Notes under the pieces: generated by a model
The model's database searches: none
What the model saw: the letters and a program-made list of their open reading frames with translations, nothing else
What the model was told of the DNA's origin: nothing
Position numbers and translations under genes: made by a program
In this document: positions 1 through 64,000 of the stretch, piece after piece
How the letters are laid out: each line of letters begins with the position of its first letter
How positions within the stretch are numbered: position 1 is the first letter of the stretch
IMG/VR virus record: IMGVR_UViG_3300045988_183936
Location: 2,626 to 66,625 of that record
Reading direction: 5' to 3' (one strand)
Origin: a virus
Length of the DNA stretch: 64,000 nt

Positions 1-7
1 GCCTGCC

Positions 8-970
8 GTGTCTACGCGGTATAAGGCTACCCTTCTTGTCCCTTCCAAGGATGCCGAAATGTGTCAGGAACTGCTGGATATGCCTTGTGGCGAGGAGCAT
101 ATTCCCGCTGTGGAGTCCGGTATTGGCAAGTATGCCGGTGTTCGTTGCTTCGGCCTGACGTTCCCTGATGGCTATACCGCAACCGTCACTGTTTGCTCTG
201 ATGACAAGGGATTCTATGTCAATCCCGTCCTCTGGAATGAGGAAATGTCTGATGTCATGTGTCTGGCTTCTGAAAGCGAGCTGGAGGGAATCTACACCTT
301 TGATTACTGCGACAATGTGTATGTCATGGAAGTCGTCAAAGATACGTCCACACCGGCGCTCCACGCAACTACTATCAGAATTCCTGCTGTGGTCGCAACG
401 AAGTATATCAGCTATATGCAGGGCGAGAATGTTCCCAACAATATCATCTATGCGACAAATGTCGTTATCGCTGAGTATTCCAACAAGTTTGACAACGGCT
501 TCACCGCCGTCCTTCAGATTATCCGAAGGGAAGCTGAAGTTGTTGCGAATCTCGCACTGCATGATGCGAACGGCATCAACGTCTGGAACATGGATGAGGA
601 CAGGCTGCTGTTGTGCGTCAGAAAATTCAACTACGGTAACGGCACTTACGAGGTCGAAGTGACGGATGAGACAGCGAACAGCACCGAAAAGGAGAGTTAT
701 TGGACGGAAATCCGTCACGATTTCCGCGAAGATTCTCCCGTTGGCTACGGCGATGTTATCACCGCCGTTTCCATTGATGGTTGGCGCACGCCTGAAGACG
801 ATGCCGAGGGCGAGGTCATTGCCCGTGTTTTCCTGACCAAGAAAGGTGATGTGGTTATTGATTATATCAATGCCATTGCCCGCATTGATGTGCTGGCACA
901 GGAGGCTATCGACGAAACCGTGAAGGAACTGCGCGAGCAGTTCGTCAGCGAGGATGGCTCAGATGAGTAG
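8..970 (+). CDS. hypothetical protein (320 aa); its 3' end overlaps the start of a MazF-like toxin gene
   Basis: Long ORF in the same orientation as the whole block; no recognisable motif. May begin upstream of the window. Confidence 0.45.
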   Translation: MSTRYKATLLVPSKDAEMCQELLDMPCGEEHIPAVESGIGKYAGVRCFGLTFPDGYTATVTVCSDDKGFYVNPVLWNEEMSDVMCLASESELEGIYTFDYCDNVYVMEVVKDTSTPALHATTIRIPAVVATKYISYMQGENVPNNIIYATNVVIAEYSNKFDNGFTAVLQIIRREAEVVANLALHDANGINVWNMDEDRLLLCVRKFNYGNGTYEVEVTDETANSTEKESYWTEIRHDFREDSPVGYGDVITAVSIDGWRTPEDDAEGEVIARVFLTKKGDVVIDYINAIARIDVLAQEAIDETVKELREQFVSEDGSDE

Positions 971-1307
971 ACCGAAAAGAGGCGATATCATTATCGCCAA
1001 ATTCGACCCCACTGATGGGGCGATGAAGTTTGGTGCTACAAGCACCCTTCTCGCCGTAAGCAACGATACGCTGCACGGAGTAACAGATTTCGTCTGGGTG
1101 TGTCCGTTGTCCTACGAAACTGAGTACGGCCCATACCATGTTATACTCGATGAGAAGACGTGTCCTCCTCGTAGCGGAACCGTCCTGTGTGAGTATGTAA
1201 GCTATTTCAACATCATGGCGAACAAGTACGATGTTGTAGGCCATCTGCCCGATGAGGTTCTCGCCAAGGTGCGTTCTGTTCTCTGTGATATTTTTTCTTG
1301 TTCTTGA
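954..1307 (+). CDS. MazF/PemK-family toxin (endoribonuclease-like)
   Basis: N-terminal RGDIIIAKFDPTDG, LLAVSND and VWVCPLSYETE motifs match the PemK/MazF fold pattern. Start may be the ATG at 963. Overlaps the upstream ORF, as in toxin-antitoxin coupling. Confidence 0.55.
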   Translation: MAQMSRPKRGDIIIAKFDPTDGAMKFGATSTLLAVSNDTLHGVTDFVWVCPLSYETEYGPYHVILDEKTCPPRSGTVLCEYVSYFNIMANKYDVVGHLPDEVLAKVRSVLCDIFSCS

Positions 1308-1313
1308 ACTGTG

Positions 1314-1343
1314 AAAAAGCTCCCTTCGGGGAGCTTTTTCTTT
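1314..1343 (+). terminator. intrinsic terminator
   Basis: aaaaaGCTCCCttcgGGGAGCttttt hairpin followed by a T-run. Confidence 0.7.
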
Positions 1344-1354
1344 ACCTGAAATCA

Positions 1355-1549
1355 TTGACAAAACATCAAACTGTGGTAGTATAGAATTATAATTACGAAG
1401 CTATTTTTATAAAGGAGATTATCTCCGTTTTCCAAGTCACCTTAAAGAATCAAGACAGTTATCCCAATCTTGGGATGGCTGTCTTTTTATATATATACAT
1501 ACATTTGTGTTCCCGTAAGTCCTTCAAGGCTGGGAGAAAGGAGAAACAA
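1355..1549 (+). promoter_or_regulatory. repeated promoter-leader-terminator cassette, copy 1
   Basis: TTGACA(1355)-16nt-TGgTAGTAT extended -10. Leader palindrome GGAGATtATCTCC (1414-1426). Terminator hairpin agacagttatccc/gggatggctgtct (1453-1484) plus TTTTT. Conserved downstream block catacatttgtgttcccgtaagtcctt...gggagaaaggagaaa, then a GTG start. Confidence 0.75.
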
Positions 1550-2713
1550 GTGAAAACCAAAGTTATCTTCGAGCGCACTGGCAAAAACATGGAGGCTATC
1601 CGTGAGGAAGTCATCGTCAACGGCGAAATCACTAAGGATGGTTTTGCTGTAATGATGGCAGCTACCAACGGCGATGGCACATTCGTACCGGCTGTTGTCG
1701 GTCTCCATGAGGTGAACGCTGCTGATGAGGCTGTGTATGCGAAGCTGGTCGGCATCGAATCCTGCGAAGCTAATCTCATCGCAACGTGCAGCGCGGACGT
1801 CCTCGTGGGGCGTTTCGTGAACGCGAACGGTGCGTGGGACGAGCTGCCCGTCAAGGGTCAGGCGCAGAGTGGTACTGTCCGTGTCGGCATCCCCTTTGTC
1901 TACGGACTCTACAACTTTACGCCGGTACGTAACGGGGTGAACAAGAAGATTTCGTGGTGGATTTCCCGTCAGGGTATCGGCCACGCGCTTTACTGCTTCA
2001 CCTCCAACTACACCGCCGAAATCGGCTATCAGTTCCAGCACATCAGCAGCTATATCAGTATGTTCGAGGCACAGTTCGGCACCATCGACGGTAAGCCGGC
2101 GTCCGTACAGATTCCTGCTGGTGGGCGGAATGTGGATGCCATGCGCTTTAAGGTCTACCCCAATGTGGGTCCTGCCTACATCGTCGAGGTTCCCTCCGGC
2201 GAGGTCGATAACATCGACGAGTGGCTGAGTGAGCACATGGAGAGTGATGCCACATTCGTGGAGCTGAAAAGCACCGATTCCACCTCCAAAAACACGTCCT
2301 CTGACGACAATGCCGACATCCGCGTGCGGGATATCTGCGGCGATAAGTGCCAGTGCTATGTCTACTACGACAAGGCTTCCGGACAGGACAAGATGCGTTT
2401 TTGGCTGAGAGCCGCGTTCCCCCGTCCCGCCGATATGATTGAGGTACGCACGGCGCTGAAAGCGAACTTCGGCAGCGGCGCCGGCACATTCACCTATGAT
2501 GATGGTTCCTTCGATGTCATCATTGAGAAGCTGGTGCCGTTCGCGTTCTCCAATGCAGATTTGGAGAACTTCGCTGACAATGCAGTCACCCTCATCGAGA
2601 ATGTCCTGCATACCGAGGCTACCAGCGTGAGCTGGAACGCCGGCCATTGTGAGAGCGATGATGATGCGCTGCTTACTGAGAAAGAGCGGAGCATCGTAAG
2701 CCGGCAGGCGTAA
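1550..2713 (+). CDS. hypothetical protein (about 388 aa, GTG start)
   Basis: RBS gggagaaaggagaaacaaGTG. First gene after cassette copy 1. The antisense 424-aa ORF was rejected. Confidence 0.55.
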   Translation: MKTKVIFERTGKNMEAIREEVIVNGEITKDGFAVMMAATNGDGTFVPAVVGLHEVNAADEAVYAKLVGIESCEANLIATCSADVLVGRFVNANGAWDELPVKGQAQSGTVRVGIPFVYGLYNFTPVRNGVNKKISWWISRQGIGHALYCFTSNYTAEIGYQFQHISSYISMFEAQFGTIDGKPASVQIPAGGRNVDAMRFKVYPNVGPAYIVEVPSGEVDNIDEWLSEHMESDATFVELKSTDSTSKNTSSDDNADIRVRDICGDKCQCYVYYDKASGQDKMRFWLRAAFPRPADMIEVRTALKANFGSGAGTFTYDDGSFDVIIEKLVPFAFSNADLENFADNAVTLIENVLHTEATSVSWNAGHCESDDDALLTEKERSIVSRQA

Positions 2714-2726
2714 GGAGGTGTCTTCA

Positions 2727-2879
2727 GTGAACACAGTGATTTTTCCTGAGGACGTCGCCAACGCGGTACAGTCGGCTTACCTCCAAACCGAAGACGAGGA
2801 TGTCAGAAATTTGCTTTTGTCCGTCGGCGCCGAGCTTCTTGATATCTCTCCCGATGAGATGTTTGAGATGATTCGTTGA
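2727..2879 (+). CDS. small hypothetical protein (50 aa)
   Basis: GTG start 8 nt after an AAGGAGG RBS. Not in the ORF track because it is under 60 aa. Confidence 0.35.
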   Translation: MNTVIFPEDVANAVQSAYLQTEDEDVRNLLLSVGAELLDISPDEMFEMIR

Positions 2880-2904
2880 CCGTTGAAAGAAAGGAGAAAC
2901 AGAA

Positions 2905-3174
2905 ATGACCCTGAAGGAGTTTGTTGAAAAAAACGGTAAAGAGAGATGCGTTAGCAAGATGAGACAGTGGCAGTCTGTTACCATTGGCTTCATCGACGCC
3001 GATGGAAAAGACGATGAGACGGAATTCGACGTATACCGCGTGGACACTTCCGCCGGTCTTGAAGAGCTGGCGCAGCTTTTCAACGATTTCTGTGCTGAAA
3101 ACAATTTCCCCACGAACACGGTGCAGTCGGTTCGTGTGGTGAAGAGCGCGGACGACTACTCTGACCTTGCGTAA
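2905..3174 (+). CDS. hypothetical protein (89 aa)
   Basis: gaaagaaaggagaaacagaaATG RBS. Confidence 0.55.
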   Translation: MTLKEFVEKNGKERCVSKMRQWQSVTIGFIDADGKDDETEFDVYRVDTSAGLEELAQLFNDFCAENNFPTNTVQSVRVVKSADDYSDLA

Positions 3175-3206
3175 ATGCTCTGAAAAAAAGAAAGGAGAAA
3201 ATAATC

Positions 3207-4052
3207 ATGGATTCCAAGAAAAAGACAAACAAGACTCGTTGTAGGGCTTGCCCCGCATCCGGTTTTTGCTCCGATGTCTGCTACAATAGGGATGTTCCTG
3301 ATGCCACCTGTGCTCATGCCGTGAAGTACGATAAGCTGAATAAGCGTGTCGCTTCGCTGGAGGGACAGGTTGAGACGGTGAAGTTCATGCCGCTGAAGCA
3401 GCGAGACGCCGAGCTGGAAAAACTGTGGGATGAGTTCACGGATGTCCCGATGAATCCGGACACCGAGAAGATGGAGGATGCGTTCCTCCACTTCCCCGCC
3501 GGCACTCCTCGTGAAGACATCTGGCACTGGTTCGATGAACGCTATTCCAAGGGCATCGCAGCGTTGCTGTATGGCCGGGGTGAGGACAACACCTCCACCA
3601 TCGCTGCGCTGACCTACCTGAATGAGCTTTGCTGCGAGTGCGATTCTGAACTGTGCGCCTTTGCGGATGCTTCCGGCATCTGCCGTGCCCCGTTCATCAC
3701 CGGAGCAGCACCGCGTATCCGTGAGGATGGTTGCGATGATTTCTGTGGCGTAGGCAATGGCTTCTGCGCTCCCCGCGCAAAGGTCGAAAACTCAGAGGCT
3801 GGTCGCTACATGGTATTCATGGATAGCGCCTACATCCGAGACGCACAGATTTACTGCGGCAACCTCAACGAAGATGTCAATTCCGTGGCAAATGAGGATA
3901 GCTGGCGTGATTCCAGCGGTCCGATTTTGCTTATCGACAAGGAGGTCAGCAGCCTTGATGAACTGCGGAACACCGTGAAGGAGATATATCCTGAAGTGGC
4001 GTTCGCCGCTCTGAATGTCATGCGGGTCAGCGGCAAAGCCGTCCGTTTGTAA
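3207..4052 (+). CDS. hypothetical Cys-rich protein (281 aa)
   Basis: aaagaaaggagaaaataatcATG RBS. Multiple CxxC pairs. Confidence 0.55.
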   Translation: MDSKKKTNKTRCRACPASGFCSDVCYNRDVPDATCAHAVKYDKLNKRVASLEGQVETVKFMPLKQRDAELEKLWDEFTDVPMNPDTEKMEDAFLHFPAGTPREDIWHWFDERYSKGIAALLYGRGEDNTSTIAALTYLNELCCECDSELCAFADASGICRAPFITGAAPRIREDGCDDFCGVGNGFCAPRAKVENSEAGRYMVFMDSAYIRDAQIYCGNLNEDVNSVANEDSWRDSSGPILLIDKEVSSLDELRNTVKEIYPEVAFAALNVMRVSGKAVRL

Positions 4053-4066
4053 GGGAGGTGCCCACA

Positions 4067-4519
4067 ATGGATGCCTTTTTGGAAAAGCTCAAAAAGTCTT
4101 TTGTCGAACGTTTTACGTCTTTGATGGAAGACAACGGCGACTCCGTGACGGAAGCTGCAAGGATTATCGGTGTCGCTCCGGAAGCTGTCTCAACATGGCT
4201 GCGTGGGCGTATCGTGCCGAGCATTGATTACTTCGCTAAAATTGCGGATGTTTACAATGTCTCTGTTGATTATCTGCTGGGTCAATCTGAGACCCAGCAG
4301 GTAAAAGACATCCCCGATGAGGCGGCATATCCGGCTGTTCCCGCACGAGCCTTCTACAACTCGGCGTTGCAGCTTATGGCAAAGCAGAATTCTCTCATTG
4401 CCCAACAGAATGCATTGCTGCAGCAACAGAACACCATTCTGGCGGCGATGCAGCAGAAGGCCACTGTTGAGAACACATCTCTGCCTTCGACAGATGTGCC
4501 TCTTGGTTTGCCATTTTGA
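4067..4519 (+). CDS. XRE-family helix-turn-helix transcriptional regulator
   Basis: HTH signature TEAARIIGVAPEAVSTWLRGRIVPSIDYFAKIADVYNVSVDYLLGQ. RBS aagggaggtgcccacaATG. Confidence 0.6.
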   Translation: MDAFLEKLKKSFVERFTSLMEDNGDSVTEAARIIGVAPEAVSTWLRGRIVPSIDYFAKIADVYNVSVDYLLGQSETQQVKDIPDEAAYPAVPARAFYNSALQLMAKQNSLIAQQNALLQQQNTILAAMQQKATVENTSLPSTDVPLGLPF

Positions 4520-4592
4520 GCAGAAAGGAGATTTTATAACCTTGGAGGGGGCTGTTGTTTGCAGCAGTCCTCTCTTTCTATACATAGTCTGT

Positions 4593-4622
4593 TTGACAGA
4601 GAGCGTACAAATGGGCTATAAT
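4593..4622 (+). promoter_or_regulatory. sigma-A-type promoter
   Basis: TTGACA-17nt-TATAAT upstream of the 4653 gene. Confidence 0.55.
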
Positions 4623-4652
4623 AGAGTTGAAAATTGAAAGGAGGATACAACT

Positions 4653-4868
4653 ATGGAAGAATTCGTAAAGGGCGTATCCAAAACTTGCCTATATGAAGAC
4701 CCTCACTGTGACGAAGAGGATGCGGAAATGGACCGTCGGATTTCGTCGGTAGCCTTTGAAGCCTATCAACGGGCAAAAATGAAAGGTATTCCTGTTGCTC
4801 GCTATGATGCAGAGAAAAAGTGTGCCTATTTACTGTATCCGGATGGGAGAATCGAGTATGTCAAATGA
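4653..4868 (+). CDS. small protein (71 aa), possible antitoxin partner of the downstream zeta-like kinase
   Basis: gaaaggaggatacaactATG RBS. Its end overlaps the start of the P-loop protein gene. Confidence 0.45.
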   Translation: MEEFVKGVSKTCLYEDPHCDEEDAEMDRRISSVAFEAYQRAKMKGIPVARYDAEKKCAYLLYPDGRIEYVK

Positions 4869-5538
4869 GAAACAGCGGAAACCTTGCATTATCGTTTTCG
4901 CTGGGCCTAACGGGTCAGGTAAAAGCTCACTTACAAGTAGAGTAGATATACTACCCCCGTATATCAACGCAGACGACATCAAAAAAGAAACTGGATGCAG
5001 CGATTTGGAAGCGGCACAGAAGGCTGATGCAATGCGCTTACAGTGTGTAGAATGGGGCGAAGATTTTACCTTCGAGACAGTTTTGTCCACGAATAAAAAA
5101 CTGGAATTTCTAAAATATGCAAAAGAGCATGGGTATTTCATAAAAGGCTTTTTCGTTCTTACGAAAGACGCATCCGTAAACGTACTTCGTGTATGGGAAC
5201 GTGTTCAATCTGGAGGCCACGACGTACCTGAAGAAAAGATTCGGTCTCGGTACGAAAAGTCTTTGGCAAGGGTTCAGGCCTTTGTTGACCTATGCGACAT
5301 CTGCCATATTTATGACAACTCCGGCTCTTCAACGGATAGAATATTCAAGAAGGCACATGGCGACACCTATAAATGCAGGGAAAATGCTTTCTGGAGCAAA
5401 CAGGAAATCTGTGACCTCGTAGGCATCAAAAGCAATAATGTTGGAGAACTTCTGCTTTCCGACTATGAGAAGAAGCTCTGTAATTCACTTAATAGTGCTA
5501 CTGAGACTGAGGAGGACGTAGATAGAAATGACAAGTAG
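4858..5538 (+). CDS. zeta-toxin-like P-loop kinase (AAA/zeta family)
   Basis: Walker A FAGPNGSGKSS. ETVLS, GYFIKGFFVLT and RVWERVQSGGHDVPEEKIRSRY resemble the zeta-toxin/UNAG-kinase fold. Confidence 0.45.
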   Translation: MSNEKQRKPCIIVFAGPNGSGKSSLTSRVDILPPYINADDIKKETGCSDLEAAQKADAMRLQCVEWGEDFTFETVLSTNKKLEFLKYAKEHGYFIKGFFVLTKDASVNVLRVWERVQSGGHDVPEEKIRSRYEKSLARVQAFVDLCDICHIYDNSGSSTDRIFKKAHGDTYKCRENAFWSKQEICDLVGIKSNNVGELLLSDYEKKLCNSLNSATETEEDVDRNDK

Positions 5539-6238
5539 CCTTGAGGTATTACGCTCTCATGCTATCTACATCAACCCGTCATTCAGCGAAAAGCCTATTA
5601 AGATACCTTCACAGATGTATCCGCTGACGGGGACAATGGAAGTGTTTAGCTACGGCAACACACTTCCATTTCCCTCAGGTGTAGAGACCGACACCATTCG
5701 ACAGGCCTTCGATGCCACGGAGGTCGATGTCGGCTACTGCTATCAGAACACCCAGCGCATTCTGGACGCTCTGGTTGCCGCAGGCGTGAAGAACGCCGTT
5801 CCGTATGCCGGCTGGCTCTTCGTAGGCGATGCCGTCCCTACCCACCACAGCTTCATCGTCGTAGATGGCAAGCATATCATCGACCCTCTCATTCGATTCG
5901 ATAAGATGAATCTGGAAGCCTATGCCAACGAGGATGGAACCAAGACACCGGATTCAATCCGTGGGGCTTTCACGGACGAGGTCATCGAGATGATGAAGCG
6001 TCCCCATTCCGAAGTTATGACATTCGGGCAGGCCAGTCCGTTGAACTACTATGTGGCCGCAAAATGCAAGCCTTCAGAGGCGGTGGCGCGGTTCAGAAAG
6101 CTCATGACAGCTTTTCCAAAACATCCTTCGTATCAGAATATCAGACCGGATGGGACGAACAAGACGCAGACGCTTTTCTACGAAAAGCAGGGCAAAGATA
6201 TGTATGCGCCGAAAATCAAACCGAAAGGAAGTCTGTGA
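5528..6238 (+). CDS. hypothetical protein (236 aa)
   Basis: Start overlaps the previous stop. Same strand block. Confidence 0.5.
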   Translation: MTSSLEVLRSHAIYINPSFSEKPIKIPSQMYPLTGTMEVFSYGNTLPFPSGVETDTIRQAFDATEVDVGYCYQNTQRILDALVAAGVKNAVPYAGWLFVGDAVPTHHSFIVVDGKHIIDPLIRFDKMNLEAYANEDGTKTPDSIRGAFTDEVIEMMKRPHSEVMTFGQASPLNYYVAAKCKPSEAVARFRKLMTAFPKHPSYQNIRPDGTNKTQTLFYEKQGKDMYAPKIKPKGSL

Positions 6239-6240
6239 GA

Positions 6241-6462
6241 ATGGATTATCCATATATCCGCGCATGGAACAGGCTCATGAACGCCACTTCGGACGTCATC
6301 GAAAATGAAGTCGCGGCTGCCCGTAAAGAGAAGGCTCCACCGACTTCAGTTTACAAGCGTAAGGATGGTGTGTGGGAGATTTTCGAGGGAATCGTCCGTG
6401 GCGAAACGAAGCAGCAGCTTGCTGAACTTGTAGCAAAGATGGAAAAGCGCTCTAAGAAGTAA
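6241..6462 (+). CDS. hypothetical protein (73 aa)
   Basis: Internal ATG in ORF 6064..6462, immediately after the previous stop. Followed by a terminator. Confidence 0.4.
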   Translation: MDYPYIRAWNRLMNATSDVIENEVAAARKEKAPPTSVYKRKDGVWEIFEGIVRGETKQQLAELVAKMEKRSKK

Positions 6463-6465
6463 TTA

Positions 6466-6494
6466 AAGAGGCCCGAAAGGGCTTCTTTTTTTTT
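6466..6494 (+). terminator. intrinsic terminator
   Basis: aagaGGCCCgaaaGGGCttc followed by T9. Confidence 0.7.
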
Positions 6495-6506
6495 GGCTCT
6501 GTAATG

Positions 6507-6707
6507 ATTGACAAAATATCAAACTGTGGTAGTATAGAATTATAATTACGAAGCTATTTTTATAAAGGAGATTATCTCCGTTTTCCAAGTCACCATACGT
6601 AAATTCAGACAGTTATCCCGTTTCGGGGATAGCTGTCTTTTTTATATATTTTCATACATTTGTGTTCCCATAAGTCCTTATCATAGGCAGGGAGAAAGGA
6701 GAAATTC
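6507..6707 (+). promoter_or_regulatory. repeated promoter-leader-terminator cassette, copy 2
   Basis: Identical promoter TTGACAaaatatcaaactgtggtagtatagaat. Leader hairpin cagacagttatcccgtttcggggatagctgtct (6606-6638) plus T-run, with compensatory changes relative to copy 1. Confidence 0.75.
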
Positions 6708-7271
6708 ATGACTGACTATCCTAATGAAATTGCCCGTTTAGACGCACAGCGTCGAAAGAATCACGATGCCACCGCCTATGAGGAGCTTGACAAGGCCTAT
6801 ACCGAATCCGGTCATACCGTGTTCATTATGGCACTCAACGCCCTCATTTCGCTGGGACGTGATACCGTCGCGGCCATGGCGCATCCTGCGGCTATCGCTG
6901 CGACTATCCAAGGGAACATCTTTTCCGAGGATTTCAAGCTGGAGGTCGGACGTATCGCACTGATGATGGCAAACGCCGACATCGACGTTCTGTTGGCCGT
7001 TATTCAGCGCATAGTCGTCCCCTTCACTGACCCTCAGGGCAAGCGCATCCCGTTCCTGCACCCCAACGGCGACGAGGAGGACGTCTGCCCCGTGTGTGGC
7101 GCCGAGGTCGAATATCAGGGCGACCGTGAAATCGACTACAACGATGGTACGGAGGTGAGCTGGGAATGCCCCGTCTGCAAGGCGTTTGGCAAGGCACTGT
7201 ACCACGACACCTTCCTCCAGCACGATTCTGTGATTGATGGGAATGGTGATTGCGTACACGACCGTGTCTGA
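6708..7271 (+). CDS. hypothetical protein with C-terminal CxxC...CxxC zinc ribbon
   Basis: gggagaaaggagaaattcATG RBS. CPVCG...CPVCK motifs. Confidence 0.55.
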   Translation: MTDYPNEIARLDAQRRKNHDATAYEELDKAYTESGHTVFIMALNALISLGRDTVAAMAHPAAIAATIQGNIFSEDFKLEVGRIALMMANADIDVLLAVIQRIVVPFTDPQGKRIPFLHPNGDEEDVCPVCGAEVEYQGDREIDYNDGTEVSWECPVCKAFGKALYHDTFLQHDSVIDGNGDCVHDRV

Positions 7272-7313
7272 GCATTCCCGCACGCTATACTCAAGAAGAA
7301 AGGAGAAAGCACC

Positions 7314-7937
7314 ATGACCAAGAACTTCAAGACGGTCGTTGAAGCCCTGAACGAGACCGGCTTCTATCTGGCCTTCTGCAATCTTGTCGTAAACAAGATT
7401 GTAAGAATCCCCATCAAGAAAATTATCTCCGCTGCGGAGGGAAACATTGATGGCATTTCCAACTGGCTGGAACACGCTGCGAAAGATGCCTGCTCCGCCT
7501 TTAATCAGGACGTCCCCATCGACGACCTGATTATGAAGCTGGAGGGCGAGATTCTGCGTGTCACCCATTTCTGCTTTGACCCCCGCATCCGCGAGGCTTT
7601 CAAAGAGATGGGCTATGAGCGCATCGCAGAGGTGTACGAGTCCCGTGGCATCGACATCGAGGACACCGGTATGTTGGAGAAGGTCAAGAGCGTGTTCTGT
7701 ACCTACGTCTTTCTGCTGAACCAGCAGGATAAGACGCTTGGTATCGACCTCTCCGTTGTCCCTTCTGTGGGTTCCTACAGCATTCGTTTCAACGAGTGTA
7801 TTCAGGACTCCATCGTATTCAAGGACGAGGCGGCAGCGAAAGCATTTGCCAAGGCAAACGGATTGGAGAAGCCGTTCATTTCCTTCTACAAGATGACTGC
7901 TTATTGGCAGCCCTTTGAGGAAGGAGATGCGGTGTGA
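7314..7937 (+). CDS. hypothetical protein (207 aa)
   Basis: agaagaaaggagaaagcaccATG RBS. Confidence 0.55.
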   Translation: MTKNFKTVVEALNETGFYLAFCNLVVNKIVRIPIKKIISAAEGNIDGISNWLEHAAKDACSAFNQDVPIDDLIMKLEGEILRVTHFCFDPRIREAFKEMGYERIAEVYESRGIDIEDTGMLEKVKSVFCTYVFLLNQQDKTLGIDLSVVPSVGSYSIRFNECIQDSIVFKDEAAAKAFAKANGLEKPFISFYKMTAYWQPFEEGDAV

Positions 7938-8377
7938 GCACTTCTCAGACCACTTCCCTGCCGCTTGCTGCTGTCCGCATCAAGAATGCACGATTGTCTC
8001 TGGAACTATCCCAGAGCCAGCTTGCAGAAAGGTGTGAGGTGACACCGCAGACCATCTACAAGTATGAGTCTGGGCGAGTGGAGAATATCCCCCTGAAGAC
8101 TTTGGAACGCTTCGCTGAGGTGCTGGGCGTCTCCCCTGCTTATCTGGCGGGCTGGACGAACTCACCTGCCGGCACCAGCGTTCTGGATATTCAGGTACGA
8201 GGAGCGACTCTGCTCTGTGCCACATGTCCCATCTGCGGAAGCCTGAAGTTCGGCCCGAAGCACGGAAGTGCCTATGGACCCGAAGCCCGTTGCTCCGACT
8301 GCGGTACAACATTCCGCCTCGATGCCGACCAGTTTCCTCTGAAGACTGTTCGGCTTGGTATGTCACTGCTGGCCTGA
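7934..8377 (+). CDS. XRE-family HTH regulator with C-terminal Cys4 zinc-ribbon
   Basis: LSQSQLAERCEVTPQTIYKYESGRVENIPLKTLERFAEVLGVSPAYLAGW, then CATCPICG...CSDCG. Confidence 0.55.
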   Translation: MSTSQTTSLPLAAVRIKNARLSLELSQSQLAERCEVTPQTIYKYESGRVENIPLKTLERFAEVLGVSPAYLAGWTNSPAGTSVLDIQVRGATLLCATCPICGSLKFGPKHGSAYGPEARCSDCGTTFRLDADQFPLKTVRLGMSLLA

Positions 8378-8411
8378 TAGCCAGCTTTTTTGAAAAGAAA
8401 GGAGAAAAAAC

Positions 8412-8837
8412 ATGACTATCACCCGTAATATTCCGATTCCCGACCCCAAGGCCACTATCACTGTCGAAATCGAGCTGACCCGCAGCGAGCTGGAGACCGC
8501 GTACCGTGAACAGGAGCGATACTACCGGCTGATGGATGCGGAAGGCCAGCTCTGCACGTATCTGGGTTTCGATGTCATCGACTTCGACCCCGATAACGAG
8601 GACGACGCCGAGAAGCTGGAGAGCTTCAAGGAAAAGTTCGGTGACACTGAGCCGGCATCTCTGGTCGATGAGGAGTCTCCGAACTATGTGCTGAACGATA
8701 TCGTCGCTCAGTTCGAGCACGATGCCGACTGCAACAATGACGTGAACTCCACGTGGCAGAACGCCGTCGAGGAAGTGCTGAACATCCTGCAGGCACGTCT
8801 CAACTACGAGGCGGTCAGCGGCGGTGATGAGGCATGA
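8412..8837 (+). CDS. hypothetical acidic protein (141 aa)
   Basis: gaaaagaaaggagaaaaaacATG RBS. Confidence 0.5.
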   Translation: MTITRNIPIPDPKATITVEIELTRSELETAYREQERYYRLMDAEGQLCTYLGFDVIDFDPDNEDDAEKLESFKEKFGDTEPASLVDEESPNYVLNDIVAQFEHDADCNNDVNSTWQNAVEEVLNILQARLNYEAVSGGDEA

Positions 8838-9154
8838 GCCTTCTGAGATTTCCTGACAAGCGTTATCTCAAGAACGCCATTTGCGGCACTGTCACGTTGC
8901 TGCCCATTGCGGTGGTAGACCCGGAACCTTGTGTTGTCTCTGCGAGACTGTATCCGCATCGCTATGATGGTGCGGCACTGTATCGTTATATCGTAGTGGA
9001 TGCGGAGAACATCGGCATTATCTACGATGACGCGCAGGGGTACGGGTACAAGAACGCTGAGGCCGCAAAACGAGCGTTTTCACACAAGTATCGCGGGATG
9101 TTTCCGTTCAACTATGTGTGGCCTCCCGTGCGGGAAGCCGAATTTTACGAATAA
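8834..9154 (+). CDS. hypothetical protein (106 aa) sharing a DDAQG(Y/F)GY...AAK(R)A(F/Y) motif with the minus-strand gene 30537..30935
   Basis: Start overlaps the previous stop. Motif YRYIVVDAENIGIIYDDAQGYGYKNAEAAKRAF. Confidence 0.45.
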   Translation: MSLLRFPDKRYLKNAICGTVTLLPIAVVDPEPCVVSARLYPHRYDGAALYRYIVVDAENIGIIYDDAQGYGYKNAEAAKRAFSHKYRGMFPFNYVWPPVREAEFYE

Positions 9155-9216
9155 CACAGAAGCCCCTGCGTCCTCTCTTTTTGGAGAGGACGCGGGGTTG
9201 AAAGGAGAAAAAACTA

Positions 9217-10022
9217 TGATAAGGGCTGTTGAGATGCCTATTTTGCATCGTGAAATCGCGGAGTTCCTCGACCCTCGCATCCATGAGGCTGCGCCGGGAA
9301 CTCCGTCGTTTGCACTGCATGGTTTTCGCATCGACGACCGCGAGTATGTGATGGACTGCCTGCCCACCGTGGGACTCATGGTGGGCTACCGCATCGTCGA
9401 GACCGGTGAACTGGTTTCAGCGCTGCAGTTCGACAAGGGTGTTTCTGAGGAAAAACAGATTTTCCATGCGTTGCTGTTTGCACCTTGTGCGAAATATCTG
9501 GCGACGAAAAACTGCGTGTCTTCCCTGCCTGACGGGTCGTATGGTGATATTGAGTGCTTCTATATCATCTACAAAAACCCTGAGGCACGATGCTGGCTGC
9601 CTCGCTGTGAGACTCCTGTCATCGGGGCCGGCAATGCCGAGCAGAGGTTCACGACAGAAGTGCGGCTGAATACGATGGATGGCTTTGTAAGCTATCTGTA
9701 TTTCGATTTCACAACCCGTGGCTCTTGCGGTACAAACTTCTTCAACTCCGTCTGCGATAACATTCAGCGTATGCTGCGTGAGGACTGGGACGCTCTGGCT
9801 GCCACTGTACCCGCCGTTTCTTACGATGCGGGAAGTGAAATTCTGTCCATTCCCTTCTCGAATGTAAATGGCGATTATACGCTGATGGATTTCGAGAAGA
9901 AGTGGGCAGGGGCGCATGAGCTCACCTCACTGGTCACGTCGATTCGGCTGGTCAAAAACGACATCACACTGTATAAAGACAGTCGTTTCGATGTGCCGGA
10001 AGTGGAGGTCGTCCATGAGTAA
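9217..10022 (+). CDS. hypothetical protein (268 aa)
   Basis: ggagaaaaaactATG RBS inside ORF 9000..10022. Confidence 0.5.
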
Positions 10023-10194
10023 GAAGGCTGATGACCGCGTATACAAAGTCAAAATCCAGCGGCCAATCTTCCCTCCCGATGCTCCGTTTCTGGCAATGAG
10101 CGAGTGCGGCTGCATCCAGCCGACACTTCTTCAGGCAACACCGGAGCTAAAGGGCCTGCTTGGGGAAAGGTTGACTATTCCAGCTTTAGTGTAG
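10018..10194 (+). CDS. small hypothetical protein (58 aa)
   Basis: ATGA overlap with the previous stop. Confidence 0.3.
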   Translation, partial: SKKADDRVYKVKIQRPIFPPDAPFLAMSECGCIQPTLLQATPELKGLLGERLTIPALV

Positions 10195-10199
10195 GGTCT

Positions 10200-11575
10200 A
10201 TATAAGGAGAATGAATAATTCTACAGAAAGGAGTGTGAACATTGGAAATCTATAGGGCTTACAAGCTGTGCATCAAACCCACAGAAGCTCAGGCAGCGGA
10301 GATTGAGAACACCTTCCGGTGCTGCCGGTTCGTATGGAACCATTTCCTTGAGCGGAAGTCCAAGGCCTACCAGCGCCGAGGCGAAAGCCTCTCATACTAC
10401 GGTATGAAGAAACTCCTGACGGAGATGAAGGTCTATCTGCCTTGGCTGGGTAGCTGTAACCGGCACGCCTTGAATTATACGATACAGAACCTCTGCGACG
10501 CCTACGACGGGTTCTTCCGTCGCTGCAAAAAAGGCAAAGGCAAGGTGGGATATCCGAGATTCAAGGGACGGAAGAATCCTAAGCAGAGCTTTACCACAGA
10601 TGGCTCGGTCATTGTGACCGAGAAGTTTGTCCAGATTCCCTCTATTGGGAAGGTAAAGCGCGGTAAGGATAAACGTGCCGTTACCGGGGTTCCGGTAAAT
10701 GTCACGGTGTCCCGCAGTGCCTCCGGTAAGTATTGGGCGTCCGTTCTTTGTAAAGAGAAGGTTGACCCTCTGCCGGAGCTGAACGCGGAGGTTGGTATTG
10801 ACGTTGGGCTCCATGTATTTGCCGCCGACAGTGATGGCAACACCTACGAAAACCCTCACTGTTTAATCCATAGTGAGAAGCGGCTGGCTCGTGAGCAGCG
10901 TAAGCTGTCCCGTATGCGGAAGGGTTCTTCCAACTATGAGAAGCAGCGGCTCAAGGTAGCAACCATCCACGAACGTGTTGCAAACCAGCGTCGTGACTAT
11001 ACCCACAAGCTGAGTCGGAAACTCGTTGACGAGAACCAAGTCATCGCAGTGGAAGACCTCAACATCAAAGGGATGGTCAAGAACCACAAGAAGGCAAAGG
11101 CTGTGGCTGATGTCTCTTGGGCTGAGTTTTTCCGGATGCTGGAGTACAAGTCACTGTGGGCGGGACGCACATTCATCCAAATCGACCGGTTCTATCCCAG
11201 CAGCCAGACTTGCAGCTCTTGTGGCTACAAGAACGCCGCTGTGAAAGATGAAAAGGTTCGGGAATGGACCTGCACCCAATGCGGCGCACACCACGACCGC
11301 GACATCAATGCGGCAATCAATATTTTGAGAAAGGCAAAGGATACCTGCACCGCAGCGTAACCGGCATACCCTACTACGGCAGGATGAGCCGAAAGTTACG
11401 CCTGTGGAGACTGGTAAGACCTCGAACCTCACGGCGAGAGGCACGGTCTGCGAAGCAGGAATCGACCGGACGTGTGTACCTGAGAATTACCAATGCGAAT
11501 GGTATGTTCTTTCATGCTATGCATACGGAACACACAAAAGGTTGAATATCCGAACGCACGGGCGACGACTGGTGA
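10200..11575 (+). mobile_element. IS200/IS605-family (IS1341-like) TnpB-only insertion with a putative 3' omegaRNA region
   Basis: Complete tnpB is flanked by non-coding ends. No tnpA was seen. Boundaries are approximate. Confidence 0.5.
10242..11360 (+). CDS. tnpB: TnpB (OrfB) RNA-guided endonuclease, IS200/IS605 family
   Basis: N-terminal YKLCIKPTEAQ...RFVWNH. RuvC-like segments. C-terminal zinc finger CSSCG...CTQCG...DRDINAAINI. TTG start after an AAAGGAG RBS. Confidence 0.8.
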   Translation: MEIYRAYKLCIKPTEAQAAEIENTFRCCRFVWNHFLERKSKAYQRRGESLSYYGMKKLLTEMKVYLPWLGSCNRHALNYTIQNLCDAYDGFFRRCKKGKGKVGYPRFKGRKNPKQSFTTDGSVIVTEKFVQIPSIGKVKRGKDKRAVTGVPVNVTVSRSASGKYWASVLCKEKVDPLPELNAEVGIDVGLHVFAADSDGNTYENPHCLIHSEKRLAREQRKLSRMRKGSSNYEKQRLKVATIHERVANQRRDYTHKLSRKLVDENQVIAVEDLNIKGMVKNHKKAKAVADVSWAEFFRMLEYKSLWAGRTFIQIDRFYPSSQTCSSCGYKNAAVKDEKVREWTCTQCGAHHDRDINAAINILRKAKDTCTAA

Positions 11576-11592
11576 AAGAAAGGAGAAAAATT

Positions 11593-12177
11593 ATGGGACG
11601 TAAAGCAACTCGTTCCGCCGACGAAATCGCCATGAGCAAACAGAATATGTTCATCAGAACCGCTGAAAAGCGTGTTGGGCGTGTTCTGGACGGTCTGAAT
11701 ATGCTGGAGTGCCTGTCTACCCGTTATAGCGGATACTACACAGAAGAACAGGTCAATGCCATGTTCAGTGCCATCCGCAAGAAGGTGGATGAAGCCGAGA
11801 AGAGCTTCCGGACGAACGGGAAAACAAAGCTGTTTTCCTTTTCCGATGAATCCACTTCCTGCGGAGAGTTCAACCTCGAAGCCGGCGAGCGCATCGGTAT
11901 CTCGTTGAAGGTCATCAATGACTGCAATATGAGCGTAGCGCCCAACAAGCTGGAAGTTGAGACCTTCCCTGACGGCAGCGAACCGACTTACTATGAGCTA
12001 TTCAACAGCGAAGGTATGCTTTGCTGCTGTGATGGCGAGGTCGTCACTGTGGTACGCACCGGCGTCGATGAAAACGGCATTGCGGTGGCGTGGCTGTATG
12101 CCACTGACTCCAACGGTGAGACCGGGCCTGAGTTTTCTCTGCCCATTGAAGCTCTGAAGGTCGGCGTGTTCCGCTGA
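11593..12177 (+). CDS. hypothetical protein (194 aa)
   Basis: gaaagaaaggagaaaaattATG RBS inside ORF 11404..12177. Confidence 0.5.
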   Translation: MGRKATRSADEIAMSKQNMFIRTAEKRVGRVLDGLNMLECLSTRYSGYYTEEQVNAMFSAIRKKVDEAEKSFRTNGKTKLFSFSDESTSCGEFNLEAGERIGISLKVINDCNMSVAPNKLEVETFPDGSEPTYYELFNSEGMLCCCDGEVVTVVRTGVDENGIAVAWLYATDSNGETGPEFSLPIEALKVGVFR

Positions 12178-12196
12178 AAATGAAAGGAGAAAAAGA

Positions 12197-13603
12197 ATGA
12201 ATCATTTTTGCTACAACTCTTTATTCGGGTTTTCTGAGAAGGAGCTGGAAAAGATGGAAAACAACCACCGTATCGTAGTTGATGGCGACCTCATCGACTT
12301 CGCAAAGGCTTACGAGGACATCATGCAGAATGATGTTTTCGGGCAAATGTCCTGCCGGTTCGTTCCGGTTGAGAGCGACGAAAAAAAGAAGAAGGGCATC
12401 AAGATTTATGACAATGTTTTTCGGGCCTATGTGAAGGGACGCTGCTACGTGCTGCCTACTTCCGAGGTAAACGACGTTTTCTTCGCCGAATCTGAGAAGG
12501 GCGCTGTCGTGAATGTGACTGCCCCGGAACTGGCGGAGCTCTATATCCGTGAACGGCTGCATCAGACCAAAGAGAAGCTCATTCCGTTGTCTATGCTGGA
12601 GCTTCACCTTCTGCTGGTCATGGGCATCTGCAGTAAAAAAGATGGTAAGCCGTTTGGTAAGGACGGAAAGTGGCTGAATGGCTACATCAACGTCTACAAT
12701 GCGGCGACCTTCCCCGATTTGGTCTGCTACATCACCGGAAAGGACTGCAGCGTGGCACCGTTTGCCTCGTACACATGGAACGAGATTCTCGCCGTGTGTG
12801 AGGGCAACAACAATCTGGCTGTTCGGGTATTCAACGCGCTTCGGGAGGATGCGACACACTCGTGGACTCCTGAGGGAGTCGTTGCTTTCTTCACCGATTT
12901 AGGCACGGAGGACAGTGCCGGTGAGGATGACGATGGGGACGACCTCATCCACGTGGAGAAGCACTACGAGGTCTCTGGCGGTCTGGCGAAGGCACTCGGT
13001 TACGAGGGCGACCTGTTTGCCATGGACGTTGCGGATTTCAACCGCGTCTCTTCGCGGCTGGGGAATCTGCACTGCCTCGTCGAAGCTATCCCTGAAATCA
13101 TCCATGACAGAGACTTTAGTCGGTTTTCTTCCATGAGCATGAACGGCTACTGGAACGTACTCCTGAATTTGGCGCTGACCAATCTCATCGAGGACTTGCG
13201 TATCCATGCTATTGCACGTAACTCCGATACTGGCGTTGTCATTGATGTCGATGGCAAGAAGCAGGAAGTCACTGGCGGCAAGAATACCTCCAAGGAGGAG
13301 TCATCGGAAAGTGAAGCCTTCTGGGACTTCAAGACCATTTGGCTGTACTGCCGAACGGCTGATTTTGCCAAGGCAAAGGACCGTGAGATGTTGCGGACTC
13401 TTTGGGACAATATGGTTGAGGACCAGCACATCGTTCCAAAGAGCGCTGAGTACAAGCTGCTGCTTGTTAAGCTCTGGGGCATCTTGAATGCCGAAGAAAC
13501 CGATGGACATATCACTGCCGGCAATCGCCCCACTCTTATCCGCAATCGTTTTTTCGGATTCTGGGATGATTTTGCCAAGTTCATGGGTGAGCATCTTTCC
13601 TGA
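12197..13603 (+). CDS. hypothetical protein (468 aa)
   Basis: gaaaggagaaaaagaATG RBS. Followed by a terminator. Confidence 0.55.
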   Translation: MNHFCYNSLFGFSEKELEKMENNHRIVVDGDLIDFAKAYEDIMQNDVFGQMSCRFVPVESDEKKKKGIKIYDNVFRAYVKGRCYVLPTSEVNDVFFAESEKGAVVNVTAPELAELYIRERLHQTKEKLIPLSMLELHLLLVMGICSKKDGKPFGKDGKWLNGYINVYNAATFPDLVCYITGKDCSVAPFASYTWNEILAVCEGNNNLAVRVFNALREDATHSWTPEGVVAFFTDLGTEDSAGEDDDGDDLIHVEKHYEVSGGLAKALGYEGDLFAMDVADFNRVSSRLGNLHCLVEAIPEIIHDRDFSRFSSMSMNGYWNVLLNLALTNLIEDLRIHAIARNSDTGVVIDVDGKKQEVTGGKNTSKEESSESEAFWDFKTIWLYCRTADFAKAKDREMLRTLWDNMVEDQHIVPKSAEYKLLLVKLWGILNAEETDGHITAGNRPTLIRNRFFGFWDDFAKFMGEHLS

Positions 13604-13641
13604 AAACTTTTCACAGCAAAGCACTGATTTTTCCACTAAGA

Positions 13642-13672
13642 AAAGCTCCTTCGGGGGCTTTTCTTTTTTTCT
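13642..13672 (+). terminator. intrinsic terminator
   Basis: aaaaGCTCCttcgGGGGCtttt plus a T-run. Confidence 0.7.
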
Positions 13673-13756
13673 CAATTTTTGCTGAATTTGAAAGAAAGAA
13701 AACGCTCGAAAATGGCTTGGTTATGCGGTTTTCATGGACTATGTTTGTTCCTGTTC

Positions 13757-13872
13757 TCCCGACTAAAATCTCAAATTTTTATTCGGTTTTTCCCGACTAA
13801 AGTTTAGTTCTTAAAACTCTGATTTCCCGACTAAAATTGCAATTTGAAAATTCAGAAATCCCGACTAAAATC
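13757..13872. repeat. four direct iterons TCCCGACTAAA(A/G)T phased at exactly 34 bp
   Basis: cccgactaaa begins at 13758, 13792, 13826 and 13860, inside a 330-bp non-coding stretch upstream of cassette copy 3. Confidence 0.8.
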
Positions 13873-13918
13873 AAAAAACAGTGCAAATAGAGTAAACGCA
13901 ATTTGATACCTAAAACGA

Positions 13919-14096
13919 TTGACAAAATATCAAACTGTGGTAGTATAGAATTATAATTACGAAGCTATTTTTATAAAGGAGATTATCTCCGTTTTCAAGT
14001 CACCACATAAATTCAGACAGTTATCCCAATCTTGGGGTAGCTGTCTTTTTTTATATATTTATTGCATTTTTCGACAACAAAGAAAGGAGAAACACC
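13919..14096 (+). promoter_or_regulatory. repeated promoter-leader-terminator cassette, copy 3
   Basis: Same promoter and GGAGATtATCTCC leader. Hairpin cagacagttatcccaatcttggggtagctgtct (14015-14047) plus T8. Lacks the catacatttgtgttccc block. Confidence 0.75.
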
Positions 14097-14279
14097 ATGA
14101 AGTACAAGAAGCTCACCAAACATGAGCGAGACACGCACCCGTCCATTCACTGTACGGGCAGCGTGCGCGGCATGAAGGAACGTGGGTTGTGGGACAAGGA
14201 TGCCGAGTGTGTTCGCTGCGGCAACCACATCTACAACCTGTCCGTTACCATCCCGCCCTACCCTGCTGATGGCTGCTGA
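14097..14279 (+). CDS. small hypothetical protein (60 aa)
   Basis: aaagaaaggagaaacaccATG RBS. Confidence 0.45.
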   Translation: MKYKKLTKHERDTHPSIHCTGSVRGMKERGLWDKDAECVRCGNHIYNLSVTIPPYPADGC

Positions 14280-14312
14280 TGCAATCGACTTCAAAAGAAA
14301 GGAGAAATTATT

Positions 14313-14618
14313 ATGAATACATCTACGCTGCATTTCATCGACTGCACTCTGTCCACGTATCGGAACGAGCTGCTGTTCAACCCTTCCAACAAGATGCCTG
14401 CCCGTGAGGTCAACGACGCACTGAGCAAGCTACTGGAGCTGCCGGAGGTCTGCGGTAAGGTGCGCGATACCCTGACCACCCACCTGAACGACCGGCGTGG
14501 CTATGCCCGTGATTTGAGCAAGCCCGCGCCCACTGTCGCCGAGGTGATTACGTCCATGGAGTTCGCACTGGGTGCCGCATATGCGGCAGCAATGAAGAAG
14601 AGAGGTGAGCAGAAGTGA
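14313..14618 (+). CDS. hypothetical protein (101 aa)
   Basis: aaaagaaaggagaaattattATG RBS. Confidence 0.5.
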   Translation: MNTSTLHFIDCTLSTYRNELLFNPSNKMPAREVNDALSKLLELPEVCGKVRDTLTTHLNDRRGYARDLSKPAPTVAEVITSMEFALGAAYAAAMKKRGEQK

Positions 14619-14824
14619 GTAAGCATCGTTGGACTATCGAGGAACTGAAGAACGTCAATGACGCTCAGTTCGCTATGGCGATTCTGATGGAACGCCGCAG
14701 TGAGTTATCGAATCCCTACACCCCGTTCGCACAGCGCCTTACCAGCGTCATCAATACGCTGACGGACATGGCTGTGGATGGCGGGCTGACGGACGAAGAA
14801 AGGAGCAAGAACAATGGCTGTTGA
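14615..14824 (+). CDS. hypothetical protein (69 aa)
   Basis: Translationally coupled by a GTGA overlap. Confidence 0.4.
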   Translation: MSKHRWTIEELKNVNDAQFAMAILMERRSELSNPYTPFAQRLTSVINTLTDMAVDGGLTDEERSKNNGC

Positions 14825-15182
14825 GATGAGACTCTACCGCGTGCCTATTATCGGTAGTAATGCCGAACGGCGGCACGGAAAGGTGGTGGATGAGGTCACG
14901 GTCAAGGTTGGAACCAAGTGGCTGACAGACAATAGAGACTGTCGATACTACAAGGCTCCTTCCGAAGATGCGAACAGAAATCCCTACTTCCAGCAGAACT
15001 CCATGTACTGGAGTACAGATTACCGGCTGTATCAGACGGAACAGGCTGCCAAGGACTATCACCATCAGGCGGAATTGCTCATAGCTCTTCGCAGAGCCGT
15101 TGGCGACTTCGGCTTCAACGCCCCGTTGACCGTGTTGGAGAAGGTCATGGACATTCTCAAGGAAGGCGGGTGCCTGAAATGA
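14814..15182 (+). CDS. hypothetical protein (122 aa)
   Basis: Overlapping start. Same strand block. Confidence 0.45.
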   Translation: MAVEMRLYRVPIIGSNAERRHGKVVDEVTVKVGTKWLTDNRDCRYYKAPSEDANRNPYFQQNSMYWSTDYRLYQTEQAAKDYHHQAELLIALRRAVGDFGFNAPLTVLEKVMDILKEGGCLK

Positions 15183-15958
15183 GCACAAAAATCTTTGACG
15201 CTTGGCGCATCAACTCTACCGACATCGGGGAGTTGGTCAAGCTCGGCAGTGAGATTCGGGAAGTGCAGCGGAAGTCTTTCGTGGACGCTGTCTACAACTC
15301 GCTCGATTTCTGCCAGCTCGCCATCATCTTCGCCAAGAAGTCTGTAGAGGATGTTGAGGAGCTCAGACCTGTTTTTGCTTCAATCGCCGCAAACGTCGTC
15401 CATAAGTGTGTTCTGATGTACGACTGGACGCCGTCTTTTACGATGACGGATGGCGCCAAAAGCTCTGCGGAACAGATTCTGCAGAAGGAGGCTCAGAAAC
15501 GGAAGATTTCATTGACAGTAGAGCAGAAGAGAAATCTGCTCGACGTTATCACTGAAATCTACGAAATCGTCTCCCGTGATTGGCAAGCGTCACTGCTGTT
15601 CCTTAGGGGCGATAATGGCAGTACCTACATGAAAGGGTTCAATCTCACCAGAGAAGCGGCCCATTTCATCGACTCCCAATATCCCCGCTTTGAGTACACC
15701 GACCAGACGGAGATGAATATTTCAGACTTCAACGAGTACACACGGCAGTACATTGACGCTGCAAAGACGGAAGAAGAACGCTATGAGAGGCTCTTGGAGG
15801 CCCAGTGCGAACGTGGAGAACTGTGGGACAAAGCATTCGCAGGCCAAAGTGTATGGCGCGATGCCGGTCTCTCCGTCTCCCTCGTGCCGGCACAGCTTCA
15901 GGAACAGTTCGTGGCTATTCATTCCATCTGCAAAAAGGTGTTCGGTGTCGAAGCCTAA
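15170..15958 (+). CDS. hypothetical protein (262 aa)
   Basis: Overlapping start. Confidence 0.5.
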   Translation: MPEMSTKIFDAWRINSTDIGELVKLGSEIREVQRKSFVDAVYNSLDFCQLAIIFAKKSVEDVEELRPVFASIAANVVHKCVLMYDWTPSFTMTDGAKSSAEQILQKEAQKRKISLTVEQKRNLLDVITEIYEIVSRDWQASLLFLRGDNGSTYMKGFNLTREAAHFIDSQYPRFEYTDQTEMNISDFNEYTRQYIDAAKTEEERYERLLEAQCERGELWDKAFAGQSVWRDAGLSVSLVPAQLQEQFVAIHSICKKVFGVEA

Positions 15959-15982
15959 CGAAAAAAAGAAAGGAGAAAAATC

Positions 15983-16624
15983 ATGGAGAATAACCAAAAA
16001 AACGCTGCGGAGGTCGAGACCAGCGTTCCTGACCTGATTCCGTCCAACTACCGCGAAAAGGCAGAAGCACTGGGCTGGGTCATCGACGAGGACAAGGTTT
16101 GCGGAGTATTCACCTTCAGGCAGGGGTCGCCTGCCGGCGAGGACTATTCCTTCGACCTGTACGCCGACGATGACTTCAGCGACGGTGTGGCTGCTGCGGT
16201 GCGCCGTGTCTACGATGACTTTGACATCGACGAACACGTTGGACTGTTCGCAGAGGCTTCTATGAGAGGTGAGTCCGGCGTTCCGAAGCTGTCGATTCTT
16301 GTCGATGACGCTAAGGAAATCGACGAGATGCTTCTCACGCTCGCCGAAGCGTTTGAAGACATCGAATCTGATACATCAGAGCGGGAGCAGAAGGCATATA
16401 CCCGCTGCTGCCCCAACTGTGGTGGCGTATCTTTCTCTGGTCATCAGGTCCTCCACATTGATGTGTTGGTTGACATCGAAACGGGAGATTTCCTCGGAAA
16501 TATCAACGACGAAATCGAATCTAACATCTACGAGTCGTCTGACCCCTACGGTCCATATCACTGCATGACCTGCGGATTTGAATGCGACAACCTTTCCGAG
16601 CTGGAAAAGAGCGAGGTGGAGTAA
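15983..16624 (+). CDS. hypothetical acidic protein with zinc-ribbon (CPNCG...CMTCG)
   Basis: aaaaaaagaaaggagaaaaatcATG RBS. Confidence 0.5.
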   Translation: MENNQKNAAEVETSVPDLIPSNYREKAEALGWVIDEDKVCGVFTFRQGSPAGEDYSFDLYADDDFSDGVAAAVRRVYDDFDIDEHVGLFAEASMRGESGVPKLSILVDDAKEIDEMLLTLAEAFEDIESDTSEREQKAYTRCCPNCGGVSFSGHQVLHIDVLVDIETGDFLGNINDEIESNIYESSDPYGPYHCMTCGFECDNLSELEKSEVE

Positions 16625-16629
16625 CTCTA

Positions 16630-16791
16630 ATGTCGATTATTCTTTACTTCGCACTGACCATTCTCGTGATGTGCGGCATATTCCTTGGCATAAGGAGACT
16701 GGACACACAGGACCTCTTGCCGCCAATCATCTGCAGCGTTTCTGTGGGCGTTATTATGGTGGAACTGTTCGCCCTTGTTCGGTGGTATTAA
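16630..16791 (+). CDS. small hydrophobic membrane protein (53 aa)
   Basis: ATG immediately after the previous stop. Two predicted TM helices. Confidence 0.35.
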   Translation: MSIILYFALTILVMCGIFLGIRRLDTQDLLPPIICSVSVGVIMVELFALVRWY

Positions 16792-16813
16792 CGGAGGTGA
16801 AGGACGTGTTCAA

Positions 16814-16982
16814 AATGCTGACGAACCCCTTGTTTATAGCCTATGTCGTTCTTATCATCGCCGCAATGGTCGTCTCAGTCATAGCCGCAAAAAAATCAGA
16901 CCAGCCAGAAATGCTTCCGGCTGCCTTTGGTACTATTGCGCTCACCATCGTTTTGGTTATTGTAGCGGTCATAACCGGTTAA
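16814..16982 (+). CDS. small hydrophobic membrane protein (56 aa)
   Basis: GGAGG RBS then ATG. Hydrophobic. Confidence 0.35.
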
Positions 16983-17050
16983 ATTAAAGCCAGCGGGAGG
17001 GGCGCTCTGCCTCTCCCCTGCTTAAAAAAGAAAAGGAAGGAGATATTCGA

Positions 17051-17269
17051 ATGGCATACAGCATTGCTGAAATCGCGGCCATCAAAGCGGAGTATCCCGC
17101 AGGCACAAGAATCAGACTGAAACACATGGACGAAAGCAAGTTTCCTGTGGCAGACGGCACGACCGGTAAAGTCACTTATGTGGACGATAACGGCCAGATT
17201 CATATGCGTTGGGATAATGGCCGCACGCTGCCGCTCGTTCCGGGCGTCGATGATTTCGACAAAATCTGA
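17051..17269 (+). CDS. hypothetical protein (72 aa)
   Basis: aaggaaggagatattcgaATG RBS. Confidence 0.45.
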   Translation: MAYSIAEIAAIKAEYPAGTRIRLKHMDESKFPVADGTTGKVTYVDDNGQIHMRWDNGRTLPLVPGVDDFDKI

Positions 17270-17299
17270 GCTGTTTTTTCAAAAAGAAAGGAGAAAAAT

Positions 17300-18341
17300 T
17301 ATGGGTAATACATCTATCAGAGCCGCTGCATCTTTCTGCAACGAGAACACGCTGGTCAAGGTCTACCGCTATAATCCTAAGTACGACAGGTTCGAGACGA
17401 CCTTCGTTCCTTTCAAGGACATCCGCAAGAGCGATTCTGTGAGCGTCTTTGCCAGTGATGGGCACGAGATGCACTTTTCCGTTCTCACAAATGCTTCTTT
17501 TAAGAAGGACGAGCGATACGGGAACGAGTGCGGTTGGTCTGTGAAAGTCACTGAGGACGGCGGCAAGACGGAGATGGTTCTTCGTCCCACCGATTTCGCG
17601 CCCTACATCATCAGCCTTTCCGTTACCGACGAAGGAGAGTGGCGCGGCTGCCGGCTACTTTTCGAAAGCGTCCTCAACGACACCGAAGCTATCGTCAACA
17701 ATATGCGGGCGCGATTCGAGCCGCGTGTTGCGCCGGAAAACACCTGCGGGCGGCATTCCGACACAGTTGCGGCCATGGCGAAGAGAGACCTTACTCGTGA
17801 GTGGACGGAGCAGTTCGGCTTCCGGCTCATTTCGGACAGCGTAAACTTCGCCCAGTGCAGTGTGAAGGACATTCTCTCTGATAAGTTCTTCAATCCCCCT
17901 GCCATGGAGTTGACGTTCTTCGCCTATTCCGACGGCGAGTATTCAGCGTCCCCCCTGTTCTTTGCCAAACTGCCCGATTTGGGCGAACGGTACAACAAGC
18001 CTGAGGGACGTGCTGCAATCGCAGAACTGCTGCAGAAGCTGGATGAGATGTACGGCGACCTGCCTGAAGACACAACAAAATGGGCTCTGGAGTATCAGCT
18101 TTGGGCTCGTATGCTGCTGGCAGAAGGTGCGGTCATGCTGAATCCGAAGCACCTCGACCTCCCCGACTGCGCCTACGAATTCAAAACGCTGGCTTTCGGT
18201 AATAAAATGCTGAAAGACAGCGGTGACGGTATTGCGTGGGCAAAGGCTGTCAAAACACCTATCAGCGTAATCGCCGAGGCGTGGGAGAATGACATGAGTG
18301 AGTCCGGCGATGAGGCTTTTACCTGCATCGTGACGGGCTGA
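17300..18341 (+). CDS. hypothetical protein (347 aa), paralog A
   Basis: aaaaagaaaggagaaaaattATG RBS. Shares FFAKLP..LG, EYQLWARMLL.EGAVMLNPK and DILSD(K/R)FF blocks with the next gene. Confidence 0.55.
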
Positions 18342-18355
18342 AAGGAGAAAAACAT

Positions 18356-19408
18356 ATGGATATGCCGATTTCGAACAAGCGAAAGCTGCACTGCGACGAG
18401 AACGTACTGGTCCACATCGTGCGTTACTGCCATGATACGGATGACGCAGATGGCGACGGCGTCAGAGAGGTGGAAATGTACGTCCCCTTCAAGCACATTT
18501 GCAAGGGCGATGCCATTGATATTCCTGATAAGGACACCGACGATGCCTTCAGAACAACCGCCTATGCTGCGGAAAACGCTTCGTACAACGAGGCTAAGGC
18601 GGGTGGTTGGTTTGTGCCGGTCGCCTGCACTGGGCAGAAAGATTACATTCTGAAGCCCGACGATTTCGCACCTTGGCTCGTGACACTGAGCGTTGTGTTC
18701 ACGAACGGGTCGTCCTGCAAGCTCTTTTTCGAGTGCGTGGAACGAAGCGAAGAGAAGCTGCGGGCAAACATCCGCAGAATCTTTGACGATGTGCCGACGC
18801 TGCGGCATGAGCTGGGCTTCGTTGCCCTCGTCCGCCATATGGCATGGAAGTACCTCACACCGGAAAGAACGGAGCCTCTCGGCTTCAGATTCCTTTCGGA
18901 TGATGTCGTCTGGAGCAACTGCAAAGTGAAGGACATCCTTCCTGACCGGTTCTTCGCGGCGGCTGACATGAAGCTGACGTTTTACGCCTATGCGGAAGAT
19001 GAGTATTCTGGGAATCCTCTGTTCTTTGCAAAGCTGCCGTATCTCGGTACGCATCACGGACATCCTGAAGGTTGTGTGATTTGCGCTTCCATCCTGCGGA
19101 AACTGGATGAGCTGTATGGCGACCTGCCGACGGAAGCGTCCCGTTGGTCGCTGGAATACCAGCTCTGGGCGCGTATGCTGCTCTCTGAGGGAGCAGTTAT
19201 GCTCAATCCGAAGTACGTTGACTTGCGCCAAGACGGTGCGCTTGATGCGCTTCTGGAGGACATTCCGATGATTGATGGTTTCGCCGATGACGTCGCTTGG
19301 CGTCGTGTGGCAGGTGTACCCATCGACGAAATCCATGAAGTGTGGGATGCGAGTTCGGATGATGGTGTCGCTCCGTTCACCTATACCGTCCGAGCAAAAA
19401 TCCTTTGA
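18356..19408 (+). CDS. hypothetical protein (350 aa), paralog B, in tandem with 17300..18341
   Basis: gaaaggagaaaaacatATG RBS. Conserved C-terminal two-thirds, divergent N-terminus. Confidence 0.55.
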   Translation: MDMPISNKRKLHCDENVLVHIVRYCHDTDDADGDGVREVEMYVPFKHICKGDAIDIPDKDTDDAFRTTAYAAENASYNEAKAGGWFVPVACTGQKDYILKPDDFAPWLVTLSVVFTNGSSCKLFFECVERSEEKLRANIRRIFDDVPTLRHELGFVALVRHMAWKYLTPERTEPLGFRFLSDDVVWSNCKVKDILPDRFFAAADMKLTFYAYAEDEYSGNPLFFAKLPYLGTHHGHPEGCVICASILRKLDELYGDLPTEASRWSLEYQLWARMLLSEGAVMLNPKYVDLRQDGALDALLEDIPMIDGFADDVAWRRVAGVPIDEIHEVWDASSDDGVAPFTYTVRAKIL

Positions 19409-19442
19409 TTCTTTCGCTTCAAGACAAACCACATTTTTTCAA

Positions 19443-19474
19443 AAGAAGCTCCTTCGGGAGCTTCTTTTTTTTTA
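19443..19474 (+). terminator. intrinsic terminator
   Basis: aagaAGCTCCttcgGGAGCTtc plus T9. Confidence 0.7.
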
Positions 19475-19486
19475 CAGCAAAAGCGA

Positions 19487-19690
19487 TTGACAAAATATCA
19501 AACTGTGGTAGTATAGAATTATAATTACGAAGCTATTTTTATAAAGGAGATTATCTCCGTTTTCAAGTCACCACAAAGAATCAAGACAGTTACTTCCCTT
19601 TTCTGGGAAGTGACTGTCTTTTTCTATATATAACATTTTTTGGATTCCCGTAAGTCCTTATTACAGGCTGGGAGAAAGGAGAAAAAGACC
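19487..19690 (+). promoter_or_regulatory. repeated promoter-leader-terminator cassette, copy 4
   Basis: Same promoter and leader. Hairpin agacagttacttcccttttctgggaagtgactgtct (19585-19619), fully compensated relative to copies 1-3, plus T-run. Conserved ggattcccgtaagtcctt...ggctgggagaaaggagaaa block. Confidence 0.75.
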
Positions 19691-21568
19691 ATGGCAAATT
19701 GTGTACTCTTCAGAAGTAAGAAAGGGTTCGACATCAGTACCCTCCCCTTCGGGCTGAACCAAATGCCTAACCGCAGCACGACGACGTTCTCCAAGTGGAA
19801 TGCGCCGCAGAGACCGTCTATGAAGGGGCAATCTACGCTGCACGCCTATGCAACCAGAGCATTTCTGGCATATCTGGGTATCCCCGGCTTTGTCGAGGAC
19901 TATGCTCTGCTGCAGGTCTCTGACAATCTGTGGAGCGCTGAGTTCCGCGACAACTCTACCGGCACGACCGTGAAGACGCTGCTGTTCACCTATAAAACGG
20001 TGTTCCAGACCAATGCGCCTTCTGTCGGTAAACTGGGTGCCGCCGTGACGATGCCTTCCGGCCAGTGGGCGGGTACTCCGTCTATCGGTTCTGAGTCTGA
20101 CGACATCGACCTCAGCGGCGCTATGCTGGCAATGACACCCCAAGTCCTGTCCCTCTACTACGAGGCACCGGAGTTGGCTGTCGTGGATGACAACTCGGAA
20201 CTCAAGACCGTCCGTGACGAGATTCTCGCCCTGTGCGCCAAGTACCCCGCTGATTGGGGCGCTCACATGGTGGAAGCATCTACCGCCTTCAACTATCTGT
20301 ATATCTTCAGTGATATGTTCTACTATGGCTGTGAGACGGGCAAAGTCCCGCTGAACGTCCAGAACGGGAACATGGATACGTTGACGCGGCAGAAGGTCAA
20401 CAACGGCGCTTTCAACGGCACCATCATTGTCGGCACACCTACCATCATCGGTGGCACAATGGCCGCCAACAGCACCTCAAGCTCTACCAAGGGCATGACC
20501 GTGAAGGCTGCCAAGCTCAGATACGCAGCGTGGGCTGACGCACACCCGTGGACGCCCGACGAGGAACTGCTGATTCCCACCTTCGATGATGACTTCAAGG
20601 TTCAGCCTGAGGTTATCGAGATGGCCGACAAAATCGTCGCTACGTCCAATATGCGCGTACCCTTCCGCAACTTTCTGTGGCGCGGCATTACCGGTTACGG
20701 TAAGTCTACCGGCACGAAGGTTCTGGCGTGCATCCTGCACACTCCTCGGCTGGAGCTGACCTGCCATACCGATATGCTGGCGAAGGACCTGATTTCTGAG
20801 TTCGTCCCCTGCAATCCCGTGGATGCGGCGCGTGGAGAACTTCCCACGTTCGATGAGATTTCCTTCGACCCCGAATCCGCGTGGACGACCATGACGGGCG
20901 AGGATGGCACTGGCATCACATCTGAGGAATGCTTCGCAAAGTATTCTGAGCTGTTGGTTGCCCGCGCCGGCTGCACTTCCCCTGTGAAGGTGGTCGAGTC
21001 CGCTTTCGTGAAAGCCGTTTCTCGCGGTTACATCTGCGAGATTCAGGAAATCAGCCGTATCAAGGACTCCGGCGTTATGGTCGCACTGAACCAGTACGAC
21101 CTGCCGGGTGCTATGATTCCGCTGGTGGACGGCGGTTTCACGTATCGTCAGAAGGATGCCGTTGTGGTATTCACGGATAACGTCGGCTATGCTTCCTGCC
21201 GCCCCATCGACCAGTCTGTTATTCGGCGTTGCCGGATGATTTTCGACAGCACTGAAATCGAAAAGCAGGCTATGCTGGAGCGCATCAAGTACAACACCGG
21301 CTGGAGCCGTGACGACAAGACGCTGAACGCTCTGTACGACGTGTTCGAGCAGATTCGGAGCTACTGCGCCGACAAGGAAATCACGGAAGGTTCCTGCACT
21401 ATTTGCGAGCTGGAGTCTCTCGTCTGCTGCGTGCAGTGTGACGACAGATACATGGCTCATTTGGAAGATTACATTGACACGTGCCTCATCGCCAAATGCA
21501 CGAATGACCCCGTCGAGCAGAACGAGATTCGTTCCAATGCGGCGCAGGTCATCAGCAAGGTGGCGTAG
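19691..21568 (+). CDS. MoxR/CbbQ-type AAA+ ATPase (CobS-like), 625 aa
   Basis: Walker A FLWRGITGYGKSTGTKVL. Walker B/sensor GYICEIQEISRIKDSGVMVALNQ resembles the MoxR LLLDEINR...ALLEAM pattern. Confidence 0.6.
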   Translation: MANCVLFRSKKGFDISTLPFGLNQMPNRSTTTFSKWNAPQRPSMKGQSTLHAYATRAFLAYLGIPGFVEDYALLQVSDNLWSAEFRDNSTGTTVKTLLFTYKTVFQTNAPSVGKLGAAVTMPSGQWAGTPSIGSESDDIDLSGAMLAMTPQVLSLYYEAPELAVVDDNSELKTVRDEILALCAKYPADWGAHMVEASTAFNYLYIFSDMFYYGCETGKVPLNVQNGNMDTLTRQKVNNGAFNGTIIVGTPTIIGGTMAANSTSSSTKGMTVKAAKLRYAAWADAHPWTPDEELLIPTFDDDFKVQPEVIEMADKIVATSNMRVPFRNFLWRGITGYGKSTGTKVLACILHTPRLELTCHTDMLAKDLISEFVPCNPVDAARGELPTFDEISFDPESAWTTMTGEDGTGITSEECFAKYSELLVARAGCTSPVKVVESAFVKAVSRGYICEIQEISRIKDSGVMVALNQYDLPGAMIPLVDGGFTYRQKDAVVVFTDNVGYASCRPIDQSVIRRCRMIFDSTEIEKQAMLERIKYNTGWSRDDKTLNALYDVFEQIRSYCADKEITEGSCTICELESLVCCVQCDDRYMAHLEDYIDTCLIAKCTNDPVEQNEIRSNAAQVISKVA

Positions 21569-21646
21569 GCTTATCCTGAAAGGAGAAGAGAGGCATGGAG
21601 CCTCTTTTCTTGCTTTCAGGACCGAAAGCAAGAAAGGAGAAAACAT

Positions 21647-22070
21647 CATGACTCACAACTATGAGAACGCCAAGTTCTTTAATCACGAGAGCTATAAGGC
21701 GCTTTGCGCTAAGGTCGGTGAGTGCATCAAAAACGGCGTCCAGTACGCTGATAAGATGCTCGACAACATCGAACGGCGCTGCGCCGGTGCTTTCCTCGAC
21801 TATGTGACGACCGTTGATATGAGCGAAACTCGCATCATCATCGCCCATAATCGTCTCGAAGGCGAAGACCTCATCGACACGCTGCAGACTATCGACGCGG
21901 GACGCCGGTCGGCACACGAGGCAGCTATGGCCGGATGCAGCATTCTCAACCGAATGGCTTTCGCCAACGGTATTGACCCCGTGTTCACTGGCAATCCTGA
22001 AGACCGTTTGCAGGTGGCAGATTTCTGCCTTGAATTCACTGTTGAAATTTTCAAGAACCGGCGCAAGTAA
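21647..22070 (+). CDS. hypothetical protein (141 aa) between the ATPase and VWA genes
   Basis: gaaaggagaaaacatcATG RBS. Confidence 0.5.
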
Positions 22071-22091
22071 ATAAGAAAGGAGAAATGACGC

Positions 22092-24320
22092 ATGGACCAG
22101 AAATCTATCTGGAGGCAAATCCGTGTGGGTGCCAATGAAATGAGCGAGAAGCTCACGGATGCTGACATCTACACCAGTGAAGCGTTTCGGAGTCATGTGC
22201 AGGCGACAGTCGATTCGATGACGAAGGACCTTGACAAGCACATCTCCGTTTCTCTGATGCATAACCCAAACTCAGACATCACCGCCTGTACTGATGGGAA
22301 TAATCTTTATCAGAATACGGCGAATAGTGTCATCACGTGGTATAAGCTCCCCTCCTCACGATTCGCAACGGTTATGGGTATCGTCTATCACGAGTTGGCC
22401 CACATCCGATTCCACGACTTCCGCGCCGATGCGCTGGCAGACAAGGAACTGGAAGAGAACGGCACACTCTACGGACGGATGCCTGAACCGGACGACGAGA
22501 CAGAACTGGATGAGATGAAGGAGGCGCTGAAGCATCCTGAATACCGCAAGGTGTTCAAGTCGCTGCGGGACGAACTCGTCAACTGCATCATCGACGCACA
22601 CGACGAGGAGCGTATGAGCGACTACTACGGCGGCATTGTTGCACGTGGTATAGAGATGGCAGCATCTTCCCTTCAGGGACAGCTTCACACGCTGGAAGGC
22701 TATACGAATAACAAGAATGAGCCGCTGTCTATCATGACAAGCCTCGTTCTCCAGTTCGCACGCTTCGGTGAAATTCTCGTTGCGGATGAGCAGACGCTCT
22801 ATACCAATGAGTACGCCAAGAAGCTGACAGACATCTCACAGGCCATTGAGCTTGCCACCAACACGGATAACCCTAAAGAGCTGTATGCTCAAATCAATGT
22901 GATGCTTCTCTTTATGTGGCCTTACATCAAGGATGCAATAGATAAGTGTGACAAGCAGCAGAATGCTCAGGCAGGCCAAGGCCAGCAGGGGCAAGGTCAG
23001 CAGTCCGGCTCCGACCAGAACGGTCAGGGTGGGCAGCAGGGCCAGTCCTCTTCCGGCGGCAACTCCGGCGGCGGTCAAAACAGCCAGAACCAGCAGGGCG
23101 GCGGAGGTGTCTCCCAGCCCAGCGCAAATGCCATTCAGCAGGTGCTCCAACAAATCGCTCAGGGCGCACAGAATGGCGGCGGCTCTCAGATACCCAAGAA
23201 CCAGAAGGCTTCCAACGTAGCCAAGCAAGCTACCAAGGATGCTCAGTCTGCTGGTAAGAAAAAGGGCAAGAAGGGCGGCAGCGGTTCCGGCGGTAATGAT
23301 GCCAATGAGGGCAACGTTCCCGCTGCTGTGACTGGTAAGAACGGCGATGGAAAGGATAAGAATGAGAAGCAGGAGCAGGCTGACAATATGTTGGCAAATG
23401 TTCTGCAGACCATCATTTCCTCCGTTGCAGGTGACATGGCCGAAGCCCAGATGGAACAGGATTTGAAGTCCCAAATCATCGCTGATGTTGACATCATGGA
23501 CCGCAGCTCCACGCACAAGGGTCATAAAATCGACGTCAAACGCGAGGTTGAAGTAACACCCGCAAACATCAAGCTCTACGGAGAAATGATGGAGGATGTG
23601 AAACAGTATTCCAAGCGTTTGGCGAAGCTGATGCAGCAGGAACTGAAAGACCTGCAAGATGGCGATGTCCGCAGAAATCGGATGTACGGTAGGGATATCG
23701 TAGCCAATGATATGTGGCGTCCCGACTGCCGGTACTTCAGCGACACCAAGCTGCCGCAGGACCTGCCTGACATGGCCGTGGCTGTTCTCGTTGACCAGTC
23801 CGGCTCCATGTGCGGACAGCGCATGGGCGCCGCTATGAAGGCCACCATGCTCCTGCATGACTATGCAGAGCGTGTTCATGTTCCTGTCGCTGTGTACGGC
23901 CACAACGTGACCATGCATGGTAGGGTCAACCTGTTCGTCTATACGGACTTCCTGAAGGCTGGTAAGCGTGACAAGTATCGCCTTGCCAAGCTCTCCACCG
24001 GAGGTTGTAACCGTGACGGTGCAGCTCTGGAGGTCGTTGCGAACCTGCTGAATGCGAGACCTGAGCGCACGAAGCTCCTCATTATCATTTCGGATGGCAA
24101 GCCGAATGATGATTCCTATGGTGGAGATTCTGCGGCGAAGGACATCAAAGACATCGTAGCCCGCAATCGCCGGCGCGGTGTTGAGATTGTTGCAGCAGCT
24201 ATCGGCGACGACAAAGCGTACCTCAAGAAGATTTACGGCGACCAGTTCCTTGACATTACTGACCTGTCCACCTTCCCCAAGGCAATGGTCAAAATCGTCA
24301 AGAAACGGCTGAAGGTCTAA
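22092..24320 (+). CDS. CobT-like von Willebrand factor A (VWA) domain protein with an HExxH motif and a Gln/Gly-rich linker, 742 aa
   Basis: MIDAS VLVDQSGSM. IIISDGKPND. HELAH at the N-terminus. Low-complexity QGQQGQGQQSGSDQNGQGGQQG between 22960 and 23120. Confidence 0.6.
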   Translation: MDQKSIWRQIRVGANEMSEKLTDADIYTSEAFRSHVQATVDSMTKDLDKHISVSLMHNPNSDITACTDGNNLYQNTANSVITWYKLPSSRFATVMGIVYHELAHIRFHDFRADALADKELEENGTLYGRMPEPDDETELDEMKEALKHPEYRKVFKSLRDELVNCIIDAHDEERMSDYYGGIVARGIEMAASSLQGQLHTLEGYTNNKNEPLSIMTSLVLQFARFGEILVADEQTLYTNEYAKKLTDISQAIELATNTDNPKELYAQINVMLLFMWPYIKDAIDKCDKQQNAQAGQGQQGQGQQSGSDQNGQGGQQGQSSSGGNSGGGQNSQNQQGGGGVSQPSANAIQQVLQQIAQGAQNGGGSQIPKNQKASNVAKQATKDAQSAGKKKGKKGGSGSGGNDANEGNVPAAVTGKNGDGKDKNEKQEQADNMLANVLQTIISSVAGDMAEAQMEQDLKSQIIADVDIMDRSSTHKGHKIDVKREVEVTPANIKLYGEMMEDVKQYSKRLAKLMQQELKDLQDGDVRRNRMYGRDIVANDMWRPDCRYFSDTKLPQDLPDMAVAVLVDQSGSMCGQRMGAAMKATMLLHDYAERVHVPVAVYGHNVTMHGRVNLFVYTDFLKAGKRDKYRLAKLSTGGCNRDGAALEVVANLLNARPERTKLLIIISDGKPNDDSYGGDSAAKDIKDIVARNRRRGVEIVAAAIGDDKAYLKKIYGDQFLDITDLSTFPKAMVKIVKKRLKV

Positions 24321-24330
24321 CTACAACTAA

Positions 24331-24358
24331 AGAGCCACCCTTCGGGGTGGCTCTTCTT
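24331..24358 (+). terminator. probable intrinsic terminator
   Basis: agaGCCACCCttcgGGGTGGCtcttctt. The T-run is weak. Confidence 0.45.
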
Positions 24359-24374
24359 GAAAGGAGATAATACT

Positions 24375-24611
24375 ATGGATTTAGGTTACATTGCTCCCTG
24401 CCCCGTGTGTGGTGGCAAAATCAAGCTGTATTCCCACTGTGGCAAGCCCGATTGTAAGGCTGTATGTCAGAGTTGCAAAAAGGGGTTTCCGTTCCACGCA
24501 AACCTGAAGACCTATGCCGGCACAAAAATCTATGCCAGCAGTATCAGGAAAAGTGTGCGGATGTGGAACAACACGGTTTCCAAGGAAGTTCTTGCTGATG
24601 TTGTTCTTTAA
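24375..24611 (+). CDS. Lar-family restriction alleviation protein (zinc-ribbon)
   Basis: APCPVCGG...CQSC...VRMWNNTV matches the Lar pattern CPFCGG...AWNRR. gaaaggagataatactATG RBS. Confidence 0.55.
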   Translation: MDLGYIAPCPVCGGKIKLYSHCGKPDCKAVCQSCKKGFPFHANLKTYAGTKIYASSIRKSVRMWNNTVSKEVLADVVL

Positions 24612-24633
24612 GCCCATTTGCTGCAGGAAGGAG

Positions 24634-24662
24634 TTGATTTTCTGCATATAAAGATGTATAAT
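24634..24662 (+). promoter_or_regulatory. sigma-A-type promoter
   Basis: TTGATT-17nt-TATAAT upstream of the fic gene. Confidence 0.5.
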
Positions 24663-24686
24663 AATGTGCAGAAAGGAGCTGGTGTT

Positions 24687-25733
24687 ATGAGAAAGTTTGA
24701 TTATTCTTTCCTCGATAACGGGCTGCTTCCTGCAAGCCTTGTGAACATCACGAGCAAAATCTACTCTCTTCGTACTGAAGCCGGCTTCCGTAAGCAGGAG
24801 TTTGGAAAAGTCTTCACTGAACTGGAATCCATTGCGCGAGTTCAGTCAGTAAAGAGCTCCAACGCCATTGAGGGCATTGTGACCAGCGACAAGCGCATTG
24901 CGGAAATCGTAAACCACAGCAGTGCGCCTCTGAACCATGATGAGGCGGAAATTGCCGGATACAGAGATGCACTCAACGCTGTGCATTCAGGATATGAGTA
25001 CCTGTCTTTCGGCGTTCCTGACATTCTGCGGCTCCATGAAACCATGATGGCAGTCGCAGGCGACGAGAACGGTGGGCAGTACAAAACGGATGACAATGTG
25101 ATTCTGGAAGTCGCGGCGGATGGCACGCGGCGTGTGAGGTTTCGTCCCACACCTGCGGCAGAGACACCGGCTACTATGGAGCAACTGGAACTGGCCTATT
25201 TGGATGCCTGTTCCAACTCTAATATCAACCAGCTTCTTCTTATTCCCTGCGTTATTTTGGACTTCCTTTGTATCCATCCATTCCGTGACGGCAACGGCAG
25301 AATGTCGAGGTTGCTCTCACTTCTGCTGCTCCACAAAAACGGCTTCGATGTAGGAAAGTACATTTCTTTCGAGGAACAAATCAACCAGCACAAGGCGTAT
25401 TATTACGACGCACTGGAGCAATCCTCGAAGGGCTGGATGGAGAACAACAACGACTATGCGCCATTTATTCAAAACTTCTTGTCCATACTGTATCAGTGCT
25501 ATAAGGAGTTGGATAAGCGGTTTGCAGTCGTCAATGGGAAGAAAATCACGAAGATGACGCGAATCGAAGCTACGGTACTTGGCAGCCTGATGCCAATTTC
25601 CAAAGCGGAGATATGCGCCATTCATCCTGATGTAAGCCCGTCCACCGTGGAGGCTGTGCTTGGACGCATGGTGAAGGAAGGGAGCATTAAACGTATCGGA
25701 ATGTCCAAGAAGGCACGATATGTTAGAGCCTGA
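24687..25733 (+). CDS. Fic family protein (class II, with internal inhibitory SxxxEG motif)
   Basis: Canonical Fic motif HPFRDGNGRMSR. N-terminal SNAIEG matches the (S/T)xxxE(G/N) alpha-inh. Confidence 0.8.
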   Translation: MRKFDYSFLDNGLLPASLVNITSKIYSLRTEAGFRKQEFGKVFTELESIARVQSVKSSNAIEGIVTSDKRIAEIVNHSSAPLNHDEAEIAGYRDALNAVHSGYEYLSFGVPDILRLHETMMAVAGDENGGQYKTDDNVILEVAADGTRRVRFRPTPAAETPATMEQLELAYLDACSNSNINQLLLIPCVILDFLCIHPFRDGNGRMSRLLSLLLLHKNGFDVGKYISFEEQINQHKAYYYDALEQSSKGWMENNNDYAPFIQNFLSILYQCYKELDKRFAVVNGKKITKMTRIEATVLGSLMPISKAEICAIHPDVSPSTVEAVLGRMVKEGSIKRIGMSKKARYVRA

Positions 25734-25768
25734 TTAAAGTCTATTTAGACAAGAAAGGAGAAAGCACA

Positions 25769-25978
25769 ATGACAGCCAAGCTGAAAAGTGATGCGTTGAG
25801 AGTTGTCAAGAGACTCCGTTGCTATGGCACGGACGCTGAAGACAACTTCGGCTGCGGCGATAAGCGGTGCAAGTACCGAGATGTGGACGGTGCCTGCAAC
25901 ATTAACAGCCTTGAAGCTGATGCTGCCGAAGTGATAGAGAAATTGTTGAAGGAGGTTGAAAAGTTTGAACATCGCTGA
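25769..25978 (+). CDS. small hypothetical protein (69 aa)
   Basis: aagaaaggagaaagcacaATG RBS. Confidence 0.45.
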   Translation: MTAKLKSDALRVVKRLRCYGTDAEDNFGCGDKRCKYRDVDGACNINSLEADAAEVIEKLLKEVEKFEHR

Positions 25979-27329
25979 TGTGGTAATGAAATCCCGCAAT
26001 GTCGAATCGTTCAGCAACCTCCTCCCTGCTGCGTCTGTCACATCAGAGAAAGCAAAGGCAGTTGCCAGTCGGAACGGATATATGGCGCCCTATACAGCCG
26101 ATGAACTGCGGAAGAAGTTTCATCTAACCGACGACATCATTGAGAACCTCTACTACTGCTGCGGCTTTACCCCGTTTTATTACTGGGATAAGGATAAGGT
26201 CATATTCCCCTGCAACAGTCTTACAATGGCAGCCGACGGTGAAGATAAAACGCCTGAAATCCGAGGGGCTGTTGAGCAACTGAAGAAGAAAATTGCCTCC
26301 GGCAACTGTAACTTCATCATCACGGCACTCAACGACCGGATGCGGATAGAATATCTGAAGAAACTCGTTGATGAGGGCTTTGATGGTGCTTACAAACTGT
26401 TCTACAATGTCTACCCCTTTTCCGATTACGGATGCTCCGCACTCGGACGGGATGGTATACTGAAGCTCAAAAGCATGAAAACGCCGGAACAGGTTCAGGC
26501 AACGGAGAAGGGGCTCAGGAAGTATCCTGACACACTGACGGTTTACCGTGGCGCCGGCGATGAAAGCGCAAGTCTGGAGGAAGCGTTCTCTTGGACGCTG
26601 GACCCTGCCGTGGCCGTGTTCTTCGCCACACGCTTCCCGTCTGACAATGCGAAGGTATTTCGGGCTACAGTCGAAAAAGCCTCTGTCATTGAGTATTTCG
26701 AAGGTGTGGAGGCTGAAATTATCGTATCTCCTGATGACATCAAGGAGGTTGAAGACTTTCCCCTCTATGGTATCGACTGGCTCAATGAGGCCGTGGATGA
26801 CGGCGCGATAGATGACTTCTGGCTCTATCAGAGGACTGCCGACTATGATGCCGTTCCTTTCCAAATGGCAAGCAAACTACACGGAAAGGCTCATGCTGGC
26901 CGTGTCCTGTTCATGTGTATGCTGTTGGCATATATGAAGGGTCTGGACTTGGAAGACAAGGAGATTTTGATTGATGCCGCACTGTACCATGACACAGGTA
27001 GATGCAGTGATTCAGAGGACAACACCCACGGCGCCGAGAGCGCGAAGATGCTGCAGGAAGCGTATCCTGATACTGACCCCATCACTCTGTTCCTGATGGA
27101 GTATCATTGCCGTCCCGATAAGGAAGGCTATGAGTTCATCGAGAAACATTGGTTGGATAAGCAAGATGCGCTGCGAGTCAAAAGCCTCTTTGACATCTTC
27201 AAGGATGCCGATGGTCTTGACCGCGTGCGGCTCGGTAATTATGAGTTGGATATGTTCCAGCTTCGTACCGAAGAAGCTCGCAAGCTGCCGCAAATCGCAA
27301 AAATAACTGAAGACCAACTGAAATTCTAA
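25965..27329 (+). CDS. HD-domain phosphohydrolase-like protein (C-terminal HD domain)
   Basis: H..LLAYMKGLDLEDKEILIDAALYHDTGR...HG..SA HD signature. TTG start is uncertain (25956, 25965 or 25986). Confidence 0.55.
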   Translation: MNIADVVMKSRNVESFSNLLPAASVTSEKAKAVASRNGYMAPYTADELRKKFHLTDDIIENLYYCCGFTPFYYWDKDKVIFPCNSLTMAADGEDKTPEIRGAVEQLKKKIASGNCNFIITALNDRMRIEYLKKLVDEGFDGAYKLFYNVYPFSDYGCSALGRDGILKLKSMKTPEQVQATEKGLRKYPDTLTVYRGAGDESASLEEAFSWTLDPAVAVFFATRFPSDNAKVFRATVEKASVIEYFEGVEAEIIVSPDDIKEVEDFPLYGIDWLNEAVDDGAIDDFWLYQRTADYDAVPFQMASKLHGKAHAGRVLFMCMLLAYMKGLDLEDKEILIDAALYHDTGRCSDSEDNTHGAESAKMLQEAYPDTDPITLFLMEYHCRPDKEGYEFIEKHWLDKQDALRVKSLFDIFKDADGLDRVRLGNYELDMFQLRTEEARKLPQIAKITEDQLKF

Positions 27330-27333
27330 ACTG

Positions 27334-27367
27334 AAAGCACCTCTCGAAAGAGAGGTGCTTTTTTTGT
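27334..27367 (+). terminator. intrinsic terminator ending the plus-strand array
   Basis: aaaGCACCTCTCgaaaGAGAGGTGCttttttt. Confidence 0.75.
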
Positions 27368-27399
27368 TATGTTACTTTCAAGTTGCAACTAACTTGCGA

Positions 27400-27580
27400 C
27401 CAACTTACTACTAAAGGATGCAAAGTCGCAACTGGATTGAACTAAGAGATTTGCAAACTATAGTTTGCATTTTACTCTTGGCGTTTGCAAACTGCAGACG
27501 TTTGCGGGAAATGGAAATATATAGCATATTGTGTTGAGAACCGGCAGATACACAATATGTTGTGGAAAACTTTGTGAACA
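27400..27580. promoter_or_regulatory. inverted-repeat-rich non-transcribed gap between convergent terminators (candidate oriT/att/protein-binding region)
   Basis: GCAAACtataGTTTGC (27453-27468). GCAAACtgcagacGTTTGC (27485-27503). catattgtgt...acacaatatg (27525-27559). Repeated aacttgcga/agtcgcaact motifs. Confidence 0.4.
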
Positions 27581-27584
27581 AAGT

Positions 27585-27615
27585 GGAAAAGCGGCTCCGC
27601 CAGATGCAGAGCCGC
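27585..27615 (-). terminator. intrinsic terminator of the minus-strand operon
   Basis: GCGGCTCtgcatctggcGGAGCCGC then a T-run on the minus strand. Confidence 0.6.
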
Positions 27616-27621
27616 CTTTGC

Positions 27622-27825
27622 TTATTTTTTGGTTGTGGCGCCGATGGGGTTGATGAACCGCGTCGCCCACTCCTCTTTGCCGCAGCGGGGACAAGGGCGG
27701 TGCCAGTCGTACATGAGGTGTCCATCCACATCCACCTTATCGGTCAGTGGGGCAACCTGCCCGCAAGCGGTACAGAAGACGATATAGCGTCGGTCGGCGC
27801 CTGCACGCTGTTTGCCGGCGGCCAT
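27622..27825 (-). CDS. small zinc-ribbon protein (67 aa)
   Basis: CTACG...CPRCG motifs. Confidence 0.45.
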   Translation of the reverse strand: MAAGKQRAGADRRYIVFCTACGQVAPLTDKVDVDGHLMYDWHRPCPRCGKEEWATRFINPIGATTKK

Positions 27826-28097
27826 TAAGATGCCTCCTTAACAGCGCTGACCAGCGGGCGCTCCTCCAACATACCGACAACTGTACGCAGAGGCTCAGAA
27901 CCGCCAAAAGCAGCAACGATGTGCTTCAAAGCACTCTCAGGAACGGAGAAGCTGTCCGAGGCACAGATGCCAACGGTCTTGCCCTTCTTTGTGTCCACCG
28001 TCACGAAATCGCCGGTATGGAGCGCACAACCGTCAGGGACGGAGAACAGGAAGGTCTGCGGGCACTTGGGGTGCTTGATGATGACGACATTGCTCAT
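27825..28097 (-). CDS. hypothetical protein (90 aa)
   Basis: Coupled to its neighbours in the minus-strand operon. Confidence 0.45.
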   Translation of the reverse strand: MSNVVIIKHPKCPQTFLFSVPDGCALHTGDFVTVDTKKGKTVGICASDSFSVPESALKHIVAAFGGSEPLRTVVGMLEERPLVSAVKEAS

Positions 28098-28100
28098 AAT

Positions 28101-28319
28101 TTAATCCTCCTTATCCAATTCAACGCCGCAATGGATGCAGCGGTTCAATTTGATGGCACACTCAGGGCAAAGTGTGTCTGCAGGTGTGTTGGAACAGATA
28201 ATGAACTTGCCGCATTCGAGACAATGGCTTTCAGAAAATGCGTGAAGAACGATGCGATTGAAGCATTTGGCGCAATGCTTGTATGTCAGCCGTGAGGTTA
28301 CGGTAGTTGCAGCTTCCAT
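28101..28319 (-). CDS. small Cys4x2 zinc-finger protein (72 aa)
   Basis: CAKC...CLEC...CPEC...CIHCG. Confidence 0.45.
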   Translation of the reverse strand: MEAATTVTSRLTYKHCAKCFNRIVLHAFSESHCLECGKFIICSNTPADTLCPECAIKLNRCIHCGVELDKED

Positions 28320-30497
28320 TTAGGATACCTCCTTCTGAGCAACCCAGCTCAAGAATTTCGATACATTGCGGGAATGGAGACTATGGACATCCTCGGCGAG
28401 CTTCCACTCGGACAGGTCTACCATCCAAGAGGGATACTTCTCCGTAAAGCCGGGGCAAGCATGGTCAATGTGCTCTTTCTCGGATACCTCGCGCTGGCGG
28501 ATGTGCTGTAGCGCCACGTTCAGGTACTTGATACCATAGGCGTAATCCACGCACTTACCTCCGATAATCCATCCACCGAGGTTCTTGGTGTTGATGGCGT
28601 AAGTCAGCCACTCGGAGTTCATAAAAGTGAGGTTGATGTATTCGTCGCGGAATACCTCAAAATTGGAACGGGCGCGTTTCTTACCCTCGTCATCATACCA
28701 ACGGCGATTTATGGACTCGCCCTTCTCCACAGACACGAAGAAATGCGGCTTAGTCTCCATGACAGTTTCAATGATTTCGGCGTCGTCGCCGAGATTACTG
28801 CCATCGCCATATGTGGCATAGCGAATGCCATTAAAGAGATAATAGGTGCGCTGCTCCGGTGCATCATACTCCACCAGATTGATGGGATAGATGGCGCAGT
28901 CATCAACGGAACAGTCGTGGGTACGGTTGCGGTCTCCCCTGCCACGGTCATTCCAGTAAGGCCTATACCTGTATTCTCTCTCCGGAGTCAAAGAAAGAAC
29001 GGTCAAGATACTATCACCCTTCTTTGCGTCAGGCTTGTTGCATCGCTCCACAATGTCTACAAAGCTGCCGTAGCGGTTGTCGGTCAACCAGCGGTCAGCC
29101 ATGGAAAACACGACATACTCGGAGGACTTGGAGATTTTGACGCCAGCCGGCAGAGAAAGGATGTTGGAGCTATCCGCCACACCCTGCAGGATATTGAACA
29201 GGAAGATGCGGGATACCATCTCCACGACCATGCTGCGTGCCTGTGTACGCTCTTCCTTCACACGCTGCTTACGCTGGTGTTCATCCTCCTGACCGATATA
29301 TTCCGTATTCACACGGAAATCCTTGGGGTTCACGTCCATGATGAAATCGTCCGTTACATGAACTTCCTCAGGGTCAGTCCAGCCTATATAGACGTTCTCG
29401 CCATTACGAATGACAATACCGACGGTGTTACCGTGATAGATATTGTAGCTGTCCAGCATATTGCTCCACGTCTCATGACCAAAGAAGTGCTTGCCAGTCT
29501 TGCTGAGGCGAACCAGCGCAACACACTTCTCGCTGGGAGCAAAGGTATCCAGCGCAACAGGAGACGCTGCGAGGAACTCCTCGAAATACTTCAGCTTGCT
29601 TTCTTTCATGTTGTAAATGGAAGCAAGGCGCCCCATCTCTTCATCAAGGAAACGGAGCTTCTGGAACAGGACGACCGGTTCTTTCTCCGGTGCATTCCGG
29701 CCAGTGCGGATACGGGTAAAATTGATTGTCTCACCCATGTAGCAGCGGATAGCATAAATCTGGGACTCCAGCAGGTAAATCTGATTATTCATCATCTCAA
29801 CCTGCTCTTCCAGCGCCTCACGCTTGGCAGATAGTTCGTCCATCAGCTTAGACTTCTTCTCTTCCAGCGCGGCCATAGCACGCTCGACCTCTTCCTTGAG
29901 GGCGCGAAGTTCTTCGCTGGTGCCATTTCTCGTTGCCTCAATATCGGCCTTGAGCGAGTTCAGCTCCGCTTCACGGTCAGACAGGCCTTCACGCACCTGA
30001 GAGACCGAAAGAGACTCAGGCACGGATGCCGGCAGCGTCGATGAAGCGCCGTGCGTTGCGAGGGCTCGCATCTCGCCCACGGACATTGCGGAATAGTCCT
30101 TGACCGGCACATACTCCGCCACCAGAGAGTCCGGCTGGTAGAGAAAGAATCTGCGGCTGCCGAGACCGACGACCATACCGATGCCCTCATAAATGCTATA
30201 TACGTTGGCGGGCTGCTCATAGGTCTTACAGTAGTCGATGAACTCAGAAAGGTTCTTGAGATAGTCCTCAATGTGTTTCCGCCACCATCTCGCATTGGTG
30301 TCACTATCTTGTGAGAGACTGGACAGGTCCGTAAGCCCCAAAAAGAGCGTTGCATCGTCTCTGTCATTCTCTCTGATAATGCGAATTTCTTCCTGTCGGG
30401 CCTTTTCAAAGCGCCATTCACGGCTTCTCGCTGCCCACTCATTCTTGTACGCCTCGATGTCATTGAAGCGCACCGTCCCCAAAATGGTGTTCTTCAT
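28320..30497 (-). CDS. large hypothetical protein with central coiled-coil (725 aa)
   Basis: Long ORF. Heptad-like EEL/ALEE region. No recognised catalytic motif. Confidence 0.55.
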   Translation of the reverse strand: MKNTILGTVRFNDIEAYKNEWAARSREWRFEKARQEEIRIIRENDRDDATLFLGLTDLSSLSQDSDTNARWWRKHIEDYLKNLSEFIDYCKTYEQPANVYSIYEGIGMVVGLGSRRFFLYQPDSLVAEYVPVKDYSAMSVGEMRALATHGASSTLPASVPESLSVSQVREGLSDREAELNSLKADIEATRNGTSEELRALKEEVERAMAALEEKKSKLMDELSAKREALEEQVEMMNNQIYLLESQIYAIRCYMGETINFTRIRTGRNAPEKEPVVLFQKLRFLDEEMGRLASIYNMKESKLKYFEEFLAASPVALDTFAPSEKCVALVRLSKTGKHFFGHETWSNMLDSYNIYHGNTVGIVIRNGENVYIGWTDPEEVHVTDDFIMDVNPKDFRVNTEYIGQEDEHQRKQRVKEERTQARSMVVEMVSRIFLFNILQGVADSSNILSLPAGVKISKSSEYVVFSMADRWLTDNRYGSFVDIVERCNKPDAKKGDSILTVLSLTPEREYRYRPYWNDRGRGDRNRTHDCSVDDCAIYPINLVEYDAPEQRTYYLFNGIRYATYGDGSNLGDDAEIIETVMETKPHFFVSVEKGESINRRWYDDEGKKRARSNFEVFRDEYINLTFMNSEWLTYAINTKNLGGWIIGGKCVDYAYGIKYLNVALQHIRQREVSEKEHIDHACPGFTEKYPSWMVDLSEWKLAEDVHSLHSRNVSKFLSWVAQKEVS

Positions 30498-30536
30498 TGT
30501 CCTTTCACCTCTTTTTTTGACTACCCTTTTTTGATT

Positions 30537-30935
30537 TTAAGTTTTGCAGTAGCGGATAAAGTCCTGCGCCGAGAACGGCAGGTTATCGTATCCGCAGTCC
30601 TTCAAATAACGGGAAACAACAGCAGAGCTCATACTGATACGTCCATCACCAGATGCCTTCATATGTTGCAAGCAGATGTCAGCATAACCATCTACCACAT
30701 CAAGGTGCTCCAGACACCACTTCTCTACGCGGCGTTTGCGGGCCGCCAGAGACCGCTGTTCGGGATGCGGCATCTTCTTATAGGTGTACGCCTTTGCCGC
30801 CTTCTCACGGCTTGTGTAGCCGAAACCTTGGGCATCATCCAGTACCGCACCAGTCTTGGGCTGTATGACAATGTAACGCGGCTCATATTCTGAGGAAAGC
30901 TCCCTCGAATATACTACTTTGAAGTAATCAGCCAT
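30537..30935 (-). CDS. hypothetical protein (132 aa) sharing the DDAQGFGY...AAKAY motif with 8834..9154
   Basis: RYIVIQPKTGAVLDDAQGFGYTSREKAAKAYTYKKM. Confidence 0.45.
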   Translation of the reverse strand: MADYFKVVYSRELSSEYEPRYIVIQPKTGAVLDDAQGFGYTSREKAAKAYTYKKMPHPEQRSLAARKRRVEKWCLEHLDVVDGYADICLQHMKASGDGRISMSSAVVSRYLKDCGYDNLPFSAQDFIRYCKT

Positions 30936-31100
30936 ACAAGCTCATCGCCCTTCCACCGATTTTAGTAGTCATGCTCATGTTCCCCCAAGGCACTCTCACC
31001 TCGGCGCTGCGCCGCCTCTCACGCAGCATTCAGCTCATGGCAAGTTCCTGCTTCAGCGACGGAGTTCGTCTCCACAGGCGTAAATTCCGGTTATACCATC

Positions 31101-31137
31101 CGTACTTATTTTTTACTTTGCGTACTTATTTTTACTT
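31101..31137. repeat. tandem about 20-bp direct repeat (cgtacttatttt(t)tactttg x2) abutting the tRNA 3' end
   Basis: Seen at 31101-31120 and 31121-31140. Confidence 0.6.
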
Positions 31138-31225
31138 TGGCGGAGAGAGTGGGATTCGAACCCACGGATGTTTTCGCATCGCCGGTTTTCAAGACCGGTG
31201 CCTTCAACCGCTCGGCCATCTCTCC
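31138..31225 (-). tRNA. tRNA-Ser (anticodon TGA)
   Basis: Reverse complement GGAGAGATGGCCGAGCGGTTGAAGGCACCGGTCTTGAAAACCGG...GGGTTCGAATCCCACTCTCTCCGCCA. 7-bp acceptor stem, long variable arm, anticodon loop cTTGAaa, encoded CCA. Confidence 0.85.
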
Positions 31226-31268
31226 GTGTTTCCCGCCGCAGGGAGTGCCTACGGCGGGGTAATTGTTT

Positions 31269-32705
31269 TTACTCGGCTTCGCCCTCAGTGACGGCGGTAG
31301 GCTCAACACTGGAAGCAGATGCGGGAACTGCGACCTTACCGCCGACAAAGCCAGCCAGCAGGCTCCGCAGGTCGATACCCAGACCATTCAGCATACCGTT
31401 GGAGACCTGAGTGGTAGAAGAAACGATGTCCTCAATCAGCTTGGTGCTGTTGCCCTCGCCGTACATGGTAATAGAATCCACATTAGTGAGAGGTGCAGCC
31501 ACGTTCTTGGCGATTTCGGGAAGCGCGTTCATAATCATCTCGACCACTGCGGCCTCACCATACTTCTTCATGGCCTCAGCCTTACGGTCGATACCCTCCG
31601 CTTCGGCCAGAGCCTTGGCCTTGATAGCCTCGGCTTCTGCGGCACCAACGGCCTTGATACCTTCGGCAATCTGCTCCTGCTCGAAGCGCTTGGCCTCGGC
31701 TTCCTGCTTGCGAGCGTACAGCTCTGCTTCGGCCTTCTTTTCGGCAGCGTACTTATCGGCATCTGCCTTCTTGCGAATATCAGCATCCAGCCGACGCTCC
31801 TGCAGCGTGATTTCGCGCTCGGCCAGCTCTGCTTCCTTCTCGCGCTTCGCAATGTCGGCATCGGTAGAAGCAATATCGAGGCTCCGGCGCTGCTTCTGCT
31901 CCTCAATCTTATAGGCAGCATCGGCAGCAGCCTTCTTGATGTCGGAGGTCTCCTTCAGCTCGGCCTGCTTCACGGCCAGTTCGGTCTTACGAATAGAAAT
32001 CTGTGTATCGGATGCGACCTGAGCCTCGTTCGCCTGACGCGCCGCTTCCGCCTGAGCAATCTGAATATCGCGCTCCGCTTCGGCTTTGGCGATAGAAGCA
32101 TTTTTCTGGATTTGACTCATATTGTCCTGACCCAGAGCATTGATAAGACCCTTCTCGTCGGTCACACGCTGGATGTTGCAGGAGATAATCTCGATACCCA
32201 ACGCATTCATGTCAACCTGCGCCTTTGACTGGATTTCATCACCGAATTTCTTACGGTCATTGCAGATTTCCTTGAGCGTTATAGTACCGATAATCTCTCT
32301 CATGTTTCCCTGAAGAGAGTCCGAGATAGCCTGCTCAAAACCACGGGCATCGGTGATGTTCAGGAAGTTCCGCATAGCCAGCTTGATACCCTCATCATCA
32401 GTCCGGACACGAACTTTGGCAACAGCGTCCACGTCAACGCCGATGAAGTCCAGTGTGGGGATGTAGCCATCGGATTTGATGTCCACAGAAATCTGACGGA
32501 CAATTAGCTTATCGACGCGCTCCAGAAACGGAACGCGAACGCCGGCACGACCAATGAGGATTTTGGGCTTCTTGCGAAGACCGGAGATGATATACGCCAT
32601 ATCGGGCGGCGCCTTGATATACCCCAAAATACAGATGATGAGGACCGCAATCACGATAATTGCGGGGACGAGAACAGCCTTGTTCCCAAAGAGCAGGTCA
32701 AACAT
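31269..32705 (-). CDS. flotillin / SPFH (band-7) domain protein with long Ala/Glu-rich coiled-coil
   Basis: N-terminal TM. SPFH region (GYIPTLDFIGVDVDAVAKVRV...). AEAE/KAEA repeats typical of YqiK/FloT. Confidence 0.7.
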   Translation of the reverse strand: MFDLLFGNKAVLVPAIIVIAVLIICILGYIKAPPDMAYIISGLRKKPKILIGRAGVRVPFLERVDKLIVRQISVDIKSDGYIPTLDFIGVDVDAVAKVRVRTDDEGIKLAMRNFLNITDARGFEQAISDSLQGNMREIIGTITLKEICNDRKKFGDEIQSKAQVDMNALGIEIISCNIQRVTDEKGLINALGQDNMSQIQKNASIAKAEAERDIQIAQAEAARQANEAQVASDTQISIRKTELAVKQAELKETSDIKKAAADAAYKIEEQKQRRSLDIASTDADIAKREKEAELAEREITLQERRLDADIRKKADADKYAAEKKAEAELYARKQEAEAKRFEQEQIAEGIKAVGAAEAEAIKAKALAEAEGIDRKAEAMKKYGEAAVVEMIMNALPEIAKNVAAPLTNVDSITMYGEGNSTKLIEDIVSSTTQVSNGMLNGLGIDLRSLLAGFVGGKVAVPASASSVEPTAVTEGEAE

Positions 32706-32729
32706 AGTTCTTTTTCTCCTTTGTTCTAT

Positions 32730-33518
32730 TTAATCAGCGGAGTATTCCGCGTCCGCCCAGTTAAGGCCAGTGCCGTAATCAATCTTGACACCGGGCTGCA
32801 CGTTATAGCAAAACACGCAGAACTCAATGGTATCATCCTCTACGGAGAGAGCTTCCATCAAGACGCCATTCGCCACAAGATTATCTCCTTCAAAAACAGG
32901 AGTCACACGATACAGAACGTGGTTGTTTGTCTCGTGAACATAATCGGCAATCTCATTCTCAAACGGAAGCATACCAGTTACATTGAGGTAGCGGGTTCCG
33001 GTGATGAGGTTCTTGACGTTGGCATTCTCGCCGGTGAGCTGATAGCCCAGAAGGTGACAGCGATTGTAGAGGTACTTGCCATCCACGCAGTCGTACTTGT
33101 TCAGGTGCCAGCCTGACGGCTTCACGGAACCGATAGACCCACGCTCCTCCGTAGGCATCAGCTCTTGGCACACATTTGCGTAGGCCGGTCCGCAGCGTCC
33201 GAGGTCGTCCAAGTCAGTAAACAGCTCGAAAGGCTCGGTAGTGATGTCGTCCTCGGTGAAGTACGGTACATTACCGTTCACAACGGTGTACGGCTCTCCG
33301 CTGAATGGCTCTATGTCGTCCAACGAGAACTCCGTCGAATACCCTGTCTGGGTACTCCCTTGCGTATCGCTATACGGAGGGTTGGTATCGGGATTGGCAG
33401 TGTTCGTAAGCTGAGGAATCAGCTTTGCACCATAGAACACTGCGATTGCTACTAAGAAGGCAAGCAAACCGCGAACGACATTCATGTTCGTCTGTTTCTT
33501 CTTCGCTTTCTTTGCCAT
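32730..33518 (-). CDS. membrane-anchored DNA/RNA non-specific endonuclease (EndA/NucA-like)
   Basis: N-terminal signal anchor. NRCHLLGYQLTGENANVKNLITGT resembles the (D/N)RGH...N...NL active-site block of Endonuclease_NS_2. Confidence 0.5.
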   Translation of the reverse strand: MAKKAKKKQTNMNVVRGLLAFLVAIAVFYGAKLIPQLTNTANPDTNPPYSDTQGSTQTGYSTEFSLDDIEPFSGEPYTVVNGNVPYFTEDDITTEPFELFTDLDDLGRCGPAYANVCQELMPTEERGSIGSVKPSGWHLNKYDCVDGKYLYNRCHLLGYQLTGENANVKNLITGTRYLNVTGMLPFENEIADYVHETNNHVLYRVTPVFEGDNLVANGVLMEALSVEDDTIEFCVFCYNVQPGVKIDYGTGLNWADAEYSAD

Positions 33519-33561
33519 AATGACAGATTTTTCCTTTCTTTCAAAGATTGTTTTTATAGTT

Positions 33562-33594
33562 CGACTATAACACGAACGTAAAAAAATGTCAAGT
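33562..33594 (-). promoter_or_regulatory. promoter for the nuclease gene (TTGACAttttttta...TTATAGT module)
   Basis: On the minus strand: gacTTGACAtttttttacgttcgtgTTATAGTc. Near-identical module at 53114-53146. Confidence 0.5.
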
Positions 33595-33612
33595 CAATGT
33601 GAGCCAAATTGC

Positions 33613-33640
33613 TTGACAATATGTTCGAATGTGGTAATAT
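33613..33640 (+). promoter_or_regulatory. sigma-A promoter with extended -10
   Basis: TTGACAatatgttcgaatgTGgTAATAT. Resembles the cassette promoter. Confidence 0.55.
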
Positions 33641-33720
33641 AGAATATGTAATAAGTGCAGGTAATAAGGGCATTTGGGGAATGTTGCCCACAACGTCGCC
33701 TGCAAGCGGAGGTGCTTTTT

Positions 33721-33954
33721 ATGCTTGAAAAACTTGTCAAAATATTTGAAACTGTAAGGGACTGGGTTCTCGCGCTTACACCTTCGCAAATTGTGAGCCT
33801 GCTGGTGCTGATTGCCGCCCTGTATGTGGCACGTAAGGTCGTCAGGAAGGGACTGTCTATTGCACTGACCATCGTTGCAGTGCTGGCTGGTCTGTACTTC
33901 CTCGTACCCAGTATCTTTTACACCATCATCGGCTGGCTCACCACAATCTTCTAA
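33721..33954 (+). CDS. small membrane protein (77 aa)
   Basis: Internal ATG of ORF 33655..33954 downstream of the promoter. Two TM helices. Confidence 0.45.
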   Translation: MLEKLVKIFETVRDWVLALTPSQIVSLLVLIAALYVARKVVRKGLSIALTIVAVLAGLYFLVPSIFYTIIGWLTTIF

Positions 33955-33982
33955 ACTACAACATACTTGAAAGGACAAAACT

Positions 33983-34420
33983 ATGAGCAGCTATGAGAAA
34001 TTCAAAACGGTGTGGACCGTAGGTAACATCATCGTTATCTACCTCCTCAACGCATTCATTTTGAAGAAGGCAGGGTATCCCATCTGGGCCGGCTTTACGC
34101 CGATTTACAATATCTTCTGCCTGTTCTATTCCACTTATGGACATACCCGTTACGTGTGGCTGATGCTGGTGCCTATCGTAAACATCGTCCTGACCATCGT
34201 AACGTGGGTGAAGTTCGTATCCATGTTTGGTGTGGACTATCAGGGGTTTACCAGCTACCACAGGCCGAAAATGGTACTCTGGATGGCTCTGTTCCCTGCT
34301 ATCGTCTATGCGATTTTGGCTTTTGACCCCACAGAGTACAAAGGCCCCTACCCCGGCCCTGACCCGTTCCGGAAAAATCCTCTTCCCTCCGCTGGAAGCA
34401 ACGGCGGTCAGAATATGTAA
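33983..34420 (+). CDS. polytopic membrane protein (145 aa)
   Basis: Hydrophobic throughout. aaggacaaaactATG RBS. Confidence 0.5.
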   Translation: MSSYEKFKTVWTVGNIIVIYLLNAFILKKAGYPIWAGFTPIYNIFCLFYSTYGHTRYVWLMLVPIVNIVLTIVTWVKFVSMFGVDYQGFTSYHRPKMVLWMALFPAIVYAILAFDPTEYKGPYPGPDPFRKNPLPSAGSNGGQNM

Positions 34421-34447
34421 AACCAGAAAGAAAGGAAGTAGATACCC

Positions 34448-35941
34448 GTGGCACGAGATAACACGTGGACTTTCACTGCAGAGGAAGTCGCACAAATCAC
34501 CAAGTTGCCCAAACGTCAGTTCAAGCTGGGCGCCGGCAACGTCTGCACCGGATATTTCGATGATGCCAACAGTCGCTTCTATGAGTGCGACGATAACGGT
34601 AAGCTGACCGGACGTGTCGGCAGCGCAAAGAAGCAGACGACCATCGTTGTACCCGCAACCAATGGAGGAGATGACCCTCCCCCTGCTCCCCCTGAAAAGA
34701 AGGAACCTCCCAAGAAAGAGCCCGCAAAGAAGCCTGAACCTCCGAAGTCTGAACCGACACCTCCCCCCTCAGGTACGGCTGACGCCCCTGACTGGCGTGA
34801 GCTGAAGCGGCAGGAGGAGGAGCGTCTGAAAGCCGAGAAGCAGCGGGAACGTGAGGAGAAGAAAAAGCGTAAGCCTACCGTATCCGCCAGTGATGCTGCT
34901 GGAACCAGTATGGTGCCTGTAAGCCCGTTCAAGCGTTTTATGAAGAAGGTTGTCCTGCCCGTCGTGGCTGTAGTCGCCTGTGGAGCTATCGCTTTCTGTG
35001 TATATTCCATTTTGGCAAACCGGTCTACGCCTATCGGCTATCAGTACCCCACAGTGCTTCAGCGTTCCGATGGTACGACTGTTACCACGTCTTACGTACA
35101 CGGCGACAGTGTTCAGGTCATTCAGGTCACGGACGATGTCCTGCCGGGGACGCAGTTCTCCAAGGACAATCTGGCCGTGGCTACCATTCCCGCTGACGTC
35201 TACAACTGTGCTGTAGCTATCGGCTCCAAGTTGTGCAACGTTGAAATGGCGAACACAGTCGTCGGGAAGTATGCCACCGAGTATATCGGCGCCGGTCAAA
35301 TCCTTCGTATCGACCAGTTCAGCGTCAACAGCACTACAGGAGCTTCCGTTGCTGCAAATCCTTGGCTGGCTGAGGATGGCGAGGATGTCCGCGATTACCT
35401 GTGGGAAGATGATACCAGTTTCCTGATGTTCGGTCGTGAGGCGGTCATCACTATCACCCGCACTGTGGACGATAACAACGCCGCTCTCCGCGAGGAGCTG
35501 TATGCAGATGACCCCACTATCGAGTACACCATCAGCGAGAAAGACGAGCATAATCGTCGGCATGAGACCATCAAGCTGAAAGCTGTTGTCAGTGACCTCT
35601 TGAACTCCGACGGCACCCTGTTGTATGATGTATACGCCAAGTTGGGTGCTATCCCGCAGGGCGAACTGAGCCAGTATGTGAAGAACCATGTCAGTGTTGC
35701 AAAGATGGTTCCCACCATCGTACGCTTCCGTATGACAGAGAAGGCTGCCACCGTGTATGATGCAGCAATGGTCACGGGCGCTGATGTGACGCTCACCAGC
35801 GGCACAGTAACGACCGTGGAGCTGCTGGAGGAACTGGAAGCCAACACTCCCGAACGGGCCGCACAGCTCAACATCTGCCAGTTCGTAGACCGTATCCTCT
35901 GCGGAGATAACACCGTACAGAACACTGACCCTGTGCAGTAA
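34448..35941 (+). CDS. single-pass membrane protein with Pro/Lys-rich linker (497 aa)
   Basis: GTG start. PPPAPPEKKEPPKKEPAKKPEPPK linker then a TM helix and an extracellular domain. Confidence 0.5.
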   Translation: MARDNTWTFTAEEVAQITKLPKRQFKLGAGNVCTGYFDDANSRFYECDDNGKLTGRVGSAKKQTTIVVPATNGGDDPPPAPPEKKEPPKKEPAKKPEPPKSEPTPPPSGTADAPDWRELKRQEEERLKAEKQREREEKKKRKPTVSASDAAGTSMVPVSPFKRFMKKVVLPVVAVVACGAIAFCVYSILANRSTPIGYQYPTVLQRSDGTTVTTSYVHGDSVQVIQVTDDVLPGTQFSKDNLAVATIPADVYNCAVAIGSKLCNVEMANTVVGKYATEYIGAGQILRIDQFSVNSTTGASVAANPWLAEDGEDVRDYLWEDDTSFLMFGREAVITITRTVDDNNAALREELYADDPTIEYTISEKDEHNRRHETIKLKAVVSDLLNSDGTLLYDVYAKLGAIPQGELSQYVKNHVSVAKMVPTIVRFRMTEKAATVYDAAMVTGADVTLTSGTVTTVELLEELEANTPERAAQLNICQFVDRILCGDNTVQNTDPVQ

Positions 35942-35963
35942 AAGTTTTGAGGAGGACAAAAAC

Positions 35964-36653
35964 ATGAAAAAGTATCTTGTCTTGGTGCTGGCTGCGCTGA
36001 TGCTGCTGACTATCGCCGGCTGCGGAAAGAAGAACGGAGACAATCCCGCTGACGACCCGAAGTACAATCTGGAAAATCCCGAACCTATTCCCGATGGTAT
36101 GGAGGATACCAAGGGCTATATCGGTGATGGAAAGTACCGCAACGACGTGAAGCTGACCTGCATCCTGCAGTCTGGCTACGAGGTCACGCTGGGCATGGGC
36201 GACAAGGACGCAGGCTCCAACGCCGTCTACCTGAACCCCACCTGTTCCAACCCCAACGGCGCGGTTTTCTATATCGAAGCCGAGCGCATGATGTTCCCTC
36301 AGTATTCTACCCCGATGGAACTCGCCACTGTTAAGCTGGCCGACTTCCCCGCCATGGATACCAACAGCATCGCTGCTTTCCAGTGGTATGAAGACATCAT
36401 GGGTGTGGATGCCGTCTATCACGACGTAGATAACTACGGCGTGGCATGGCAGGACTCCAGCCTTGTGGATGGCGACTCCGGTTCTGAAACGCTGACCATC
36501 AAGGTCTGCGATAAGGTTACTGGCGAAGAGCTGGGAACAGTCGTTGCCCACATCGACTATGATGCTGAGAATGACATCTACTTCCTCGCCGATATGAGCG
36601 AGGTCATCGAAAACGCCGACGGTGCTGTTGACACCACAGTTCCTGCGACATAA
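35964..36653 (+). CDS. lipoprotein (229 aa)
   Basis: Signal peptide with lipobox LTIAGC. Confidence 0.6.
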   Translation: MKKYLVLVLAALMLLTIAGCGKKNGDNPADDPKYNLENPEPIPDGMEDTKGYIGDGKYRNDVKLTCILQSGYEVTLGMGDKDAGSNAVYLNPTCSNPNGAVFYIEAERMMFPQYSTPMELATVKLADFPAMDTNSIAAFQWYEDIMGVDAVYHDVDNYGVAWQDSSLVDGDSGSETLTIKVCDKVTGEELGTVVAHIDYDAENDIYFLADMSEVIENADGAVDTTVPAT

Positions 36654-36672
36654 AAAAGAAAGGAGAACAAAT

Positions 36673-37125
36673 ATGCCCGCTATTATCAGTGATTCCAAGC
36701 AGCAGCAGGCACTTCAGCAGGTCATGGACGGTCTGAAAGCTGTCTCCGGCATCAACACTATGCTGGATATTGCCGCGAAGGATAACGCCTTTACAGTGTC
36801 CGCAAAAAGCCGCAAGAAGCCCGCAATCGTCGTTGATGAACAGGCTGCCACCCGTATTCAGGGCGCTATTAAGGCGTACCGCGATAAGATGGTCAAGAAG
36901 ATTCGTGATACAGCCGACAAACAGCGTATTGCTTTGTCCGATGAGGACGAGGCAATTCTCAACTGGGGCGTTGGTACTTCCGCAGCAGAACCCGTCGAGG
37001 ACACCGCCGAGGCTTCCGATGCCGATGAGGACGATACCGCTGACGGCGAATCCGCAGAGGAAATCGCGGAAGCCGATGAACCTACAGAGACTCCCGAAAA
37101 CGCCAATCCCTACACACTGTATTAA
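36673..37125 (+). CDS. hypothetical acidic protein (150 aa)
   Basis: aaaaaagaaaggagaacaaatATG RBS. Confidence 0.5.
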   Translation: MPAIISDSKQQQALQQVMDGLKAVSGINTMLDIAAKDNAFTVSAKSRKKPAIVVDEQAATRIQGAIKAYRDKMVKKIRDTADKQRIALSDEDEAILNWGVGTSAAEPVEDTAEASDADEDDTADGESAEEIAEADEPTETPENANPYTLY

Positions 37126-37132
37126 GCCAAAT

Positions 37133-37166
37133 CGGAAGCCCTCGCCTATCGGCGGGGGCTTTTCTT
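37133..37166 (+). terminator. intrinsic terminator (a second hairpin at 37180-37205 serves the minus strand)
   Basis: aaGCCCtcgcctatcggcgGGGGCttttctttt. Then aaGCCGGCCCtttaGGGCCGGCtgttt. Confidence 0.6.
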
Positions 37167-37206
37167 TTATATGCTTGAAGAAAGCCGGCCCTTTAGGGCC
37201 GGCTGT

Positions 37207-37743
37207 TTAGTTGTCACGAGAGTTCAGTTCCGCTTTGACTTCCTCGGTATCCTTGGCATCCGCAGGAACGTAAATTTCCTGATAGGCCAGAAGGCGCGTA
37301 GCATCTTTGGCGCGGACGTAGATGGTATATTTGAAGCCGGGGAACAGGTCTTTGTTCTTCCGGTCAGGAAGATTGAACACATGAGCTTCCTGTTCCTCGT
37401 CCTCTCCAGTTACAAAGATGACTTCCTTGCTGTCACGCGGCCAATTCCGCGACCGTACAGAACGGCACGTAGCCACATGGCAGATGATATCACCGTTCTC
37501 CCATTCTGTCCGCAGGTGCAGTGCAGTGTAGACCACATATGCGGCCAGCAGAAGAATGGCACAGGCAAAAGGAATCATGGATGCAAAATGTGTTTTCTGA
37601 AGTACGAGGGTCGCAATCAGAATGACTACAATAGCTCCAGCCATCAACAGGCCTTTGGTCGTCATCTGCTGCAGAGCTGCGGGATAAGGGTGTTCTTCGT
37701 CGAGGTGCTCGTCATAATTGCACACGGAGTTTTTGTCGGACAT
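37207..37743 (-). CDS. membrane protein (178 aa)
   Basis: Two TM helices. Start overlaps the upstream HTH gene stop. Confidence 0.5.
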   Translation of the reverse strand: MSDKNSVCNYDEHLDEEHPYPAALQQMTTKGLLMAGAIVVILIATLVLQKTHFASMIPFACAILLLAAYVVYTALHLRTEWENGDIICHVATCRSVRSRNWPRDSKEVIFVTGEDEEQEAHVFNLPDRKNKDLFPGFKYTIYVRAKDATRLLAYQEIYVPADAKDTEEVKAELNSRDN

Positions 37744-38393
37744 TATGCATCACCTCCAATACGAGACCGCGAGGGTGCGATGCGGCGTCCGCGATAGAAC
37801 AGACGAGTATTCGCTTCACGACCAGTCACGGAACCAATAACCAAGGCCATTTCCTCAGGAGTAGCCATTCCATTTGCCATGTTGCAGGATGCAAATGCGA
37901 CTGCCATCATCTTCTCCACAGGAACGTCGATAACCGCCGCAACTGCCTTTGCACGGGACTGGGGCATCTCCTTATAGGGGTATGTGGAGAACAAATACTG
38001 AGCAAGGCCCTGCACGCCTGCAAGCTGCTCCAGATAATCCAGCGTGACTCCCTCCTTGTTCAGATAATCCGCAATGAGGGGATATCCTTCGCTGAAATAC
38101 CATGAGTGTGCGCCACGAATGTTGTTGCAGAGCATCGTAACATCGGACAGGGAAATTCCAGTTGCCTCCGCAGCAGCGGTGACAGATGAATCTTTGTTGG
38201 TGGCAAAGTAACTGATGACAGCACGTACCTGCTCCTCATCCAGAACAGGACGGGGATACCGCCTTGCCTTCTCGTTGGGAAAGGGAATTTTCTGCAGGTG
38301 CAGATACACCTGCTGGCGAGAGATGTTGAGATTTTCGGCAATCTCCTGAACAGAGTAGCCGTTCCACCTCATAAGACCTACATAGGTCGCCAT
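37743..38393 (-). CDS. HTH DNA-binding protein (sigma-70 region-4 / resolvase-like HTH)
   Basis: GYSVQEIAENLNISRQQVYLHLQKI. Start taken at MATYVGL (38393) because the longer ORF to 38660 would overlap the ydjM-like gene. Confidence 0.45.
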   Translation of the reverse strand: MATYVGLMRWNGYSVQEIAENLNISRQQVYLHLQKIPFPNEKARRYPRPVLDEEQVRAVISYFATNKDSSVTAAAEATGISLSDVTMLCNNIRGAHSWYFSEGYPLIADYLNKEGVTLDYLEQLAGVQGLAQYLFSTYPYKEMPQSRAKAVAAVIDVPVEKMMAVAFASCNMANGMATPEEMALVIGSVTGREANTRLFYRGRRIAPSRSRIGGDA

Positions 38394-38442
38394 GCGCTCG
38401 CCCCACTGCACGTTTTCTGACTTACGTGTATCATTTGTTGAC

Positions 38443-38991
38443 TCACACAAATCTAATCGCCTCCTTGAAAAAATCGCCGGACTCGTAGACAAAACTGACA
38501 GTACAGAGAATGGCAACACACGCCAAAATGAACGAGAAAGTATGTCCAGATGCACCATCGGTCTTGATGCCGAAAATCCAGAAGCGGTGGGAAATCGGCC
38601 AAAGAAGAGGAACGCCGGCTTTATTGAAAAGGTCGAGCAAGATATGAGTTGCTCCACCAATTACAAACGCGAGGATATAGGGCAGCCATTCAATGCCCAA
38701 AAACAGCCTCAGGGCTGCGTACAAGGCCGCCCAAATGAAAGGGGCATGAGTGATACCCCTATGCCCAAAGAGGGCGTTTACGGCAGCGGAGACGGGTTTA
38801 TTCTTACGCCCCGCCTTGCTGCACGGAAGGTCGATGTCAGGCGCGAGAGAGCCTGCCATGGACAGACCAACCACTCCGAGGGCCGGAAGCAACCCCTCCG
38901 GTGCCGGAAGCTCGAACAGTCCGTTGATTTGTGCCTGCACAAGCAGCAGGCCAGCCGTGTAACCGGCAAAAGTATGGGTTCGCCCGTCCAT
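38443..38991 (-). CDS. YdjM-family membrane-bound metal-dependent hydrolase (DUF457)
   Basis: HRGITHAPF..., GGATHILLDLFNKAGVPLLWP motifs. Confidence 0.6.
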   Translation of the reverse strand: MDGRTHTFAGYTAGLLLVQAQINGLFELPAPEGLLPALGVVGLSMAGSLAPDIDLPCSKAGRKNKPVSAAVNALFGHRGITHAPFIWAALYAALRLFLGIEWLPYILAFVIGGATHILLDLFNKAGVPLLWPISHRFWIFGIKTDGASGHTFSFILACVAILCTVSFVYESGDFFKEAIRFV

Positions 38992-39082
38992 AGTTCACCT
39001 CCTATATAAGTGGACGGGGTACAGCACAATAACAAGAATCTTGTTATTTCTATCGAAAATTGCAGAAAAATAACAAGCATCT

Positions 39083-39096
39083 TGAACAAATGTTCT
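39083..39096. promoter_or_regulatory. LexA (Cheo-type) box GAACaaatGTTC in the ydjM-like promoter region
   Basis: Perfect GAAC-N4-GTTC. The palindrome aataacaagaATCTTGTTATT (39028-39048) lies nearby. Confidence 0.5.
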
Positions 39097-39123
39097 GGCG
39101 AATTTTTGTTAATTGGAACACTT

Positions 39124-39157
39124 GTACTATACCACAAAGTATGATAGAATGTCAATC
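39124..39157 (-). promoter_or_regulatory. promoter for the ydjM-like gene
   Basis: Minus strand: TTGACAttctatcatactttgTGgTATAGT. Confidence 0.55.
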
Positions 39158-39192
39158 ACGATATGACGATACAGCATTGATAGGAACGCAGA

Positions 39193-41490
39193 TTACCTAC
39201 GACCGGAACGGCGACTACGAGAGCTGCTGCGTGATGTGCTGCGGCTACTGGAACGGCTGCCGCCCCCAGAACGCGAGGACGTACCAGCGGGCTTGGTGTT
39301 GTTGAACTGAAGCGTGAAGTTCGGACCCCAATCGCTGCGCTGGCTATCATCCATCACGAGGTCTGCGGCGAATGTGCCGCCGTCTTTCTTGGTCAGCTTC
39401 GTCTTATGGACGGGCTTTCCGTCGAGGAAGTTCTTGACGTCCTTCTCGGTAAAGGTGATGTGCTGGAACAAAGACGGTTTGGGCTTCTTCCAGATGGTGA
39501 ACTTGCAACCGTTCTTCCAGTTGGAACAGCCGAAGCCAATCTTCCCTTCGATGATGTTGCCACCGCAGCGAGGACACACGCCAATCGGTGTATAGCCCTT
39601 TCGAGTCGGGATGATGCTGGGGTCTACTTTCGGATGCGGCTGCTGCAAGAAATCCTTGAGCATAGCGAGAACGTTCTGTTCCAGCTTTTCCGGTGTCGCC
39701 TTCCCCTCATGTATCTCTTCCTGAATAACCCACCACAAAGCGGTAAGGTCAGGACCACGAAGAGCGTCAGGGAGAATGCGATACAGCTCGCGACCGAGAG
39801 GTGTCGAGATAAGGGACTTCCCTTTCTCCTGTAAGAAACCTCTGGAGATGAGTCCGGAGATTATCTGGTCGCGGGTCGCACTGGTTCCGATGGCACCGTT
39901 ATTCTCCTCCACGTCAGCATCTTTCTTGAGAAGCGTGCTTTTGATGAAAGGGTCGGTCACATATTTGGCGATACGGCTCATGTCCTTCGCCAGCGTGTAC
40001 TGTGTATAACGCGGAAGCGGATTGGTCTCCTTCTCCAAAACCTGAGCATCAGAAACAAAGGCGTCGTAGCTGCCGGCAGGTATCATACTCAATGCCGTAG
40101 GTGTATCAACACCCTCGCGCATCATCACCAGATAACCGGGCTTCAAAACACCGGTGCTGGAGGCTTCCAATGTGGCACCGTCCGGCAGAGGAATAGTCAG
40201 CTTCGTAGTTTCCTTCTCGGCAGGCGGGAAAAACTGGATAAGGTAATACTTGCAGATTGCAAGATATACGTTCCGCTCCCTCTCCGTCATCTTATTGAGG
40301 TCGAGGCTTACATTCTGAGGGATGATTCCGAAATGGGCTTCGATTTTAGAGTCATCGAAGCAGCGGCCCTTCGTCTTGAAGTCCATGCCCTGAATGGGAT
40401 TGAAGTTGCCCTTCCCTACCGTGTTGATGTTTGCGATGACAGTACGGGACGTGGCAGGTGCTTCCGCAAAGTAGTTTTCGGGGAGGTAGCGCACCTGAGT
40501 TCGGTTGTAGGTAATGGCATTATAGTTATCACGCAAGGACTGTGTAATTTCCATTGTGTCATCCAGCTTATAGCCGAAGTTCTTCAGACAGTAGCCCTGC
40601 AATTCCAACATATCGAACGGCAGCGGCGGCTGCTCTTTGGAGACCTTCTTCGTGATAGTCGCTCCAGAGAACTGCTTTCCCGCAACCAACGCGGCCTTGC
40701 TCTCCGCATAAGGCTTATCCAAAATAAGCCCGTCGGCCAGATGAGGGTCATCCTTCTTCGGCTTGTATTTTGCTTCAATGACTTTACCCGCAACGGAGGT
40801 GTTTGCCATGACTTCATAGTATTTTGTCTTTACGTGGTTCTCAATGAGCTTATCACGCTCAACCACGAGCCCCAGCGTCGGGGACTGCACACGGCCAACA
40901 GTCAGCGAAGCATTGTTGACAAGAGAATAGTAGCGACTCATATTGACGCCAACCATCAAGTCAGCAACGCTGCGGGCATAGGCAGACCAGCCCATGTTTT
41001 CAAAGGAACGGTTATCCTTTAGATTGTTGAGCGCACGCTGCAACGCAGGTATGGAAGTGTCACCTGTCGCCAGACGGTAGACAGGGCCTCTATAGTGATG
41101 CCAGCGAAGCAGCTCGTCAATGAGAAGCTGTCCCTCTTCGTCGGGGTCGCCGGCGTGTATGACACAGCTACACTGTTTCAGCAGTTCACCAATGCGGGCA
41201 ACACGCTCGTTGGGGTTCACTCCCCTGCCATTATATTCTTTGATTTTGGTCTGCCAGTTGGGAAAGTATATGGGCAGTGCAGACAAATCCCACTTACCAA
41301 AAGCGGCATCGTAATCTTCAGGTTCTTTCAAAGACAATAGGTGTCCCTGAGAACACACGATGACATACTCACCTTTTACGGTAGCGCCACGGTCGGAACG
41401 TGCCGTGCCGGGGATAGCTTGAGCAATCAAATCACCAAGCTGTTTCTTCTCAGCCAGTATTAGTTTAATGTGAGAACACGACCTTTCCAT
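39193..41490 (-). CDS. topB: DNA topoisomerase III (type IA) with C-terminal zinc ribbons and a Ser/Arg-rich tail
   Basis: TOPRIM AGDPDEEGQ. Type-IA core. CPRCGG, CSNWKNGC. Terminal SRSGGGSRSSSRSTSRSSSRSRRSGRR. Confidence 0.85.
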   Translation of the reverse strand: MERSCSHIKLILAEKKQLGDLIAQAIPGTARSDRGATVKGEYVIVCSQGHLLSLKEPEDYDAAFGKWDLSALPIYFPNWQTKIKEYNGRGVNPNERVARIGELLKQCSCVIHAGDPDEEGQLLIDELLRWHHYRGPVYRLATGDTSIPALQRALNNLKDNRSFENMGWSAYARSVADLMVGVNMSRYYSLVNNASLTVGRVQSPTLGLVVERDKLIENHVKTKYYEVMANTSVAGKVIEAKYKPKKDDPHLADGLILDKPYAESKAALVAGKQFSGATITKKVSKEQPPLPFDMLELQGYCLKNFGYKLDDTMEITQSLRDNYNAITYNRTQVRYLPENYFAEAPATSRTVIANINTVGKGNFNPIQGMDFKTKGRCFDDSKIEAHFGIIPQNVSLDLNKMTERERNVYLAICKYYLIQFFPPAEKETTKLTIPLPDGATLEASSTGVLKPGYLVMMREGVDTPTALSMIPAGSYDAFVSDAQVLEKETNPLPRYTQYTLAKDMSRIAKYVTDPFIKSTLLKKDADVEENNGAIGTSATRDQIISGLISRGFLQEKGKSLISTPLGRELYRILPDALRGPDLTALWWVIQEEIHEGKATPEKLEQNVLAMLKDFLQQPHPKVDPSIIPTRKGYTPIGVCPRCGGNIIEGKIGFGCSNWKNGCKFTIWKKPKPSLFQHITFTEKDVKNFLDGKPVHKTKLTKKDGGTFAADLVMDDSQRSDWGPNFTLQFNNTKPAGTSSRSGGGSRSSSRSTSRSSSRSRRSGRR

Positions 41491-41534
41491 AAATGTGACG
41501 ACTTTTTTCGCCTTCTATCGCTATCTGTAACTCT

Positions 41535-41570
41535 ATATTAGCATGAGTGTAAAAAAATGTCAAGTTATTG
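41535..41570 (-). promoter_or_regulatory. promoter for topB (TTGACAttttttta module)
   Basis: Minus strand: TTGACAtttttttacactcatgcTAATAT. Confidence 0.45.
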
Positions 41571-41824
41571 AGACGGCATATCAATATATAGTGGGTAAGG
41601 AAAAACAACACACAAGACAAAACAAAGGTACGAGCAGCCGAAAATGAAAAATATTTTTTTGTAGCAAAATTAGTAAAAAAGTGGGGAAAAGTGGAGGAAA
41701 AAGCGGCTTGAAATGACGGGGGCCCGCACAATTTAACGTCATTCTGCACAATAAAATCTCACGTTTATTCGTCAAAACGACAAGGCGTAATTGTTGAATT
41801 TCACAACATTTTTGTGCGTAAAGG

Positions 41825-41853
41825 CTTGACATTATTATTGCATTGTGGTATAG
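41825..41853 (+). promoter_or_regulatory. promoter with extended -10
   Basis: TTGACAttattattgcatTGtGGTATAGT. Confidence 0.55.
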
Positions 41854-41867
41854 TGTGCGAGAACAAA

Positions 41868-41970
41868 AAACAGTGTTGGCAGGCCGCTTTTCCTGCCGCA
41901 GATGCACCGAGACACTGAACGGATTCTTTTTGCGGCAGAGAAAACAAGGCCGTACCAGCACTGTTTTTAA
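41868..41970 (+). ncRNA. structured 5' leader / possible attenuator or small RNA
   Basis: AACAGTGTTGG (41868-78) pairs with CCAGCACTGTT (41955-65), followed by TTTTT. Internal hairpin GGCAGGccgcttttCCTGCCGC. Confidence 0.35.
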
Positions 41971-42100
41971 TATTTCACCAAATCTTCCAGCAGACAGATT
42001 TGGAGTTCGAATGTCCGCATTTCAAATGTGTGGCATCGGTATTGGGTAGAGAGGAACAAACGCGCTGACACATGAATTGCAGGAGGAGGTTGGAATTAAG

Positions 42101-42685
42101 ATGGCGCAGAATAACAGCAGTATGAACAACGGACATGGAACCCCGCGACACCAAGCTAACAACGGAAAACATTCAAGCGATGCACCCCACGATGCGCTCG
42201 TCGATGACCTCGCTAAATTTACTGGGTCGGACGAGCCGGCTGTACGCGAGTCAATCAAAGCATCCGTGAAAGACTCTCTTTCCCTCATGGACATTGGCCT
42301 GTCCGTGATTGAGTTTTCCACCGATGAAGACCCCGAAGAAGTCAAACGTCTTCTTGATATGATTGAACTCCGGTTAAAGACACTAACCAAGAACCAAGAG
42401 ATTTATGGCGTGAGCTCAAAGCATAAACTCACACCTGAGGAGGAAGGGATTGGGCGGCCCTTCTCCGCAAGAGAAATCCTGCTTATGTGGGATTTTCGCC
42501 GCAAGAATCTCGTCGTCACTCCGATTAGCCGGATTTACCTCAATCGTGCTGACTTTGTGACGGATGTCTGCAACGAGTTCAACTGGTCTCGCCAGAAGGC
42601 TGAAACGTACATCCAGAACGAATACGCGAACTTCGCTCAGGATATCTCAAGTATCGGTGTAATCGTATACGAAAAAGACGATTGA
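42101..42685 (+). CDS. hypothetical protein (194 aa)
   Basis: gcaggaggaggttggaattaagATG RBS. Confidence 0.5.
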   Translation: MAQNNSSMNNGHGTPRHQANNGKHSSDAPHDALVDDLAKFTGSDEPAVRESIKASVKDSLSLMDIGLSVIEFSTDEDPEEVKRLLDMIELRLKTLTKNQEIYGVSSKHKLTPEEEGIGRPFSAREILLMWDFRRKNLVVTPISRIYLNRADFVTDVCNEFNWSRQKAETYIQNEYANFAQDISSIGVIVYEKDD

Positions 42686-42742
42686 CCTTTTTTTTAACAA
42701 CTTAATAATGTGATATATTATATGAATACATTGTTTTCAAAA

Positions 42743-42778
42743 TAAAGGAGAGCAACCCGACCGGATTGCTCTCCTTGT
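42743..42778. terminator. bidirectional intrinsic terminator
   Basis: aaaGGAGAGCAAcccgaccggaTTGCTCTCCttgttt. Confidence 0.6.
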
Positions 42779-42779
42779 T

Positions 42780-44336
42780 TCATTTTATTGTTATCGTATC
42801 CTCTCTATCAGGCTTCTGCCGCAAACGCAAAACACGCCGGATGAATGGGCGGACATAAGTCTCATCAGGCGCAAGAGAGTAGCCAAGCGCCTCCGCATAC
42901 TCTACAGCTTCGCGGGAGGGTGTCCTCCCCTCCCCCACCTTGCGGATAAAGCCCTGAATGGCTCTGGGGGACTCCTCATAGGCTTCGTCGCCCTTGCGGG
43001 CATATCCACCCTTCCCCGTCGCTTCCGTGCCGTCGTAGACGTTCCTGAGGCGTCCTCCGCGACCGTAGTAGCTTATGGACACATCCTCAAACTTTCGAAT
43101 ACCCTTTTCGTCGAGGGACAGGTACTTGATGTGTTCACTCAGGCTCGCCAGCAGTTCTGGGCCCTTACGTGTTACGGCACAGGCATAGAGAGTTAAAACG
43201 AGCCGCCTTATGTTCCCGTAGATGACTCTGTCCTCTGAATCGAGGAAAACCGAAAAGAAGAACCCTGTCTTAGTATCATAGTACCCGCTCAAGTCTCCCT
43301 CACAGGTGTCCAGACGGTAAAGCATATAGATGGAATCGCCGTATAGAGTTTCCTTGAGCAAGACTTTCCGGATGATATCCTTCTCGCTTGCAAATTCAAA
43401 AACTGCGCCGTTGGCAGGAAGCGTCGAACTTCGTTTCGTCCGCAGCAGCTCATGCATCTCATCAGGCATCATCACGGGCAGCGCAACAATAGAAAAGAAC
43501 TTATTTGCGATAGCAGAAAAGCGGTGTTGTGGGAGTATGTCGAAGGTGTATTCGTTGATGAGCGCAGCCATGCCCGCAATCTGATTGGAAAAAATTCTGT
43601 CTACTTGCGTATAGAGTTCCAAATCATCTGTGTTTTGGATGTAGTCATATCCCCATTTACCATAGATTTCCTTGATTTGGGCGTCCAGTTCCATAGGAGA
43701 ATGAACCTTTCCATCAAGATGCCGGCGCTCCAACTCAAAAGCAGGCTTATCCAAGAAGGGGTAGGTATCTTCCATGACCAACAGTTCGCCGGTCGTTTTC
43801 AAACCGCAGACGACTTTGGTTAAGTCGAACTTATCTGGACGCAGGTATTCCGTCTGCTGAAGGAGGATACTGAAGTAACAGTACACCACATCAATGTTGA
43901 TGTTAGATTGCTTTTCTTCCTTTGCGGTAAAAAGAAGGCGAGATGCAGCCATGAGAAAATCAAAGAACAGGGCGTATTCGGATTCGTTCTTGATTCTTTT
44001 GGCCGTGGTATTGAAAAAGCTATGAAGGCCCTTGATGAACTTGTCAGGGTTGGCACCGGCCAACTCCACCTGAGACTCATACAGACGAGAGAACTCCTTG
44101 CTCTCTATATCACGACAAAAGAAGTACAGCGAAGAAGATAACTCAGCAAAAGGAATATTTTGCAGTGTACTCACAGTGACGACCGCAGTATTCATAGTCC
44201 TCCGCTGTAATAGGTTTGCTGGCCCATAACCGTCGCCGTATTTCCGGTCGAACCAGTTGCGCCACTTTTTTACGAGGGTGTAATCTGCATCCATTGCCAT
44301 TGTGAATAGTCCCCTTTTATTTTCTCGCATCTCCAT
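42780..44336 (-). CDS. hypothetical protein (518 aa)
   Basis: Long ORF with no recognised motif. First gene of a two-gene minus-strand operon is 44367..45083. Confidence 0.5.
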   Translation of the reverse strand: MEMRENKRGLFTMAMDADYTLVKKWRNWFDRKYGDGYGPANLLQRRTMNTAVVTVSTLQNIPFAELSSSLYFFCRDIESKEFSRLYESQVELAGANPDKFIKGLHSFFNTTAKRIKNESEYALFFDFLMAASRLLFTAKEEKQSNINIDVVYCYFSILLQQTEYLRPDKFDLTKVVCGLKTTGELLVMEDTYPFLDKPAFELERRHLDGKVHSPMELDAQIKEIYGKWGYDYIQNTDDLELYTQVDRIFSNQIAGMAALINEYTFDILPQHRFSAIANKFFSIVALPVMMPDEMHELLRTKRSSTLPANGAVFEFASEKDIIRKVLLKETLYGDSIYMLYRLDTCEGDLSGYYDTKTGFFFSVFLDSEDRVIYGNIRRLVLTLYACAVTRKGPELLASLSEHIKYLSLDEKGIRKFEDVSISYYGRGGRLRNVYDGTEATGKGGYARKGDEAYEESPRAIQGFIRKVGEGRTPSREAVEYAEALGYSLAPDETYVRPFIRRVLRLRQKPDREDTITIK

Positions 44337-44366
44337 TGTACTACAAAATCGAACATATTTCCAGAA

Positions 44367-45083
44367 CTATTTACCGCTATCCGGAATATGAGTGTATGCT
44401 TCAGCAAGGTATGAAACAATATCAGCTTTCACTTCAGATGCGAATTCTTTTTGGCATGGAATGAATATAATATAGATGTCCTTGTCTGATGCAACTGGTG
44501 AACGACCATAAGGAGTTTTGTCTGTGAACCCAGAAAGCCGTGCATAAGCACGGGAGCAGCAGGCACCTACGAACGAAGAGCCTACGAAAATTGGAACAAG
44601 ACTTTGTGCCTCATCATTACGTTCCGCAATGACGTATATACCAGATAAATAGACGTACTTGTAACCGTATTGAGAAAGGTCATACAGTGCATTCTTTTTG
44701 TAATTTGATGGGAGCGAATTCCAGTCGTAAATAAAATCATTAAGGGGTATAGGGATACTCCCAGACACATTGCGTTCAATGTCTGCACGTTTTTTGTTTG
44801 CATATTTCGTACTTGCAATGTCGCAAGCAAATAGAGCAAAAAGAGCCGCTGCACAGAAAAAGCCTATTACAATATACGACAAATTACGGCGAACAAACCT
44901 TGCCATATCTTTTAGAGGGATAGCAAGAAAATCTAACCAGTTGTAACGGTCGGCAAAAAGCAAAAGTATTATTAACAGTAGACATCCAATGGCAACGACC
45001 GTAATAAGCAAAAAACGTCGAAATCGCCTTTCGCTTTCTTCACAGTCTTTTTCTGTATCAATGTATTCGTTCATATAGTTCAC
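44367..45083 (-). CDS. 2-TM membrane protein with cytoplasmic C-terminal domain (238 aa)
   Basis: Two N-terminal TM helices (LLITVVAIGCLLLIILLLF; YIVIGFFCAAALFALFA). Gly-rich VPIFVGSSFVGACC loop. Confidence 0.5.
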   Translation of the reverse strand: MNYMNEYIDTEKDCEESERRFRRFLLITVVAIGCLLLIILLLFADRYNWLDFLAIPLKDMARFVRRNLSYIVIGFFCAAALFALFACDIASTKYANKKRADIERNVSGSIPIPLNDFIYDWNSLPSNYKKNALYDLSQYGYKYVYLSGIYVIAERNDEAQSLVPIFVGSSFVGACCSRAYARLSGFTDKTPYGRSPVASDKDIYIIFIPCQKEFASEVKADIVSYLAEAYTHIPDSGK

Positions 45084-45144
45084 CTACTTATGAAAGCAGG
45101 AGAGAAAGCTATCCTTCTCCCCTGCTGAAATTTATTCGCTTGTA

Positions 45145-45384
45145 TCAGTTGTACCATCCACCAACAACGCTGGAAAGCAGCGCACCGGATACGATGGCTC
45201 CGATAATGCTCAGACCGACAGCCACGCAGAAGCCAATCAGTGCCCACTTGCCGACCGCCTTGGCCTTAATAGGCGTGGTATTCTGCCATGACAGGAACAG
45301 AATCAGGCCGACCAGAGGGATGAGGAAAGACAGGATGTTCAGGCCGGTAGAAGGCGTGTCCACCTCAACATTCTTGCTCGCCAC
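45145..45384 (-). CDS. small membrane protein (DUF4190-like), GTG start
   Basis: Two TM helices. Upstream in-frame CPFCGCA zinc-ribbon-like codons lack an ATG. Confidence 0.4.
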   Translation of the reverse strand: MASKNVEVDTPSTGLNILSFLIPLVGLILFLSWQNTTPIKAKAVGKWALIGFCVAVGLSIIGAIVSGALLSSVVGGWYN

Positions 45385-45442
45385 GGCGCAGCCGCAGAAA
45401 GGGCAAATAATGGCATTATCCAGAACTTCCTTGCCTCAGTTG

Positions 45443-45805
45443 TTACAATACTTCATGCTCTTTGCTCTCCTTCTGAGACTTTTCAGTGGTGTTTTTACTC
45501 TTCTTGAATGAAATAATTCCGCAGACCAATCCTCCGATGGCAAAGATTGGCATGAGCACACCAAGGGCTCCAATTACACAGCAGCCAGCACCTACGCCGC
45601 CAAGGATAATGGCAGTTTTGTTGTTTGCCTTAATGCCTCGCACCAGACCAATAATGGAGAATACCGCGCCTACGCAGAGGACGAGGTATAAGACGATTGC
45701 CAAAACAATAAGCCATCCGGTCAGTGCAAGCAAAGTTCCCGTGGAAAAAGACTCAACGCCGTTGACAATAGCGTCACTTCCGTTCACACCAAAAGAAAAA
45801 TCCAT
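45443..45805 (-). CDS. small membrane protein (120 aa)
   Basis: Gly/Ala-rich TM helices. Confidence 0.45.
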   Translation of the reverse strand: MDFSFGVNGSDAIVNGVESFSTGTLLALTGWLIVLAIVLYLVLCVGAVFSIIGLVRGIKANNKTAIILGGVGAGCCVIGALGVLMPIFAIGGLVCGIISFKKSKNTTEKSQKESKEHEVL

Positions 45806-45930
45806 AGTTCTGTTCTCTCTTTCTGGGGAGGTCTGCTCCCCTGCTTTTTTATTTTTGCAAAATCAGGGGCGCAGGCACAAGGTCTGCGCCCCTGAATTCA
45901 CTTTGAGTGATTGCTCAGGTGGGGATGTGC

Positions 45931-48900
45931 TTACTCGGCGAACTGCTCCTTCTTGCGACGGAACATGAACATCGCCGTAGCGCAGCAAGCGATGGCACTG
46001 AACGTACTCAGCATAGCCCACAGGCCGATGCCTTCATCGCCGGTCTGGACGCTATCGCGGAAGTACACAGTCTGAGCACCGTCCATCAGGTCGTTGTGGG
46101 TAGCAATGACATTACCCGCCTCAGCACGACCCTCATACAGAGTCTCGAACACCACGAGCGCATGGTCCTTCAGCTTGGATGCGTCGAACTTGAACGTAAC
46201 ATTCACAGCCCCGTTGGAGGACTTGGGCGTAAAGGTCGTGGTAGCCGTTACCAGATTCCCCTTATTGTCCTTGAGGGCAACACCGGAATCCTTATCCATC
46301 AGCGTACCAACCAGCACGTAGGTCTTGCCCACAGTCAGGCCGGTGTAGTTGACGGTGTCCACGATTTTCACGTTCTTGCCAGCCACGGAGTTCTTCTTGT
46401 CCTTGCCGTCGAAGGTGGCAGTCGTAGAGATGCTCGGACCGGAATAGGTCGGGATGCGCTTGATAGTCACGGTCTGGTCAACATCGTTGATGTCGGTGTG
46501 CGTAGCGACCGTAGTGCCATTGCGGGTCAGAGTCTCGAACACGACCAGCGTCTTGCCACCCAGAATGGAGGCATCGAACACGAAGCTCACATCCACAGTA
46601 CCGTCAGAGGACTTGGCCTCGAACTCGGTAGTGGCGGTGATTTCCTTGTTGTTGCGGCCCAGAACAGGCTCACCTGTCGCCTTGTCCATCAGCTTGCCGA
46701 TTACGGTGTACTTATTGCCGGCAATCAGGCCCTTATAGGACACGGTATCGACCAGCTCGACCTTGCTGTAGGCCCAGAATTCCTTCTTGCCATCAGCAGC
46801 GTTCTTAGCGGAGGTCTTGATTTCAGGGCTGTTGACAGTCACAGTCTGGTCAACATCGTCGATGTCGGCGTGAACTGCGATTTCAATGTCCTTGTACTGC
46901 AGGGACTCGAACACAACGATAGACTGGCCGCGCAGCAGAGATGCATCGAGCACGAAGAACACGTCAACGGTGCCGTTGGACGCCTCAGCGGTGAAAGTAA
47001 CGGAGGAGATAATTTCCTTTCCGTCCTTATCCTTCAGGGGCTCGTTGGTGGCCTTGTTCATCAGCTTACCGGAAACAGTGTACTTCTCCCCAGCAATCAG
47101 GCCCTTATAGGACACGGTATCCTTGATTTCAGCGCGAGCTTCGGGGTCAAGAGTCTTGCCGTTGGTGGCGTTGTTCACGGCCTTGGTGCCGATTTCGGGA
47201 ACGCCGATGGTAACGGTCTGGCCCTCATCGTTGATGTCCTCATGGCTCACAAACACGGGCTTATCGGAGTCACCGGGAACAATCTCGTTGCCCAGATACA
47301 CACGCTCGAATACCACCAGAGACTTGCCGGCCAGCTCAGTGGCATTGAAGACGAACTTCACGTCCACAGTGCCAGTAGCCTGCTCAGGAGTGAACACCTT
47401 GTAGGCGGTAATGGGCTCGCCCTTGGCATCGGTGACGGGCTTGCCGGTTGCCTTATCCATCAGAGTACCGATAGCAATGAACTCCTTACCCACAGGCATA
47501 TTCTCATAGGAGATGGTATCAACCAGAATCACATCGTCCAGAGGCATAAATTCCTTGCCGCCGGCGGAGTTCTTCGCGGTAGTACCAATCTTGGGATTCA
47601 GGACGGTCACGGTCTGGTCAACATCGTTGATGTCGGCATGAGTCGCAACGACCTTCTCACCACGCTTCAGGTCCTCGAAAGCAACGAGGGACTCGCCGCC
47701 CAGCAGAGAAGCATCGAAGGTGAACTCCAGCTCCACATAGCCGGTAAAGTCGGCCTCGGCCTTGAAGGTCTTGGAAGCAGTGATGCGGTTGCCCTGAGCA
47801 TCCAGCAGAGGCTCACCAGTGGACTTAACCACCAGATAGCCCTCGACCGTATAGGTCTTGTTGGGGATGACATCAGTGCATTCCACCTTATCAATGATAG
47901 TGACGGAGGTGGAAGGAATGATTTCCTTGTTGCCGTCCTTATCGGTGGCAGTGGTCTTGACCTTGGGGGTCACGGCCTCATCCTCAGCGACGATGCTCAC
48001 GGTCACAAGACCGGTCTCAGCGTCCAGAGAGATGGTGTCGGGAGTGACATCAAAGCGGATGGGAGTGTCCATCAGCTCGTAGCCCTTGGGGGCCTTGGTC
48101 TCGACCAGATGATAGCCCTCGCCATAAGGCAGGACCAGAGGAGTCACAAAGTAACCCTCGTCATTGGTCACGAATGTATCAATATACTTGACAGTGGGAT
48201 AAGTGACCTTCTGAGACACCTTGTTGCCATCGGGGTCATAAATCTGGAATTCAGCGCCGCCCCAAGGAATGACTTCGCCATCGAACTCATCGACCTTCAC
48301 AACGCGCAGATACGCAGTGATGGGGCCGTTGTTGACAGCCAAATCATGATGGTCACGGTCAACTTCGCCAACCAGAACGGTGAACTCAGGCGCGAGCCCC
48401 GCACCCTTATCCCCGGCCTTGGTCTGATGCACCACATAGGTGCCGTAGGGCAGCTCGATGGACTTGCCGCTGTAACCCAGCTCATTGGTGGTCAGCGTAC
48501 CACGCTCGTCCTCCTTGGCGTTCTCATAGGAGCCAGCAGACTGCAGCCAGTAGATGAACTCAGCGCCGCCCTCGAACTTAGCGGGGCCGGAAGTGCCATC
48601 GGAGATGAACTTGGTGATAGCGAACGTACCACGGTTGATGACCTCAACAGAGGTAATCAGAGGAGCAGAGTTGTGCTCAATGGTGTAGTTCTCAGGCTCA
48701 GAACCAACGGGATACACGGTCTCGTCAATCTGATAGCCGGTAGGAGCCTTGATTTCACGGATGGTGTAATCGTAGCCGCAGTTGTACTCGTCGGTCGTGA
48801 ACGTGCCGTCCTTACCGATGACGTACTCCTTCACCAGCTCGTCGCCCTTATACAGACCATACACAGCACCCTCGAAAACGCCATCGCCGCGAGGAATGTC

Positions 48901-51561
48901 AACGGTCTCGGAGTCGGTCTTCTTGACAGTGACCTTCCACTTCTTCAGTACGTTGCTCACAGCCGTATCGGTCGTCTTCTGGTACTCGACCACAAGACCT
49001 TCCTGAACAGCGGGGATGACGTACTTCACAGCGGTATCGACTTCCTCCAGCGTGTAGTTATTGCCAATCAGGACATCCTTGAAGATGGCAACGCCGTCAG
49101 CGTTGGTGGTAGCGGTCATATCCACAGCATCGCCGGAAATGGCAGTGCCGTACAGACGGAAGGTAATACCCTCGACCAGACCATCCTCGGAGGTCTTGGT
49201 CACGCGCAGGTCGCCGCGCTTGAGCTTGTTGTAGACTTCCACATCAGTGGTGTTGCCCAGCGTCACCTTGACGCCAGCCTTTACACCAGGAACAACGTAC
49301 TTCGCAGCGGTGTTGACTTCTTCAACGCTGTAATTGTTGCCAATCAGAACGTTATTGAAAGTAGCAATACCGTTTGCGTCAGTAACAGCGGTCATATCAA
49401 CGGTCTCACCGTTGATGGCCGTGCCGTACAGCCGGAACGTGATACCAGCGGTCTTGCCGTCCTCAGAGGTCTTCTTGACCTCAACGGCGCCGCGAGCCAG
49501 CTTGTTCTCGAACTGCAGGTTGGTCGTTTTGTTCAGAGAAATAGTCACGCCCTCCTGAATGGTGGGAACGACATATCTCTCAGCGGTGTTGATTTCCTGC
49601 ACGGTGTAGTTGTTACCGATAAGGATATCCTTAAACAGAATCACACCGTTTTCATCGGTGGTAGCCGTCTCGTTGACAGCCGCACCGGAGATGGAAGTAC
49701 CGGACAGGCGGAAAGTCATACCGGACACGAAGCCATCCTCGGAAGTCTTCGTGATTTTCAGATTACCGCGAGCCAGCTTATTCTCGAACTTGGCTTCAGT
49801 GGCGGCGTTGTACTCAACGACAACACCAGCCTGAACTTCAGGAACCACATACTTTGCAGCGGTATTGATTTCCTCAAGTTTGTAGTTCTTACCAATGGGA
49901 ACGTTGTTGAAAGTGGCAACGCCGTTCGCATCGGTAGTAGCGGTCATGTTCACGGACGTACCGCCGGCGGAAGTGCCGGACAGCCGGAAGGTATGACCGG
50001 CAACCTGACCATCCTCAGACATCTTTGTAATCTTGACAGTGCCCTTCTTCAGAACGTTGTTGAAGCTCACTGTCTTGACGTCTCCGATTGCGATGCTCAC
50101 GGTCTGAGACGTCGTCGGAATGTAGTTATCCGACATCTTCTCTGTCACGGTGTACGTACCGGGCTGCAGGTCAGCAATGGTGATTTTGCCGTTGGCAGCA
50201 GTCGTCACGGTTTTATTGAAACCGTTGGGACCGGTCACGGTGAAGCTCACGCCACTGACCTTGCCATCCTCAGAGGTCTTGGCAATGGTCAGGTCTCCGG
50301 TGGTCTTCGTGACCTTTGCTCTGACGTAAGCCGTAACAGGGTCAGGCCAACCATTCAGAGCAACGCAGTCCTGCTTGTCTCCGCCAGCGACAAGAACATA
50401 GGCGTTGACGCTATCGGGGTCAATCACATTGCCCTCAGAAGCATACGACGCAATACCGTTTAGCATACTCTTAGCAGCCTCGGCTGTAGCATTGATTGTC
50501 AAATTATAGCCGCTTTGAATGGTAGTAACTCCCGGCAGGCTGAACGTGAAGTCATCAAAGTTCGGCAGAACTCTGTTGGAGTCATATTCTGTAGCTGTCC
50601 ACTTTGTGCCATCCCACGACAGTTCGATATCTTTTCTTGAGTCAGTAGGCCTATATACGGCAAAACTCGGAATTTCAGCGTGCTGGTTAATCTTCTCCCA
50701 GATATAATCATGTGCTGCCTTGATAGGCTCTGCAACAGAGGCATCATAGGAATGACCGGGACCCACAAACAGGTCACTCAGGTCTCTGTAGCCACCAACG
50801 ATTTCCCAGATAACTTCCTGTGTGGCACACCACGCATAAGTGCCGTTGCCAGCATACCAGAGCAATGTCGAGTCGTCTACCCCACCGTAGCCATAGGCAA
50901 GAGCAAGACGGACATCATCGCTACCCCAAAAAGTATTTGCATCAACAGAAGTGCCACTACCGGGAGCTCCCTTGTGAGGTTCGATACAATAAGCGGGCTG
51001 GCCGTTGAAATATTTTACAACAGCGCTTGTATACGGCTCAAATTCTGACAGCCACGTACTGTTGTAACTCATATCGTCACCGGTCGTAATGGTTCCGGAG
51101 GAACGAGCGGGTGCTCTCATGGCACTGATAGCCCTGGGTGCGTTCTGCGCTGACCCGTAAAGGACGGAAACGCTTACAGGCGTATCCTCTCCAGCGTAGG
51201 GGTCCTGAAGCCCCTCCTCCGTCACGGACGTTTTGACAGACTCATCCTTACCAGCCCCGGATTTATCTTCATCCAGAGCAGCCTGCCCATTTTCGGAGGA
51301 GCTTTCTTTATCCTCAATGACGGGAGAATCGGACTTCTCACTGTCATCAGGATTCTTTGTGTCTTCTGTGGCGTTATAAACCAAATCGCCATCGCCAGAA
51401 TCAGTCTTCCCGACCTCCACAGGGTCAGAAACACTTTCAATAACGACCGAATTGCTGCCGCCATCCGCATCCGCTGCATACACGGACGTCGGGAGCAATC
51501 CAACCACCATCACCAGCGTCAGCAACATAGCTACTACGCCACGCAGCTTCTTGTGTTTCAT
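45931..51561 (-). CDS. sortase-anchored giant adhesin (1876 aa): signal peptide, thioester-like N-terminal domain, Cna-B-type repeats, VaFE-type repeats, C-terminal sorting signal
   Basis: Signal MKHKKLRGVVAMLLTLVMVVGLLPTSVYA. AYCIEP and TQEVIW (TQxxIW) motifs. More than 8 KTSEDG...TATTD.NG.A.F repeats. LVVFE(T/S)L...HxDINDxDQTV repeats. C-terminal VQTGDEG plus TM plus RRKKEQ. Confidence 0.8.
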   Translation of the reverse strand: MKHKKLRGVVAMLLTLVMVVGLLPTSVYAADADGGSNSVVIESVSDPVEVGKTDSGDGDLVYNATEDTKNPDDSEKSDSPVIEDKESSSENGQAALDEDKSGAGKDESVKTSVTEEGLQDPYAGEDTPVSVSVLYGSAQNAPRAISAMRAPARSSGTITTGDDMSYNSTWLSEFEPYTSAVVKYFNGQPAYCIEPHKGAPGSGTSVDANTFWGSDDVRLALAYGYGGVDDSTLLWYAGNGTYAWCATQEVIWEIVGGYRDLSDLFVGPGHSYDASVAEPIKAAHDYIWEKINQHAEIPSFAVYRPTDSRKDIELSWDGTKWTATEYDSNRVLPNFDDFTFSLPGVTTIQSGYNLTINATAEAAKSMLNGIASYASEGNVIDPDSVNAYVLVAGGDKQDCVALNGWPDPVTAYVRAKVTKTTGDLTIAKTSEDGKVSGVSFTVTGPNGFNKTVTTAANGKITIADLQPGTYTVTEKMSDNYIPTTSQTVSIAIGDVKTVSFNNVLKKGTVKITKMSEDGQVAGHTFRLSGTSAGGTSVNMTATTDANGVATFNNVPIGKNYKLEEINTAAKYVVPEVQAGVVVEYNAATEAKFENKLARGNLKITKTSEDGFVSGMTFRLSGTSISGAAVNETATTDENGVILFKDILIGNNYTVQEINTAERYVVPTIQEGVTISLNKTTNLQFENKLARGAVEVKKTSEDGKTAGITFRLYGTAINGETVDMTAVTDANGIATFNNVLIGNNYSVEEVNTAAKYVVPGVKAGVKVTLGNTTDVEVYNKLKRGDLRVTKTSEDGLVEGITFRLYGTAISGDAVDMTATTNADGVAIFKDVLIGNNYTLEEVDTAVKYVIPAVQEGLVVEYQKTTDTAVSNVLKKWKVTVKKTDSETVDIPRGDGVFEGAVYGLYKGDELVKEYVIGKDGTFTTDEYNCGYDYTIREIKAPTGYQIDETVYPVGSEPENYTIEHNSAPLITSVEVINRGTFAITKFISDGTSGPAKFEGGAEFIYWLQSAGSYENAKEDERGTLTTNELGYSGKSIELPYGTYVVHQTKAGDKGAGLAPEFTVLVGEVDRDHHDLAVNNGPITAYLRVVKVDEFDGEVIPWGGAEFQIYDPDGNKVSQKVTYPTVKYIDTFVTNDEGYFVTPLVLPYGEGYHLVETKAPKGYELMDTPIRFDVTPDTISLDAETGLVTVSIVAEDEAVTPKVKTTATDKDGNKEIIPSTSVTIIDKVECTDVIPNKTYTVEGYLVVKSTGEPLLDAQGNRITASKTFKAEADFTGYVELEFTFDASLLGGESLVAFEDLKRGEKVVATHADINDVDQTVTVLNPKIGTTAKNSAGGKEFMPLDDVILVDTISYENMPVGKEFIAIGTLMDKATGKPVTDAKGEPITAYKVFTPEQATGTVDVKFVFNATELAGKSLVVFERVYLGNEIVPGDSDKPVFVSHEDINDEGQTVTIGVPEIGTKAVNNATNGKTLDPEARAEIKDTVSYKGLIAGEKYTVSGKLMNKATNEPLKDKDGKEIISSVTFTAEASNGTVDVFFVLDASLLRGQSIVVFESLQYKDIEIAVHADIDDVDQTVTVNSPEIKTSAKNAADGKKEFWAYSKVELVDTVSYKGLIAGNKYTVIGKLMDKATGEPVLGRNNKEITATTEFEAKSSDGTVDVSFVFDASILGGKTLVVFETLTRNGTTVATHTDINDVDQTVTIKRIPTYSGPSISTTATFDGKDKKNSVAGKNVKIVDTVNYTGLTVGKTYVLVGTLMDKDSGVALKDNKGNLVTATTTFTPKSSNGAVNVTFKFDASKLKDHALVVFETLYEGRAEAGNVIATHNDLMDGAQTVYFRDSVQTGDEGIGLWAMLSTFSAIACCATAMFMFRRKKEQFAE

Positions 51562-51830
51562 GGTTTTTGAAATCTCCTTTCAAAAATTTTTGAAGATTAA
51601 CCGGCCTTCCTACCTTTACATGAATATGATATTTTGCCAAGTTCGAGATGCAAAAAAGGCAGGAGACCGACGCTCTCCATAATCCCATAGTAGCATATTC
51701 GATTATATTGTCAACACATCTGAAGCTGCAAAATTCCAGCCGAACAATAAGCATCAGCATCTTTTTCTTGCAGGAGGCGCAAAAAAAAGCAGCGGCTATG
51801 CCGCTGCTTTTCTGACTTAATTGAAACTTG

Positions 51831-53013
51831 TTACGCTGCGTAGTAAACGAAAATCTCGTGGTATCCAGCAGAGGCATTCCAACGAACCACACAGTTGACG
51901 GCGGAAGCGCAACCCTCAGGGACTTCATCAACAGGACTCCAACGCCCAAGGCGGATGGCAGTTTCCTTAACATAATCCACCTTCTGCTTAATTGCAGACT
52001 CAACCCATTCCTGATTCCAACAAGACTCAGGACAATCGCGCTCCAAGTAAATGGGAGGGAAATAGCTTCTGCTGCCATCCCAAATCTCAAAACCTACGCT
52101 TTCCGCGTAAGCATTTCCAGCAGCCATAGCTGCGGAACAGTCGATATCAGCCTTGGTGGGCTTGGTGGGCTCGGTGGGAGTAGCAGAACCACCACCAGTG
52201 GAACCGCTGTTGTCGTCAGAGGGCTTGCTGGGAGTAGTGCTGCCACCGTTGTTGCCGGTGTTACCGCCGGAGGGCTGGTCAGGCGTGGTAGTCTGCTTGT
52301 TGTTCTGGTAGTAGGCCCAAGCCTCGTCAGCGGTACGACCGCCGGCTGCCTTCTTAGAACCCGCGCCCCACTGACCGTCAGCGGTCACGCCATACCAACG
52401 CTGCAGCTCCTTCACCTGAGCAGTAGTCAGGCTGCCGTTGTCATAGCTGGGAGTAGAGGGCTTCTGAGAGGGGGTCTCCGTCTTGGTGTCATTCTTGGTA
52501 TCGCTCTTGTTGTCAGACTTGTTATCCGTCTTCGTGTCGGTCTTGGTGTCCGTCTTAGAGGTGTCCTGCTTATTGTCAGCGGGCTTCTGCTCACCCTTCT
52601 TGGACTCGTCAACCTTAGTCTCGGTCTTCTTATCGTCGGCCTTGACCTCATCCTTGGCATCGGTCTTATCCTCGGTCTTCTGAGCATCATCGACCTTGGG
52701 TTCCTCCGCCTTCTCATCTGTCACGTTTCCGGACTGCTCGACATAAGCGGTGATATCCTCCGCCTTGACGACCACATTGCCATCCGCATCCAGCACATTG
52801 CCGTCCGCATCCAGCGTGAAGTCGGTCACTGCCTTGCCGTCCTTGTCCACCAGAACCTTTTCGCCGGTCTCAGTCGTCTGCACGTAGCATCCGATTTCCT
52901 CGCCGGTCTTGGTTTCCTCGCTGGCCTTGTTGCCACAGGCCACCAAACTCATGGTCATCACCAGAGCCAGCAGCAGGGCCATAAAATTCTTCATCTTTTT
53001 CATTGTCATAGTT
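51831..53013 (-). CDS. lipoprotein with K/D/T-rich low-complexity repeats (about 394 aa)
   Basis: Start at MKKMKNF (53013 or 53019) after gaaaggaac. Lipobox LVACG. TKTDTKTDTKTDNKSDNKSD repeats. Cys-rich C-terminal domain. Confidence 0.55.
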
Positions 53014-53113
53014 CCTTTCTTAAAATTCAAAATTTGCTCAGGGAATGTATTCAAATAAATGACCAGTGCGCGAGGATTTGTTCTGTGGAAACTTGACATT
53101 ATTTTTGATGTGC

Positions 53114-53146
53114 TGACTATAACACGAATATAAAAAAATGTCAAGT
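53114..53146 (-). promoter_or_regulatory. promoter for the lipoprotein gene (same module as 33562-33594)
   Basis: Minus strand: gacTTGACAtttttttatattcgtgTTATAGTc. Confidence 0.5.
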
Positions 53147-53350
53147 CTCGATTTTGTAAAAATATGAATCTGAGGTGCGAAAAGCACAAGGTCTTGTGTT
53201 CCAAAAAATCTGAAACCCTTGATGTAGCAACAGCTTCAGCAGTCCACTGCCCTCCAAATTTCTCCTGAAAAATTTTTGCAAAAAAATTGAGCCGGAGGTT
53301 TTCTCCGGCCCAATTTTGGGTTTCTATGAGGTCTGCTGACCCCATTTAAG

Positions 53351-56300
53351 TTATTTGTTCTTCTTGCGCTTGATGGTGGACACGACCACAACCACAACTA
53401 CCGCACCCAGAGCAATCGCTCCGATTGCGATGTAGATGCCGATTCCGCTATCGCCGGTCTTGGGAGAAACGGTGACAGTCACAGTCTGACCAGCATCATT
53501 GATATCGGTATGGCTCAGGTACGGAGTGCCAGCCACGTCCTTACCGACGTACATTTCCTCAAATACGACAATCTTCGCACCCTTGATGTTCCCCGCGTTA
53601 AAGGAGAACTTCATATCAACGGAGCCATCGGAGGTCTTCGGGGTAAATGTCAGCGTGGAGGTCACTTCCCTATCGTTCGTGTCGCGGAGCGCCACGCCCG
53701 TCTGAGCATCCATCAACTTACCAACCAGCGTGTAGGTCTGGCCGACAGTCAGACCGGAGTAGCTCACGGTATCCACAATCACAAGGCGAGAGGCATAGCC
53801 GCTGGACTTGGCGCCATTGGCAAATGTTGCCGTCGTACTCATGGTAGGACCGCTGCGATAATGGATACGGTCAACGGTCACGGTCTGCTCCTCATCCGTG
53901 ATGTCGGCGTGAGCAGCGATACTCATGCTGTCATAGAAGAGTTCCTCGTAGACAACAAGGGTCTTCCCTGCCACGGAACGAGCGCTGAAGATGAAGGATA
54001 CGGTCGTTGTGCCATCAGCCTTTTCAGGAGTAAAGGTCGCTGTAGCGGTCAAAGGCTTATTGTCCTTGTCCATTACGGCCTTACCCTCGAACTTGTCGCC
54101 AGTCTTCACCTTCTCCATCAGAGTACCGACCAGTGTGTACTCATGGCCGGGAATGAGACCTGTGTAGGTCACAGTATCGACCAGTTCGGCCTTTTCATAC
54201 GGTGAGAAAGTCTTCTTTCCGGTGGAGGCATTGGAAGCAGATGTCTTGACAGACGGGTTTGTGAAGGTAACGGTCTGAGCAGCATCCTCCAAGTCCTCGT
54301 GAGTTGTCAGTGCGGTTTCATCGCCATCATTATAGAAGAGGTACTCGAAAACAACGACATCCTTACCTGCAAGGGCTTTACCATCGAACTCGAATACCAC
54401 ATCGACGGAACCGGAAAGCGCATCGGGAGTAAAGGATGTAGAAGCCGTGACAGGATTGCCGTCCTTATCATTCACTGCCTCGCCAGATGCCTTATCCATC
54501 AGCTTTCCGGCAAGCGTATACTTGTGGGCAGCGGAGAGATGGTCATACTTCACGGTATCGACCAAAACAACCTTTTCTGCAGGGTCGAACAGCTTTCCGC
54601 CATCGGCCTTGTTGGTCGCAGTAGTACCAACAATAATGGGAGCCTTGACGTCAACAGACTGGTCTTCGTCATTGATATCCTTGTGAGATGCAACAACGGA
54701 ATTACCATAGTACAGGTTCTCAAAAACGACCAGCGTACGTCCAAAGAAAGTACGTGCGTCGAACTTGAACTCAACAACCACGGAACCACTCTCCGCCTCA
54801 GGCGTAAAGGTGGTCTCTGCGGTGATGGTCTTCCCTCCTGTGTTCTCTACGGGCTTGCCGGTTGCCTTATCCATCAGAGTACCGACAACCTTGTACGTAT
54901 GCCCGACGATGAGGCCTTCGTAGGTCACGGTATCCTTCAGTACGACATCAGCAGTAGGCTCAAACACCTTCGTGCTATCAGCGGCGTTCTCAGCGGAGGT
55001 CTTGATGGAAGACTTCACCACGGTCACGGTCTGGTCAGCATCCTCAATATCCTTATGAGCCGCAACAGGGTTCTTATCGTCGGCGTTAAAGAACAGCTCT
55101 TCAAATACCACGATGTCACGTCCCTTTACGGAGGAGGCGTCAAACTCGATTGCAGCGACGACCGAGCCGGCAGTGCTCTCCGGAGCGAACTGCATCTCCG
55201 CAACAACAGGTACACCGTTGTTCAGCACAGGCTCACCGGTGGTCTTGTCAACCAAGCTGCTTCTCAGCGTGTAGGTGTGACCGGTAGACAGGTGGCGATA
55301 CACCACGGTATCGTTGATGATAGAGGTTTCAGAGGCATCAATGAGCTTGCCCTCATCAACTGCGCTCACCGCGATAGTTCGCATAATTTCAGGGTTATGG
55401 ACCGTGGTGGTTTGCTCCTCATCATTGATATCCTCGTGAGATGCAATGACAGTCCCGTTAAACAGGAGCTTCTCAAATGCCACGATAGTCTTACCGTACA
55501 GTTCGGTTGCAACAAAGGTAAACTCAACATCGACCGTACCGCAGGCAGCTTCGGGGACGAACTCGACGGAAGCAGTTACGATGTTTCCATCAATATCCTT
55601 GATGGCTTTCCCAGTTTCCTCATCCATCAGGGTTCCGGTCACGGTGTACTTGTGCCCCACAATAAGGTTGTTGTAGAACACAGTATCCTTCAGCGTGACC
55701 GTGGTATCCGGCTCAAACACCTTGCCGTTATCCTCTTTGTTCACGGCAACAGTCTGTACTTCAGGGTTCGTCACAGAGACGGTCTGGCTGCCATCGTCGA
55801 TATCCTTATGGACTGCGACAGGTTCGGTATCGTCAACGTTAAAGTAGATTTCCTCGAATACGACAACATCCTTACCCTTCAAGAAAGAGGCATTGAAAGT
55901 GAACTGCATATCCACAGAGCCGCTTGTTGCCGCAGGCGTGAAGACCTGTTCGAATACAACCTCTGTTCCACCGTTCTTGATAGGTTCGCCAGTCTCCTTG
56001 TTCATCAGCGTACCACGCAGCGTGTACTCGTGGCCGGTGGAGAGATGCTCATAGGTTACAGTATCGGTGATTTTCACGTTTGCAGCGGGGTCAATGAACT
56101 TACCGCCATCAAGTGTTCCAACTGCTGTCGTACCAGTGATATTGGGGTTATGGACCTGCACGGTCTGCCCCTTATCATTGATATTTTCGTGAGAGGCAAT
56201 CTCGGTATCGTTGTAGAAAATCTTCTCAAATACCACGAGGTCTTTGCCGAACAGCTCGGTAGCAGCAAAGGTGAACTCAACATCAATGCTGCCGCTGGCA

Positions 56301-59300
56301 TCCTTTGCCTTGAAGGTCTTCTCAACTGTAATCGCATCACCATTTGCATCGACCACAGGCTTACCGGTTGCCTTATCCATCAGTGTTCCGGAAACCTTGT
56401 ATGTATGACCGTCAATCAGGCCAGTGAAGGAAACAGTATCCAGAATCGTGACCTTCTTTTCAGGTTCAAGCATTTTGCTGCCATCAGCCTTATTGGAAGC
56501 TGTGGTCTTAACAGTGGGTTTCGCTACCGTTACAGTCTGGCCTTCATCGTCAAGGTCTTTGTGGGATGCAACCGCAACAGACTGCTGCTCGTAGAACAGT
56601 TCCTCGAAAACTACGATGTCCTTACCCTGCATACCCGTTGCATCGAAAGTGAACTCCATGTCGATGCTGCCATATGCCTTCTTTGCGGTGAAGGATTTCT
56701 CAAATACAACAGGCTTGCCGTTCAGTAGAACAGGCTCACCAGAGGCCTGATAAACCAGTGTTCCACGCAGCCTATAGTCGTGTTTTGCTGACAGGTGTTC
56801 ATACTTGACAGTATCACGAATTACGACATTTCCGGCTGCATCAATGAATTTTCCGCCGCCCTCGCCATTCTCGGCGGTCGTATCGGACAGTTCGGGCATA
56901 TAGAACGTTGCAGACTGGTCAACATCGTTGATGTCTTCATGCTTGGCGATGATATTTCCATCATAGGAAACAGTCTCAAACGCCACAACCGTCTTCCCAA
57001 ACAGTGCTGAGGAGTCAAACGTAAAGTAGACATCAACAGAACCATCGGAAGATGTGGGCACAAATATCGTCTTGCCCGTGATTTCCCCGTTTCCTCCGAC
57101 CAGCACTCGGCCAGTAGCCTTATCCATCAGGCGGCCTTCAGCAACGTAAGTATGACCGGGAATGAGGTTGTGGTAGCTCACGGTATCGACAAGAACAGTA
57201 GCCAACGAAGAGACGAAGAACTGGTTCTTATCAGGGCTTGCGTTCATCGTCGTACCAATGCTGGGCTCGGTGACAATCACGGTCTGCGCTTCATCACGAA
57301 GGTCTGTATGCTTCGCACAAGGCTCGACGTCGTTCTCATTGAAGAAGAGTTCCTCAAATACCACAACACTCTTGCCTGCGAGCTGAGAGGCATTCAAAGT
57401 GAATGTCATATCCACGGAGCCAAAAGTCCGCTTCGGTGTAAACTTGATAGATACAACCGTGTTGGGCAGTTCTTCACCAGTTTCACCATTCATCAGTCGT
57501 CCAACCAGTGTATACTCGTGGTCGGGTGTCACATGGGAATAGGTAACGGTATCAGTGATGGAAACCTTCTTGGCTGCATCGACCAAATTGTTGCCGCCAT
57601 CAGTGTTCTCAGCGCTCGTTGAGATGCTTGGCGTGTTGATTTTCACGGTCTGGTTATCGTCCTCAAAGTCCTTATGCCCGGCGATAATCGTACCGTTGAA
57701 AGCCAATTCCTCAAACACGACCAAGGACTGACCATAGAGCTGCGAAGCATCGAAGGTAAACTCGACATTGACTTTTCCGTTCACACTGCGGGCTGTAAAG
57801 GTCGTGCTGCCTGTTACGGGAGTTCCATTAGAATTCAGCACAGGAGCGCCAGTCTGCTTATTCACCAGCGTGCCGGACACGGTATATTCGTGTCCCTTAC
57901 TCAGACCGGAATACGTCACGGAATCAATCAGCTTAACAAAACTCTTGGGGTCAAAGAACTTGGAATTGCCCTCTGCGTTCTTTGCGCTGGTCTTGATTTC
58001 CGGAGTATTAAAGGTCAAAGACTGCTTCAGGTCGTTAATGTCAGTGTGTTTGCCCGCAGGAATCTCCTCGTCTTTATTGAAGTACAGATACTCAAACACC
58101 ACGAGTGTCTTCCCTGCCATATTGCTGGCATCAAAGGTAAACTCGACATTCACCGTACCAGCAACACGCTCAGGTGTGAACGTGGTCTTGCCGGTAATCT
58201 CGTTACCCTTCGCATCGAGCAGAGCCTTGCCTGTATCCTTATCCATCAGCTTACCGATGATGGTGTACTCATGGTCGGGAGTCAGATGGCGGTAATACAC
58301 GGTATCCACGATATGAGTCCCCAAAGCGGGGTCAATCAGGTTGGTATTGCCATCATCGTTCAGGGCCTTAGTGCTCAACTCAGGAGCGAAGAAAATGGCT
58401 TCCTGCTTCTCGTCCGTGAGGTCCTTGTGCTCGGCGATAATGGTGTTGTGATAGTACAGAGACTCAAAGGCGATAACGCTCTGGCCGTACAGGATAGATG
58501 CATTCAGCGTGAAAGTCACGTCAATACTGCCATCCTTACTGGTCGGAACGAACTCGGTCTCGCCAGCCACCAATTTACCGTTGCCGTCACGGATAACATC
58601 GCCGGTTTCCTTAGAAACGAGGTTGCCCATCACTTTATATGTGTGACCGGGCACAAGGTCGGTATAAGTCACGGTATCCGTGATAGTGATTTCGTTCAGG
58701 GGCTCAAAGTAGTTGTTCAGAGAGATGCTTTCGTTGATGTTCGTATGAATCGAAGGAGTATTCACAACGACAGTCTGGCCTTCATCATTGATGTCCTTAT
58801 GGACAGCGCAAGGAGTCGTATCAGAAGCGCGGAAATACAGTTCCTCGTAGACGACCAGAGAATCACCGTCAAGCCCAGAAGCATCAAAGGTAAAGACCAT
58901 CTCGGTGTTGCCCTTGGAGGCGGTAGGCGTGAACGTGTTCGTCACAGTCACAGTGCGTCCGCCAGACACCACAGGCTCTCCGGTGAGCTTATTCATCACC
59001 GTACCAGTGATGGTATACTCCTGACCGATGGTAAGGTGCTCGTAGGCAATCGTATCCTTGATGACAACGTTCTTGGCAGGGTCAATGAACTTGCCAGTAC
59101 CCTCACCATCAATAGCAGTAGTGCCAATTTCGGGGTTATATACCTTTACGGTCTGGTTGGCATCTGCATCATCTTCATGTACCGTCAGTACCGTACCACG
59201 GTAGGACAGCTTCTCGAAGATAACCAGCGTATGCCCATACAACTCAGAAGCATCAAAGATGAACTCAACATCTACTGTACCGGTCTTTGCCGTAGGCGTA

Positions 59301-62300
59301 AACGTCGTTGTGCCAGTAATATCATTGCCGGCAGTATCTTTCAGAAACTCGCCCGTAGTTTTATCAAAGACCTTGCCAGTCAGCAGATAGGTATGTCCCT
59401 CAACGACCTTCTCATAAGAGACGGTATCCTTGATTTTTACGCTGTACTGCGCCTCAAGGAACTTCGTTCCGTCGGCAGCATTCACTGCGTTGGTGGTAAT
59501 CTCAGGAGCCTCGACCGTCACGGTCTGGTCAGCATCGTCAATGTCCTCATGCGTCGCAACAGGCACTTCTGCGCTGATAGCAACATGGTAGAGTTTCTCG
59601 AAAGCAACGAGCTGGACGCCGGCAATCTCAGTGGCGTCGAAGGTAAAGACCACATCCACCGTACCTGAAGTGGTGGACGGCGTAAAGGTTGTCTCGCCAA
59701 CAATGAAATTACCATTGTCATCCTTTGCGGGCTGCTGTGTGTCCTTATCCATCATCTGCCCACTCAGTACATATTTATGGCCGGGTGTCAGGTGCTTATA
59801 GGATACGGTATCAACGATAGAAACGCCAACAGAGGGGTCAACTACCTTCACGTTGCCATCGGGGTTATTTGCAGAGGTCTTGATTTCAGGGGCGTAGAAA
59901 GCTACGGTCTGGTCGGCATCCGCAATGTCCTTATGGCTTGCCACCTCGACACCATCACGATGCAGCGTATCGAAAACAACAACAGCATCGCCGGCAATCA
60001 GAGAAGCATCAAAGGTAAAGGTCAGCTCCGTGGAACCATTGAAGTTGTCACCTGCAACAAATGTGTTTGTTGCAGTGATGCGCTTACCGCTGCCATCCAG
60101 CAAAGGTTCACCTGTAGACTTCAGCACAAGATATCCATTCACGGTATAAGTCTTGCCGGGGATTACATCCGTGCAGGATACTGTATCCTCGATAGTCACA
60201 GATGTCAGGGGCTCCATAGTCTTCTCGCCAGCAGCTCCCTTTGCCATGGTCTTGATTTCCGGTGTCACAGGACTATCCTTTGCCGTAACCACGATGACCT
60301 TCTTATCACCTTCCATCGTAGTGTTCTCTGCGTCAACATTGAACTCGATGGGAGTGGAATCCAGCTTGTAGCCCTTGGGCGCCGTTACCTCGACCAGCGT
60401 ATAGCCGCGACCAAACGGCAGCTCCTCAGGAGTAATCAGCTTACCTTCGGCATCGGTCTTAAATGTAGAGACAGTTGAAAGGCCATTCTTGAGAGAAACC
60501 ACATCGCCCTCAGGGTCGTAGATTTGGAACTCCGCACCACTGTAAGGAATCAGGGTGTTATCCATCGCATCGAGCTTGACAATGCGAACAGAAGCATAGT
60601 AAGGACGGTCGTTCAAAACATAGAAGTATGTCTTGCCGTTCTCGGAAATAGTGACCTCAAAACCATGGAGCATATCAGCGCTCTCAAAGTCCTTCGTCTG
60701 GTCAATGATGTATGTACCGTAAGGCAGAGCCTTGGTGGTAGCATACCCGTCCTCTCCAACAACGATATGGTCTCGGTCGGTGGTCTTCGCGTTGGCGTAA
60801 CTGCCAGCAGCCTTCAGGTAGACGTCGAACTCGGCTCCCACTTCGGGAGTCACCTTTCCGGTCGGGAGAGCTTCCTCAAGGCCGGTAGCTCCCACATCGG
60901 AGTGCTTGAAAATCTTGATGTAGCCCTTGATGACTCGCTCGGTAACGCCCAAGTCGGGAGCCGCATTGATTTCGATAACGTAGTTCTTCGCCTCGGCACC
61001 GACGTGATACACACTGTCGTCCAGCAGATAGCCAACGGAAGGGACGATTTCCTTGATGGTCCAATTATCACCACAGATGTAAACGTCCGTAGTGAACTTG
61101 CCATTGGCATCAGTGGTGTACTGCTTCACCAGCTCATCACCGTCATACAAACCGTAAACGGCACCTTTCAGCGTGGCATTACCCTGTGCTGTAGTCGTCT
61201 CATTATCACGCTTTGTGACGGTCACAGACCACTTCTTCAGCACGTTATGGATAGATGCGGTCGTGGTCTTATCCAACTTGACGTCAATACCGTCCTTGAC
61301 GGCGGGAATGACGTAGCGGGCGGCAGTATCAACTTCTTCCAGAGAGTAATTATAACCGACCAACACGTTCTCGAAGGTCGCCACGCCAGCAGCGTTGGTC
61401 ACGGCGGTCATATCAACGGCCTGTCCCTGTGCGGAAGTTCCTGTCAGGCGGAATTTGATGCCCTCAACGATACCATCTTCAGAGGTTTTAGTGACACTCA
61501 CTGTACCACGGGCCAGCTTATTATACACGTTGGCATTTGTGGTTTTATTCAGAGTGACCACGATGCCGGAAACGACATCGGGCACAATGTACTTCTCAGC
61601 AGTGCCGACCTCCTGAACGGTGTAATTTTCACCAATCAGGACGTTAGAGAAGGTCGCAATACCCTTGGCGTTTGTAGTGGCGGTCATGTCCACTGTGTCA
61701 CCGTTACCAGCCGTGCCGGTCAAGCGGAACTTGATGCCAGACACCAGACCATCTTCAGCAGTCTTGGTGACTGTGACAGTACCACGAGCCAGCTTGTTGT
61801 AGACGGCGGCATCAGTAGTCTTACCCACAGCAATGGTGATACCATTCTGTGCTGCAGGAACCACATAGCGGGCAGCCGTGCCGACCTCGGTCAGCACATA
61901 GCTGTTGCCAACCAGCACATCCTTAAACTCGGCAATACCCTGTGCGTTGGTAGTCGCATCCAGAGACACTTTCGCACCGGAGGTTGATGTGCCTTCCAGA
62001 TGGAACTTCACACCGGAAACCAAACCATCCTCGGAGGTCTTGGTGACACGGAGATTACCACGAGCAAGGTCGTTACGGAACGACAGCTTGGTCGTATCGT
62101 TGACCTTTACAGTCACGCCAGCCTGAACCGCAGGAACCACATAGCGAGCCGGAGTGTTGGCTTCCTGCACCGTATACTTCGAACCGATAGGCACGTTGGA
62201 GAATGTCACTACACCCTTGGCATCTGTCTTAGCGGTCATGTTGACGGTCGTACCAGCATCGGAAGTGCCGGTCAGTGTGAATGTGAGGTTACTCACAACA

Positions 62301-64000
62301 CCATCTTCGGAGGTCTTCGTTACCTGAACAGCTCCGACCTTGAGCTTATTCTGGATAGACACCGAAGTCTTATTGTTGATGGTTACGGTAACATTAACAG
62401 GGTTGACCACCTGATAGTATGCCGGTGTATTGACCTCGGACACAGTATAGCTTCCGATAAGAACATTGGAGAAGGTTGCAATACCTGAGGCGGTGGTTGT
62501 CGCGTACAGGTCAACGGCAGTACCATCAACGGAAGTACCCTGCAGGCGGAAACGCACGTTGGCGATTTTACCATCTTCGGAAGCCTTCGTTACCTGCACA
62601 GAGCCGCGTGCCAGCTTGTTGCTGACAGTTACCTGTGTGGTGTTATTATACTTTACAGTGACGTTCTGTGCGGACACAGGAGCATACTGTTTACCAGTAT
62701 TTACCTCGGTCAGCGTATATGTACCGATAAGCACATTTGAGAACGTAGCTACACCGCTGGCATTGGTGGTAGCTGTCAGGTTTACAGCCTGACCGGAAGT
62801 GGATGTGCCCTTCAGGTTAAACTGAATGCCACTCACCTTTCCGTCCTCGGAGTTCTTGGTGACAGTCACATTGCCGCGAGCCAATTTATTTTCGAATGTT
62901 TTGGTTGCAGACGTATTAGGCGTCGAAAGCGTAAACGTCTGGCTGGCAGGGGCTACATATCTTCTGGGCGTATTTGCCTCGGTAAGAACATAGTTGGAAC
63001 CCAAGGGGACATTGGAGAACGTAGCCTTGCCGTTCGCATCTGTGGTCGCAGACAGATTTACAGCATCTCCCGCGTAAGACGTCCCCGTCAGTGTAAAAGT
63101 GAACCCTTGCAGAACTCCATCTTCCGATGTCTTCGTTACCTGCACGGTACACCGAGACACTTTGTTCTGGAAGGAGACACTCGCCGTGCCTCCAATCGTA
63201 ACTGTCGCAGTCTGAACCCGATTCACAGCATAGTATCCTAACGGCGAAGATTCTGTAATCGTGTAAGTTCCGGGCTGCAGGTCTGTAATGCTGATTTTGC
63301 CGGATGCATTTGTCTTAAAGAGTCGGTTATACCCATTCGGCCCGGTTACAGTAAAACTGACGTTGGAAATGTTTTTCCCATTTTCAGACGTCTTTGTGAT
63401 GTTAAGATTACCGGTTGTTTGCGTCACCTTCGCCCGCACATAACAAGTAACGGGGTCAGGCCAACCGTTCAGCGCAACGCAGTCCTGCTTGCTGCCACCT
63501 GCGACGAGAACGTAAGCATTGACGCTGTCGGGGTCAATCACGTTACCATAAGACACATATGAAGCATATCCATTCAGCAAACTCTTTGCCGCTTCTGATG
63601 TTGCTGTTATTGTCAGATTGTATCCAACCTTACTCGCCGACAAACCAGCCAACCCAAATGTGAAATTGTCAAAATTCGGCAGAACCCTGTTTGAATCATA
63701 CTTAGTTGCTGTCCACACTGAACCATTCCACGCAAGTTCAATATCTTTTCTAAAATCTGTGGGACGGTAAACAGCAAAACTCGGAATCTCTGCCTGCTGA
63801 TTTATTTTCTCCCAAATATAATCGTGCGCCGCCTTGATAGGTTCAGCAACCTCGGGGTCATAAGCATGACCGGGACCCACAAACAGGTCGCTCAGGTCAC
63901 TGTAACCGCCAACGATTTCCCAGATAACCTCCTGTGTGGCACACCAAGCATAAGTACCGTTACCAGCATACCAGAGCAACGTCGAGTCATCTGCGCCACC
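53351..64000 (-). CDS. sortase-anchored giant adhesin, N-terminus truncated by the window end (at least 3542 aa): thioester-like domain, Cna-B and VaFE-type repeats, SPKTG sorting signal
   Basis: Same TQEVIW block as adhesin 1. More than 12 Cna-B-like repeats. More than 20 (V/L)V(A/V)FE repeats. C-terminal SPKTGDSG plus TM plus KRKKNK. Confidence 0.8.
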   Translation of the reverse strand, partial: GGADDSTLLWYAGNGTYAWCATQEVIWEIVGGYSDLSDLFVGPGHAYDPEVAEPIKAAHDYIWEKINQQAEIPSFAVYRPTDFRKDIELAWNGSVWTATKYDSNRVLPNFDNFTFGLAGLSASKVGYNLTITATSEAAKSLLNGYASYVSYGNVIDPDSVNAYVLVAGGSKQDCVALNGWPDPVTCYVRAKVTQTTGNLNITKTSENGKNISNVSFTVTGPNGYNRLFKTNASGKISITDLQPGTYTITESSPLGYYAVNRVQTATVTIGGTASVSFQNKVSRCTVQVTKTSEDGVLQGFTFTLTGTSYAGDAVNLSATTDANGKATFSNVPLGSNYVLTEANTPRRYVAPASQTFTLSTPNTSATKTFENKLARGNVTVTKNSEDGKVSGIQFNLKGTSTSGQAVNLTATTNASGVATFSNVLIGTYTLTEVNTGKQYAPVSAQNVTVKYNNTTQVTVSNKLARGSVQVTKASEDGKIANVRFRLQGTSVDGTAVDLYATTTASGIATFSNVLIGSYTVSEVNTPAYYQVVNPVNVTVTINNKTSVSIQNKLKVGAVQVTKTSEDGVVSNLTFTLTGTSDAGTTVNMTAKTDAKGVVTFSNVPIGSKYTVQEANTPARYVVPAVQAGVTVKVNDTTKLSFRNDLARGNLRVTKTSEDGLVSGVKFHLEGTSTSGAKVSLDATTNAQGIAEFKDVLVGNSYVLTEVGTAARYVVPAAQNGITIAVGKTTDAAVYNKLARGTVTVTKTAEDGLVSGIKFRLTGTAGNGDTVDMTATTNAKGIATFSNVLIGENYTVQEVGTAEKYIVPDVVSGIVVTLNKTTNANVYNKLARGTVSVTKTSEDGIVEGIKFRLTGTSAQGQAVDMTAVTNAAGVATFENVLVGYNYSLEEVDTAARYVIPAVKDGIDVKLDKTTTASIHNVLKKWSVTVTKRDNETTTAQGNATLKGAVYGLYDGDELVKQYTTDANGKFTTDVYICGDNWTIKEIVPSVGYLLDDSVYHVGAEAKNYVIEINAAPDLGVTERVIKGYIKIFKHSDVGATGLEEALPTGKVTPEVGAEFDVYLKAAGSYANAKTTDRDHIVVGEDGYATTKALPYGTYIIDQTKDFESADMLHGFEVTISENGKTYFYVLNDRPYYASVRIVKLDAMDNTLIPYSGAEFQIYDPEGDVVSLKNGLSTVSTFKTDAEGKLITPEELPFGRGYTLVEVTAPKGYKLDSTPIEFNVDAENTTMEGDKKVIVVTAKDSPVTPEIKTMAKGAAGEKTMEPLTSVTIEDTVSCTDVIPGKTYTVNGYLVLKSTGEPLLDGSGKRITATNTFVAGDNFNGSTELTFTFDASLIAGDAVVVFDTLHRDGVEVASHKDIADADQTVAFYAPEIKTSANNPDGNVKVVDPSVGVSIVDTVSYKHLTPGHKYVLSGQMMDKDTQQPAKDDNGNFIVGETTFTPSTTSGTVDVVFTFDATEIAGVQLVAFEKLYHVAISAEVPVATHEDIDDADQTVTVEAPEITTNAVNAADGTKFLEAQYSVKIKDTVSYEKVVEGHTYLLTGKVFDKTTGEFLKDTAGNDITGTTTFTPTAKTGTVDVEFIFDASELYGHTLVIFEKLSYRGTVLTVHEDDADANQTVKVYNPEIGTTAIDGEGTGKFIDPAKNVVIKDTIAYEHLTIGQEYTITGTVMNKLTGEPVVSGGRTVTVTNTFTPTASKGNTEMVFTFDASGLDGDSLVVYEELYFRASDTTPCAVHKDINDEGQTVVVNTPSIHTNINESISLNNYFEPLNEITITDTVTYTDLVPGHTYKVMGNLVSKETGDVIRDGNGKLVAGETEFVPTSKDGSIDVTFTLNASILYGQSVIAFESLYYHNTIIAEHKDLTDEKQEAIFFAPELSTKALNDDGNTNLIDPALGTHIVDTVYYRHLTPDHEYTIIGKLMDKDTGKALLDAKGNEITGKTTFTPERVAGTVNVEFTFDASNMAGKTLVVFEYLYFNKDEEIPAGKHTDINDLKQSLTFNTPEIKTSAKNAEGNSKFFDPKSFVKLIDSVTYSGLSKGHEYTVSGTLVNKQTGAPVLNSNGTPVTGSTTFTARSVNGKVNVEFTFDASQLYGQSLVVFEELAFNGTIIAGHKDFEDDNQTVKINTPSISTSAENTDGGNNLVDAAKKVSITDTVTYSHVTPDHEYTLVGRLMNGETGEELPNTVVSIKFTPKRTFGSVDMTFTLNASQLAGKSVVVFEELFFNENDVEPCAKHTDLRDEAQTVIVTEPSIGTTMNASPDKNQFFVSSLATVLVDTVSYHNLIPGHTYVAEGRLMDKATGRVLVGGNGEITGKTIFVPTSSDGSVDVYFTFDSSALFGKTVVAFETVSYDGNIIAKHEDINDVDQSATFYMPELSDTTAENGEGGGKFIDAAGNVVIRDTVKYEHLSAKHDYRLRGTLVYQASGEPVLLNGKPVVFEKSFTAKKAYGSIDMEFTFDATGMQGKDIVVFEELFYEQQSVAVASHKDLDDEGQTVTVAKPTVKTTASNKADGSKMLEPEKKVTILDTVSFTGLIDGHTYKVSGTLMDKATGKPVVDANGDAITVEKTFKAKDASGSIDVEFTFAATELFGKDLVVFEKIFYNDTEIASHENINDKGQTVQVHNPNITGTTAVGTLDGGKFIDPAANVKITDTVTYEHLSTGHEYTLRGTLMNKETGEPIKNGGTEVVFEQVFTPAATSGSVDMQFTFNASFLKGKDVVVFEEIYFNVDDTEPVAVHKDIDDGSQTVSVTNPEVQTVAVNKEDNGKVFEPDTTVTLKDTVFYNNLIVGHKYTVTGTLMDEETGKAIKDIDGNIVTASVEFVPEAACGTVDVEFTFVATELYGKTIVAFEKLLFNGTVIASHEDINDEEQTTTVHNPEIMRTIAVSAVDEGKLIDASETSIINDTVVYRHLSTGHTYTLRSSLVDKTTGEPVLNNGVPVVAEMQFAPESTAGSVVAAIEFDASSVKGRDIVVFEELFFNADDKNPVAAHKDIEDADQTVTVVKSSIKTSAENAADSTKVFEPTADVVLKDTVTYEGLIVGHTYKVVGTLMDKATGKPVENTGGKTITAETTFTPEAESGSVVVEFKFDARTFFGRTLVVFENLYYGNSVVASHKDINDEDQSVDVKAPIIVGTTATNKADGGKLFDPAEKVVLVDTVKYDHLSAAHKYTLAGKLMDKASGEAVNDKDGNPVTASTSFTPDALSGSVDVVFEFDGKALAGKDVVVFEYLFYNDGDETALTTHEDLEDAAQTVTFTNPSVKTSASNASTGKKTFSPYEKAELVDTVTYTGLIPGHEYTLVGTLMEKVKTGDKFEGKAVMDKDNKPLTATATFTPEKADGTTTVSFIFSARSVAGKTLVVYEELFYDSMSIAAHADITDEEQTVTVDRIHYRSGPTMSTTATFANGAKSSGYASRLVIVDTVSYSGLTVGQTYTLVGKLMDAQTGVALRDTNDREVTSTLTFTPKTSDGSVDMKFSFNAGNIKGAKIVVFEEMYVGKDVAGTPYLSHTDINDAGQTVTVTVSPKTGDSGIGIYIAIGAIALGAVVVVVVVSTIKRKKNK

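Follow-up and report, generated by a model that had tools for sequence, protein, structure and literature searches.

Organization of the locus

The window, that is, the whole 64,000-nucleotide stretch of DNA that was analysed, is a member of a family of large gut elements of 100-190 kb, with contigs of up to 181 and 192 kb, in which almost all the proteins are without known function; this membership follows from contigs coding for homologues of the upstream 468-aa protein and from IMG/VR contigs retrieved by DNA patterns. Two operons of the window are separated by an ORF-free gap of 493 bp (13604-14096), with an A+T content of 66.9% compared to 48.8% for the window. The preliminary description had reported an AT-rich, ORF-free gap of 330 bp; the composition and the lack of ORF were found again, the size was not. 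The gap contains four short direct repeats. The features of the locus, with their coordinates in the window, are the following.

12197..13603, + strand: upstream orphan gene coding for a protein of 468 aa, last gene of the preceding operon (open reading frame)
13638..13665, + strand: intrinsic-terminator-like hairpin with a T run, end of the upstream operon, kept in relatives
13666..13901, unstranded: lineage-specific segment of 236 bp holding the array, delimited by comparison with the other cassette copies and with the relative L006
13746..13892, + strand: whole array with its diverged A+T-rich spacers (unit alignment)
13757..13769, + strand: repeat core 1, TCCCGACTAAAAT, exact match in the block of 13 identical columns, invariant in all relatives
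13791..13803, + strand: repeat core 2, TCCCGACTAAAGT, exact match, identical block, relatives
13825..13837, + strand: repeat core 3, TCCCGACTAAAAT, exact match, identical block, relatives
13859..13871, + strand: repeat core 4, TCCCGACTAAAAT, exact match, identical block, relatives
13902..14052, + strand: cassette copy 3, with promoter, leader and leader terminator (repeat family D9)
14097..14279, + strand: first gene of the cassette-copy-3 operon, 60 aa, Cys-rich, no family match

The cassette has a length of 114 nt and further copies of it (family D9) are located at 1338, 6491 and 19470. It consists of a near-consensus promoter with an extended -10 (TTGACA-16-TGgTAGTAT, 13919-13946 in copy 3), an invariant leader of about 60 nt with a small hairpin, GGAGATTATCTCC, and a leader terminator (14015-14046) followed by a T run, the stem differences between copies being compensatory. 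Each of the two largest contigs of the family carries at least 9-10 copies, nearly all of them adjoining an upstream terminator. Copies 2 and 4 nearly abut the upstream terminators, whereas copy 3 is set off by the 236 bp (13666-13901) containing the repeats. Among the cassette copies in related contigs, only one is preceded by the repeat array, and this junction is the sole expanded terminator-to-promoter junction. The setting given earlier for the repeats, after a terminator and before cassette copy 3, was confirmed by the hairpin at 13638-13665 and by the cassette starting at 13902, and it also held true that no annotated feature explains them. The multi-copy promoter-leader-terminator cassette is, in its own right, arguably more unusual than the array. 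A hydrophobic ORF of 31 aa lying over cores 1 and 2 (13712-13807) was considered as a gene and rejected: its ribosome-binding site is weak, it lacks a promoter, and its stop differs in the relative L001.

Sequence and spacing of the repeats

The motif TCCCGACTAAA was found on the + strand at 13757-13767, 13791-13801, 13825-13835 and 13859-13869, with start-to-start distances of 34, 34 and 34 bp. The exact 34-bp spacing of the four repeats claimed in the preliminary description was therefore borne out by the positions of the exact matches, the true starts being 13757, 13791, 13825 and 13859 and those first given (13758, 13792, 13826 and 13860) one base too high. Alignment of the 34-bp units showed 13 identical or purine-only columns, corresponding to TCCCGACTAAA followed by R and T, and the conserved core is thus the 13-nt sequence TCCCGACTAAART. 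This core is asymmetric, with no dyad symmetry. Outside the 13-column block, the pairwise identity of the units is 38% versus 31% expected from base composition, a slight excess which is significant by permutation (p = 0.004). We found also a weak second element, with a C at -6 and a G at -4 relative to the core in three of the four units; this TTCnG-like element may extend each site to about 21 nt. The array was not reported by Tandem Repeats Finder because the units are nearly random outside the 13-nt block.

The motif is not frequent, since no further TCCCGACTAAA copy with at most one mismatch was present on either strand of the 64-kb window (0.85 expected) and the 458 kb of related DNA that were retrieved contain no core with at most one mismatch outside the array. 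The 493-bp gap was also simulated 50,000 times with a first-order Markov model, counting non-overlapping copies of 11-mers that are not of low complexity; a qualifying 11-mer never occurred four times and occurred three times in 12 simulations. A chance origin of the four-copy array is excluded.

The array has the same direction as the promoter and the genes. Counted from the likely start site of promoter copy 3, the core centres lie at about -191, -157, -123 and -89, and the 3' end of core 4 lies 50 bp 5' of the -35 hexamer. No further core with up to two mismatches was detected 3' of the array. The array lies in A+T-rich DNA, with flanks of 70-78% A+T, as do the other junctions and the promoter itself.

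The preliminary description had placed all the copies on the same face of the helix. At 10.5 bp per turn, 34 bp correspond to 3.24 turns, so that each site is turned by about 86 degrees from the one before it, and site 4 by about 257 degrees from site 1; a 34-bp spacing gives a shared face only at 11.3 bp per turn. The same-face phasing was consequently dropped. With this out-of-phase spacing, a single complex touching all four sites would require the A+T-rich spacers to bend, wrap or untwist.

We looked as well for a function at the RNA level, which was rejected. Folding of the 13740-13900 region was no better than that of shuffled sequences (z = -0.80 and -0.82 for the two strands), which points to a recognition at the DNA level; there was no Rfam match in the array region, and a palindrome present at unit 2 is not conserved. 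A sigma-70 promoter within the array (TTGAAA-16-TAAAAT, 13844-13871) was discarded, its -10 being lost in L001, and so was a fifth, inverted site for looping, a 14-mer at 13110-13123, inside the upstream gene, that undergoes synonymous changes in the other array-bearing relatives and is a chance match. CRISPR arrays are made up of repeats of at least about 21 nt and unique spacers of comparable length, usually accompanied by cas genes. Here the unit has just 13 nt, the spacers are kept between relatives instead of varying in number and there are no cas genes, the nearest related gene being that of TnpB, 2.4 kb away, so that a CRISPR array was rejected.

Conservation and absence of the array in related elements

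The array was found once per element and always at the same junction in the relatives examined, with the 34/34/34 spacing in the window and all the array-bearing relatives compared with it. The flanking DNA of three of them, L001, L010 and L012, is roughly 91%, 94% and 97% identical to that of the window, respectively. Comparison of the 13746-13892 region among the window and these relatives showed 13 variable columns, none of which falls in the 44 core positions (P about 0.01). The last T of the core 4 block (13871) is an A in L001. The palindrome at unit 2, ACTAAAGTTTAGT, is lost in L001 and is therefore outside the conserved site. From this comparison, the cores and their spacing are under purifying selection and the spacers are drifting. 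Invariant cores between variable spacers form the pattern of sequence-specific recognition sites, unlike that of a recent duplication.

Two relatives are devoid of the array. In L006, which belongs to a sister lineage, all of the upstream operon was found, with a DNA identity of 83-92%, and the array is absent, 61 unrelated, repeat-free bp replacing the 236-bp segment between the terminator and the cassette; both operons are kept without it. In L045, from a contig of 174 kb, the downstream operon is 99% identical and stands behind a junction like that of cassette copy 2; the block 6491-13917 is missing, and the array with it, which is what recombination between cassette copies would produce. 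Public sequencing runs containing the element include ERR11564018 and SRR1761705, and the array-less lineage is present in SRR31240072. The absence of the array from L006 and L045 indicates that it is optional in this element family. The array is thus dispensable: the downstream operon has no need of it, and the element is able to exist in its absence. The sole co-variation seen associates the array with the long C-terminus of the upstream protein and not with the downstream operon, and corresponds to one lineage contrast.

Similar arrays were also searched for in other collections. A loose variable-gap pattern run on a genome collection gave more than 120 unrelated low-complexity or CRISPR-like repeats, and a scan of metagenomes for three phased cores gave 90 loci, just one of which (L226) is this element. 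In looser scans of IMG/VR for three copies of TCCCGAC, all the hits besides this element and one other contig were G+C-rich and unrelated. This contig, L273 (IMG/VR 3300029000_000146), is the sole A+T-rich analogue in IMG/VR and contains TTCCCGACAYCTAAA / GGGAAnnTTCCCGACAYCTAAA units at 46/34/34 bp. Its array is located directly after a gene coding for a PriCT_2+AAA_25 primase-helicase and before RusA, in a phage replication module with AAA_24 and a SNF2-type helicase, where origins of phages and satellites are classically located. As no protein is common to L273 and this element, and the search pattern itself dictated the period and half of the core, the likeness is treated as an analogy and not as homology. 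No similar DNA was present in plasmid and phage collections, and in the literature the motif matched unrelated primer sequences only. The array has no described relatives, direct-repeat protein-binding arrays in mobile elements being already well known.

The upstream protein and candidate binding partners

The array begins about 150 bp past the stop codon of the gene coding for the 468-aa protein. Just seven close homologues of this protein were found among 5.8 billion clustered proteins, and an exhaustive HMMER search (phmmer) of 1.84 billion representatives gave no relatives beyond its own family. There was no Pfam or PHROG match and no Rep, helicase, primase or HTH signature. The protein exists in a long form, with about 97 extra C-terminal residues, which is the only form seen with the array, and in a short form of 371 aa, present in L006 without the array. 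The clusters of short-form proteins are larger, with 780, 116 and 7 members versus 142 for the largest long-form cluster. The AlphaFold model of the full-length protein was uninformative (pLDDT of 35); the extra C-terminal domain was modelled as a generic helical bundle (pLDDT of 69) with no significant match in the PDB. The 468-aa protein gives no positive sign of DNA binding.

The sole recognisable DNA-binding gene in the two flanking operons codes for an XRE helix-turn-helix protein that ends in a zinc ribbon (7934-8377) and is located mid-operon, 5.4 kb upstream. XRE proteins usually bind palindromes. This gene lies within the block lost with the array in L045, and L006 has a 67%-identical XRE protein without the array. 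For the genes between 6708 and 19408, the Pfam and PHROGs matches were XRE, TnpB (10242-11360), DUF4314 and a weak ProQ_C-like match. Elsewhere, the window codes for a second XRE protein, a zeta-toxin-like protein, an AAA_5/VWA pair, a Fic protein, an HD protein, a flotillin-like protein, a nuclease, a topoisomerase III and two giant repeat proteins. A further set of about 90 representative proteins, taken from related loci, includes a RecD2-like helicase, a large serine recombinase, YqaJ, SSB, a weak TraI_2 match, YopX and toxin-antitoxin pairs. In the window and these about 90 sampled proteins, there was no Rep initiator, no partition NTPase (ParA, ParM or TubZ), no ParB, no terminase and no single-subunit RNA polymerase, and no relaxase, recombinase, transposase or small RHH gene adjoins the array. 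Elements of this family are filed as viral in IMG/VR and look conjugative or integrative; with a large serine recombinase present, the element is probably integrative.

Candidate functions of the array

An iteron-type accessory origin, in which an initiator, possibly the 468-aa protein, would bind the four repeats and the A+T-rich DNA would melt with the help of transcriptional activation from the neighbouring promoter, is a possible reading with the odds against it. Four asymmetric direct repeats in A+T-rich non-coding DNA, in single copy per element of 100-190 kb, are what such an origin would look like, and they stand just 3' of a lineage-restricted gene whose long form is the only one accompanying them, much as the short iterons of SaPI and SCCmec, integrative elements of Firmicutes, stand directly downstream of the initiator gene (PMC7581432). 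The array of L273 at the 3' end of a primase-helicase gene points the same way, but this likeness is largely imposed by the search pattern and the two elements have no proteins in common. The 468-aa protein is a doubtful initiator, as it has none of the signatures of a Rep, helicase, primase or HTH protein, no homologues outside its own family and an extra C-terminal domain whose model, a generic helical bundle, matched no known structure significantly. No DnaA box with at most one mismatch was present in the gap (13604-14096), the nearest being at 13536, inside the upstream gene. The cumulative GC skew rises smoothly through 13.8 kb, with no inflection there and its sole turn near 29 kb, where gene orientation flips. 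The persistence of L006 and L045 without the array argues against an essential origin. These two relatives also count against a partition centromere of the parC, parS or tubC kind, where a binding protein would coat the repeats and link the element to an NTPase for segregation. Centromeres of types Ib, II and III are usually located just 5' of an operon promoter (R1 parC, pSK41 parC, pBtoxis tubC), and a single-copy array of direct repeats is found at that place here, with conserved cores and a strict spacing. The promoter in question belongs to a generic cassette with at least 9-10 copies in the element. Neither the flanking operons nor the sampled element code for a ParA, actin-like or tubulin-like NTPase or for an RHH or ParB-like protein, and an element with a large serine recombinase is probably integrative. 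The sites of ParR, TubR and omega are contiguous repeats of 7-20 bp, unlike 13-bp cores with 21 variable bp between them. We consider a centromere to be very unlikely.

Accessory sites for DNA processing, i.e. a relaxosome at an origin of transfer or the architecture of a recombinase or excisionase, are an equally poor candidate. The element does code for TraI_2-like, RecD2-like helicase, topoisomerase III and serine recombinase proteins and the direct repeats are unique and intergenic, but no relaxase, recombinase or small RHH gene adjoins them and, besides ordinary terminators, there is no inverted repeat resembling a nick site. Transposon ends or arm-type sites were rejected, as the sampled DNA contains no inverted partner array and no tyrosine recombinase or transposase gene adjoins the array; serine recombinases are not known to use arm-type sites. 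The core resembles the T3 promoter between -10 and -1 (CCCTCACTAAAG versus CCCGACTAAAG), a likeness to the T3/T7 class, and all four copies point with the genes; dense TCCGACTAAA clusters moreover occur on marine viral contigs. A tandem series of four promoters, served by an RNA polymerase or sigma factor of their own, is nevertheless the reading to which we give least credence. Neither the window nor the sampled element codes for a single-subunit RNA polymerase, the motif is absent from every other operon start, the conserved stretch is 13 nt versus about 23, and the sigma-70-like match at 13844-13871 does not keep its -10 in L001. A functionless, decaying tandem duplication would account for the excess of spacer similarity (38% versus 31%, p = 0.004), which fits an old duplication, but is highly improbable, as a neutral remnant would not keep four times 13 nt identical while the 21-nt spacers decay, nor would the cores escape all 13 substitutions seen among relatives.

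Proposed role of the array

We put the probability that the repeats are a selected protein-binding array at about 0.8. The preliminary reading thus survives as regards a selected array of the protein-binding kind, and not as regards the phasing on one face. As to what the array does, an operon-specific control or insulator module is ranked first and an accessory iteron-type origin a close second. The promoter-linked regulatory or insulating role is a tentative preference, for which we would claim clearly less than even odds.

In the proposed mechanism, the four 13-bp cores TCCCGACTAAART would all be recognised by the same sequence-specific DNA-binding protein, which the element itself most likely encodes. 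A core without dyad implies that each site would be occupied by a monomer or by a unit bound asymmetrically. As the sites follow one another at 34 bp (about 116 A) and about 86 degrees, the protomers would touch only if the spacers were bent or wrapped, and a single nucleoprotein complex might then cover about 115-140 bp, roughly the stretch between -195 and -85 as counted from the start site of promoter copy 3. The array would in this way be an optional, lineage-specific control module bolted onto one of many identical promoters, and could tune initiation from upstream by wrapping or counter-silencing. The complex might also be a protein barrier, shielding the operon from transcription that crosses the terminator-promoter junction by read-through or in the antisense direction.

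In favour of such a module, the array is attached to one of many otherwise identical promoters, is co-oriented with it, is confined to that junction and is dispensable, as a modulatory add-on would be. Against it, a strong near-consensus promoter with an extended -10 should need no activator, the promoter and the DNA beyond it contain no core, and a second operator that would permit looping is absent. A classical operator is disfavoured by the positions themselves, the cores lying at 13757-13871 and the promoter at 13919-13946 with no site overlapping or abutting the -35, the -10 or the start. The out-of-phase 34-bp spacing is unusual for cooperative transcription factors, and the array co-varies with the upstream gene in its long form, not with the downstream operon. 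A bolder proposal, which we regard as unlikely, is that the array and the long-form 468-aa protein would be a new initiator-origin (or adaptor-centromere) pair conferring on one lineage of an about 190-kb element of gut Firmicutes an autonomous replication or segregation that is wanting in the sister lineages; the protein would then represent a new family of DNA-binding initiators, devoid of detectable relatives, with 13-bp sites and an unusual, out-of-phase 34-bp spacing that forces wrapping.

The 140-bp array is conserved, unique and easily synthesised, and is a practical bait for its binding protein. It offers a handle on whether this dark-matter element replicates, segregates or switches one operon. 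An origin or centromere with an orphan partner would, if true, define a new initiator family, and a control or insulator module would, if true, show the individual control of one unit in a multi-copy promoter regulon.

Comparison with known systems

The repeats of plasmid centromeres comprise ten 11-bp repeats in R1 parC, four 20-bp repeats in pSK41 parC, seven 12-bp repeats in pBtoxis tubC and twelve 43-bp repeats in F sopC. In these centromeres the repeats are contiguous or the whole unit is conserved, and genes for a partition NTPase and its adaptor adjoin them; no such genes were found here.

XRE-family regulators acting on repeated short motifs 5' of a main promoter are represented by Rco of pLS20, with the operators OI and OII, and PrgX of pCF10, which belong to the conjugation switches of large Gram-positive plasmids. 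Both systems have a second operator overlapping the promoter, looping and clustered motifs of about 7 nt, whereas the present array lacks a site close to the promoter and the XRE gene lies mid-operon at a distance of 5.4 kb.

Among replication origins, lambda ori has four 19-bp iterons bound by O, the plasmids RK2, pSC101, R6K and F have iterons of 17-22 bp at about 22 bp, and the IncN plasmid pCU1 has 37-bp repeats; transcription from a nearby promoter can activate origins of this kind. About four direct asymmetric sites beside A+T-rich DNA are common to them and to this array. They differ by an in-phase spacing of about two turns, an adjoining gene coding for a winged-helix Rep and, often, DnaA boxes, none of which was found here.

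The L273 array is, like the present one, A+T-rich and non-coding with a 34-bp period on a human-gut-type viral contig, its core TTCCCGAC...CTAAA resembling TTCCCGACTAAA. It differs by a palindrome, GGGAAnnTTCCC, in the units, three extra bases inside the core and its place in a canonical phage replication module.

In mobile elements, iterons of RepA_N define the origin of PLE elements (PMC7145576), and the iteron origins of the Firmicutes elements SaPI (Rep/ori) and SCCmec (Cch2/ori) lie directly downstream of the initiator gene, their repeats being needed for specific protein binding (PMC7581432). In SaPI and SCCmec, the upstream gene codes for a recognisable helicase and the iterons are of 5-8 nt and closely packed, whereas the array described here follows the gene of an orphan protein without NTPase motif, has 13-nt cores at 34 bp and is optional among relatives. 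It has in common with SaPI and SCCmec the short direct repeats and the conserved non-coding stretch right after a gene of the element, at a single locus.

Repeated promoter-leader-terminator cassette and apparent operon gain or loss

Each operon on the + strand of the window begins with the same cassette, in which a promoter is followed by an invariant leader of ~60 nt with the hairpin GGAGATTATCTCC and then by an intrinsic terminator. The four copies, each followed by its terminator ~30-50 nt further on, are:
1338-1451, + strand, cassette copy 1
6491-6604, + strand, cassette copy 2
13902-14015, + strand, cassette copy 3
19470-19583, + strand, cassette copy 4

Between copies, promoter and leader show 100% identity, the terminator stems vary by compensatory changes, and no Rfam family matched the cassette. 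At least 9-10 cassettes are present per ~190-kb relative. With this shared leader, the operons look like a regulon under antitermination or attenuation control. The 174-kb relative L045 lacks the entire operon between copies 2 and 3 (window 6491-13917), and a copy-2-type junction there precedes the downstream operon, 99% identical to that of the window. The repeated cassettes apparently act as recombination substrates by which whole operons would be added or deleted.

Insertion sequence genes and an inverted match near tRNA-Ser

Genes of the RNA-guided-nuclease-type insertion sequences (IS) showed insertion polymorphism among the window and its relatives, at the following positions:
window 10242-11360, TnpB, between the genes for 268 and 194 aa
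L001 (a relative carrying the array of 34-bp-spaced cores) 7848-9332, RRXRR (IscB-like) gene of 494 aa, position equivalent to that of the window's TnpB
L003-L005 (related contigs), TnpB within the 468-aa gene, in L003 from about 11139

The relative L006 lacks such a gene. The DNA directly past the window's TnpB gene (11375-11411) forms a 37-nt inverted match of 78% with 31068-31104, which adjoins the element-borne tRNA-Ser and is flanked by a 20-nt tandem repeat at 31091-31139. This match could represent either a second IS end or the remains of a guide RNA.
31138-31225, - strand, tRNA-Ser(TGA)

Other open reading frames of the window

One small ORF overlaps cores 1 and 2 of the array:
13712-13807, + strand, 31 codons (MAWLCGFHGLCLFLFSRLKSQIFIRFFPTKV, hydrophobic)

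It differs from L001 at three positions, two of them synonymous. Its ribosome-binding site, however, is weak, a promoter is absent and its stop codon is shifted in L001. The ORF is unlikely to be a gene. The following larger ORFs were also present:
17301-18341, + strand, orphan paralogue of 346 aa
18356-19408, + strand, orphan paralogue of 350 aa
45931-51561, - strand, giant repeat-built ORF of 1876 aa
53351-63979, - strand, giant repeat-built ORF of at least 3542 aa

The operon that cassette copy 3 drives ends with the two adjacent paralogues, neither of which had a family match. The two giant ORFs are composed of numerous repeats, about 276 and 375 nt long, that have diverged from one another, and a SAF-domain protein and topoisomerase III are encoded near them. 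They may be surface or adhesin-like proteins, which are typical cargo of Gram-positive conjugative elements.

Repeat arrays on other contigs

A separate recurrent array family was found on metagenome contigs (L186/L263, L195/L232, L196, L256, L235, L240). These arrays, on contigs of low G+C, have 3-4 units of 32-33 bp, each with a conserved core of ~22 bp, AAAA-AGTCCGACTAAAAAGTGTA, and ~10 variable bp. They lie directly upstream of genes with the N-terminus ...RKPL(I/V)L(Q/R)GARQVGKTW..., whose putative P-loop ATPase products resemble AAA_14/DUF4143 by eye. To our knowledge, arrays of this family have not been described.

Marine viral contigs, from IMG/VR (L267, L268, L271) and from marine metagenomes (L182, L192, L200, L202, L218, L223, L228, L253, L254), carried dense irregular clusters of (T)CCGACTAAA, in either orientation and spanning about 1-1.5 kb. 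These clusters could represent T3/T7-class phage promoters or an origin region. On the gut viral contig L273 (1680-1836), four GGGAAnnTTCCCGACAYCTAAA units spaced by 46, 34 and 34 bp lie at the 3' end of a gene encoding a PriCT_2+AAA_25 primase-helicase, upstream of RusA, and are likely a phage origin of replication.

Follow-up and report, generated by a model that had tools for sequence, protein, structure and literature searches.

Why should a DNA element that lacks cobalamin genes carry a MoxR-type AAA+ ATPase gene followed by a gene for a CobT-like VWA protein, with a small gene between them? We examined this locus within the window, the whole stretch of 64,000 nucleotides that was analysed, and across its relatives. 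Our best reading is that the two proteins form a conserved, uncharacterised remodeller for establishment or DNA processing.

Only part of the ATPase protein is an AAA+ module

The ATPase gene (19691-21568, + strand) starts at an ATG downstream of the RBS GGAGAAA and encodes 625 aa. The initial annotation called the product a MoxR-type AAA+ ATPase, and this is borne out: the family profile matches CbbQ (E 6.5e-5), and the AlphaFold model (pLDDT 89.3) superimposes on CbbQ2 and NorQ with target-normalised TM values of 0.77-0.80. Foldseek matches of the model span 7.6e-13 to 1e-10, among them CbbQ2 (E 7.6e-13) and NorQ (E 2.5e-12), and Pfam AAA_5 scores 19.8 bits, under its cut-off of 22. The call needs correction in one respect, as only the C-terminal half of the protein is AAA+. 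This MoxR/CbbQ/NorQ-class module (20603-21568, + strand), recognised by profile, Foldseek and conserved motifs, takes up residues ~300-625.

The module contains a Walker A motif (RGITGYGKSTG, nt 20681-20713, with its core GITGYGKST at nt 20684-20710), a sensor-1 TDN (N497), the conserved arginines R504 and R512/R513, and a Walker-B region, YICEIQEISR (nt 21023-21061), with the variant ICEIQE (E450, Q452, E453). Walker A, E453, N497 and the arginines are invariant columns of the family alignment. Because glutamine takes the place of the Walker-B aspartate (QE, not DE), ATPase activity can only be assumed.

The N-terminal domain (aa 1-~300; 19691-20590, + strand) is confidently modelled as a four-stranded sheet with helices. 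It has no match in Pfam, PHROG, NCBIfam or the PDB, and no known family or fold was found for it. The domain is conserved, with homologues aligning over 97-100% of the query length down to 32% identity.

The VWA protein joins an HExxH domain to an intact MIDAS

The VWA gene (22092-24320, + strand) encodes 742 aa and matches Pfam CobT_C (46.9 bits) and VWA (41 bits). Its initial description as a CobT-like VWA/MIDAS protein with an HExxH motif and a low-complexity linker proved accurate, including the positions of these elements. Two conserved motifs mark the helical N-domain (22092-22946, + strand; pLDDT >89): HELAH (aa 100-104, nt 22389-22403) and DAHDEE (nt 22593-22610). In an alignment of 14 diverse partners, H100, E101, H104, D168, D171 and E172 never vary; in one of 58, D168 is again invariant, and H100, E101, H104 and E172 are conserved to at least 90%. 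This domain forms 527 clusters at 50% identity, almost all of them N-terminal in proteins of 650-850 aa. Matches of the VWA domain dominated both searches for the fold of the HExxH domain, and Pfam peptidase matches to it were sporadic and weak.

A tether rich in Gly, Gln, Asn, Ser and Lys follows (aa 286-440; 22947-23411, + strand), defined by its composition (33 G and 32 Q per 155 residues) and by low pLDDT, which falls below 50 at aa 299-338 and 395-421. Tether length and composition differ by lineage; most are Q/G/S/N-rich, and several lineages, among them a chromosomal clade with DUF4116, have a more acidic, D/E-rich version. The remainder of the protein (23412-24320, + strand) consists of a long helical hairpin, a conserved low-confidence segment (aa ~525-560) that is a possible pore-inserting finger, and the VWA domain. 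The MIDAS is intact, with DQSGS (aa 568-572, nt 23793-23807), NRDG and SDG, and both DxSxS and HExxH are conserved among VWA partners. The VWA domain matches CobT, NorD and the midasin MIDAS, with solved CobT as the best sequence match (8e-15).

The conserved unit is a pair

In all of ~50 loci, counting only those long enough to show both genes, the VWA gene lies downstream of the ATPase gene, in most of them directly, and in an Enterococcus faecium plasmid the two are fused in one protein. The pairing is strict. The genes themselves are no chance finding: the ATPase has 114 homologous clusters and the VWA N-domain 527.

The gene between the partners (21645-22070, + strand) encodes a 141-aa DUF3232 protein (PF11554, E 1.9e-15) that matches PDB 2rdc (1.7e-6). 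It occupies this slot only in the window's own lineage, in which the ATPase is at least 85% identical, and is missing from the slot in every more distant locus examined. In other lineages the ATPase and VWA genes are directly adjacent, except at one locus (L033) where two unrelated small ORFs separate them. One close relative (L037) shares 99-100% nucleotide identity with the window but only 60-85% across 21600-22000: DUF3232 has been swapped as a separate cassette among elements that are identical elsewhere. Since the VWA gene follows the ATPase gene everywhere and DUF3232 is lineage-restricted, the unit is a pair, of which DUF3232 is not a member, and the 'triad' proposed initially does not stand.

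As first suggested, the pair heads a block behind copy four of a promoter/leader cassette that recurs in the window. This intergenic copy (19441-19684, + strand) lies directly upstream of the ATPase gene; scans place in it the terminator of the previous block (19441-19468) and, at 19487-19514, the promoter TTGACA-16-TAGTAT, which has a TG upstream, and a 16-bp leader hairpin with a T-run (19583-19620) precedes the RBS. Cassette copies are found at 1338-1550, 6491-6704, 13902-14058 and 19470-19684, with a core of ~90 nt identical across all four, and the break in identity to related elements seen in one locus (L036) falls exactly at about 19400. The rest of the block (24376-27362, + strand; Pfam, PHROG, PADLOC) encodes a Lar-like zinc-ribbon protein, a SoFic-like Fic protein, a 69-aa ORF and an HD-domain protein, and ends at the first strong terminator found by the scan (27333-27362). 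These gene calls are supported in identical contigs (L007-L009).

Relatives place the pair in conjugative elements

The relatives divide into a chromosomal clade (ATPase-VWA-DUF4116) and several conjugative-element lineages. In the latter, the pair lies beside genes for single-strand annealing, primase, SSB, a RecD2-like helicase and TrbC pilin/T4SS proteins, accompanied by Rep3/ParA, YodL, PcfJ and sortase. At least eight diverged lineages share a topoisomerase and, further on, the order ATPase-VWA-X-ERF-like SSAP-primase-TrbC pilin-large protein-M23 hydrolase; further arrangements are YqaJ-ERF-primase-RecD2-ATPase-VWA and SSB-ATPase-VWA. The window and its conjugative relatives have backbone genes in common (topoisomerase, YdjM, SAF-protein). 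The context of the pair is that of a mobile element, and the pair belongs to the backbone of conjugative elements of gut Clostridia.

The ssDNA-processing and T4SS neighbours in relatives point to conjugative DNA processing or establishment, and possibly to assembly. Within the window, SSAP, primase and T4SS genes do not adjoin the pair, so this argument is borrowed from relatives at 36-39% identity. Because neither an oriT nor a relaxase was located, we infer the leading or establishment character of the region. IMG/VR classes the identical contigs as viral, which we counted against the conjugative reading. The chromosomal clade has housekeeping-looking surroundings, in which the pair occurs with a DUF4116 gene or alone, and since this whole clade is chromosomal, the pair is not intrinsically tied to conjugation.

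What the pair may do

The folds, the catalytic motifs and the MIDAS motifs of the pair are established, and the structural matches to NorQ-NorD and CbbQ back the initial view that such AAA+/VWA pairs are chaperone-like remodellers. We propose, with about even confidence, that the two proteins are a cognate MoxR-class AAA+ ATPase and VWA/MIDAS adaptor, the Clostridial version of the 'CobS/CobT-like' pair that conjugative plasmids and ICEs have in their backbone, and act as a DNA-processing or establishment remodeller. Mechanistic templates are available (PMC13036017; bioRxiv 2026.07.21.739949). By analogy with NorQ-NorD and CobS-CobT, whose complexes have been solved, the ATPase would form a hexameric ring, and the flexible, conserved stretch that immediately precedes the VWA domain (aa ~525-560) would enter the pore of this ring; ATP hydrolysis would pull or twist the adaptor through its long disordered tether, and the adaptor would grip a client by its MIDAS and its zincin-like HExxH N-domain, which may cleave the client or merely hold it. 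Gene neighbourhoods suggest that the client could be part of the processing or establishment of transferred ssDNA, or of the adjoining transfer apparatus. The pair would be transcribed from one of the four strong cassette promoters together with the Lar-like, Fic and HD genes, and DUF3232 could be an independent passenger from the same establishment-type gene pool.

A different client is conceivable, if unlikely: the machine could take apart or degrade an immunity complex of the recipient host, or guard the element against phages, with DUF3232 as a fast-evolving specificity or inhibitor component. The Lar-like restriction-alleviation zinc ribbon and the SoFic-like protein encoded in the block fit such an anti-defence or defence module, as does the swapping of DUF3232, an allele with sharp boundaries, among elements that are identical elsewhere, which arms-race selection predicts. 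Moreover, plasmid leading regions are rich in anti-defence genes (PMC11541004), and proposed conflict systems are built around MoxR-vWA pairs (PMC7159879). However, the VMAP/iSTAND architecture, found in other phyla, in which the vWA is combined with C-terminal effectors, is absent here, as is the third component of those systems (PMC7159879), and the leading-region paper in Nature makes no mention of VWA, MoxR or CobS. The ATPase and VWA genes are also conserved backbone rather than variable cargo, and their chromosomal relatives sit amid housekeeping genes, not in defence islands. Of the two roles first suggested for the pair, maturation of a large assembly and defence or anti-defence, the latter found no direct support; PADLOC had no match for any of the three proteins.

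Maturation of a large assembly might concern the transfer apparatus or surface structures. An assembly chaperone of this kind would mature part of a T4SS, a pilus or an adhesin, for instance by inserting a metal or freeing an assembly intermediate, in the way that NorQD, CbbQO and midasin treat their targets; we judge it somewhat less probable still. In at least eight lineages the pair is a few genes upstream of a TrbC/VirB2-like pilin, a 720-950-aa protein and an M23 hydrolase, and every well-studied MoxR/VWA pair matures a specific large complex (PMC9976466, PMC13036017). Yet it is SSAP and primase, not assembly genes, that lie between the pair and the pilin gene. In other lineages the pair is beside SSB, RecD2 or YqaJ with no T4SS gene in the 9-kb flanks on each side, and no T4SS gene was recognised near the pair in the window or near chromosomal members. 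The giant thioester/TQ adhesins encoded in the window are candidate clients, but they are exported.

The chromosomal loci raise the question of whether mobile elements merely carry a general-purpose host chaperone pair that has no element-specific role. ATPase-VWA(-DUF4116) loci are found among metabolic genes in Lachnospiraceae, Eubacterium and Oscillospiraceae, and one MAG has a chromosomal-type and a second copy (L016/L020, L017/L021). This explanation is improbable: the position in the conjugative backbone is fixed across lineages with only 30-40% identity, an analogous module occupies the equivalent region of Proteobacterial plasmids, and passenger genes do not keep synteny that long.

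Finally, the idea of an auxiliary metabolic gene for a true cobaltochelatase (CobS/CobT) or another tetrapyrrole metal chelatase is effectively refuted and has next to no likelihood: CobT_C is the best Pfam match of the VWA protein, PHROG 17276 is annotated as CobT subunit, and solved CobT tops the VWA-domain matches, but the protein scores 21.1 bits against the TIGR01651 equivalog cut-off of 759 and lacks the CobT N-domain (PF06213), the ATPase is nearer to CbbQ/NorQ than to CobS, and neither the window, as first noted for cobN, nor any of the ~50 loci has a cobN or B12 gene (the window's only ORFs >800 aa are two adhesins, and none is a cobN-sized gene). The pair is unrelated to vitamin B12 synthesis.

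Comparison with known systems

Among the known systems closest to the window pair are NorQ-NorD and CbbQ-CbbO, which give the best structural matches of the ATPase and share with the window adjacent genes, a linker before the VWA domain and an intact MIDAS. Unlike these systems, the window pair has no nitric oxide reductase or Rubisco context, and its ATPase has the extra ~300-aa N-terminal domain, ~60 aa inserted between the two Walker motifs, and QE rather than DE in Walker B. The VWA protein has a conserved HExxH N-domain, which NorD is not known to have. Aerobic cobaltochelatase CobS-CobT has the same CobT_C-type VWA, the same layout (N-domain, low-complexity linker, C-terminal VWA) and an AAA+ motor encoded upstream, but the window protein is far under the equivalog cut-off and without PF06213, no cobN/B12 genes accompany the pair, and the window ATPase profile did not detect CobS. 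Midasin/Rea1 likewise links an AAA+ motor to a client-gripping MIDAS by a flexible tether that is charged or of low complexity, but as a single giant eukaryotic polypeptide with six AAA+ modules that acts in ribosome biogenesis; its relation to the window pair would be analogy or deep homology only.

A counterpart in conjugative elements is the Proteobacterial MoxR/'CobS'-VWA module, represented by pCAR1 ORF100-103 and pAQU1 ORF096/102, whose function is equally unknown (PMC2642839, PMC4036041); pCAR1 ORF101/103 are reported to be conserved in R478, Rts1, SXT and R391 (PMC2642839). On pPRO1 and pGSUB1, DUF3232, ssb, a PD-(D/E)XK nuclease, primase and MoxR-WGR-DUF3150-VWA form one co-directional block, and their VWA proteins match the family profile in the C-terminal domain (hhalign probability 97-98%) and have the HExxH ... 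(I/V)(E/D)D motifs and low-complexity linker of the window family. The module shares with the window pair a home on conjugative elements, where its long co-directional block also holds ssb, nuclease, primase and even DUF3232. It differs in that its ATPase is a plain ~320-aa protein with a weak match to the window ATPase (hhalign probability 57%), and in the WGR and DUF3150 genes between its partners, which are absent from the window; the Clostridial ATPase N-domain, when compared, was not DUF3150.

The window cassettes, in turn, resemble the Reg576 system of Bacillus pumilus, in which plasmid p576 drives its establishment genes from repeated promoters under repressor control. On this Gram-positive conjugative plasmid, several near-identical extended -10 promoter units each precede a short co-directional establishment-type block (PMC6294495). 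No Reg576-like repressor was identified in the window, its TTATCCC heptamer occurs only inside the leader hairpin of copies 1-3 rather than as dual operators flanking the -35 box, and each window promoter, unlike those of p576, is followed by a terminator-like hairpin.

Results

A MoxR-class ATPase and its VWA partner

[quoted passage not shown] The Walker A P-loop, GITGYGKST (aa 332-340), fits the GxxGxGK[ST] pattern, and G337, K338 and S339 are invariant among 48 sequences. The Walker-B region reads YICEIQE, compared with the hhhhDE pattern: E453 is invariant, the usual aspartate position is taken by Q452 (at least 90% conserved), and E450, two residues before, is again invariant. This use of QE instead of DE (21023-21061, aa 445-457) extends throughout the family. 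A TDN sensor-1 and conserved arginines are also present. An insert of about 60 aa between Walker A and B is absent from the short members (525-546 aa), including a chromosomal clade linked to DUF4116.

The Pfam AAA_5 match to the ATPase reaches 19.8 bits, under the gathering cut-off of 22, and a precomputed PF07728 match exists for only three of 114 homologues. A profile of 48 homologues matches CbbQ (E 6.5e-5) and NorQ; CobS was not detected with this profile. The AlphaFold model is confident (pLDDT 89.3) and superposes on CbbQ2 and NorQ at E values of 7.6e-13 to 1e-10 and target-normalised TM scores of 0.77-0.80 (Foldseek; E 7.6e-13 and TMt 0.78 for CbbQ2 6l1q, TMt 0.80 for NorQ 9qh8), in agreement with the MoxR-type ATPase named in the initial annotation. 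The match is confined to the C-terminal half. The first 300 residues make up a conserved domain, with a four-stranded sheet and helices, for which Pfam, PHROGs, NCBIfam and the PDB sequence set offered no counterpart.

The third gene (22092-24320) encodes a 742-aa VWA protein made up of four parts. The first is a helical N-domain with the sequence HELAH (aa 100-104, inside helix 87-107 of the model) and a second conserved acidic motif, DAHDEE. HExxH is present in all scanned partner proteins but one (that of locus L022), is invariant in an alignment of 14 diverse VWA partners and is at least 90% conserved in an alignment of 58 family members; the candidate third zinc ligands D168, H170, D171 and E172 are conserved as well. 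Fold searches with the VWA protein gave no match for the N-domain, and Pfam peptidase matches within the family are sporadic (M48 and BSP, each in 2/58 members). The N-domain is followed by a 155-residue tether, mostly G, Q, N, S, A and K and disordered in the model, then by a long helical hairpin and a C-terminal VWA domain with an intact MIDAS (DQSGS, NRDG, SDG). In this domain, DxSxS and the downstream T/D ligands lie within a Rossmann-like VWA fold, and the MIDAS serines are invariant among aligned partners. The segment preceding the VWA fold (aa ~525-560, GRDIVANDMWRPDCRYFSDTKLPQDLPDMA) is strongly conserved and modelled with low confidence.

Searched at full length, the VWA protein yielded no more than 11 homologues, since its low-complexity linker dominated the word index; the search was redone with an alignment stripped of the linker. 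The N-domain alone recovered 527 clusters at 50% identity, nearly all with the domain at the N-terminus of 650-850-aa proteins.

The pair is conserved and the intervening gene is not

The comparison drew on metagenomes, species genomes and IMG/VR, which together supplied about 50 loci. The VWA gene comes after the ATPase gene in every locus long enough to show both, with a spacing of -79 to +66 nt in most. In the Enterococcus faecium megaplasmid p114-2 (NZ_CP019972.1; locus L001, 10791-13019), an ATPase module and a VWA domain are fused in a single 742-aa protein (WP_002286072.1, labelled 'AAA family ATPase') whose domains are related to the two window proteins. The fused gene follows a DUF6530 gene within a metabolic stretch of the plasmid. 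Given the strict gene order, the fused form, the conserved HExxH and MIDAS, and the 527 N-domain clusters, the ATPase-VWA pair is a coherent, sizeable and uncharacterised family.

The second gene (21645-22070) encodes a 141-aa DUF3232 protein (PF11554; 57.7 bits, gathering cut-off 27.4) that matches the solved structure 2rdc (E 1.7e-6). Only within the lineage of the window itself, whose ATPases are at least 85% identical, does it separate the partners. Two unrelated small ORFs occupy the slot in locus L033, and the third gene of the chromosomal clade, considered as a possible DUF3232 relative, shows no similarity and encodes a DUF4116 repeat protein. Locus L037 is 99-100% identical to the window in nucleotide sequence over 6 kb, dropping to 60-85% exactly across the DUF3232 gene, a clean allele swap. 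The alternative allele, about 70% identical as protein, takes the place of window 21600-22000 in L037 and L044 (IMGVR_UViG_3300029582_000367 and 3300045988_183830), both otherwise 99-100% identical to the window in nucleotides, and the left breakpoint coincides with a small hairpin past the ATPase stop codon (21589-21605). DUF3232 is thus outside the ATPase-VWA unit. It had no match in the phage collection, and a literature search found no mention of it.

Chromosomal and conjugative contexts

Chromosomal loci show the order ATPase-VWA-DUF4116 repeat protein in Lachnospiraceae, Eubacterium, Roseburia and one Oscillospiraceae MAG, and the pair alone in another Oscillospiraceae locus, with metabolic genes as surroundings. 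In conjugative elements of at least eight lineages, at no more than 30-54% identity, a topoisomerase gene lies upstream of genes for the ATPase, the VWA protein, a conserved 240-350-aa protein directly after it ('X'), an ERF-like single-strand annealing protein (SSAP) and a primase with a CHC2 zinc finger and DUF3854/Toprim. Genes for a TrbC/VirB2-like pilin, a protein of 720-950 aa and an M23 hydrolase come next, and Rep3/ParA, YodL, sortase or integrase genes are found near these pairs. Other lineages have the order YqaJ-ERF-primase-RecD2-ATPase-VWA-X-...-PcfJ, or carry SSB-ATPase-VWA between thioester adhesin and resolvase genes.

The window shares with these elements, which carry the pair next to a T4SS, the topoisomerase (39193-41490; 46% identity), a YdjM homologue (38392-39009, + strand), a SAF-domain protein (34448-35941, + strand) and two further backbone genes. 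It also encodes two giant surface proteins, both on the - strand, one of 3542 aa with 18 TQ-ester and 11 SpaA domains (53351-63979) and one of 1876 aa with thioester, TQ and SpaA domains (45931-51561), which are adhesins typical of Gram-positive conjugative elements. Since backbone genes are common to both, TQ/SpaA/thioester adhesins are present and there is no phage structural signal, the window belongs among these conjugative elements. Ten further window proteins gave no phage structural signal and, except for one regulator, no PHROG match, and matches in the phage collection were only to unannotated metagenomic or partial phage records; a phage origin was rejected on these results. Contigs identical to the window (105-192 kb) are listed as viral in IMG/VR. 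A set of IMG/VR contigs of 36-192 kb that carry the module (L036-L054) are filed as viral genomes; because they have conjugative-element hallmarks and no phage structural matches, they are probably misclassified plasmids or ICEs.

Downstream of the pair, the window encodes a Lar-like restriction-alleviation zinc ribbon (24376-24611; phrog_599, 5e-6), a Fic protein (24618-25733; PADLOC SoFic model, 1.3e-34) and a 457-aa protein that ends in an HD domain and resembles phrog_4776 in its N-terminal region (25956-27329), all in the same block. No homologues of the X, SSAP, primase or TrbC genes that trail the pair in relatives were found in the window, and neither SSAP nor primase nor T4SS genes come after the pair here. 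A 725-aa protein (28320-30497), considered as the counterpart of the 723-aa TrbC neighbour in locus L055, shows no similarity to it. The stretch 28320-41490, mostly on the - strand, includes genes for a flotillin/SPFH protein (31269-32705) and an NS_2-type non-specific endonuclease (32730-33518). The window also encodes DUF4314. When plasmid and phage collections were searched at the nucleotide level with the 5-kb region, nothing was returned.

A repeated promoter cassette

Four copies of a promoter/leader cassette (1338-1550, 6491-6704, 13902-14058 and 19441-19684) each head a co-directional block. A core of about 90 nt, identical in all four, contains a near-consensus promoter (TTGACA-16-TAGTAT with TG) and is followed by a short hairpin and then a strong terminator-like hairpin, which in copy 4 has 16 bp and a T-run and precedes an RBS. 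In copies 1-3 the stem of the latter hairpin includes the heptamer TTATCCC, known as the Reg576 operator on plasmid p576; the stem of copy 4, which begins with the terminator of the preceding block, differs in sequence yet remains complementary. The cassette could be an attenuator, an antitermination leader or a small RNA gene; Rfam found nothing above any gathering score over 19300-24500. Past the ATPase gene, transcription first meets a strong terminator at 27333-27362, which gives a block of about seven genes. Mosaic joints in related elements fall exactly at the cassette (L036) and behind the Lar-like gene (L039). On the Bacillus plasmid p576, repeated, repressor-controlled promoters head establishment genes (PMC6294495), and the window cassettes may, by analogy, follow the same logic.

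The upstream blocks encode two HTH_3 (Cro/C1-type) regulators (4058-4519 and 7934-8377), either of which could repress the repeated promoters, as well as a zeta-toxin-like protein (4795-5538). An IS605-family TnpB/OrfB gene (RNA-guided nuclease type) is inserted in the co-directional array at 10242-11360. Directly upstream of copy 4 are two tandem paralogous genes (17178-18341, 387 aa, and 18356-19408, 350 aa; 41% identical), for which Pfam, PHROG, NCBIfam and PADLOC all came up empty.

Discussion

The motif, fold and neighbourhood data confirm the pair, the motifs and the mobile context described in the initial annotation. Its interpretation was right in kind (MoxR/VWA); the triad that it drew with the 141-aa gene, whose synteny might have recurred in other elements, was not borne out, given that the pair is kept there and DUF3232 is absent from between the partners outside the window's lineage.

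An ordinary cobaltochelatase can be dismissed: the CobT equivalog TIGR01651 scores 21.1 bits on the VWA protein against a cut-off of 759.05, the CobT N-terminal domain PF06213 is absent from it in Pfam (and matches 1/58 family members, weakly, at E 0.0042), there is no CobS match, and no CobN-sized or B12 gene was found either in the window or around the pair in relatives, in line with the absence of cobN that the initial annotation had noted. Within the literature library searched, no paper tied cobS to ssb, bet and exo. These results warn against labelling such genes cobaltochelatase subunits or phage auxiliary metabolic genes.

To our knowledge, few AAA+ machines are as poorly understood as MoxR/VWA pairs, and clients are known for only some of these (NOR, Rubisco, cobalt chelatase). 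In the solved NorQ-NorD complexes, a finger of the VWA domain enters the hexamer pore and ATP drives twisting of the NorD linker (PMC13036017), and the CobT shaft is inserted into the CobS ring (bioRxiv 2026.07.21.739949). By analogy with these two systems, we infer that the Clostridial ATPase would form a ring, which the conserved segment before the VWA fold could engage; the disordered tether would then transmit force to the HExxH domain, with the MIDAS and N-domain holding the client. The genes that recur beside the pair in relatives suggest that the client belongs to ssDNA processing, establishment or the transfer apparatus.

In a more specific and rather unlikely reading, the two proteins make up a zincin protease machine powered by the AAA+ motor, which would remove or remodel a protein stuck on the transferred ssDNA. 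Its targets might be a covalently bound relaxase, SSB, an SSAP filament or a host factor blocking them, and in its logic the machine would correspond, in bacteria, to Cdc48 with Wss1/SPRTN. If this were true, the 'CobS/VWA' genes on conjugative elements of Gram-positive and Gram-negative bacteria alike would serve a single essential function in establishment.

Whichever client the pair serves, the family counts more than 500 clusters at 50% identity, includes two domains that no Pfam model covers, has no publication and keeps a fixed place in the conjugative-element backbone of gut Clostridia. A module of matching architecture occupies the corresponding region on Proteobacterial plasmids and ICEs, among them SXT/R391-type and IncP-7 elements that spread antibiotic resistance. 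Identification of the client would explain what a conserved but neglected piece of the conjugation machinery does, and might reveal a target for blocking plasmid establishment.

Among known systems, the MoxR-vWA ternary conflict systems have a third VMAP/iSTAND component and a vWA protein with C-terminal effectors (PMC7159879). In contrast, the VWA domain of the window protein is C-terminal with no effector behind it, and the third genes are DUF3232, DUF4116 or the unannotated X protein; membership is ruled out by the missing third component and effectors. PADLOC gave no match for the ATPase, DUF3232 or VWA protein.

There is also a Proteobacterial counterpart. Two Desulfuromonadales conjugative megaplasmids, pPRO1 and pGSUB1, found via DUF3232 matches, each have one long co-directional block with DUF3232, ssb, a PD-(D/E)XK nuclease, primase/Toprim, RadC and a MoxR ATPase-WGR-DUF3150-VWA set (302-4626 of the pPRO1 locus, L063; 7858-12510 of the pGSUB1 locus, L061). 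An HD-type 5'-deoxynucleotidase gene lies in the same block. On pCAR1, a transcriptome study identifies ORF101 as a MoxR-like ATPase and ORF103 as a VWA protein, and reports ORF100-103 to be conserved in R478, Rts1, SXT and R391 (PMC2642839); the same two genes are listed for pAQU1 (PMC4036041). We found no functional study of these genes in the literature. Compared with this four-gene module, the window lacks WGR and DUF3150, and its ATPase N-domain is unrelated to DUF3150 (hhalign probability 0.1%, which rules out a fused form). The VWA protein is the only clear homologue: the pPRO1 and pGSUB1 proteins align to the Clostridial family profile with 97-98% probability and share its layout of N-terminal motifs, low-complexity linker and C-terminal VWA domain, with HE(V/I)GH ... 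(I/V)EDxR in place of the window's HELAH ... IDAHDEE. The kind of system is no surprise; what is new is a well-populated variant of the MoxR/VWA theme that is tied to conjugative elements.

Follow-up and report, generated by a model that had tools for sequence, protein, structure and literature searches.

To our knowledge, covalent attachment to a target is known among bacterial adhesins only for the TIE proteins, whose self-cross-linking domains also serve as starting material for protein-ligation tools. Among the closest described systems, Cpe0147 of Clostridium perfringens (PDB 4NI6, 4MKM) combines an N-terminal thioester domain (TED) of class I (CpTIE, 5A0G) with an ester-bonded Ig-like shaft and a wall anchor; its Thr–Gln ester bond (Kwon et al. 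2014, as cited in PMC12679949) involves residues T450, H572, D577, Q580, D480 and E547 (PMC12679949). BaTIE (6FWV), SaTIE (6FX6) and EfmTIE86 (6FWY) join a class II TED to Lys–Asn isopeptide domains (triad K297/E343/N373 in BaTIE) and a sortase signal of the LPxTG type, in proteins of about 560–1000 aa with three or so stalk domains and without ester domains (PMC6194298). In solved class II TEDs the bond-forming Gln lies 171–204 residues after the Cys, and the TQxxΦW sequence in helix α2 is a helper motif (PMC6194298). The giant adhesin of the actinomycetote Mobiluncus mulieris, which is chromosomally encoded, has 7651 residues and 51 repeats, with dozens of Ig-like domains held by ester, isopeptide and thioester cross-links as well as disulfides (PMC10619420). 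TIEpLS20 (p34 of Bacillus subtilis plasmid pLS20), a class II TED on a Cna-type stalk of three domains, is sortase-independent, lacks a sorting signal and ester domains, and is encoded in a defined conjugation operon; it is needed for efficient pLS20 conjugation, and its Cys68Ser mutant is inactive (PMC8092201). Finally, Clostridioides difficile has a single class-B sortase, SrtB, unlinked to its substrates CD0386, CD3392 and CD2831, whose C termini read SPKTG and then D, with a hydrophobic stretch and basic residues after it (PMC4155245, PMC4371152, PMC5569036); SPKTG is a validated SrtB motif, and NVQTG, found in CbpA, was not cleaved by SrtB in vitro (PMC4155245, PMC4371152).

Here we analysed a stretch of DNA of 64 kb (hereafter the window), in which ORF calling and translation revealed two giant ORFs, both on the minus strand. 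We put the probability at roughly 0.85 that they encode two paralogous, Sec-exported, wall-anchored TIE adhesins on a plasmid-like element of human-gut Clostridia, probably Oscillospirales. Both genes are real, and their architecture is the standard TIE type, as in Cpe0147, BaTIE/SaTIE and the Mobiluncus adhesin, and ordinary for its kind. Gene 1 encodes, in order, a signal peptide, an acidic linker, a class II TED, 5 CnaB, about 3 SpaA and 5 T-Q domains and SVQTGD; gene 2 follows the same layout, with a class II TED, 8 CnaB, about 3 SpaA and 18 T-Q domains and SPKTGD. These gene structures and domain families were established directly, and the features are as follows.

45863–45895, no strand assigned: terminator-like 14-bp GC-rich hairpin directly 3′ of the gene 1 stop (consensus scan only)
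45931–51561, minus: gene 1, complete TIE adhesin, 1876 aa (ORF and translation; Pfam, NCBIfam)
45934–46065, minus: gene 1 sorting signal, SVQTGD, hydrophobic segment and RRKK tail
46066–47988, minus: gene 1, five T-Q ester-bond (VaFE) domains, aa 1192–1832 (PF18202, NF033903)
47989–48933, minus: gene 1, about three divergent SpaA/prealbumin-like domains, aa 877–1191 (Pfam, PDB match)
48934–50292, minus: gene 1, five tandem 92-aa CnaB/SpaA-type isopeptide domains, aa 424–876 (purpose-built HMM)
50293–51111, minus: gene 1 class II TED, aa ~151–423 (PF08341 and PF20610)
50371–50373, minus: codon of the predicted bond-forming Gln397 of gene 1 (GGDKQDC)
50806–50823, minus: gene 1 helper motif TQEVIW
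50986–50988, minus: gene 1 Cys192 codon (AYCIEP)
51475–51561, minus: putative gene 1 Sec signal peptide, aa 1–29, MKHKKLRGVVAMLLTLVMVVGLLPTSVYA (from the translation)
51687–51714, minus: promoter-like site 5′ of gene 1, TTGACA-16-TACTAT with TG (consensus scan only)
51788–51805, minus: terminator-like site 3′ of the lipoprotein gene (consensus scan only)
51831–53003, minus: intervening predicted lipoprotein, 390 aa (lipobox LVAC)
53116–53144: similar promoter-like site 5′ of the lipoprotein gene (consensus scan only)
53351–64000 and beyond, minus: gene 2, TIE adhesin, cut by the window end (ORF, ortholog L083)
53354–53479, minus: gene 2 sorting signal, SPKTGD, hydrophobic segment and KRKKNK tail
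53480–60283, minus: gene 2, eighteen T-Q ester-bond (VaFE) domains (PF18202, NF033903, unit alignment)
60284–61225, minus: gene 2, about three divergent SpaA-like domains (Pfam SpaA, HMM)
61226–63406, minus: gene 2, eight tandem CnaB/SpaA-type isopeptide domains (HMM, residue columns)
63407–64000, minus: gene 2 TED, C-terminal part (alignment to gene 1)
63485–63487, minus: codon of the predicted bond-forming Gln of gene 2 (GGSKQDC)
63920–63937, minus: gene 2 TQEVIW

The exact gene 1 protein is present on 5 contigs of 50–200 kb, and its putative signal peptide, read by eye, has a basic n-region, a hydrophobic core and a VYA-A site. The window holds 3549 codons of gene 2, that is, 10,650 nt with the stop codon, whereas the full product on an 87.8-kb ENA contig has 3788 aa; the first 239 aa, comprising the signal peptide, the linker and the TED Cys, fall outside the window. 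An ortholog, L083, is 97.9% identical to the 3549 aa in an ungapped alignment and supplies the missing part, MKISRF...AYCIEP. A preliminary description made from the letters had proposed two giant thioester-type adhesins with dozens of CnaB and VaFE repeats, the second gene being at least 10.6 kb long, and all of this was borne out: Pfam recognized TED, SpaA and TQ, NCBIfam recognized VaFE_rpt, and the domain searches counted about 41 Ig-like repeats. The locus thus described is a clean, apparently prevalent human-gut TIE example on a plasmid-like element, in which one paralog pair combines all three predicted bond types with two sorting-signal variants. Its value lies in annotation and in the divergent TQ and CnaB units that it supplies; it also allows one to ask whether TED adhesins borne on plasmids in gut Clostridia serve colonisation or DNA transfer, and it leaves current understanding unchallenged.

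The TED of both proteins is a class II thioester domain. Pfam detected TED (PF08341) in gene 1 at 33.7 bits (cutoff 22) together with TED_2, and a TED profile of 23 homologs matched SaTIE-TED 6FX6 (E = 5.7e-15) and BaTIE 6FWV (E = 1.1e-13), although identity to BaTIE, SaTIE and EfmTIE86 is only about 20%. In the profile alignment, Cys192 of gene 1, which lies in the Φ-C-Φ-[EQD]-P context (AYCIEP) that marks the strand-C Cys of the class, occupies the column of SaTIE Cys296 and BaTIE Cys71, and a conserved distal Gln, the strand-Q residue of the class (Gln397 in gene 1, codon 63485–63487 in gene 2), that of SaTIE Gln467 and BaTIE Gln266. The Cys–Gln spacing is 205 aa, and C53, T108, Q109, W113 and Q258 (query numbering) are at least 90% conserved among the 23 homologs. 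Both genes contain ATQEVIWE, which has the form of the TQxxΦW helper motif, and the order Cys, TQxxΦW, β-sandwich insert, distal Gln is common to the present TEDs and to BaTIE, SaTIE and EfmTIE86. A Foldseek search with an AF2 model of the gene 1 TED gave the class II TEDs 6FX6 and 6FWY as the only two matches with E ≤ 0.001; the model itself is of low quality (mean pLDDT 62.7, <50 near the Cys; TM-scores 0.39–0.45), and at this low confidence it has β-strands lying between the helical part and the strand with the Gln, at the position of the roughly 75-residue β-sandwich insertion that is the class II hallmark. Alignment to these structures predicts an internal thioester between Cys192 and Gln397 (gene 1 numbering; PMC6194298). 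The motif pair AYCIEP...TQEVIW, which the preliminary description had assigned to both proteins as the Cys/Gln pair, therefore has to be reinterpreted, its Gln belonging to the helper motif; the pair itself is present in gene 1, whereas gene 2 enters the window at GGADDSTLLWY, 33 residues past the expected Cys position, and shows only TQEVIW there, its AYCIEP being known from L083.

Relatives of this TED are distant. The nearest among 185,579 species genomes are only 35–37% identical; a single-sequence search of genome contigs returned no close relative, an alignment-based search of genome contigs returned 456 distant ones, and a protein homolog search with the TED gave no match longer than 700 aa, so that full-length proteins were absent from its results. 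The nearest homologs (L003–L017 and that on Vescimonas pMM35_02) are 470–740 aa long, end in LPFTGG and stand ahead of genes for a major pilin and a pair of class C sortases, which would suit a reading of the present proteins as tip adhesins of sortase-polymerised pili. We regard this reading as very improbable: neither a pilin gene nor a class C sortase was found in the window or within the 10 kb preceding gene 2, the proteins carry SPKTG and SVQTG in place of LPxTG, and their lengths of 1876 and 3788 aa, with long stalks of their own, match the usual form of adhesins anchored to the wall as monomers (Cpe0147, BaTIE).

The stalks of the two proteins are built from about 41–42 Ig-like domains in total, 36 of which are canonical units with intact catalytic residues. 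SpaA (PF17802) scored 244 bits over 7 stretches in gene 1 and 350 bits over 11 stretches in gene 2, TQ (PF18202; cutoff 23.8) 486 bits over 5 and 1589 bits over 18 stretches, and NCBIfam NF033903 VaFE_rpt (cutoff 24) 574 bits over 5 and 1927 bits over 18 stretches, respectively. The five CnaB units of gene 1 were recovered by the purpose-built HMM with i-E-values of 6e-29 to 3e-44. Conservation of the catalytic and bond-forming residues was observed directly: a Lys/Glu/Asn triad is invariant in 13/13 tandem CnaB units (five in gene 1, eight in gene 2), with about 52 columns from Lys to Glu and about 82 from Lys to Asn, and the Lys of the first unit aligns with BaTIE Lys297 in the profile alignment. 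Among the divergent domains of gene 1, the best Pfam SpaA stretch covers aa 1086–1178, and aa 1073–1176 match the SpaA-like PDB entry 9VO5. One of the divergent SpaA-like domains of gene 1 carries an RGD tripeptide.

The PDB sequence matches of the T-Q units were 4MKM and 4NI6, both Cpe0147. Thr, Asp, His, the Asp of DTV and Gln are each present in 23/23 units, and the Glu of VFE in 22, the remaining unit having Asp; the units thus contain the same Thr/His-x4-Asp-x2-Gln set and two buried acids as Cpe0147, with the H-x4-D-x2-Q spacing of H572/D577/Q580. From the 4MKM alignment and this spacing, the nucleophile would be the Thr of I-x-T-x-A. Apart from the class of the TED, the present proteins differ from Cpe0147 in their shorter ester units (about 124–133 versus about 150 aa), in the CnaB/SpaA domains placed between the TED and the ester domains, and in occurring as two plasmid-borne paralogs with 5 and 18 ester units and SPKTG/SVQTG signals. 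They share giant size and bond types with the Mobiluncus adhesin, to which they were compared by shared families. In the mechanism that we infer, the TED tip of both proteins would be held off the cell by a rigid Ig-like stalk of about 13 domains (roughly 55 nm) in gene 1 and about 29 domains (roughly 125 nm) in gene 2. Each stalk domain would lock itself autocatalytically, CnaB/SpaA units through Lys–Asn isopeptide bonds and TQ/VaFE units through Thr–Gln ester bonds formed by a serine-protease-like Thr/His/Asp set.

At their C termini the two proteins carry different signals. Gene 2 ends in ...VTVSPKTGDSGIGIY..(TM)..KRKKNK, and its SPKTGD, TM segment and KRKKNK tail fit the Clostridia (S/P)PxTG signal. 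Gene 1 ends in ...RDSVQTGDEGIGLW..(TM)..RRKKEQFAE, in which Val replaces the Pro of (S/P)PxTG so that SVQTG resembles the NVQTG of CbpA; RDSVQTGDEGIGLW is retained in three gene 1 orthologs (L093, L096 and L102). The preliminary description had deduced a class-B sortase from both motifs. SPKTG is the motif of C. difficile SrtB, and a class-B-like sortase is encoded about 3 kb downstream of relatives whose tails read xPxTGD (TIGR03064, 133–146 bits, under the cutoff of 153.75), whereas VQTGD is not an established class-B motif. For gene 1 the SrtB analogy is uncertain because NVQTG was left uncleaved by the C. difficile enzyme in vitro, and which enzyme would process SVQTGD, a conserved variant, is likewise uncertain. 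The passenger domains also differ from those of the C. difficile SrtB substrates, and the host here is not C. difficile. As had been anticipated, the window contains no recognizable sortase: no window ORF has the TLxTC signature, about 50 ORFs scanned gave no match to sortase families, and the 10 kb upstream of gene 2 in orthologous contigs hold parA-parB instead. Upstream of the gene 2 orthologs, an ORF containing 'TIYSC' was rejected as a sortase for want of a family match. Downstream of gene 1, ORFs of 238 and 518 aa show no sortase-like features. The gene 2 SPKTGD is of the type cut by a Clostridia class-B 'housekeeping' sortase, and the gene for the cognate enzyme would lie elsewhere, with the host chromosome as its most likely place.

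We then compared the paralogs with each other at the DNA level. Near-identity had been claimed between 50700–51050 and 63650–63979, yet these segments are about 170 nt out of register and 29% identical, which is random; in the true register (offset 13,114 nt), 63650–63979 pairs with 50536–50865 at 81.5% nt and 89% aa identity. Identity reaches 90% over the first 120 nt only and is 77% in nucleotides over all of the TED that the window contains for both genes; signal peptide plus linker show 20–67% aa identity. Identical-codon use at conserved residues is about 0.3–0.5 over most of the TED module, which fits old paralogs; judged by codon use, a recent duplication would be ruled out. What survives of the proposal of duplication or gene conversion is a patch of about 180 nt (gene 1 aa 219–278), where identical-codon use rises to about 0.72 at 84–90% nt identity and which may represent a short conversion tract. 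The TED part is also the most variable segment between close alleles, and one sequence, P0001, is a mosaic, resembling gene 1 over aa 1–240 and matching gene 2 exactly from aa ~400 onwards; it derives from contigs of <4 kb, however, and may be an assembly chimera.

The stalk repeats had likewise been described as highly similar and prone to length variation, neither of which we observed. TQ units are 30–60% identical in protein (mean 42%) and repeats 60–82% identical in nucleotides, Tandem Repeats Finder detected no tandem DNA array over the adhesin genes, and the longest exact repeat across the 18 kb is 37 nt. Repeat number is directly seen to be constant, with 18 TQ and 8 CnaB units for gene 2 in 9 assemblies from different projects (3788–3789 aa) and 5 of each for gene 1 in 4 assemblies; these 13 gene copies come from independent assemblies and reach down to about 83% aa identity. 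Taken as a whole, a history of recent duplication or conversion of the N-terminal modules with recombination-prone, strain-variable repeat arrays is therefore quite unlikely in spite of the conversion-like patch, the mosaic and the allelic variation of the TED, its repeat-number component being already largely refuted. The source contig has a low coverage of 3.6x, and genes rich in repeats are well known to be misassembled, which raises the question of whether the giant ORFs arose by collapse or mis-joining of repeats. This is extremely improbable: the same lengths and repeat counts recur in the 9 gene 2 and 4 gene 1 assemblies, gene 2 aligns with L083 gap-free over 3549 aa, and the repeats, with exact matches of 37 nt or less, are too diverged to have collapsed. 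A collapse artefact, named at the outset as what could overturn the reading, is excluded by the recurrence of the same architecture in many assemblies.

The neighbourhood of the pair is of plasmid type, as was established directly. parA and parB lie immediately upstream of gene 2 in human-gut contigs of 110–134 kb, and the window also carries a zeta toxin, TnpB and, 4.4 kb from gene 1, TopoIII, a 94% relative of which groups 1151 member sequences; relatives occur on Oscillospiraceae plasmids. When 24 kb were compared with plasmid sequences by megablast, the tRNA-Ser was the only match. PHROGs gave no phage signal, which led us to reject a prophage context.

This setting bears on what the adhesins are for, whether adhesion to host, mucus or particles or contact between cells. 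One proposal, compatible with the molecular TIE description and a rival to it for the biological role only, is that the adhesins serve the mobile element, the class II TED binding recipient cells in mating-pair formation as a TIEpLS20-like factor. Besides the precedent of TIEpLS20, likewise plasmid-encoded, the neighbours of nine distant relatives include conjugation-type genes (TraG P-loop, TrbL, T4SS coupling protein) along with ParA, ParB, ArdA, methylases and an integrase; ParA-ParB-(~240 aa)-TED adhesin synteny recurs in distant elements, comparable to ParA-ParB-gene 2 here; the closest plasmid relative, on Vescimonas pMM35_02, adjoins VirD4-like and PrgI genes; identical 1453-aa relatives occur in many Lachnospiraceae genera; and TopoIII lies close to gene 1. 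These context data, however, come from homologs that are only about 30% identical in the TED, and no relaxase, VirB4, VirD4, TrbL or T4SS family was detected in the 64-kb window plus 10 kb upstream of gene 2, that is, about 74 kb of an element of at least 134 kb. TIEpLS20 moreover has neither a sorting signal nor ester domains, and paired paralogs with 13- and 29-domain stalks are unknown among conjugation adhesins. We consider a role in conjugation possible, though on balance doubtful. More speculatively, and with less likelihood, the pair might form a module in the backbone of a plasmid widespread in gut Clostridia. The plasmid's near-identical covalent 'hooks' at two heights (about 13 and about 29 domains) would, in conjugation or co-aggregation, capture recipient or partner cells and not host tissue; specificity would be retuned as the paralogs exchange TED cassettes in mosaic fashion, and SVQTG would be anchored by a route other than that of SPKTG and SrtB.

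Between the two adhesin genes, the predicted 390-aa lipoprotein contains a low-complexity region rich in Lys, Asp and Thr and gives a weak match to PG_binding_1.

Three minus-strand genes occupy 45931–64000:

45931–51561, minus strand: gene 1, complete, 1876 amino acids (aa)
51831–53003, minus strand: gene for a predicted 390-aa lipoprotein, between both adhesin genes
53351 to beyond 64000, minus strand: gene 2, truncated by the window end, with 3549 codons inside

An exact-sequence look-up returned five contigs of 50–200 kb carrying the exact sequence of gene 1; on an 87.8-kb ENA contig the gene upstream of it encodes 3788 aa, indicating that approximately 239 N-terminal residues of the gene 2 product are absent from the window. 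Pfam identified a thioester domain (TED) in gene 1 (33.7 bits, cutoff 22; plus TED_2), together with 7 SpaA and 5 TQ (T-Q ester-bond, or VaFE) stretches in gene 1 and 11 and 18, respectively, in gene 2, the TQ numbers agreeing with those of NCBIfam VaFE_rpt (5 and 18). These counts bear out the preliminary description of a pair of giant adhesins that have SPKTG-type tails and dozens of CnaB/VaFE repeats. In the intervening lipoprotein, a long low-complexity region is rich in Lys, Asp and Thr and the match to peptidoglycan-binding proteins is weak; its gene seems to possess promoter-like and terminator-like sites of its own.

Both adhesins share one domain order, given here for gene 1:

aa 1–29: signal peptide
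up to aa ~150: acidic low-complexity linker
aa ~151–423: TED
aa 424–876: five tandem CnaB/SpaA (isopeptide) units of 92 aa each
aa 877–1191: about three divergent SpaA-like domains
aa 1192–1832: five TQ units
C terminus: sorting signal, SVQTGD, then a hydrophobic segment, then RRKK

The gene 2 stalk has 8 CnaB, approximately 3 divergent SpaA and 18 TQ units, and its C terminus consists of SPKTGD, then a hydrophobic segment, then KRKKNK. Lys/Glu/Asn are present in all 13 CnaB units, and Thr, Asp (DTV), His, Asp and Gln are each found in 23/23 TQ units; Glu (VFE) occurs in 22, the remaining unit having Asp. The H-x4-D-x2-Q spacing equals that of Cpe0147 H572/D577/Q580 (PMC12679949), and a PDB sequence search matched ester-bond adhesin domains, among them the Cpe0147 structures 4MKM and 4NI6. 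The two products are new members of the well-described TIE (thioester, isopeptide and ester domain) adhesin class, the closest known examples being Cpe0147, BaTIE/SaTIE and the Mobiluncus giant adhesin (PMC10619420); under NCBI's rules they would be labelled automatically as VaFE repeat-containing or SpaA-related surface proteins. Because all the defining residues are completely conserved, we infer the mechanism with high confidence from sequence: a covalent thioester hook would sit at the tip of a stalk locked through isopeptide and ester bonds, and sortase would anchor the adhesin. In gene 1, the first of the divergent SpaA-like domains contains an RGD tripeptide (DIPRGDG, aa ~890; window ~48890–48900, minus strand), which may be a chance occurrence, since the corresponding sequence is QGNATLKG in gene 2 and PQGDATLAG in relatives.

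AYCIEP...TQEVIW had been read as a Cys/Gln pair present in both proteins. However, in TEDs the TQxxΦW motif lies on helix α2, adjoining the bond, and the bond-forming Gln comes from the distant downstream strand Q, as in SaTIE Cys296+Gln467, EfmTIE86 Cys88+Gln292 and BaTIE Cys71+Gln266 (PMC6194298). A profile built from 23 homologs matched SaTIE-TED (6FX6, E=5.7e-15) and BaTIE (6FWV, E=1.1e-13). Counting chain positions in the printed profile alignments placed its Cys column at SaTIE Cys296 and BaTIE Cys71, its conserved distal Gln column at SaTIE Gln467 and BaTIE Gln266, and the first CnaB Lys at BaTIE Lys297. From these columns, the gene 1 thioester is predicted to be Cys192–Gln397 (GGDKQDC), 205 residues apart; the predicted bond residues are at least 90% conserved in the homolog alignment, and the gene 2 counterpart of Gln397 (codon 63485–63487) lies within the window. 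The AlphaFold model of the TED is only moderate (pLDDT 62.7, poor near the Cys); its only two fold matches at E≤0.001 were the class II TEDs 6FX6 and 6FWY, and the gene 1 TED is class II. AYCIEP itself is present in gene 1, but the part of gene 2 inside the window begins with GGADDSTLLWY, 33 residues beyond the motif, which is supplied by the ortholog at contig locus L083 (MKISRF...signal peptide...AYCIEP).

Near-identical DNA had been reported between 50700–51050 and 63650–63979, a register that proved unaligned (29% identity). The true paralog register is offset by 13,114 nt, pairing 63650–63979 with 50536–50865 (81.5% nt, 89% aa); nucleotide identity reaches 90% in the first 120 nt only, is 77% across the shared 594 nt and falls to approximately 55–65% in the stalk. 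The TEDs are ~85% identical, and the signal peptide and linker are weakly conserved (20–67% aa). Identical-codon use at conserved residues is ~0.3–0.5 over most of the N-terminal module and rises to a maximum of ~0.72 in one stretch only, gene 1 aa 219–278. Codon use points away from a recent duplication: the paralogs are old, and any gene conversion between them would be confined to a short patch. P0001, a 604-aa protein, is 97–100% gene 1 at aa 1–240, differs from both genes at aa 240–400 and is identical to gene 2 at aa 400–604; it is either a natural recombinant of the two paralogs or, as it is known from short contigs (≤3969 nt), may be an assembly chimera. This mosaic, with the TED as the most variable segment among close alleles (87–88% versus 95–100% elsewhere), makes exchange at the adhesive tip plausible.

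Highly similar internal repeats prone to length variation had also been proposed. The 23 TQ units are 30–60% identical (aa; mean 42%), the closest pair being the orthologous first units of genes 1 and 2; at the DNA level the copies are 60–82% alike, Tandem Repeats Finder found no array and the longest exact repeat across the 18 kb is 37 nt. A metagenome contig scan returned 26 loci, among them the 3788-aa ortholog at L083, which aligns without gaps to the window part of gene 2 (97.9% aa identity). All nine gene 2 copies have 18 TQ and 8 CnaB units (3788–3789 aa) and all four gene 1 copies have 5 and 5 (1876–1916 aa, differences confined to the linker). The constant numbers contradict the predicted variation and exclude an assembly artefact.

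A class-B/SPKTG-type sortase had been placed outside the window. No window ORF scanned matched a sortase family, no ORF of the window contained the TLxTC signature, and no sortase was found in the 9–10 kb upstream of gene 2 on orthologous contigs, where a further secreted protein, ParA and ParB (TIGR00180, 68.6 bits, cutoff 58.45) are encoded. In C. difficile, experiments have validated SPKTG as the motif of its single class-B sortase, a housekeeping enzyme not linked to its substrates; the nearest motif to SVQTG of gene 1, NVQTG, was not cleaved in vitro (PMC4155245, PMC4371152). The assignment is reasonable for gene 2 but uncertain for gene 1. Species-representative genomes yielded 456 TED relatives; most of the full-length ones end in xP[KQN]TGD, and about 3 kb downstream of several lies a class-B-like sortase (TIGR03064, 133–146 bits, just below cutoff). 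The closest relatives (35–37% identity) end in LPFTGG followed by two class C sortases and are thus pilus tip adhesins.

The window is plasmid-like and lacks any phage signal, T4SS genes and relaxase genes; it also encodes a flotillin, a nuclease, many ORFs matching no family and the following:

4795–5538, plus strand: zeta-toxin-like ORF (PF06414, E=2.9e-7; epsilon antitoxin not identified)
10242–11360, plus strand: TnpB/IS605 OrfB-type gene (OrfB_IS605, Cas12f1-like TNB and HTH_OrfB domains)
19640–24320, plus strand: adjoining AAA_5-like ATPase (642 aa) and VWA/CobT-like protein (742 aa), a MoxR/VWA-type pair
24618–25733: Fic, after the AAA/VWA pair
25956–27329: HD-domain protein, after Fic
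31138–31225, minus strand: single tRNA-Ser (anticodon TGA)
39193–41490, minus strand: TopoIII-like type IA topoisomerase

The AAA/VWA pair, Fic and HD-domain protein may form a defence or stress module. By megablast, the tRNA-Ser is the only piece of 28000–52000 matching known plasmids (82–92%; Pusillibacter, Sphingomonas and E. coli records). TopoIII relatives bear Clostridia/Oscillospiraceae names, and the 94%-identical cluster representative P0094 has 1151 member sequences, which makes the element a common one in public sequencing runs.

Orthologous contigs (110–134 kb) come from human-gut metagenomes, and plasmids of Vescimonas, Subdoligranulum and Monoglobus carry TED relatives. On the orthologous plasmid contigs (L085–L092, upstream of the adhesin) the order is ParA–ParB–gene 2, and the order ParA–ParB–(uncharacterised ~240-aa protein)–class II TED adhesin recurs in distantly related Clostridia elements (L024, L051, L068, L081; about 7000–9750). 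Of mild interest are the plasmid position beside parAB, the great difference in stalk length between the two paralogs, the conservation of the SVQTG variant and the mosaic alleles of the TED. Because pLS20 conjugation requires a class II TED adhesin (PMC8092201), action in mating-pair formation rather than host adhesion is a live alternative; around nine distant relatives, genes include ParA, ParB, TraG P-loop, TrbL, a T4SS coupling protein, ArdA and an integrase, but the ~74 kb seen here contain no T4SS gene. A 1453-aa TED adhesin at L067–L082 (match ~9640–13996) has an identical C-terminal tail, DTPKTGDDTNMKLWYVLAGLSAVGI, in genomes assigned to many genera, including Muricomes, Lachnospira, Blautia, Faecalicatena and Lactonifactor and even one Selenomonadaceae bin, which indicates that it rides a promiscuous mobile element.
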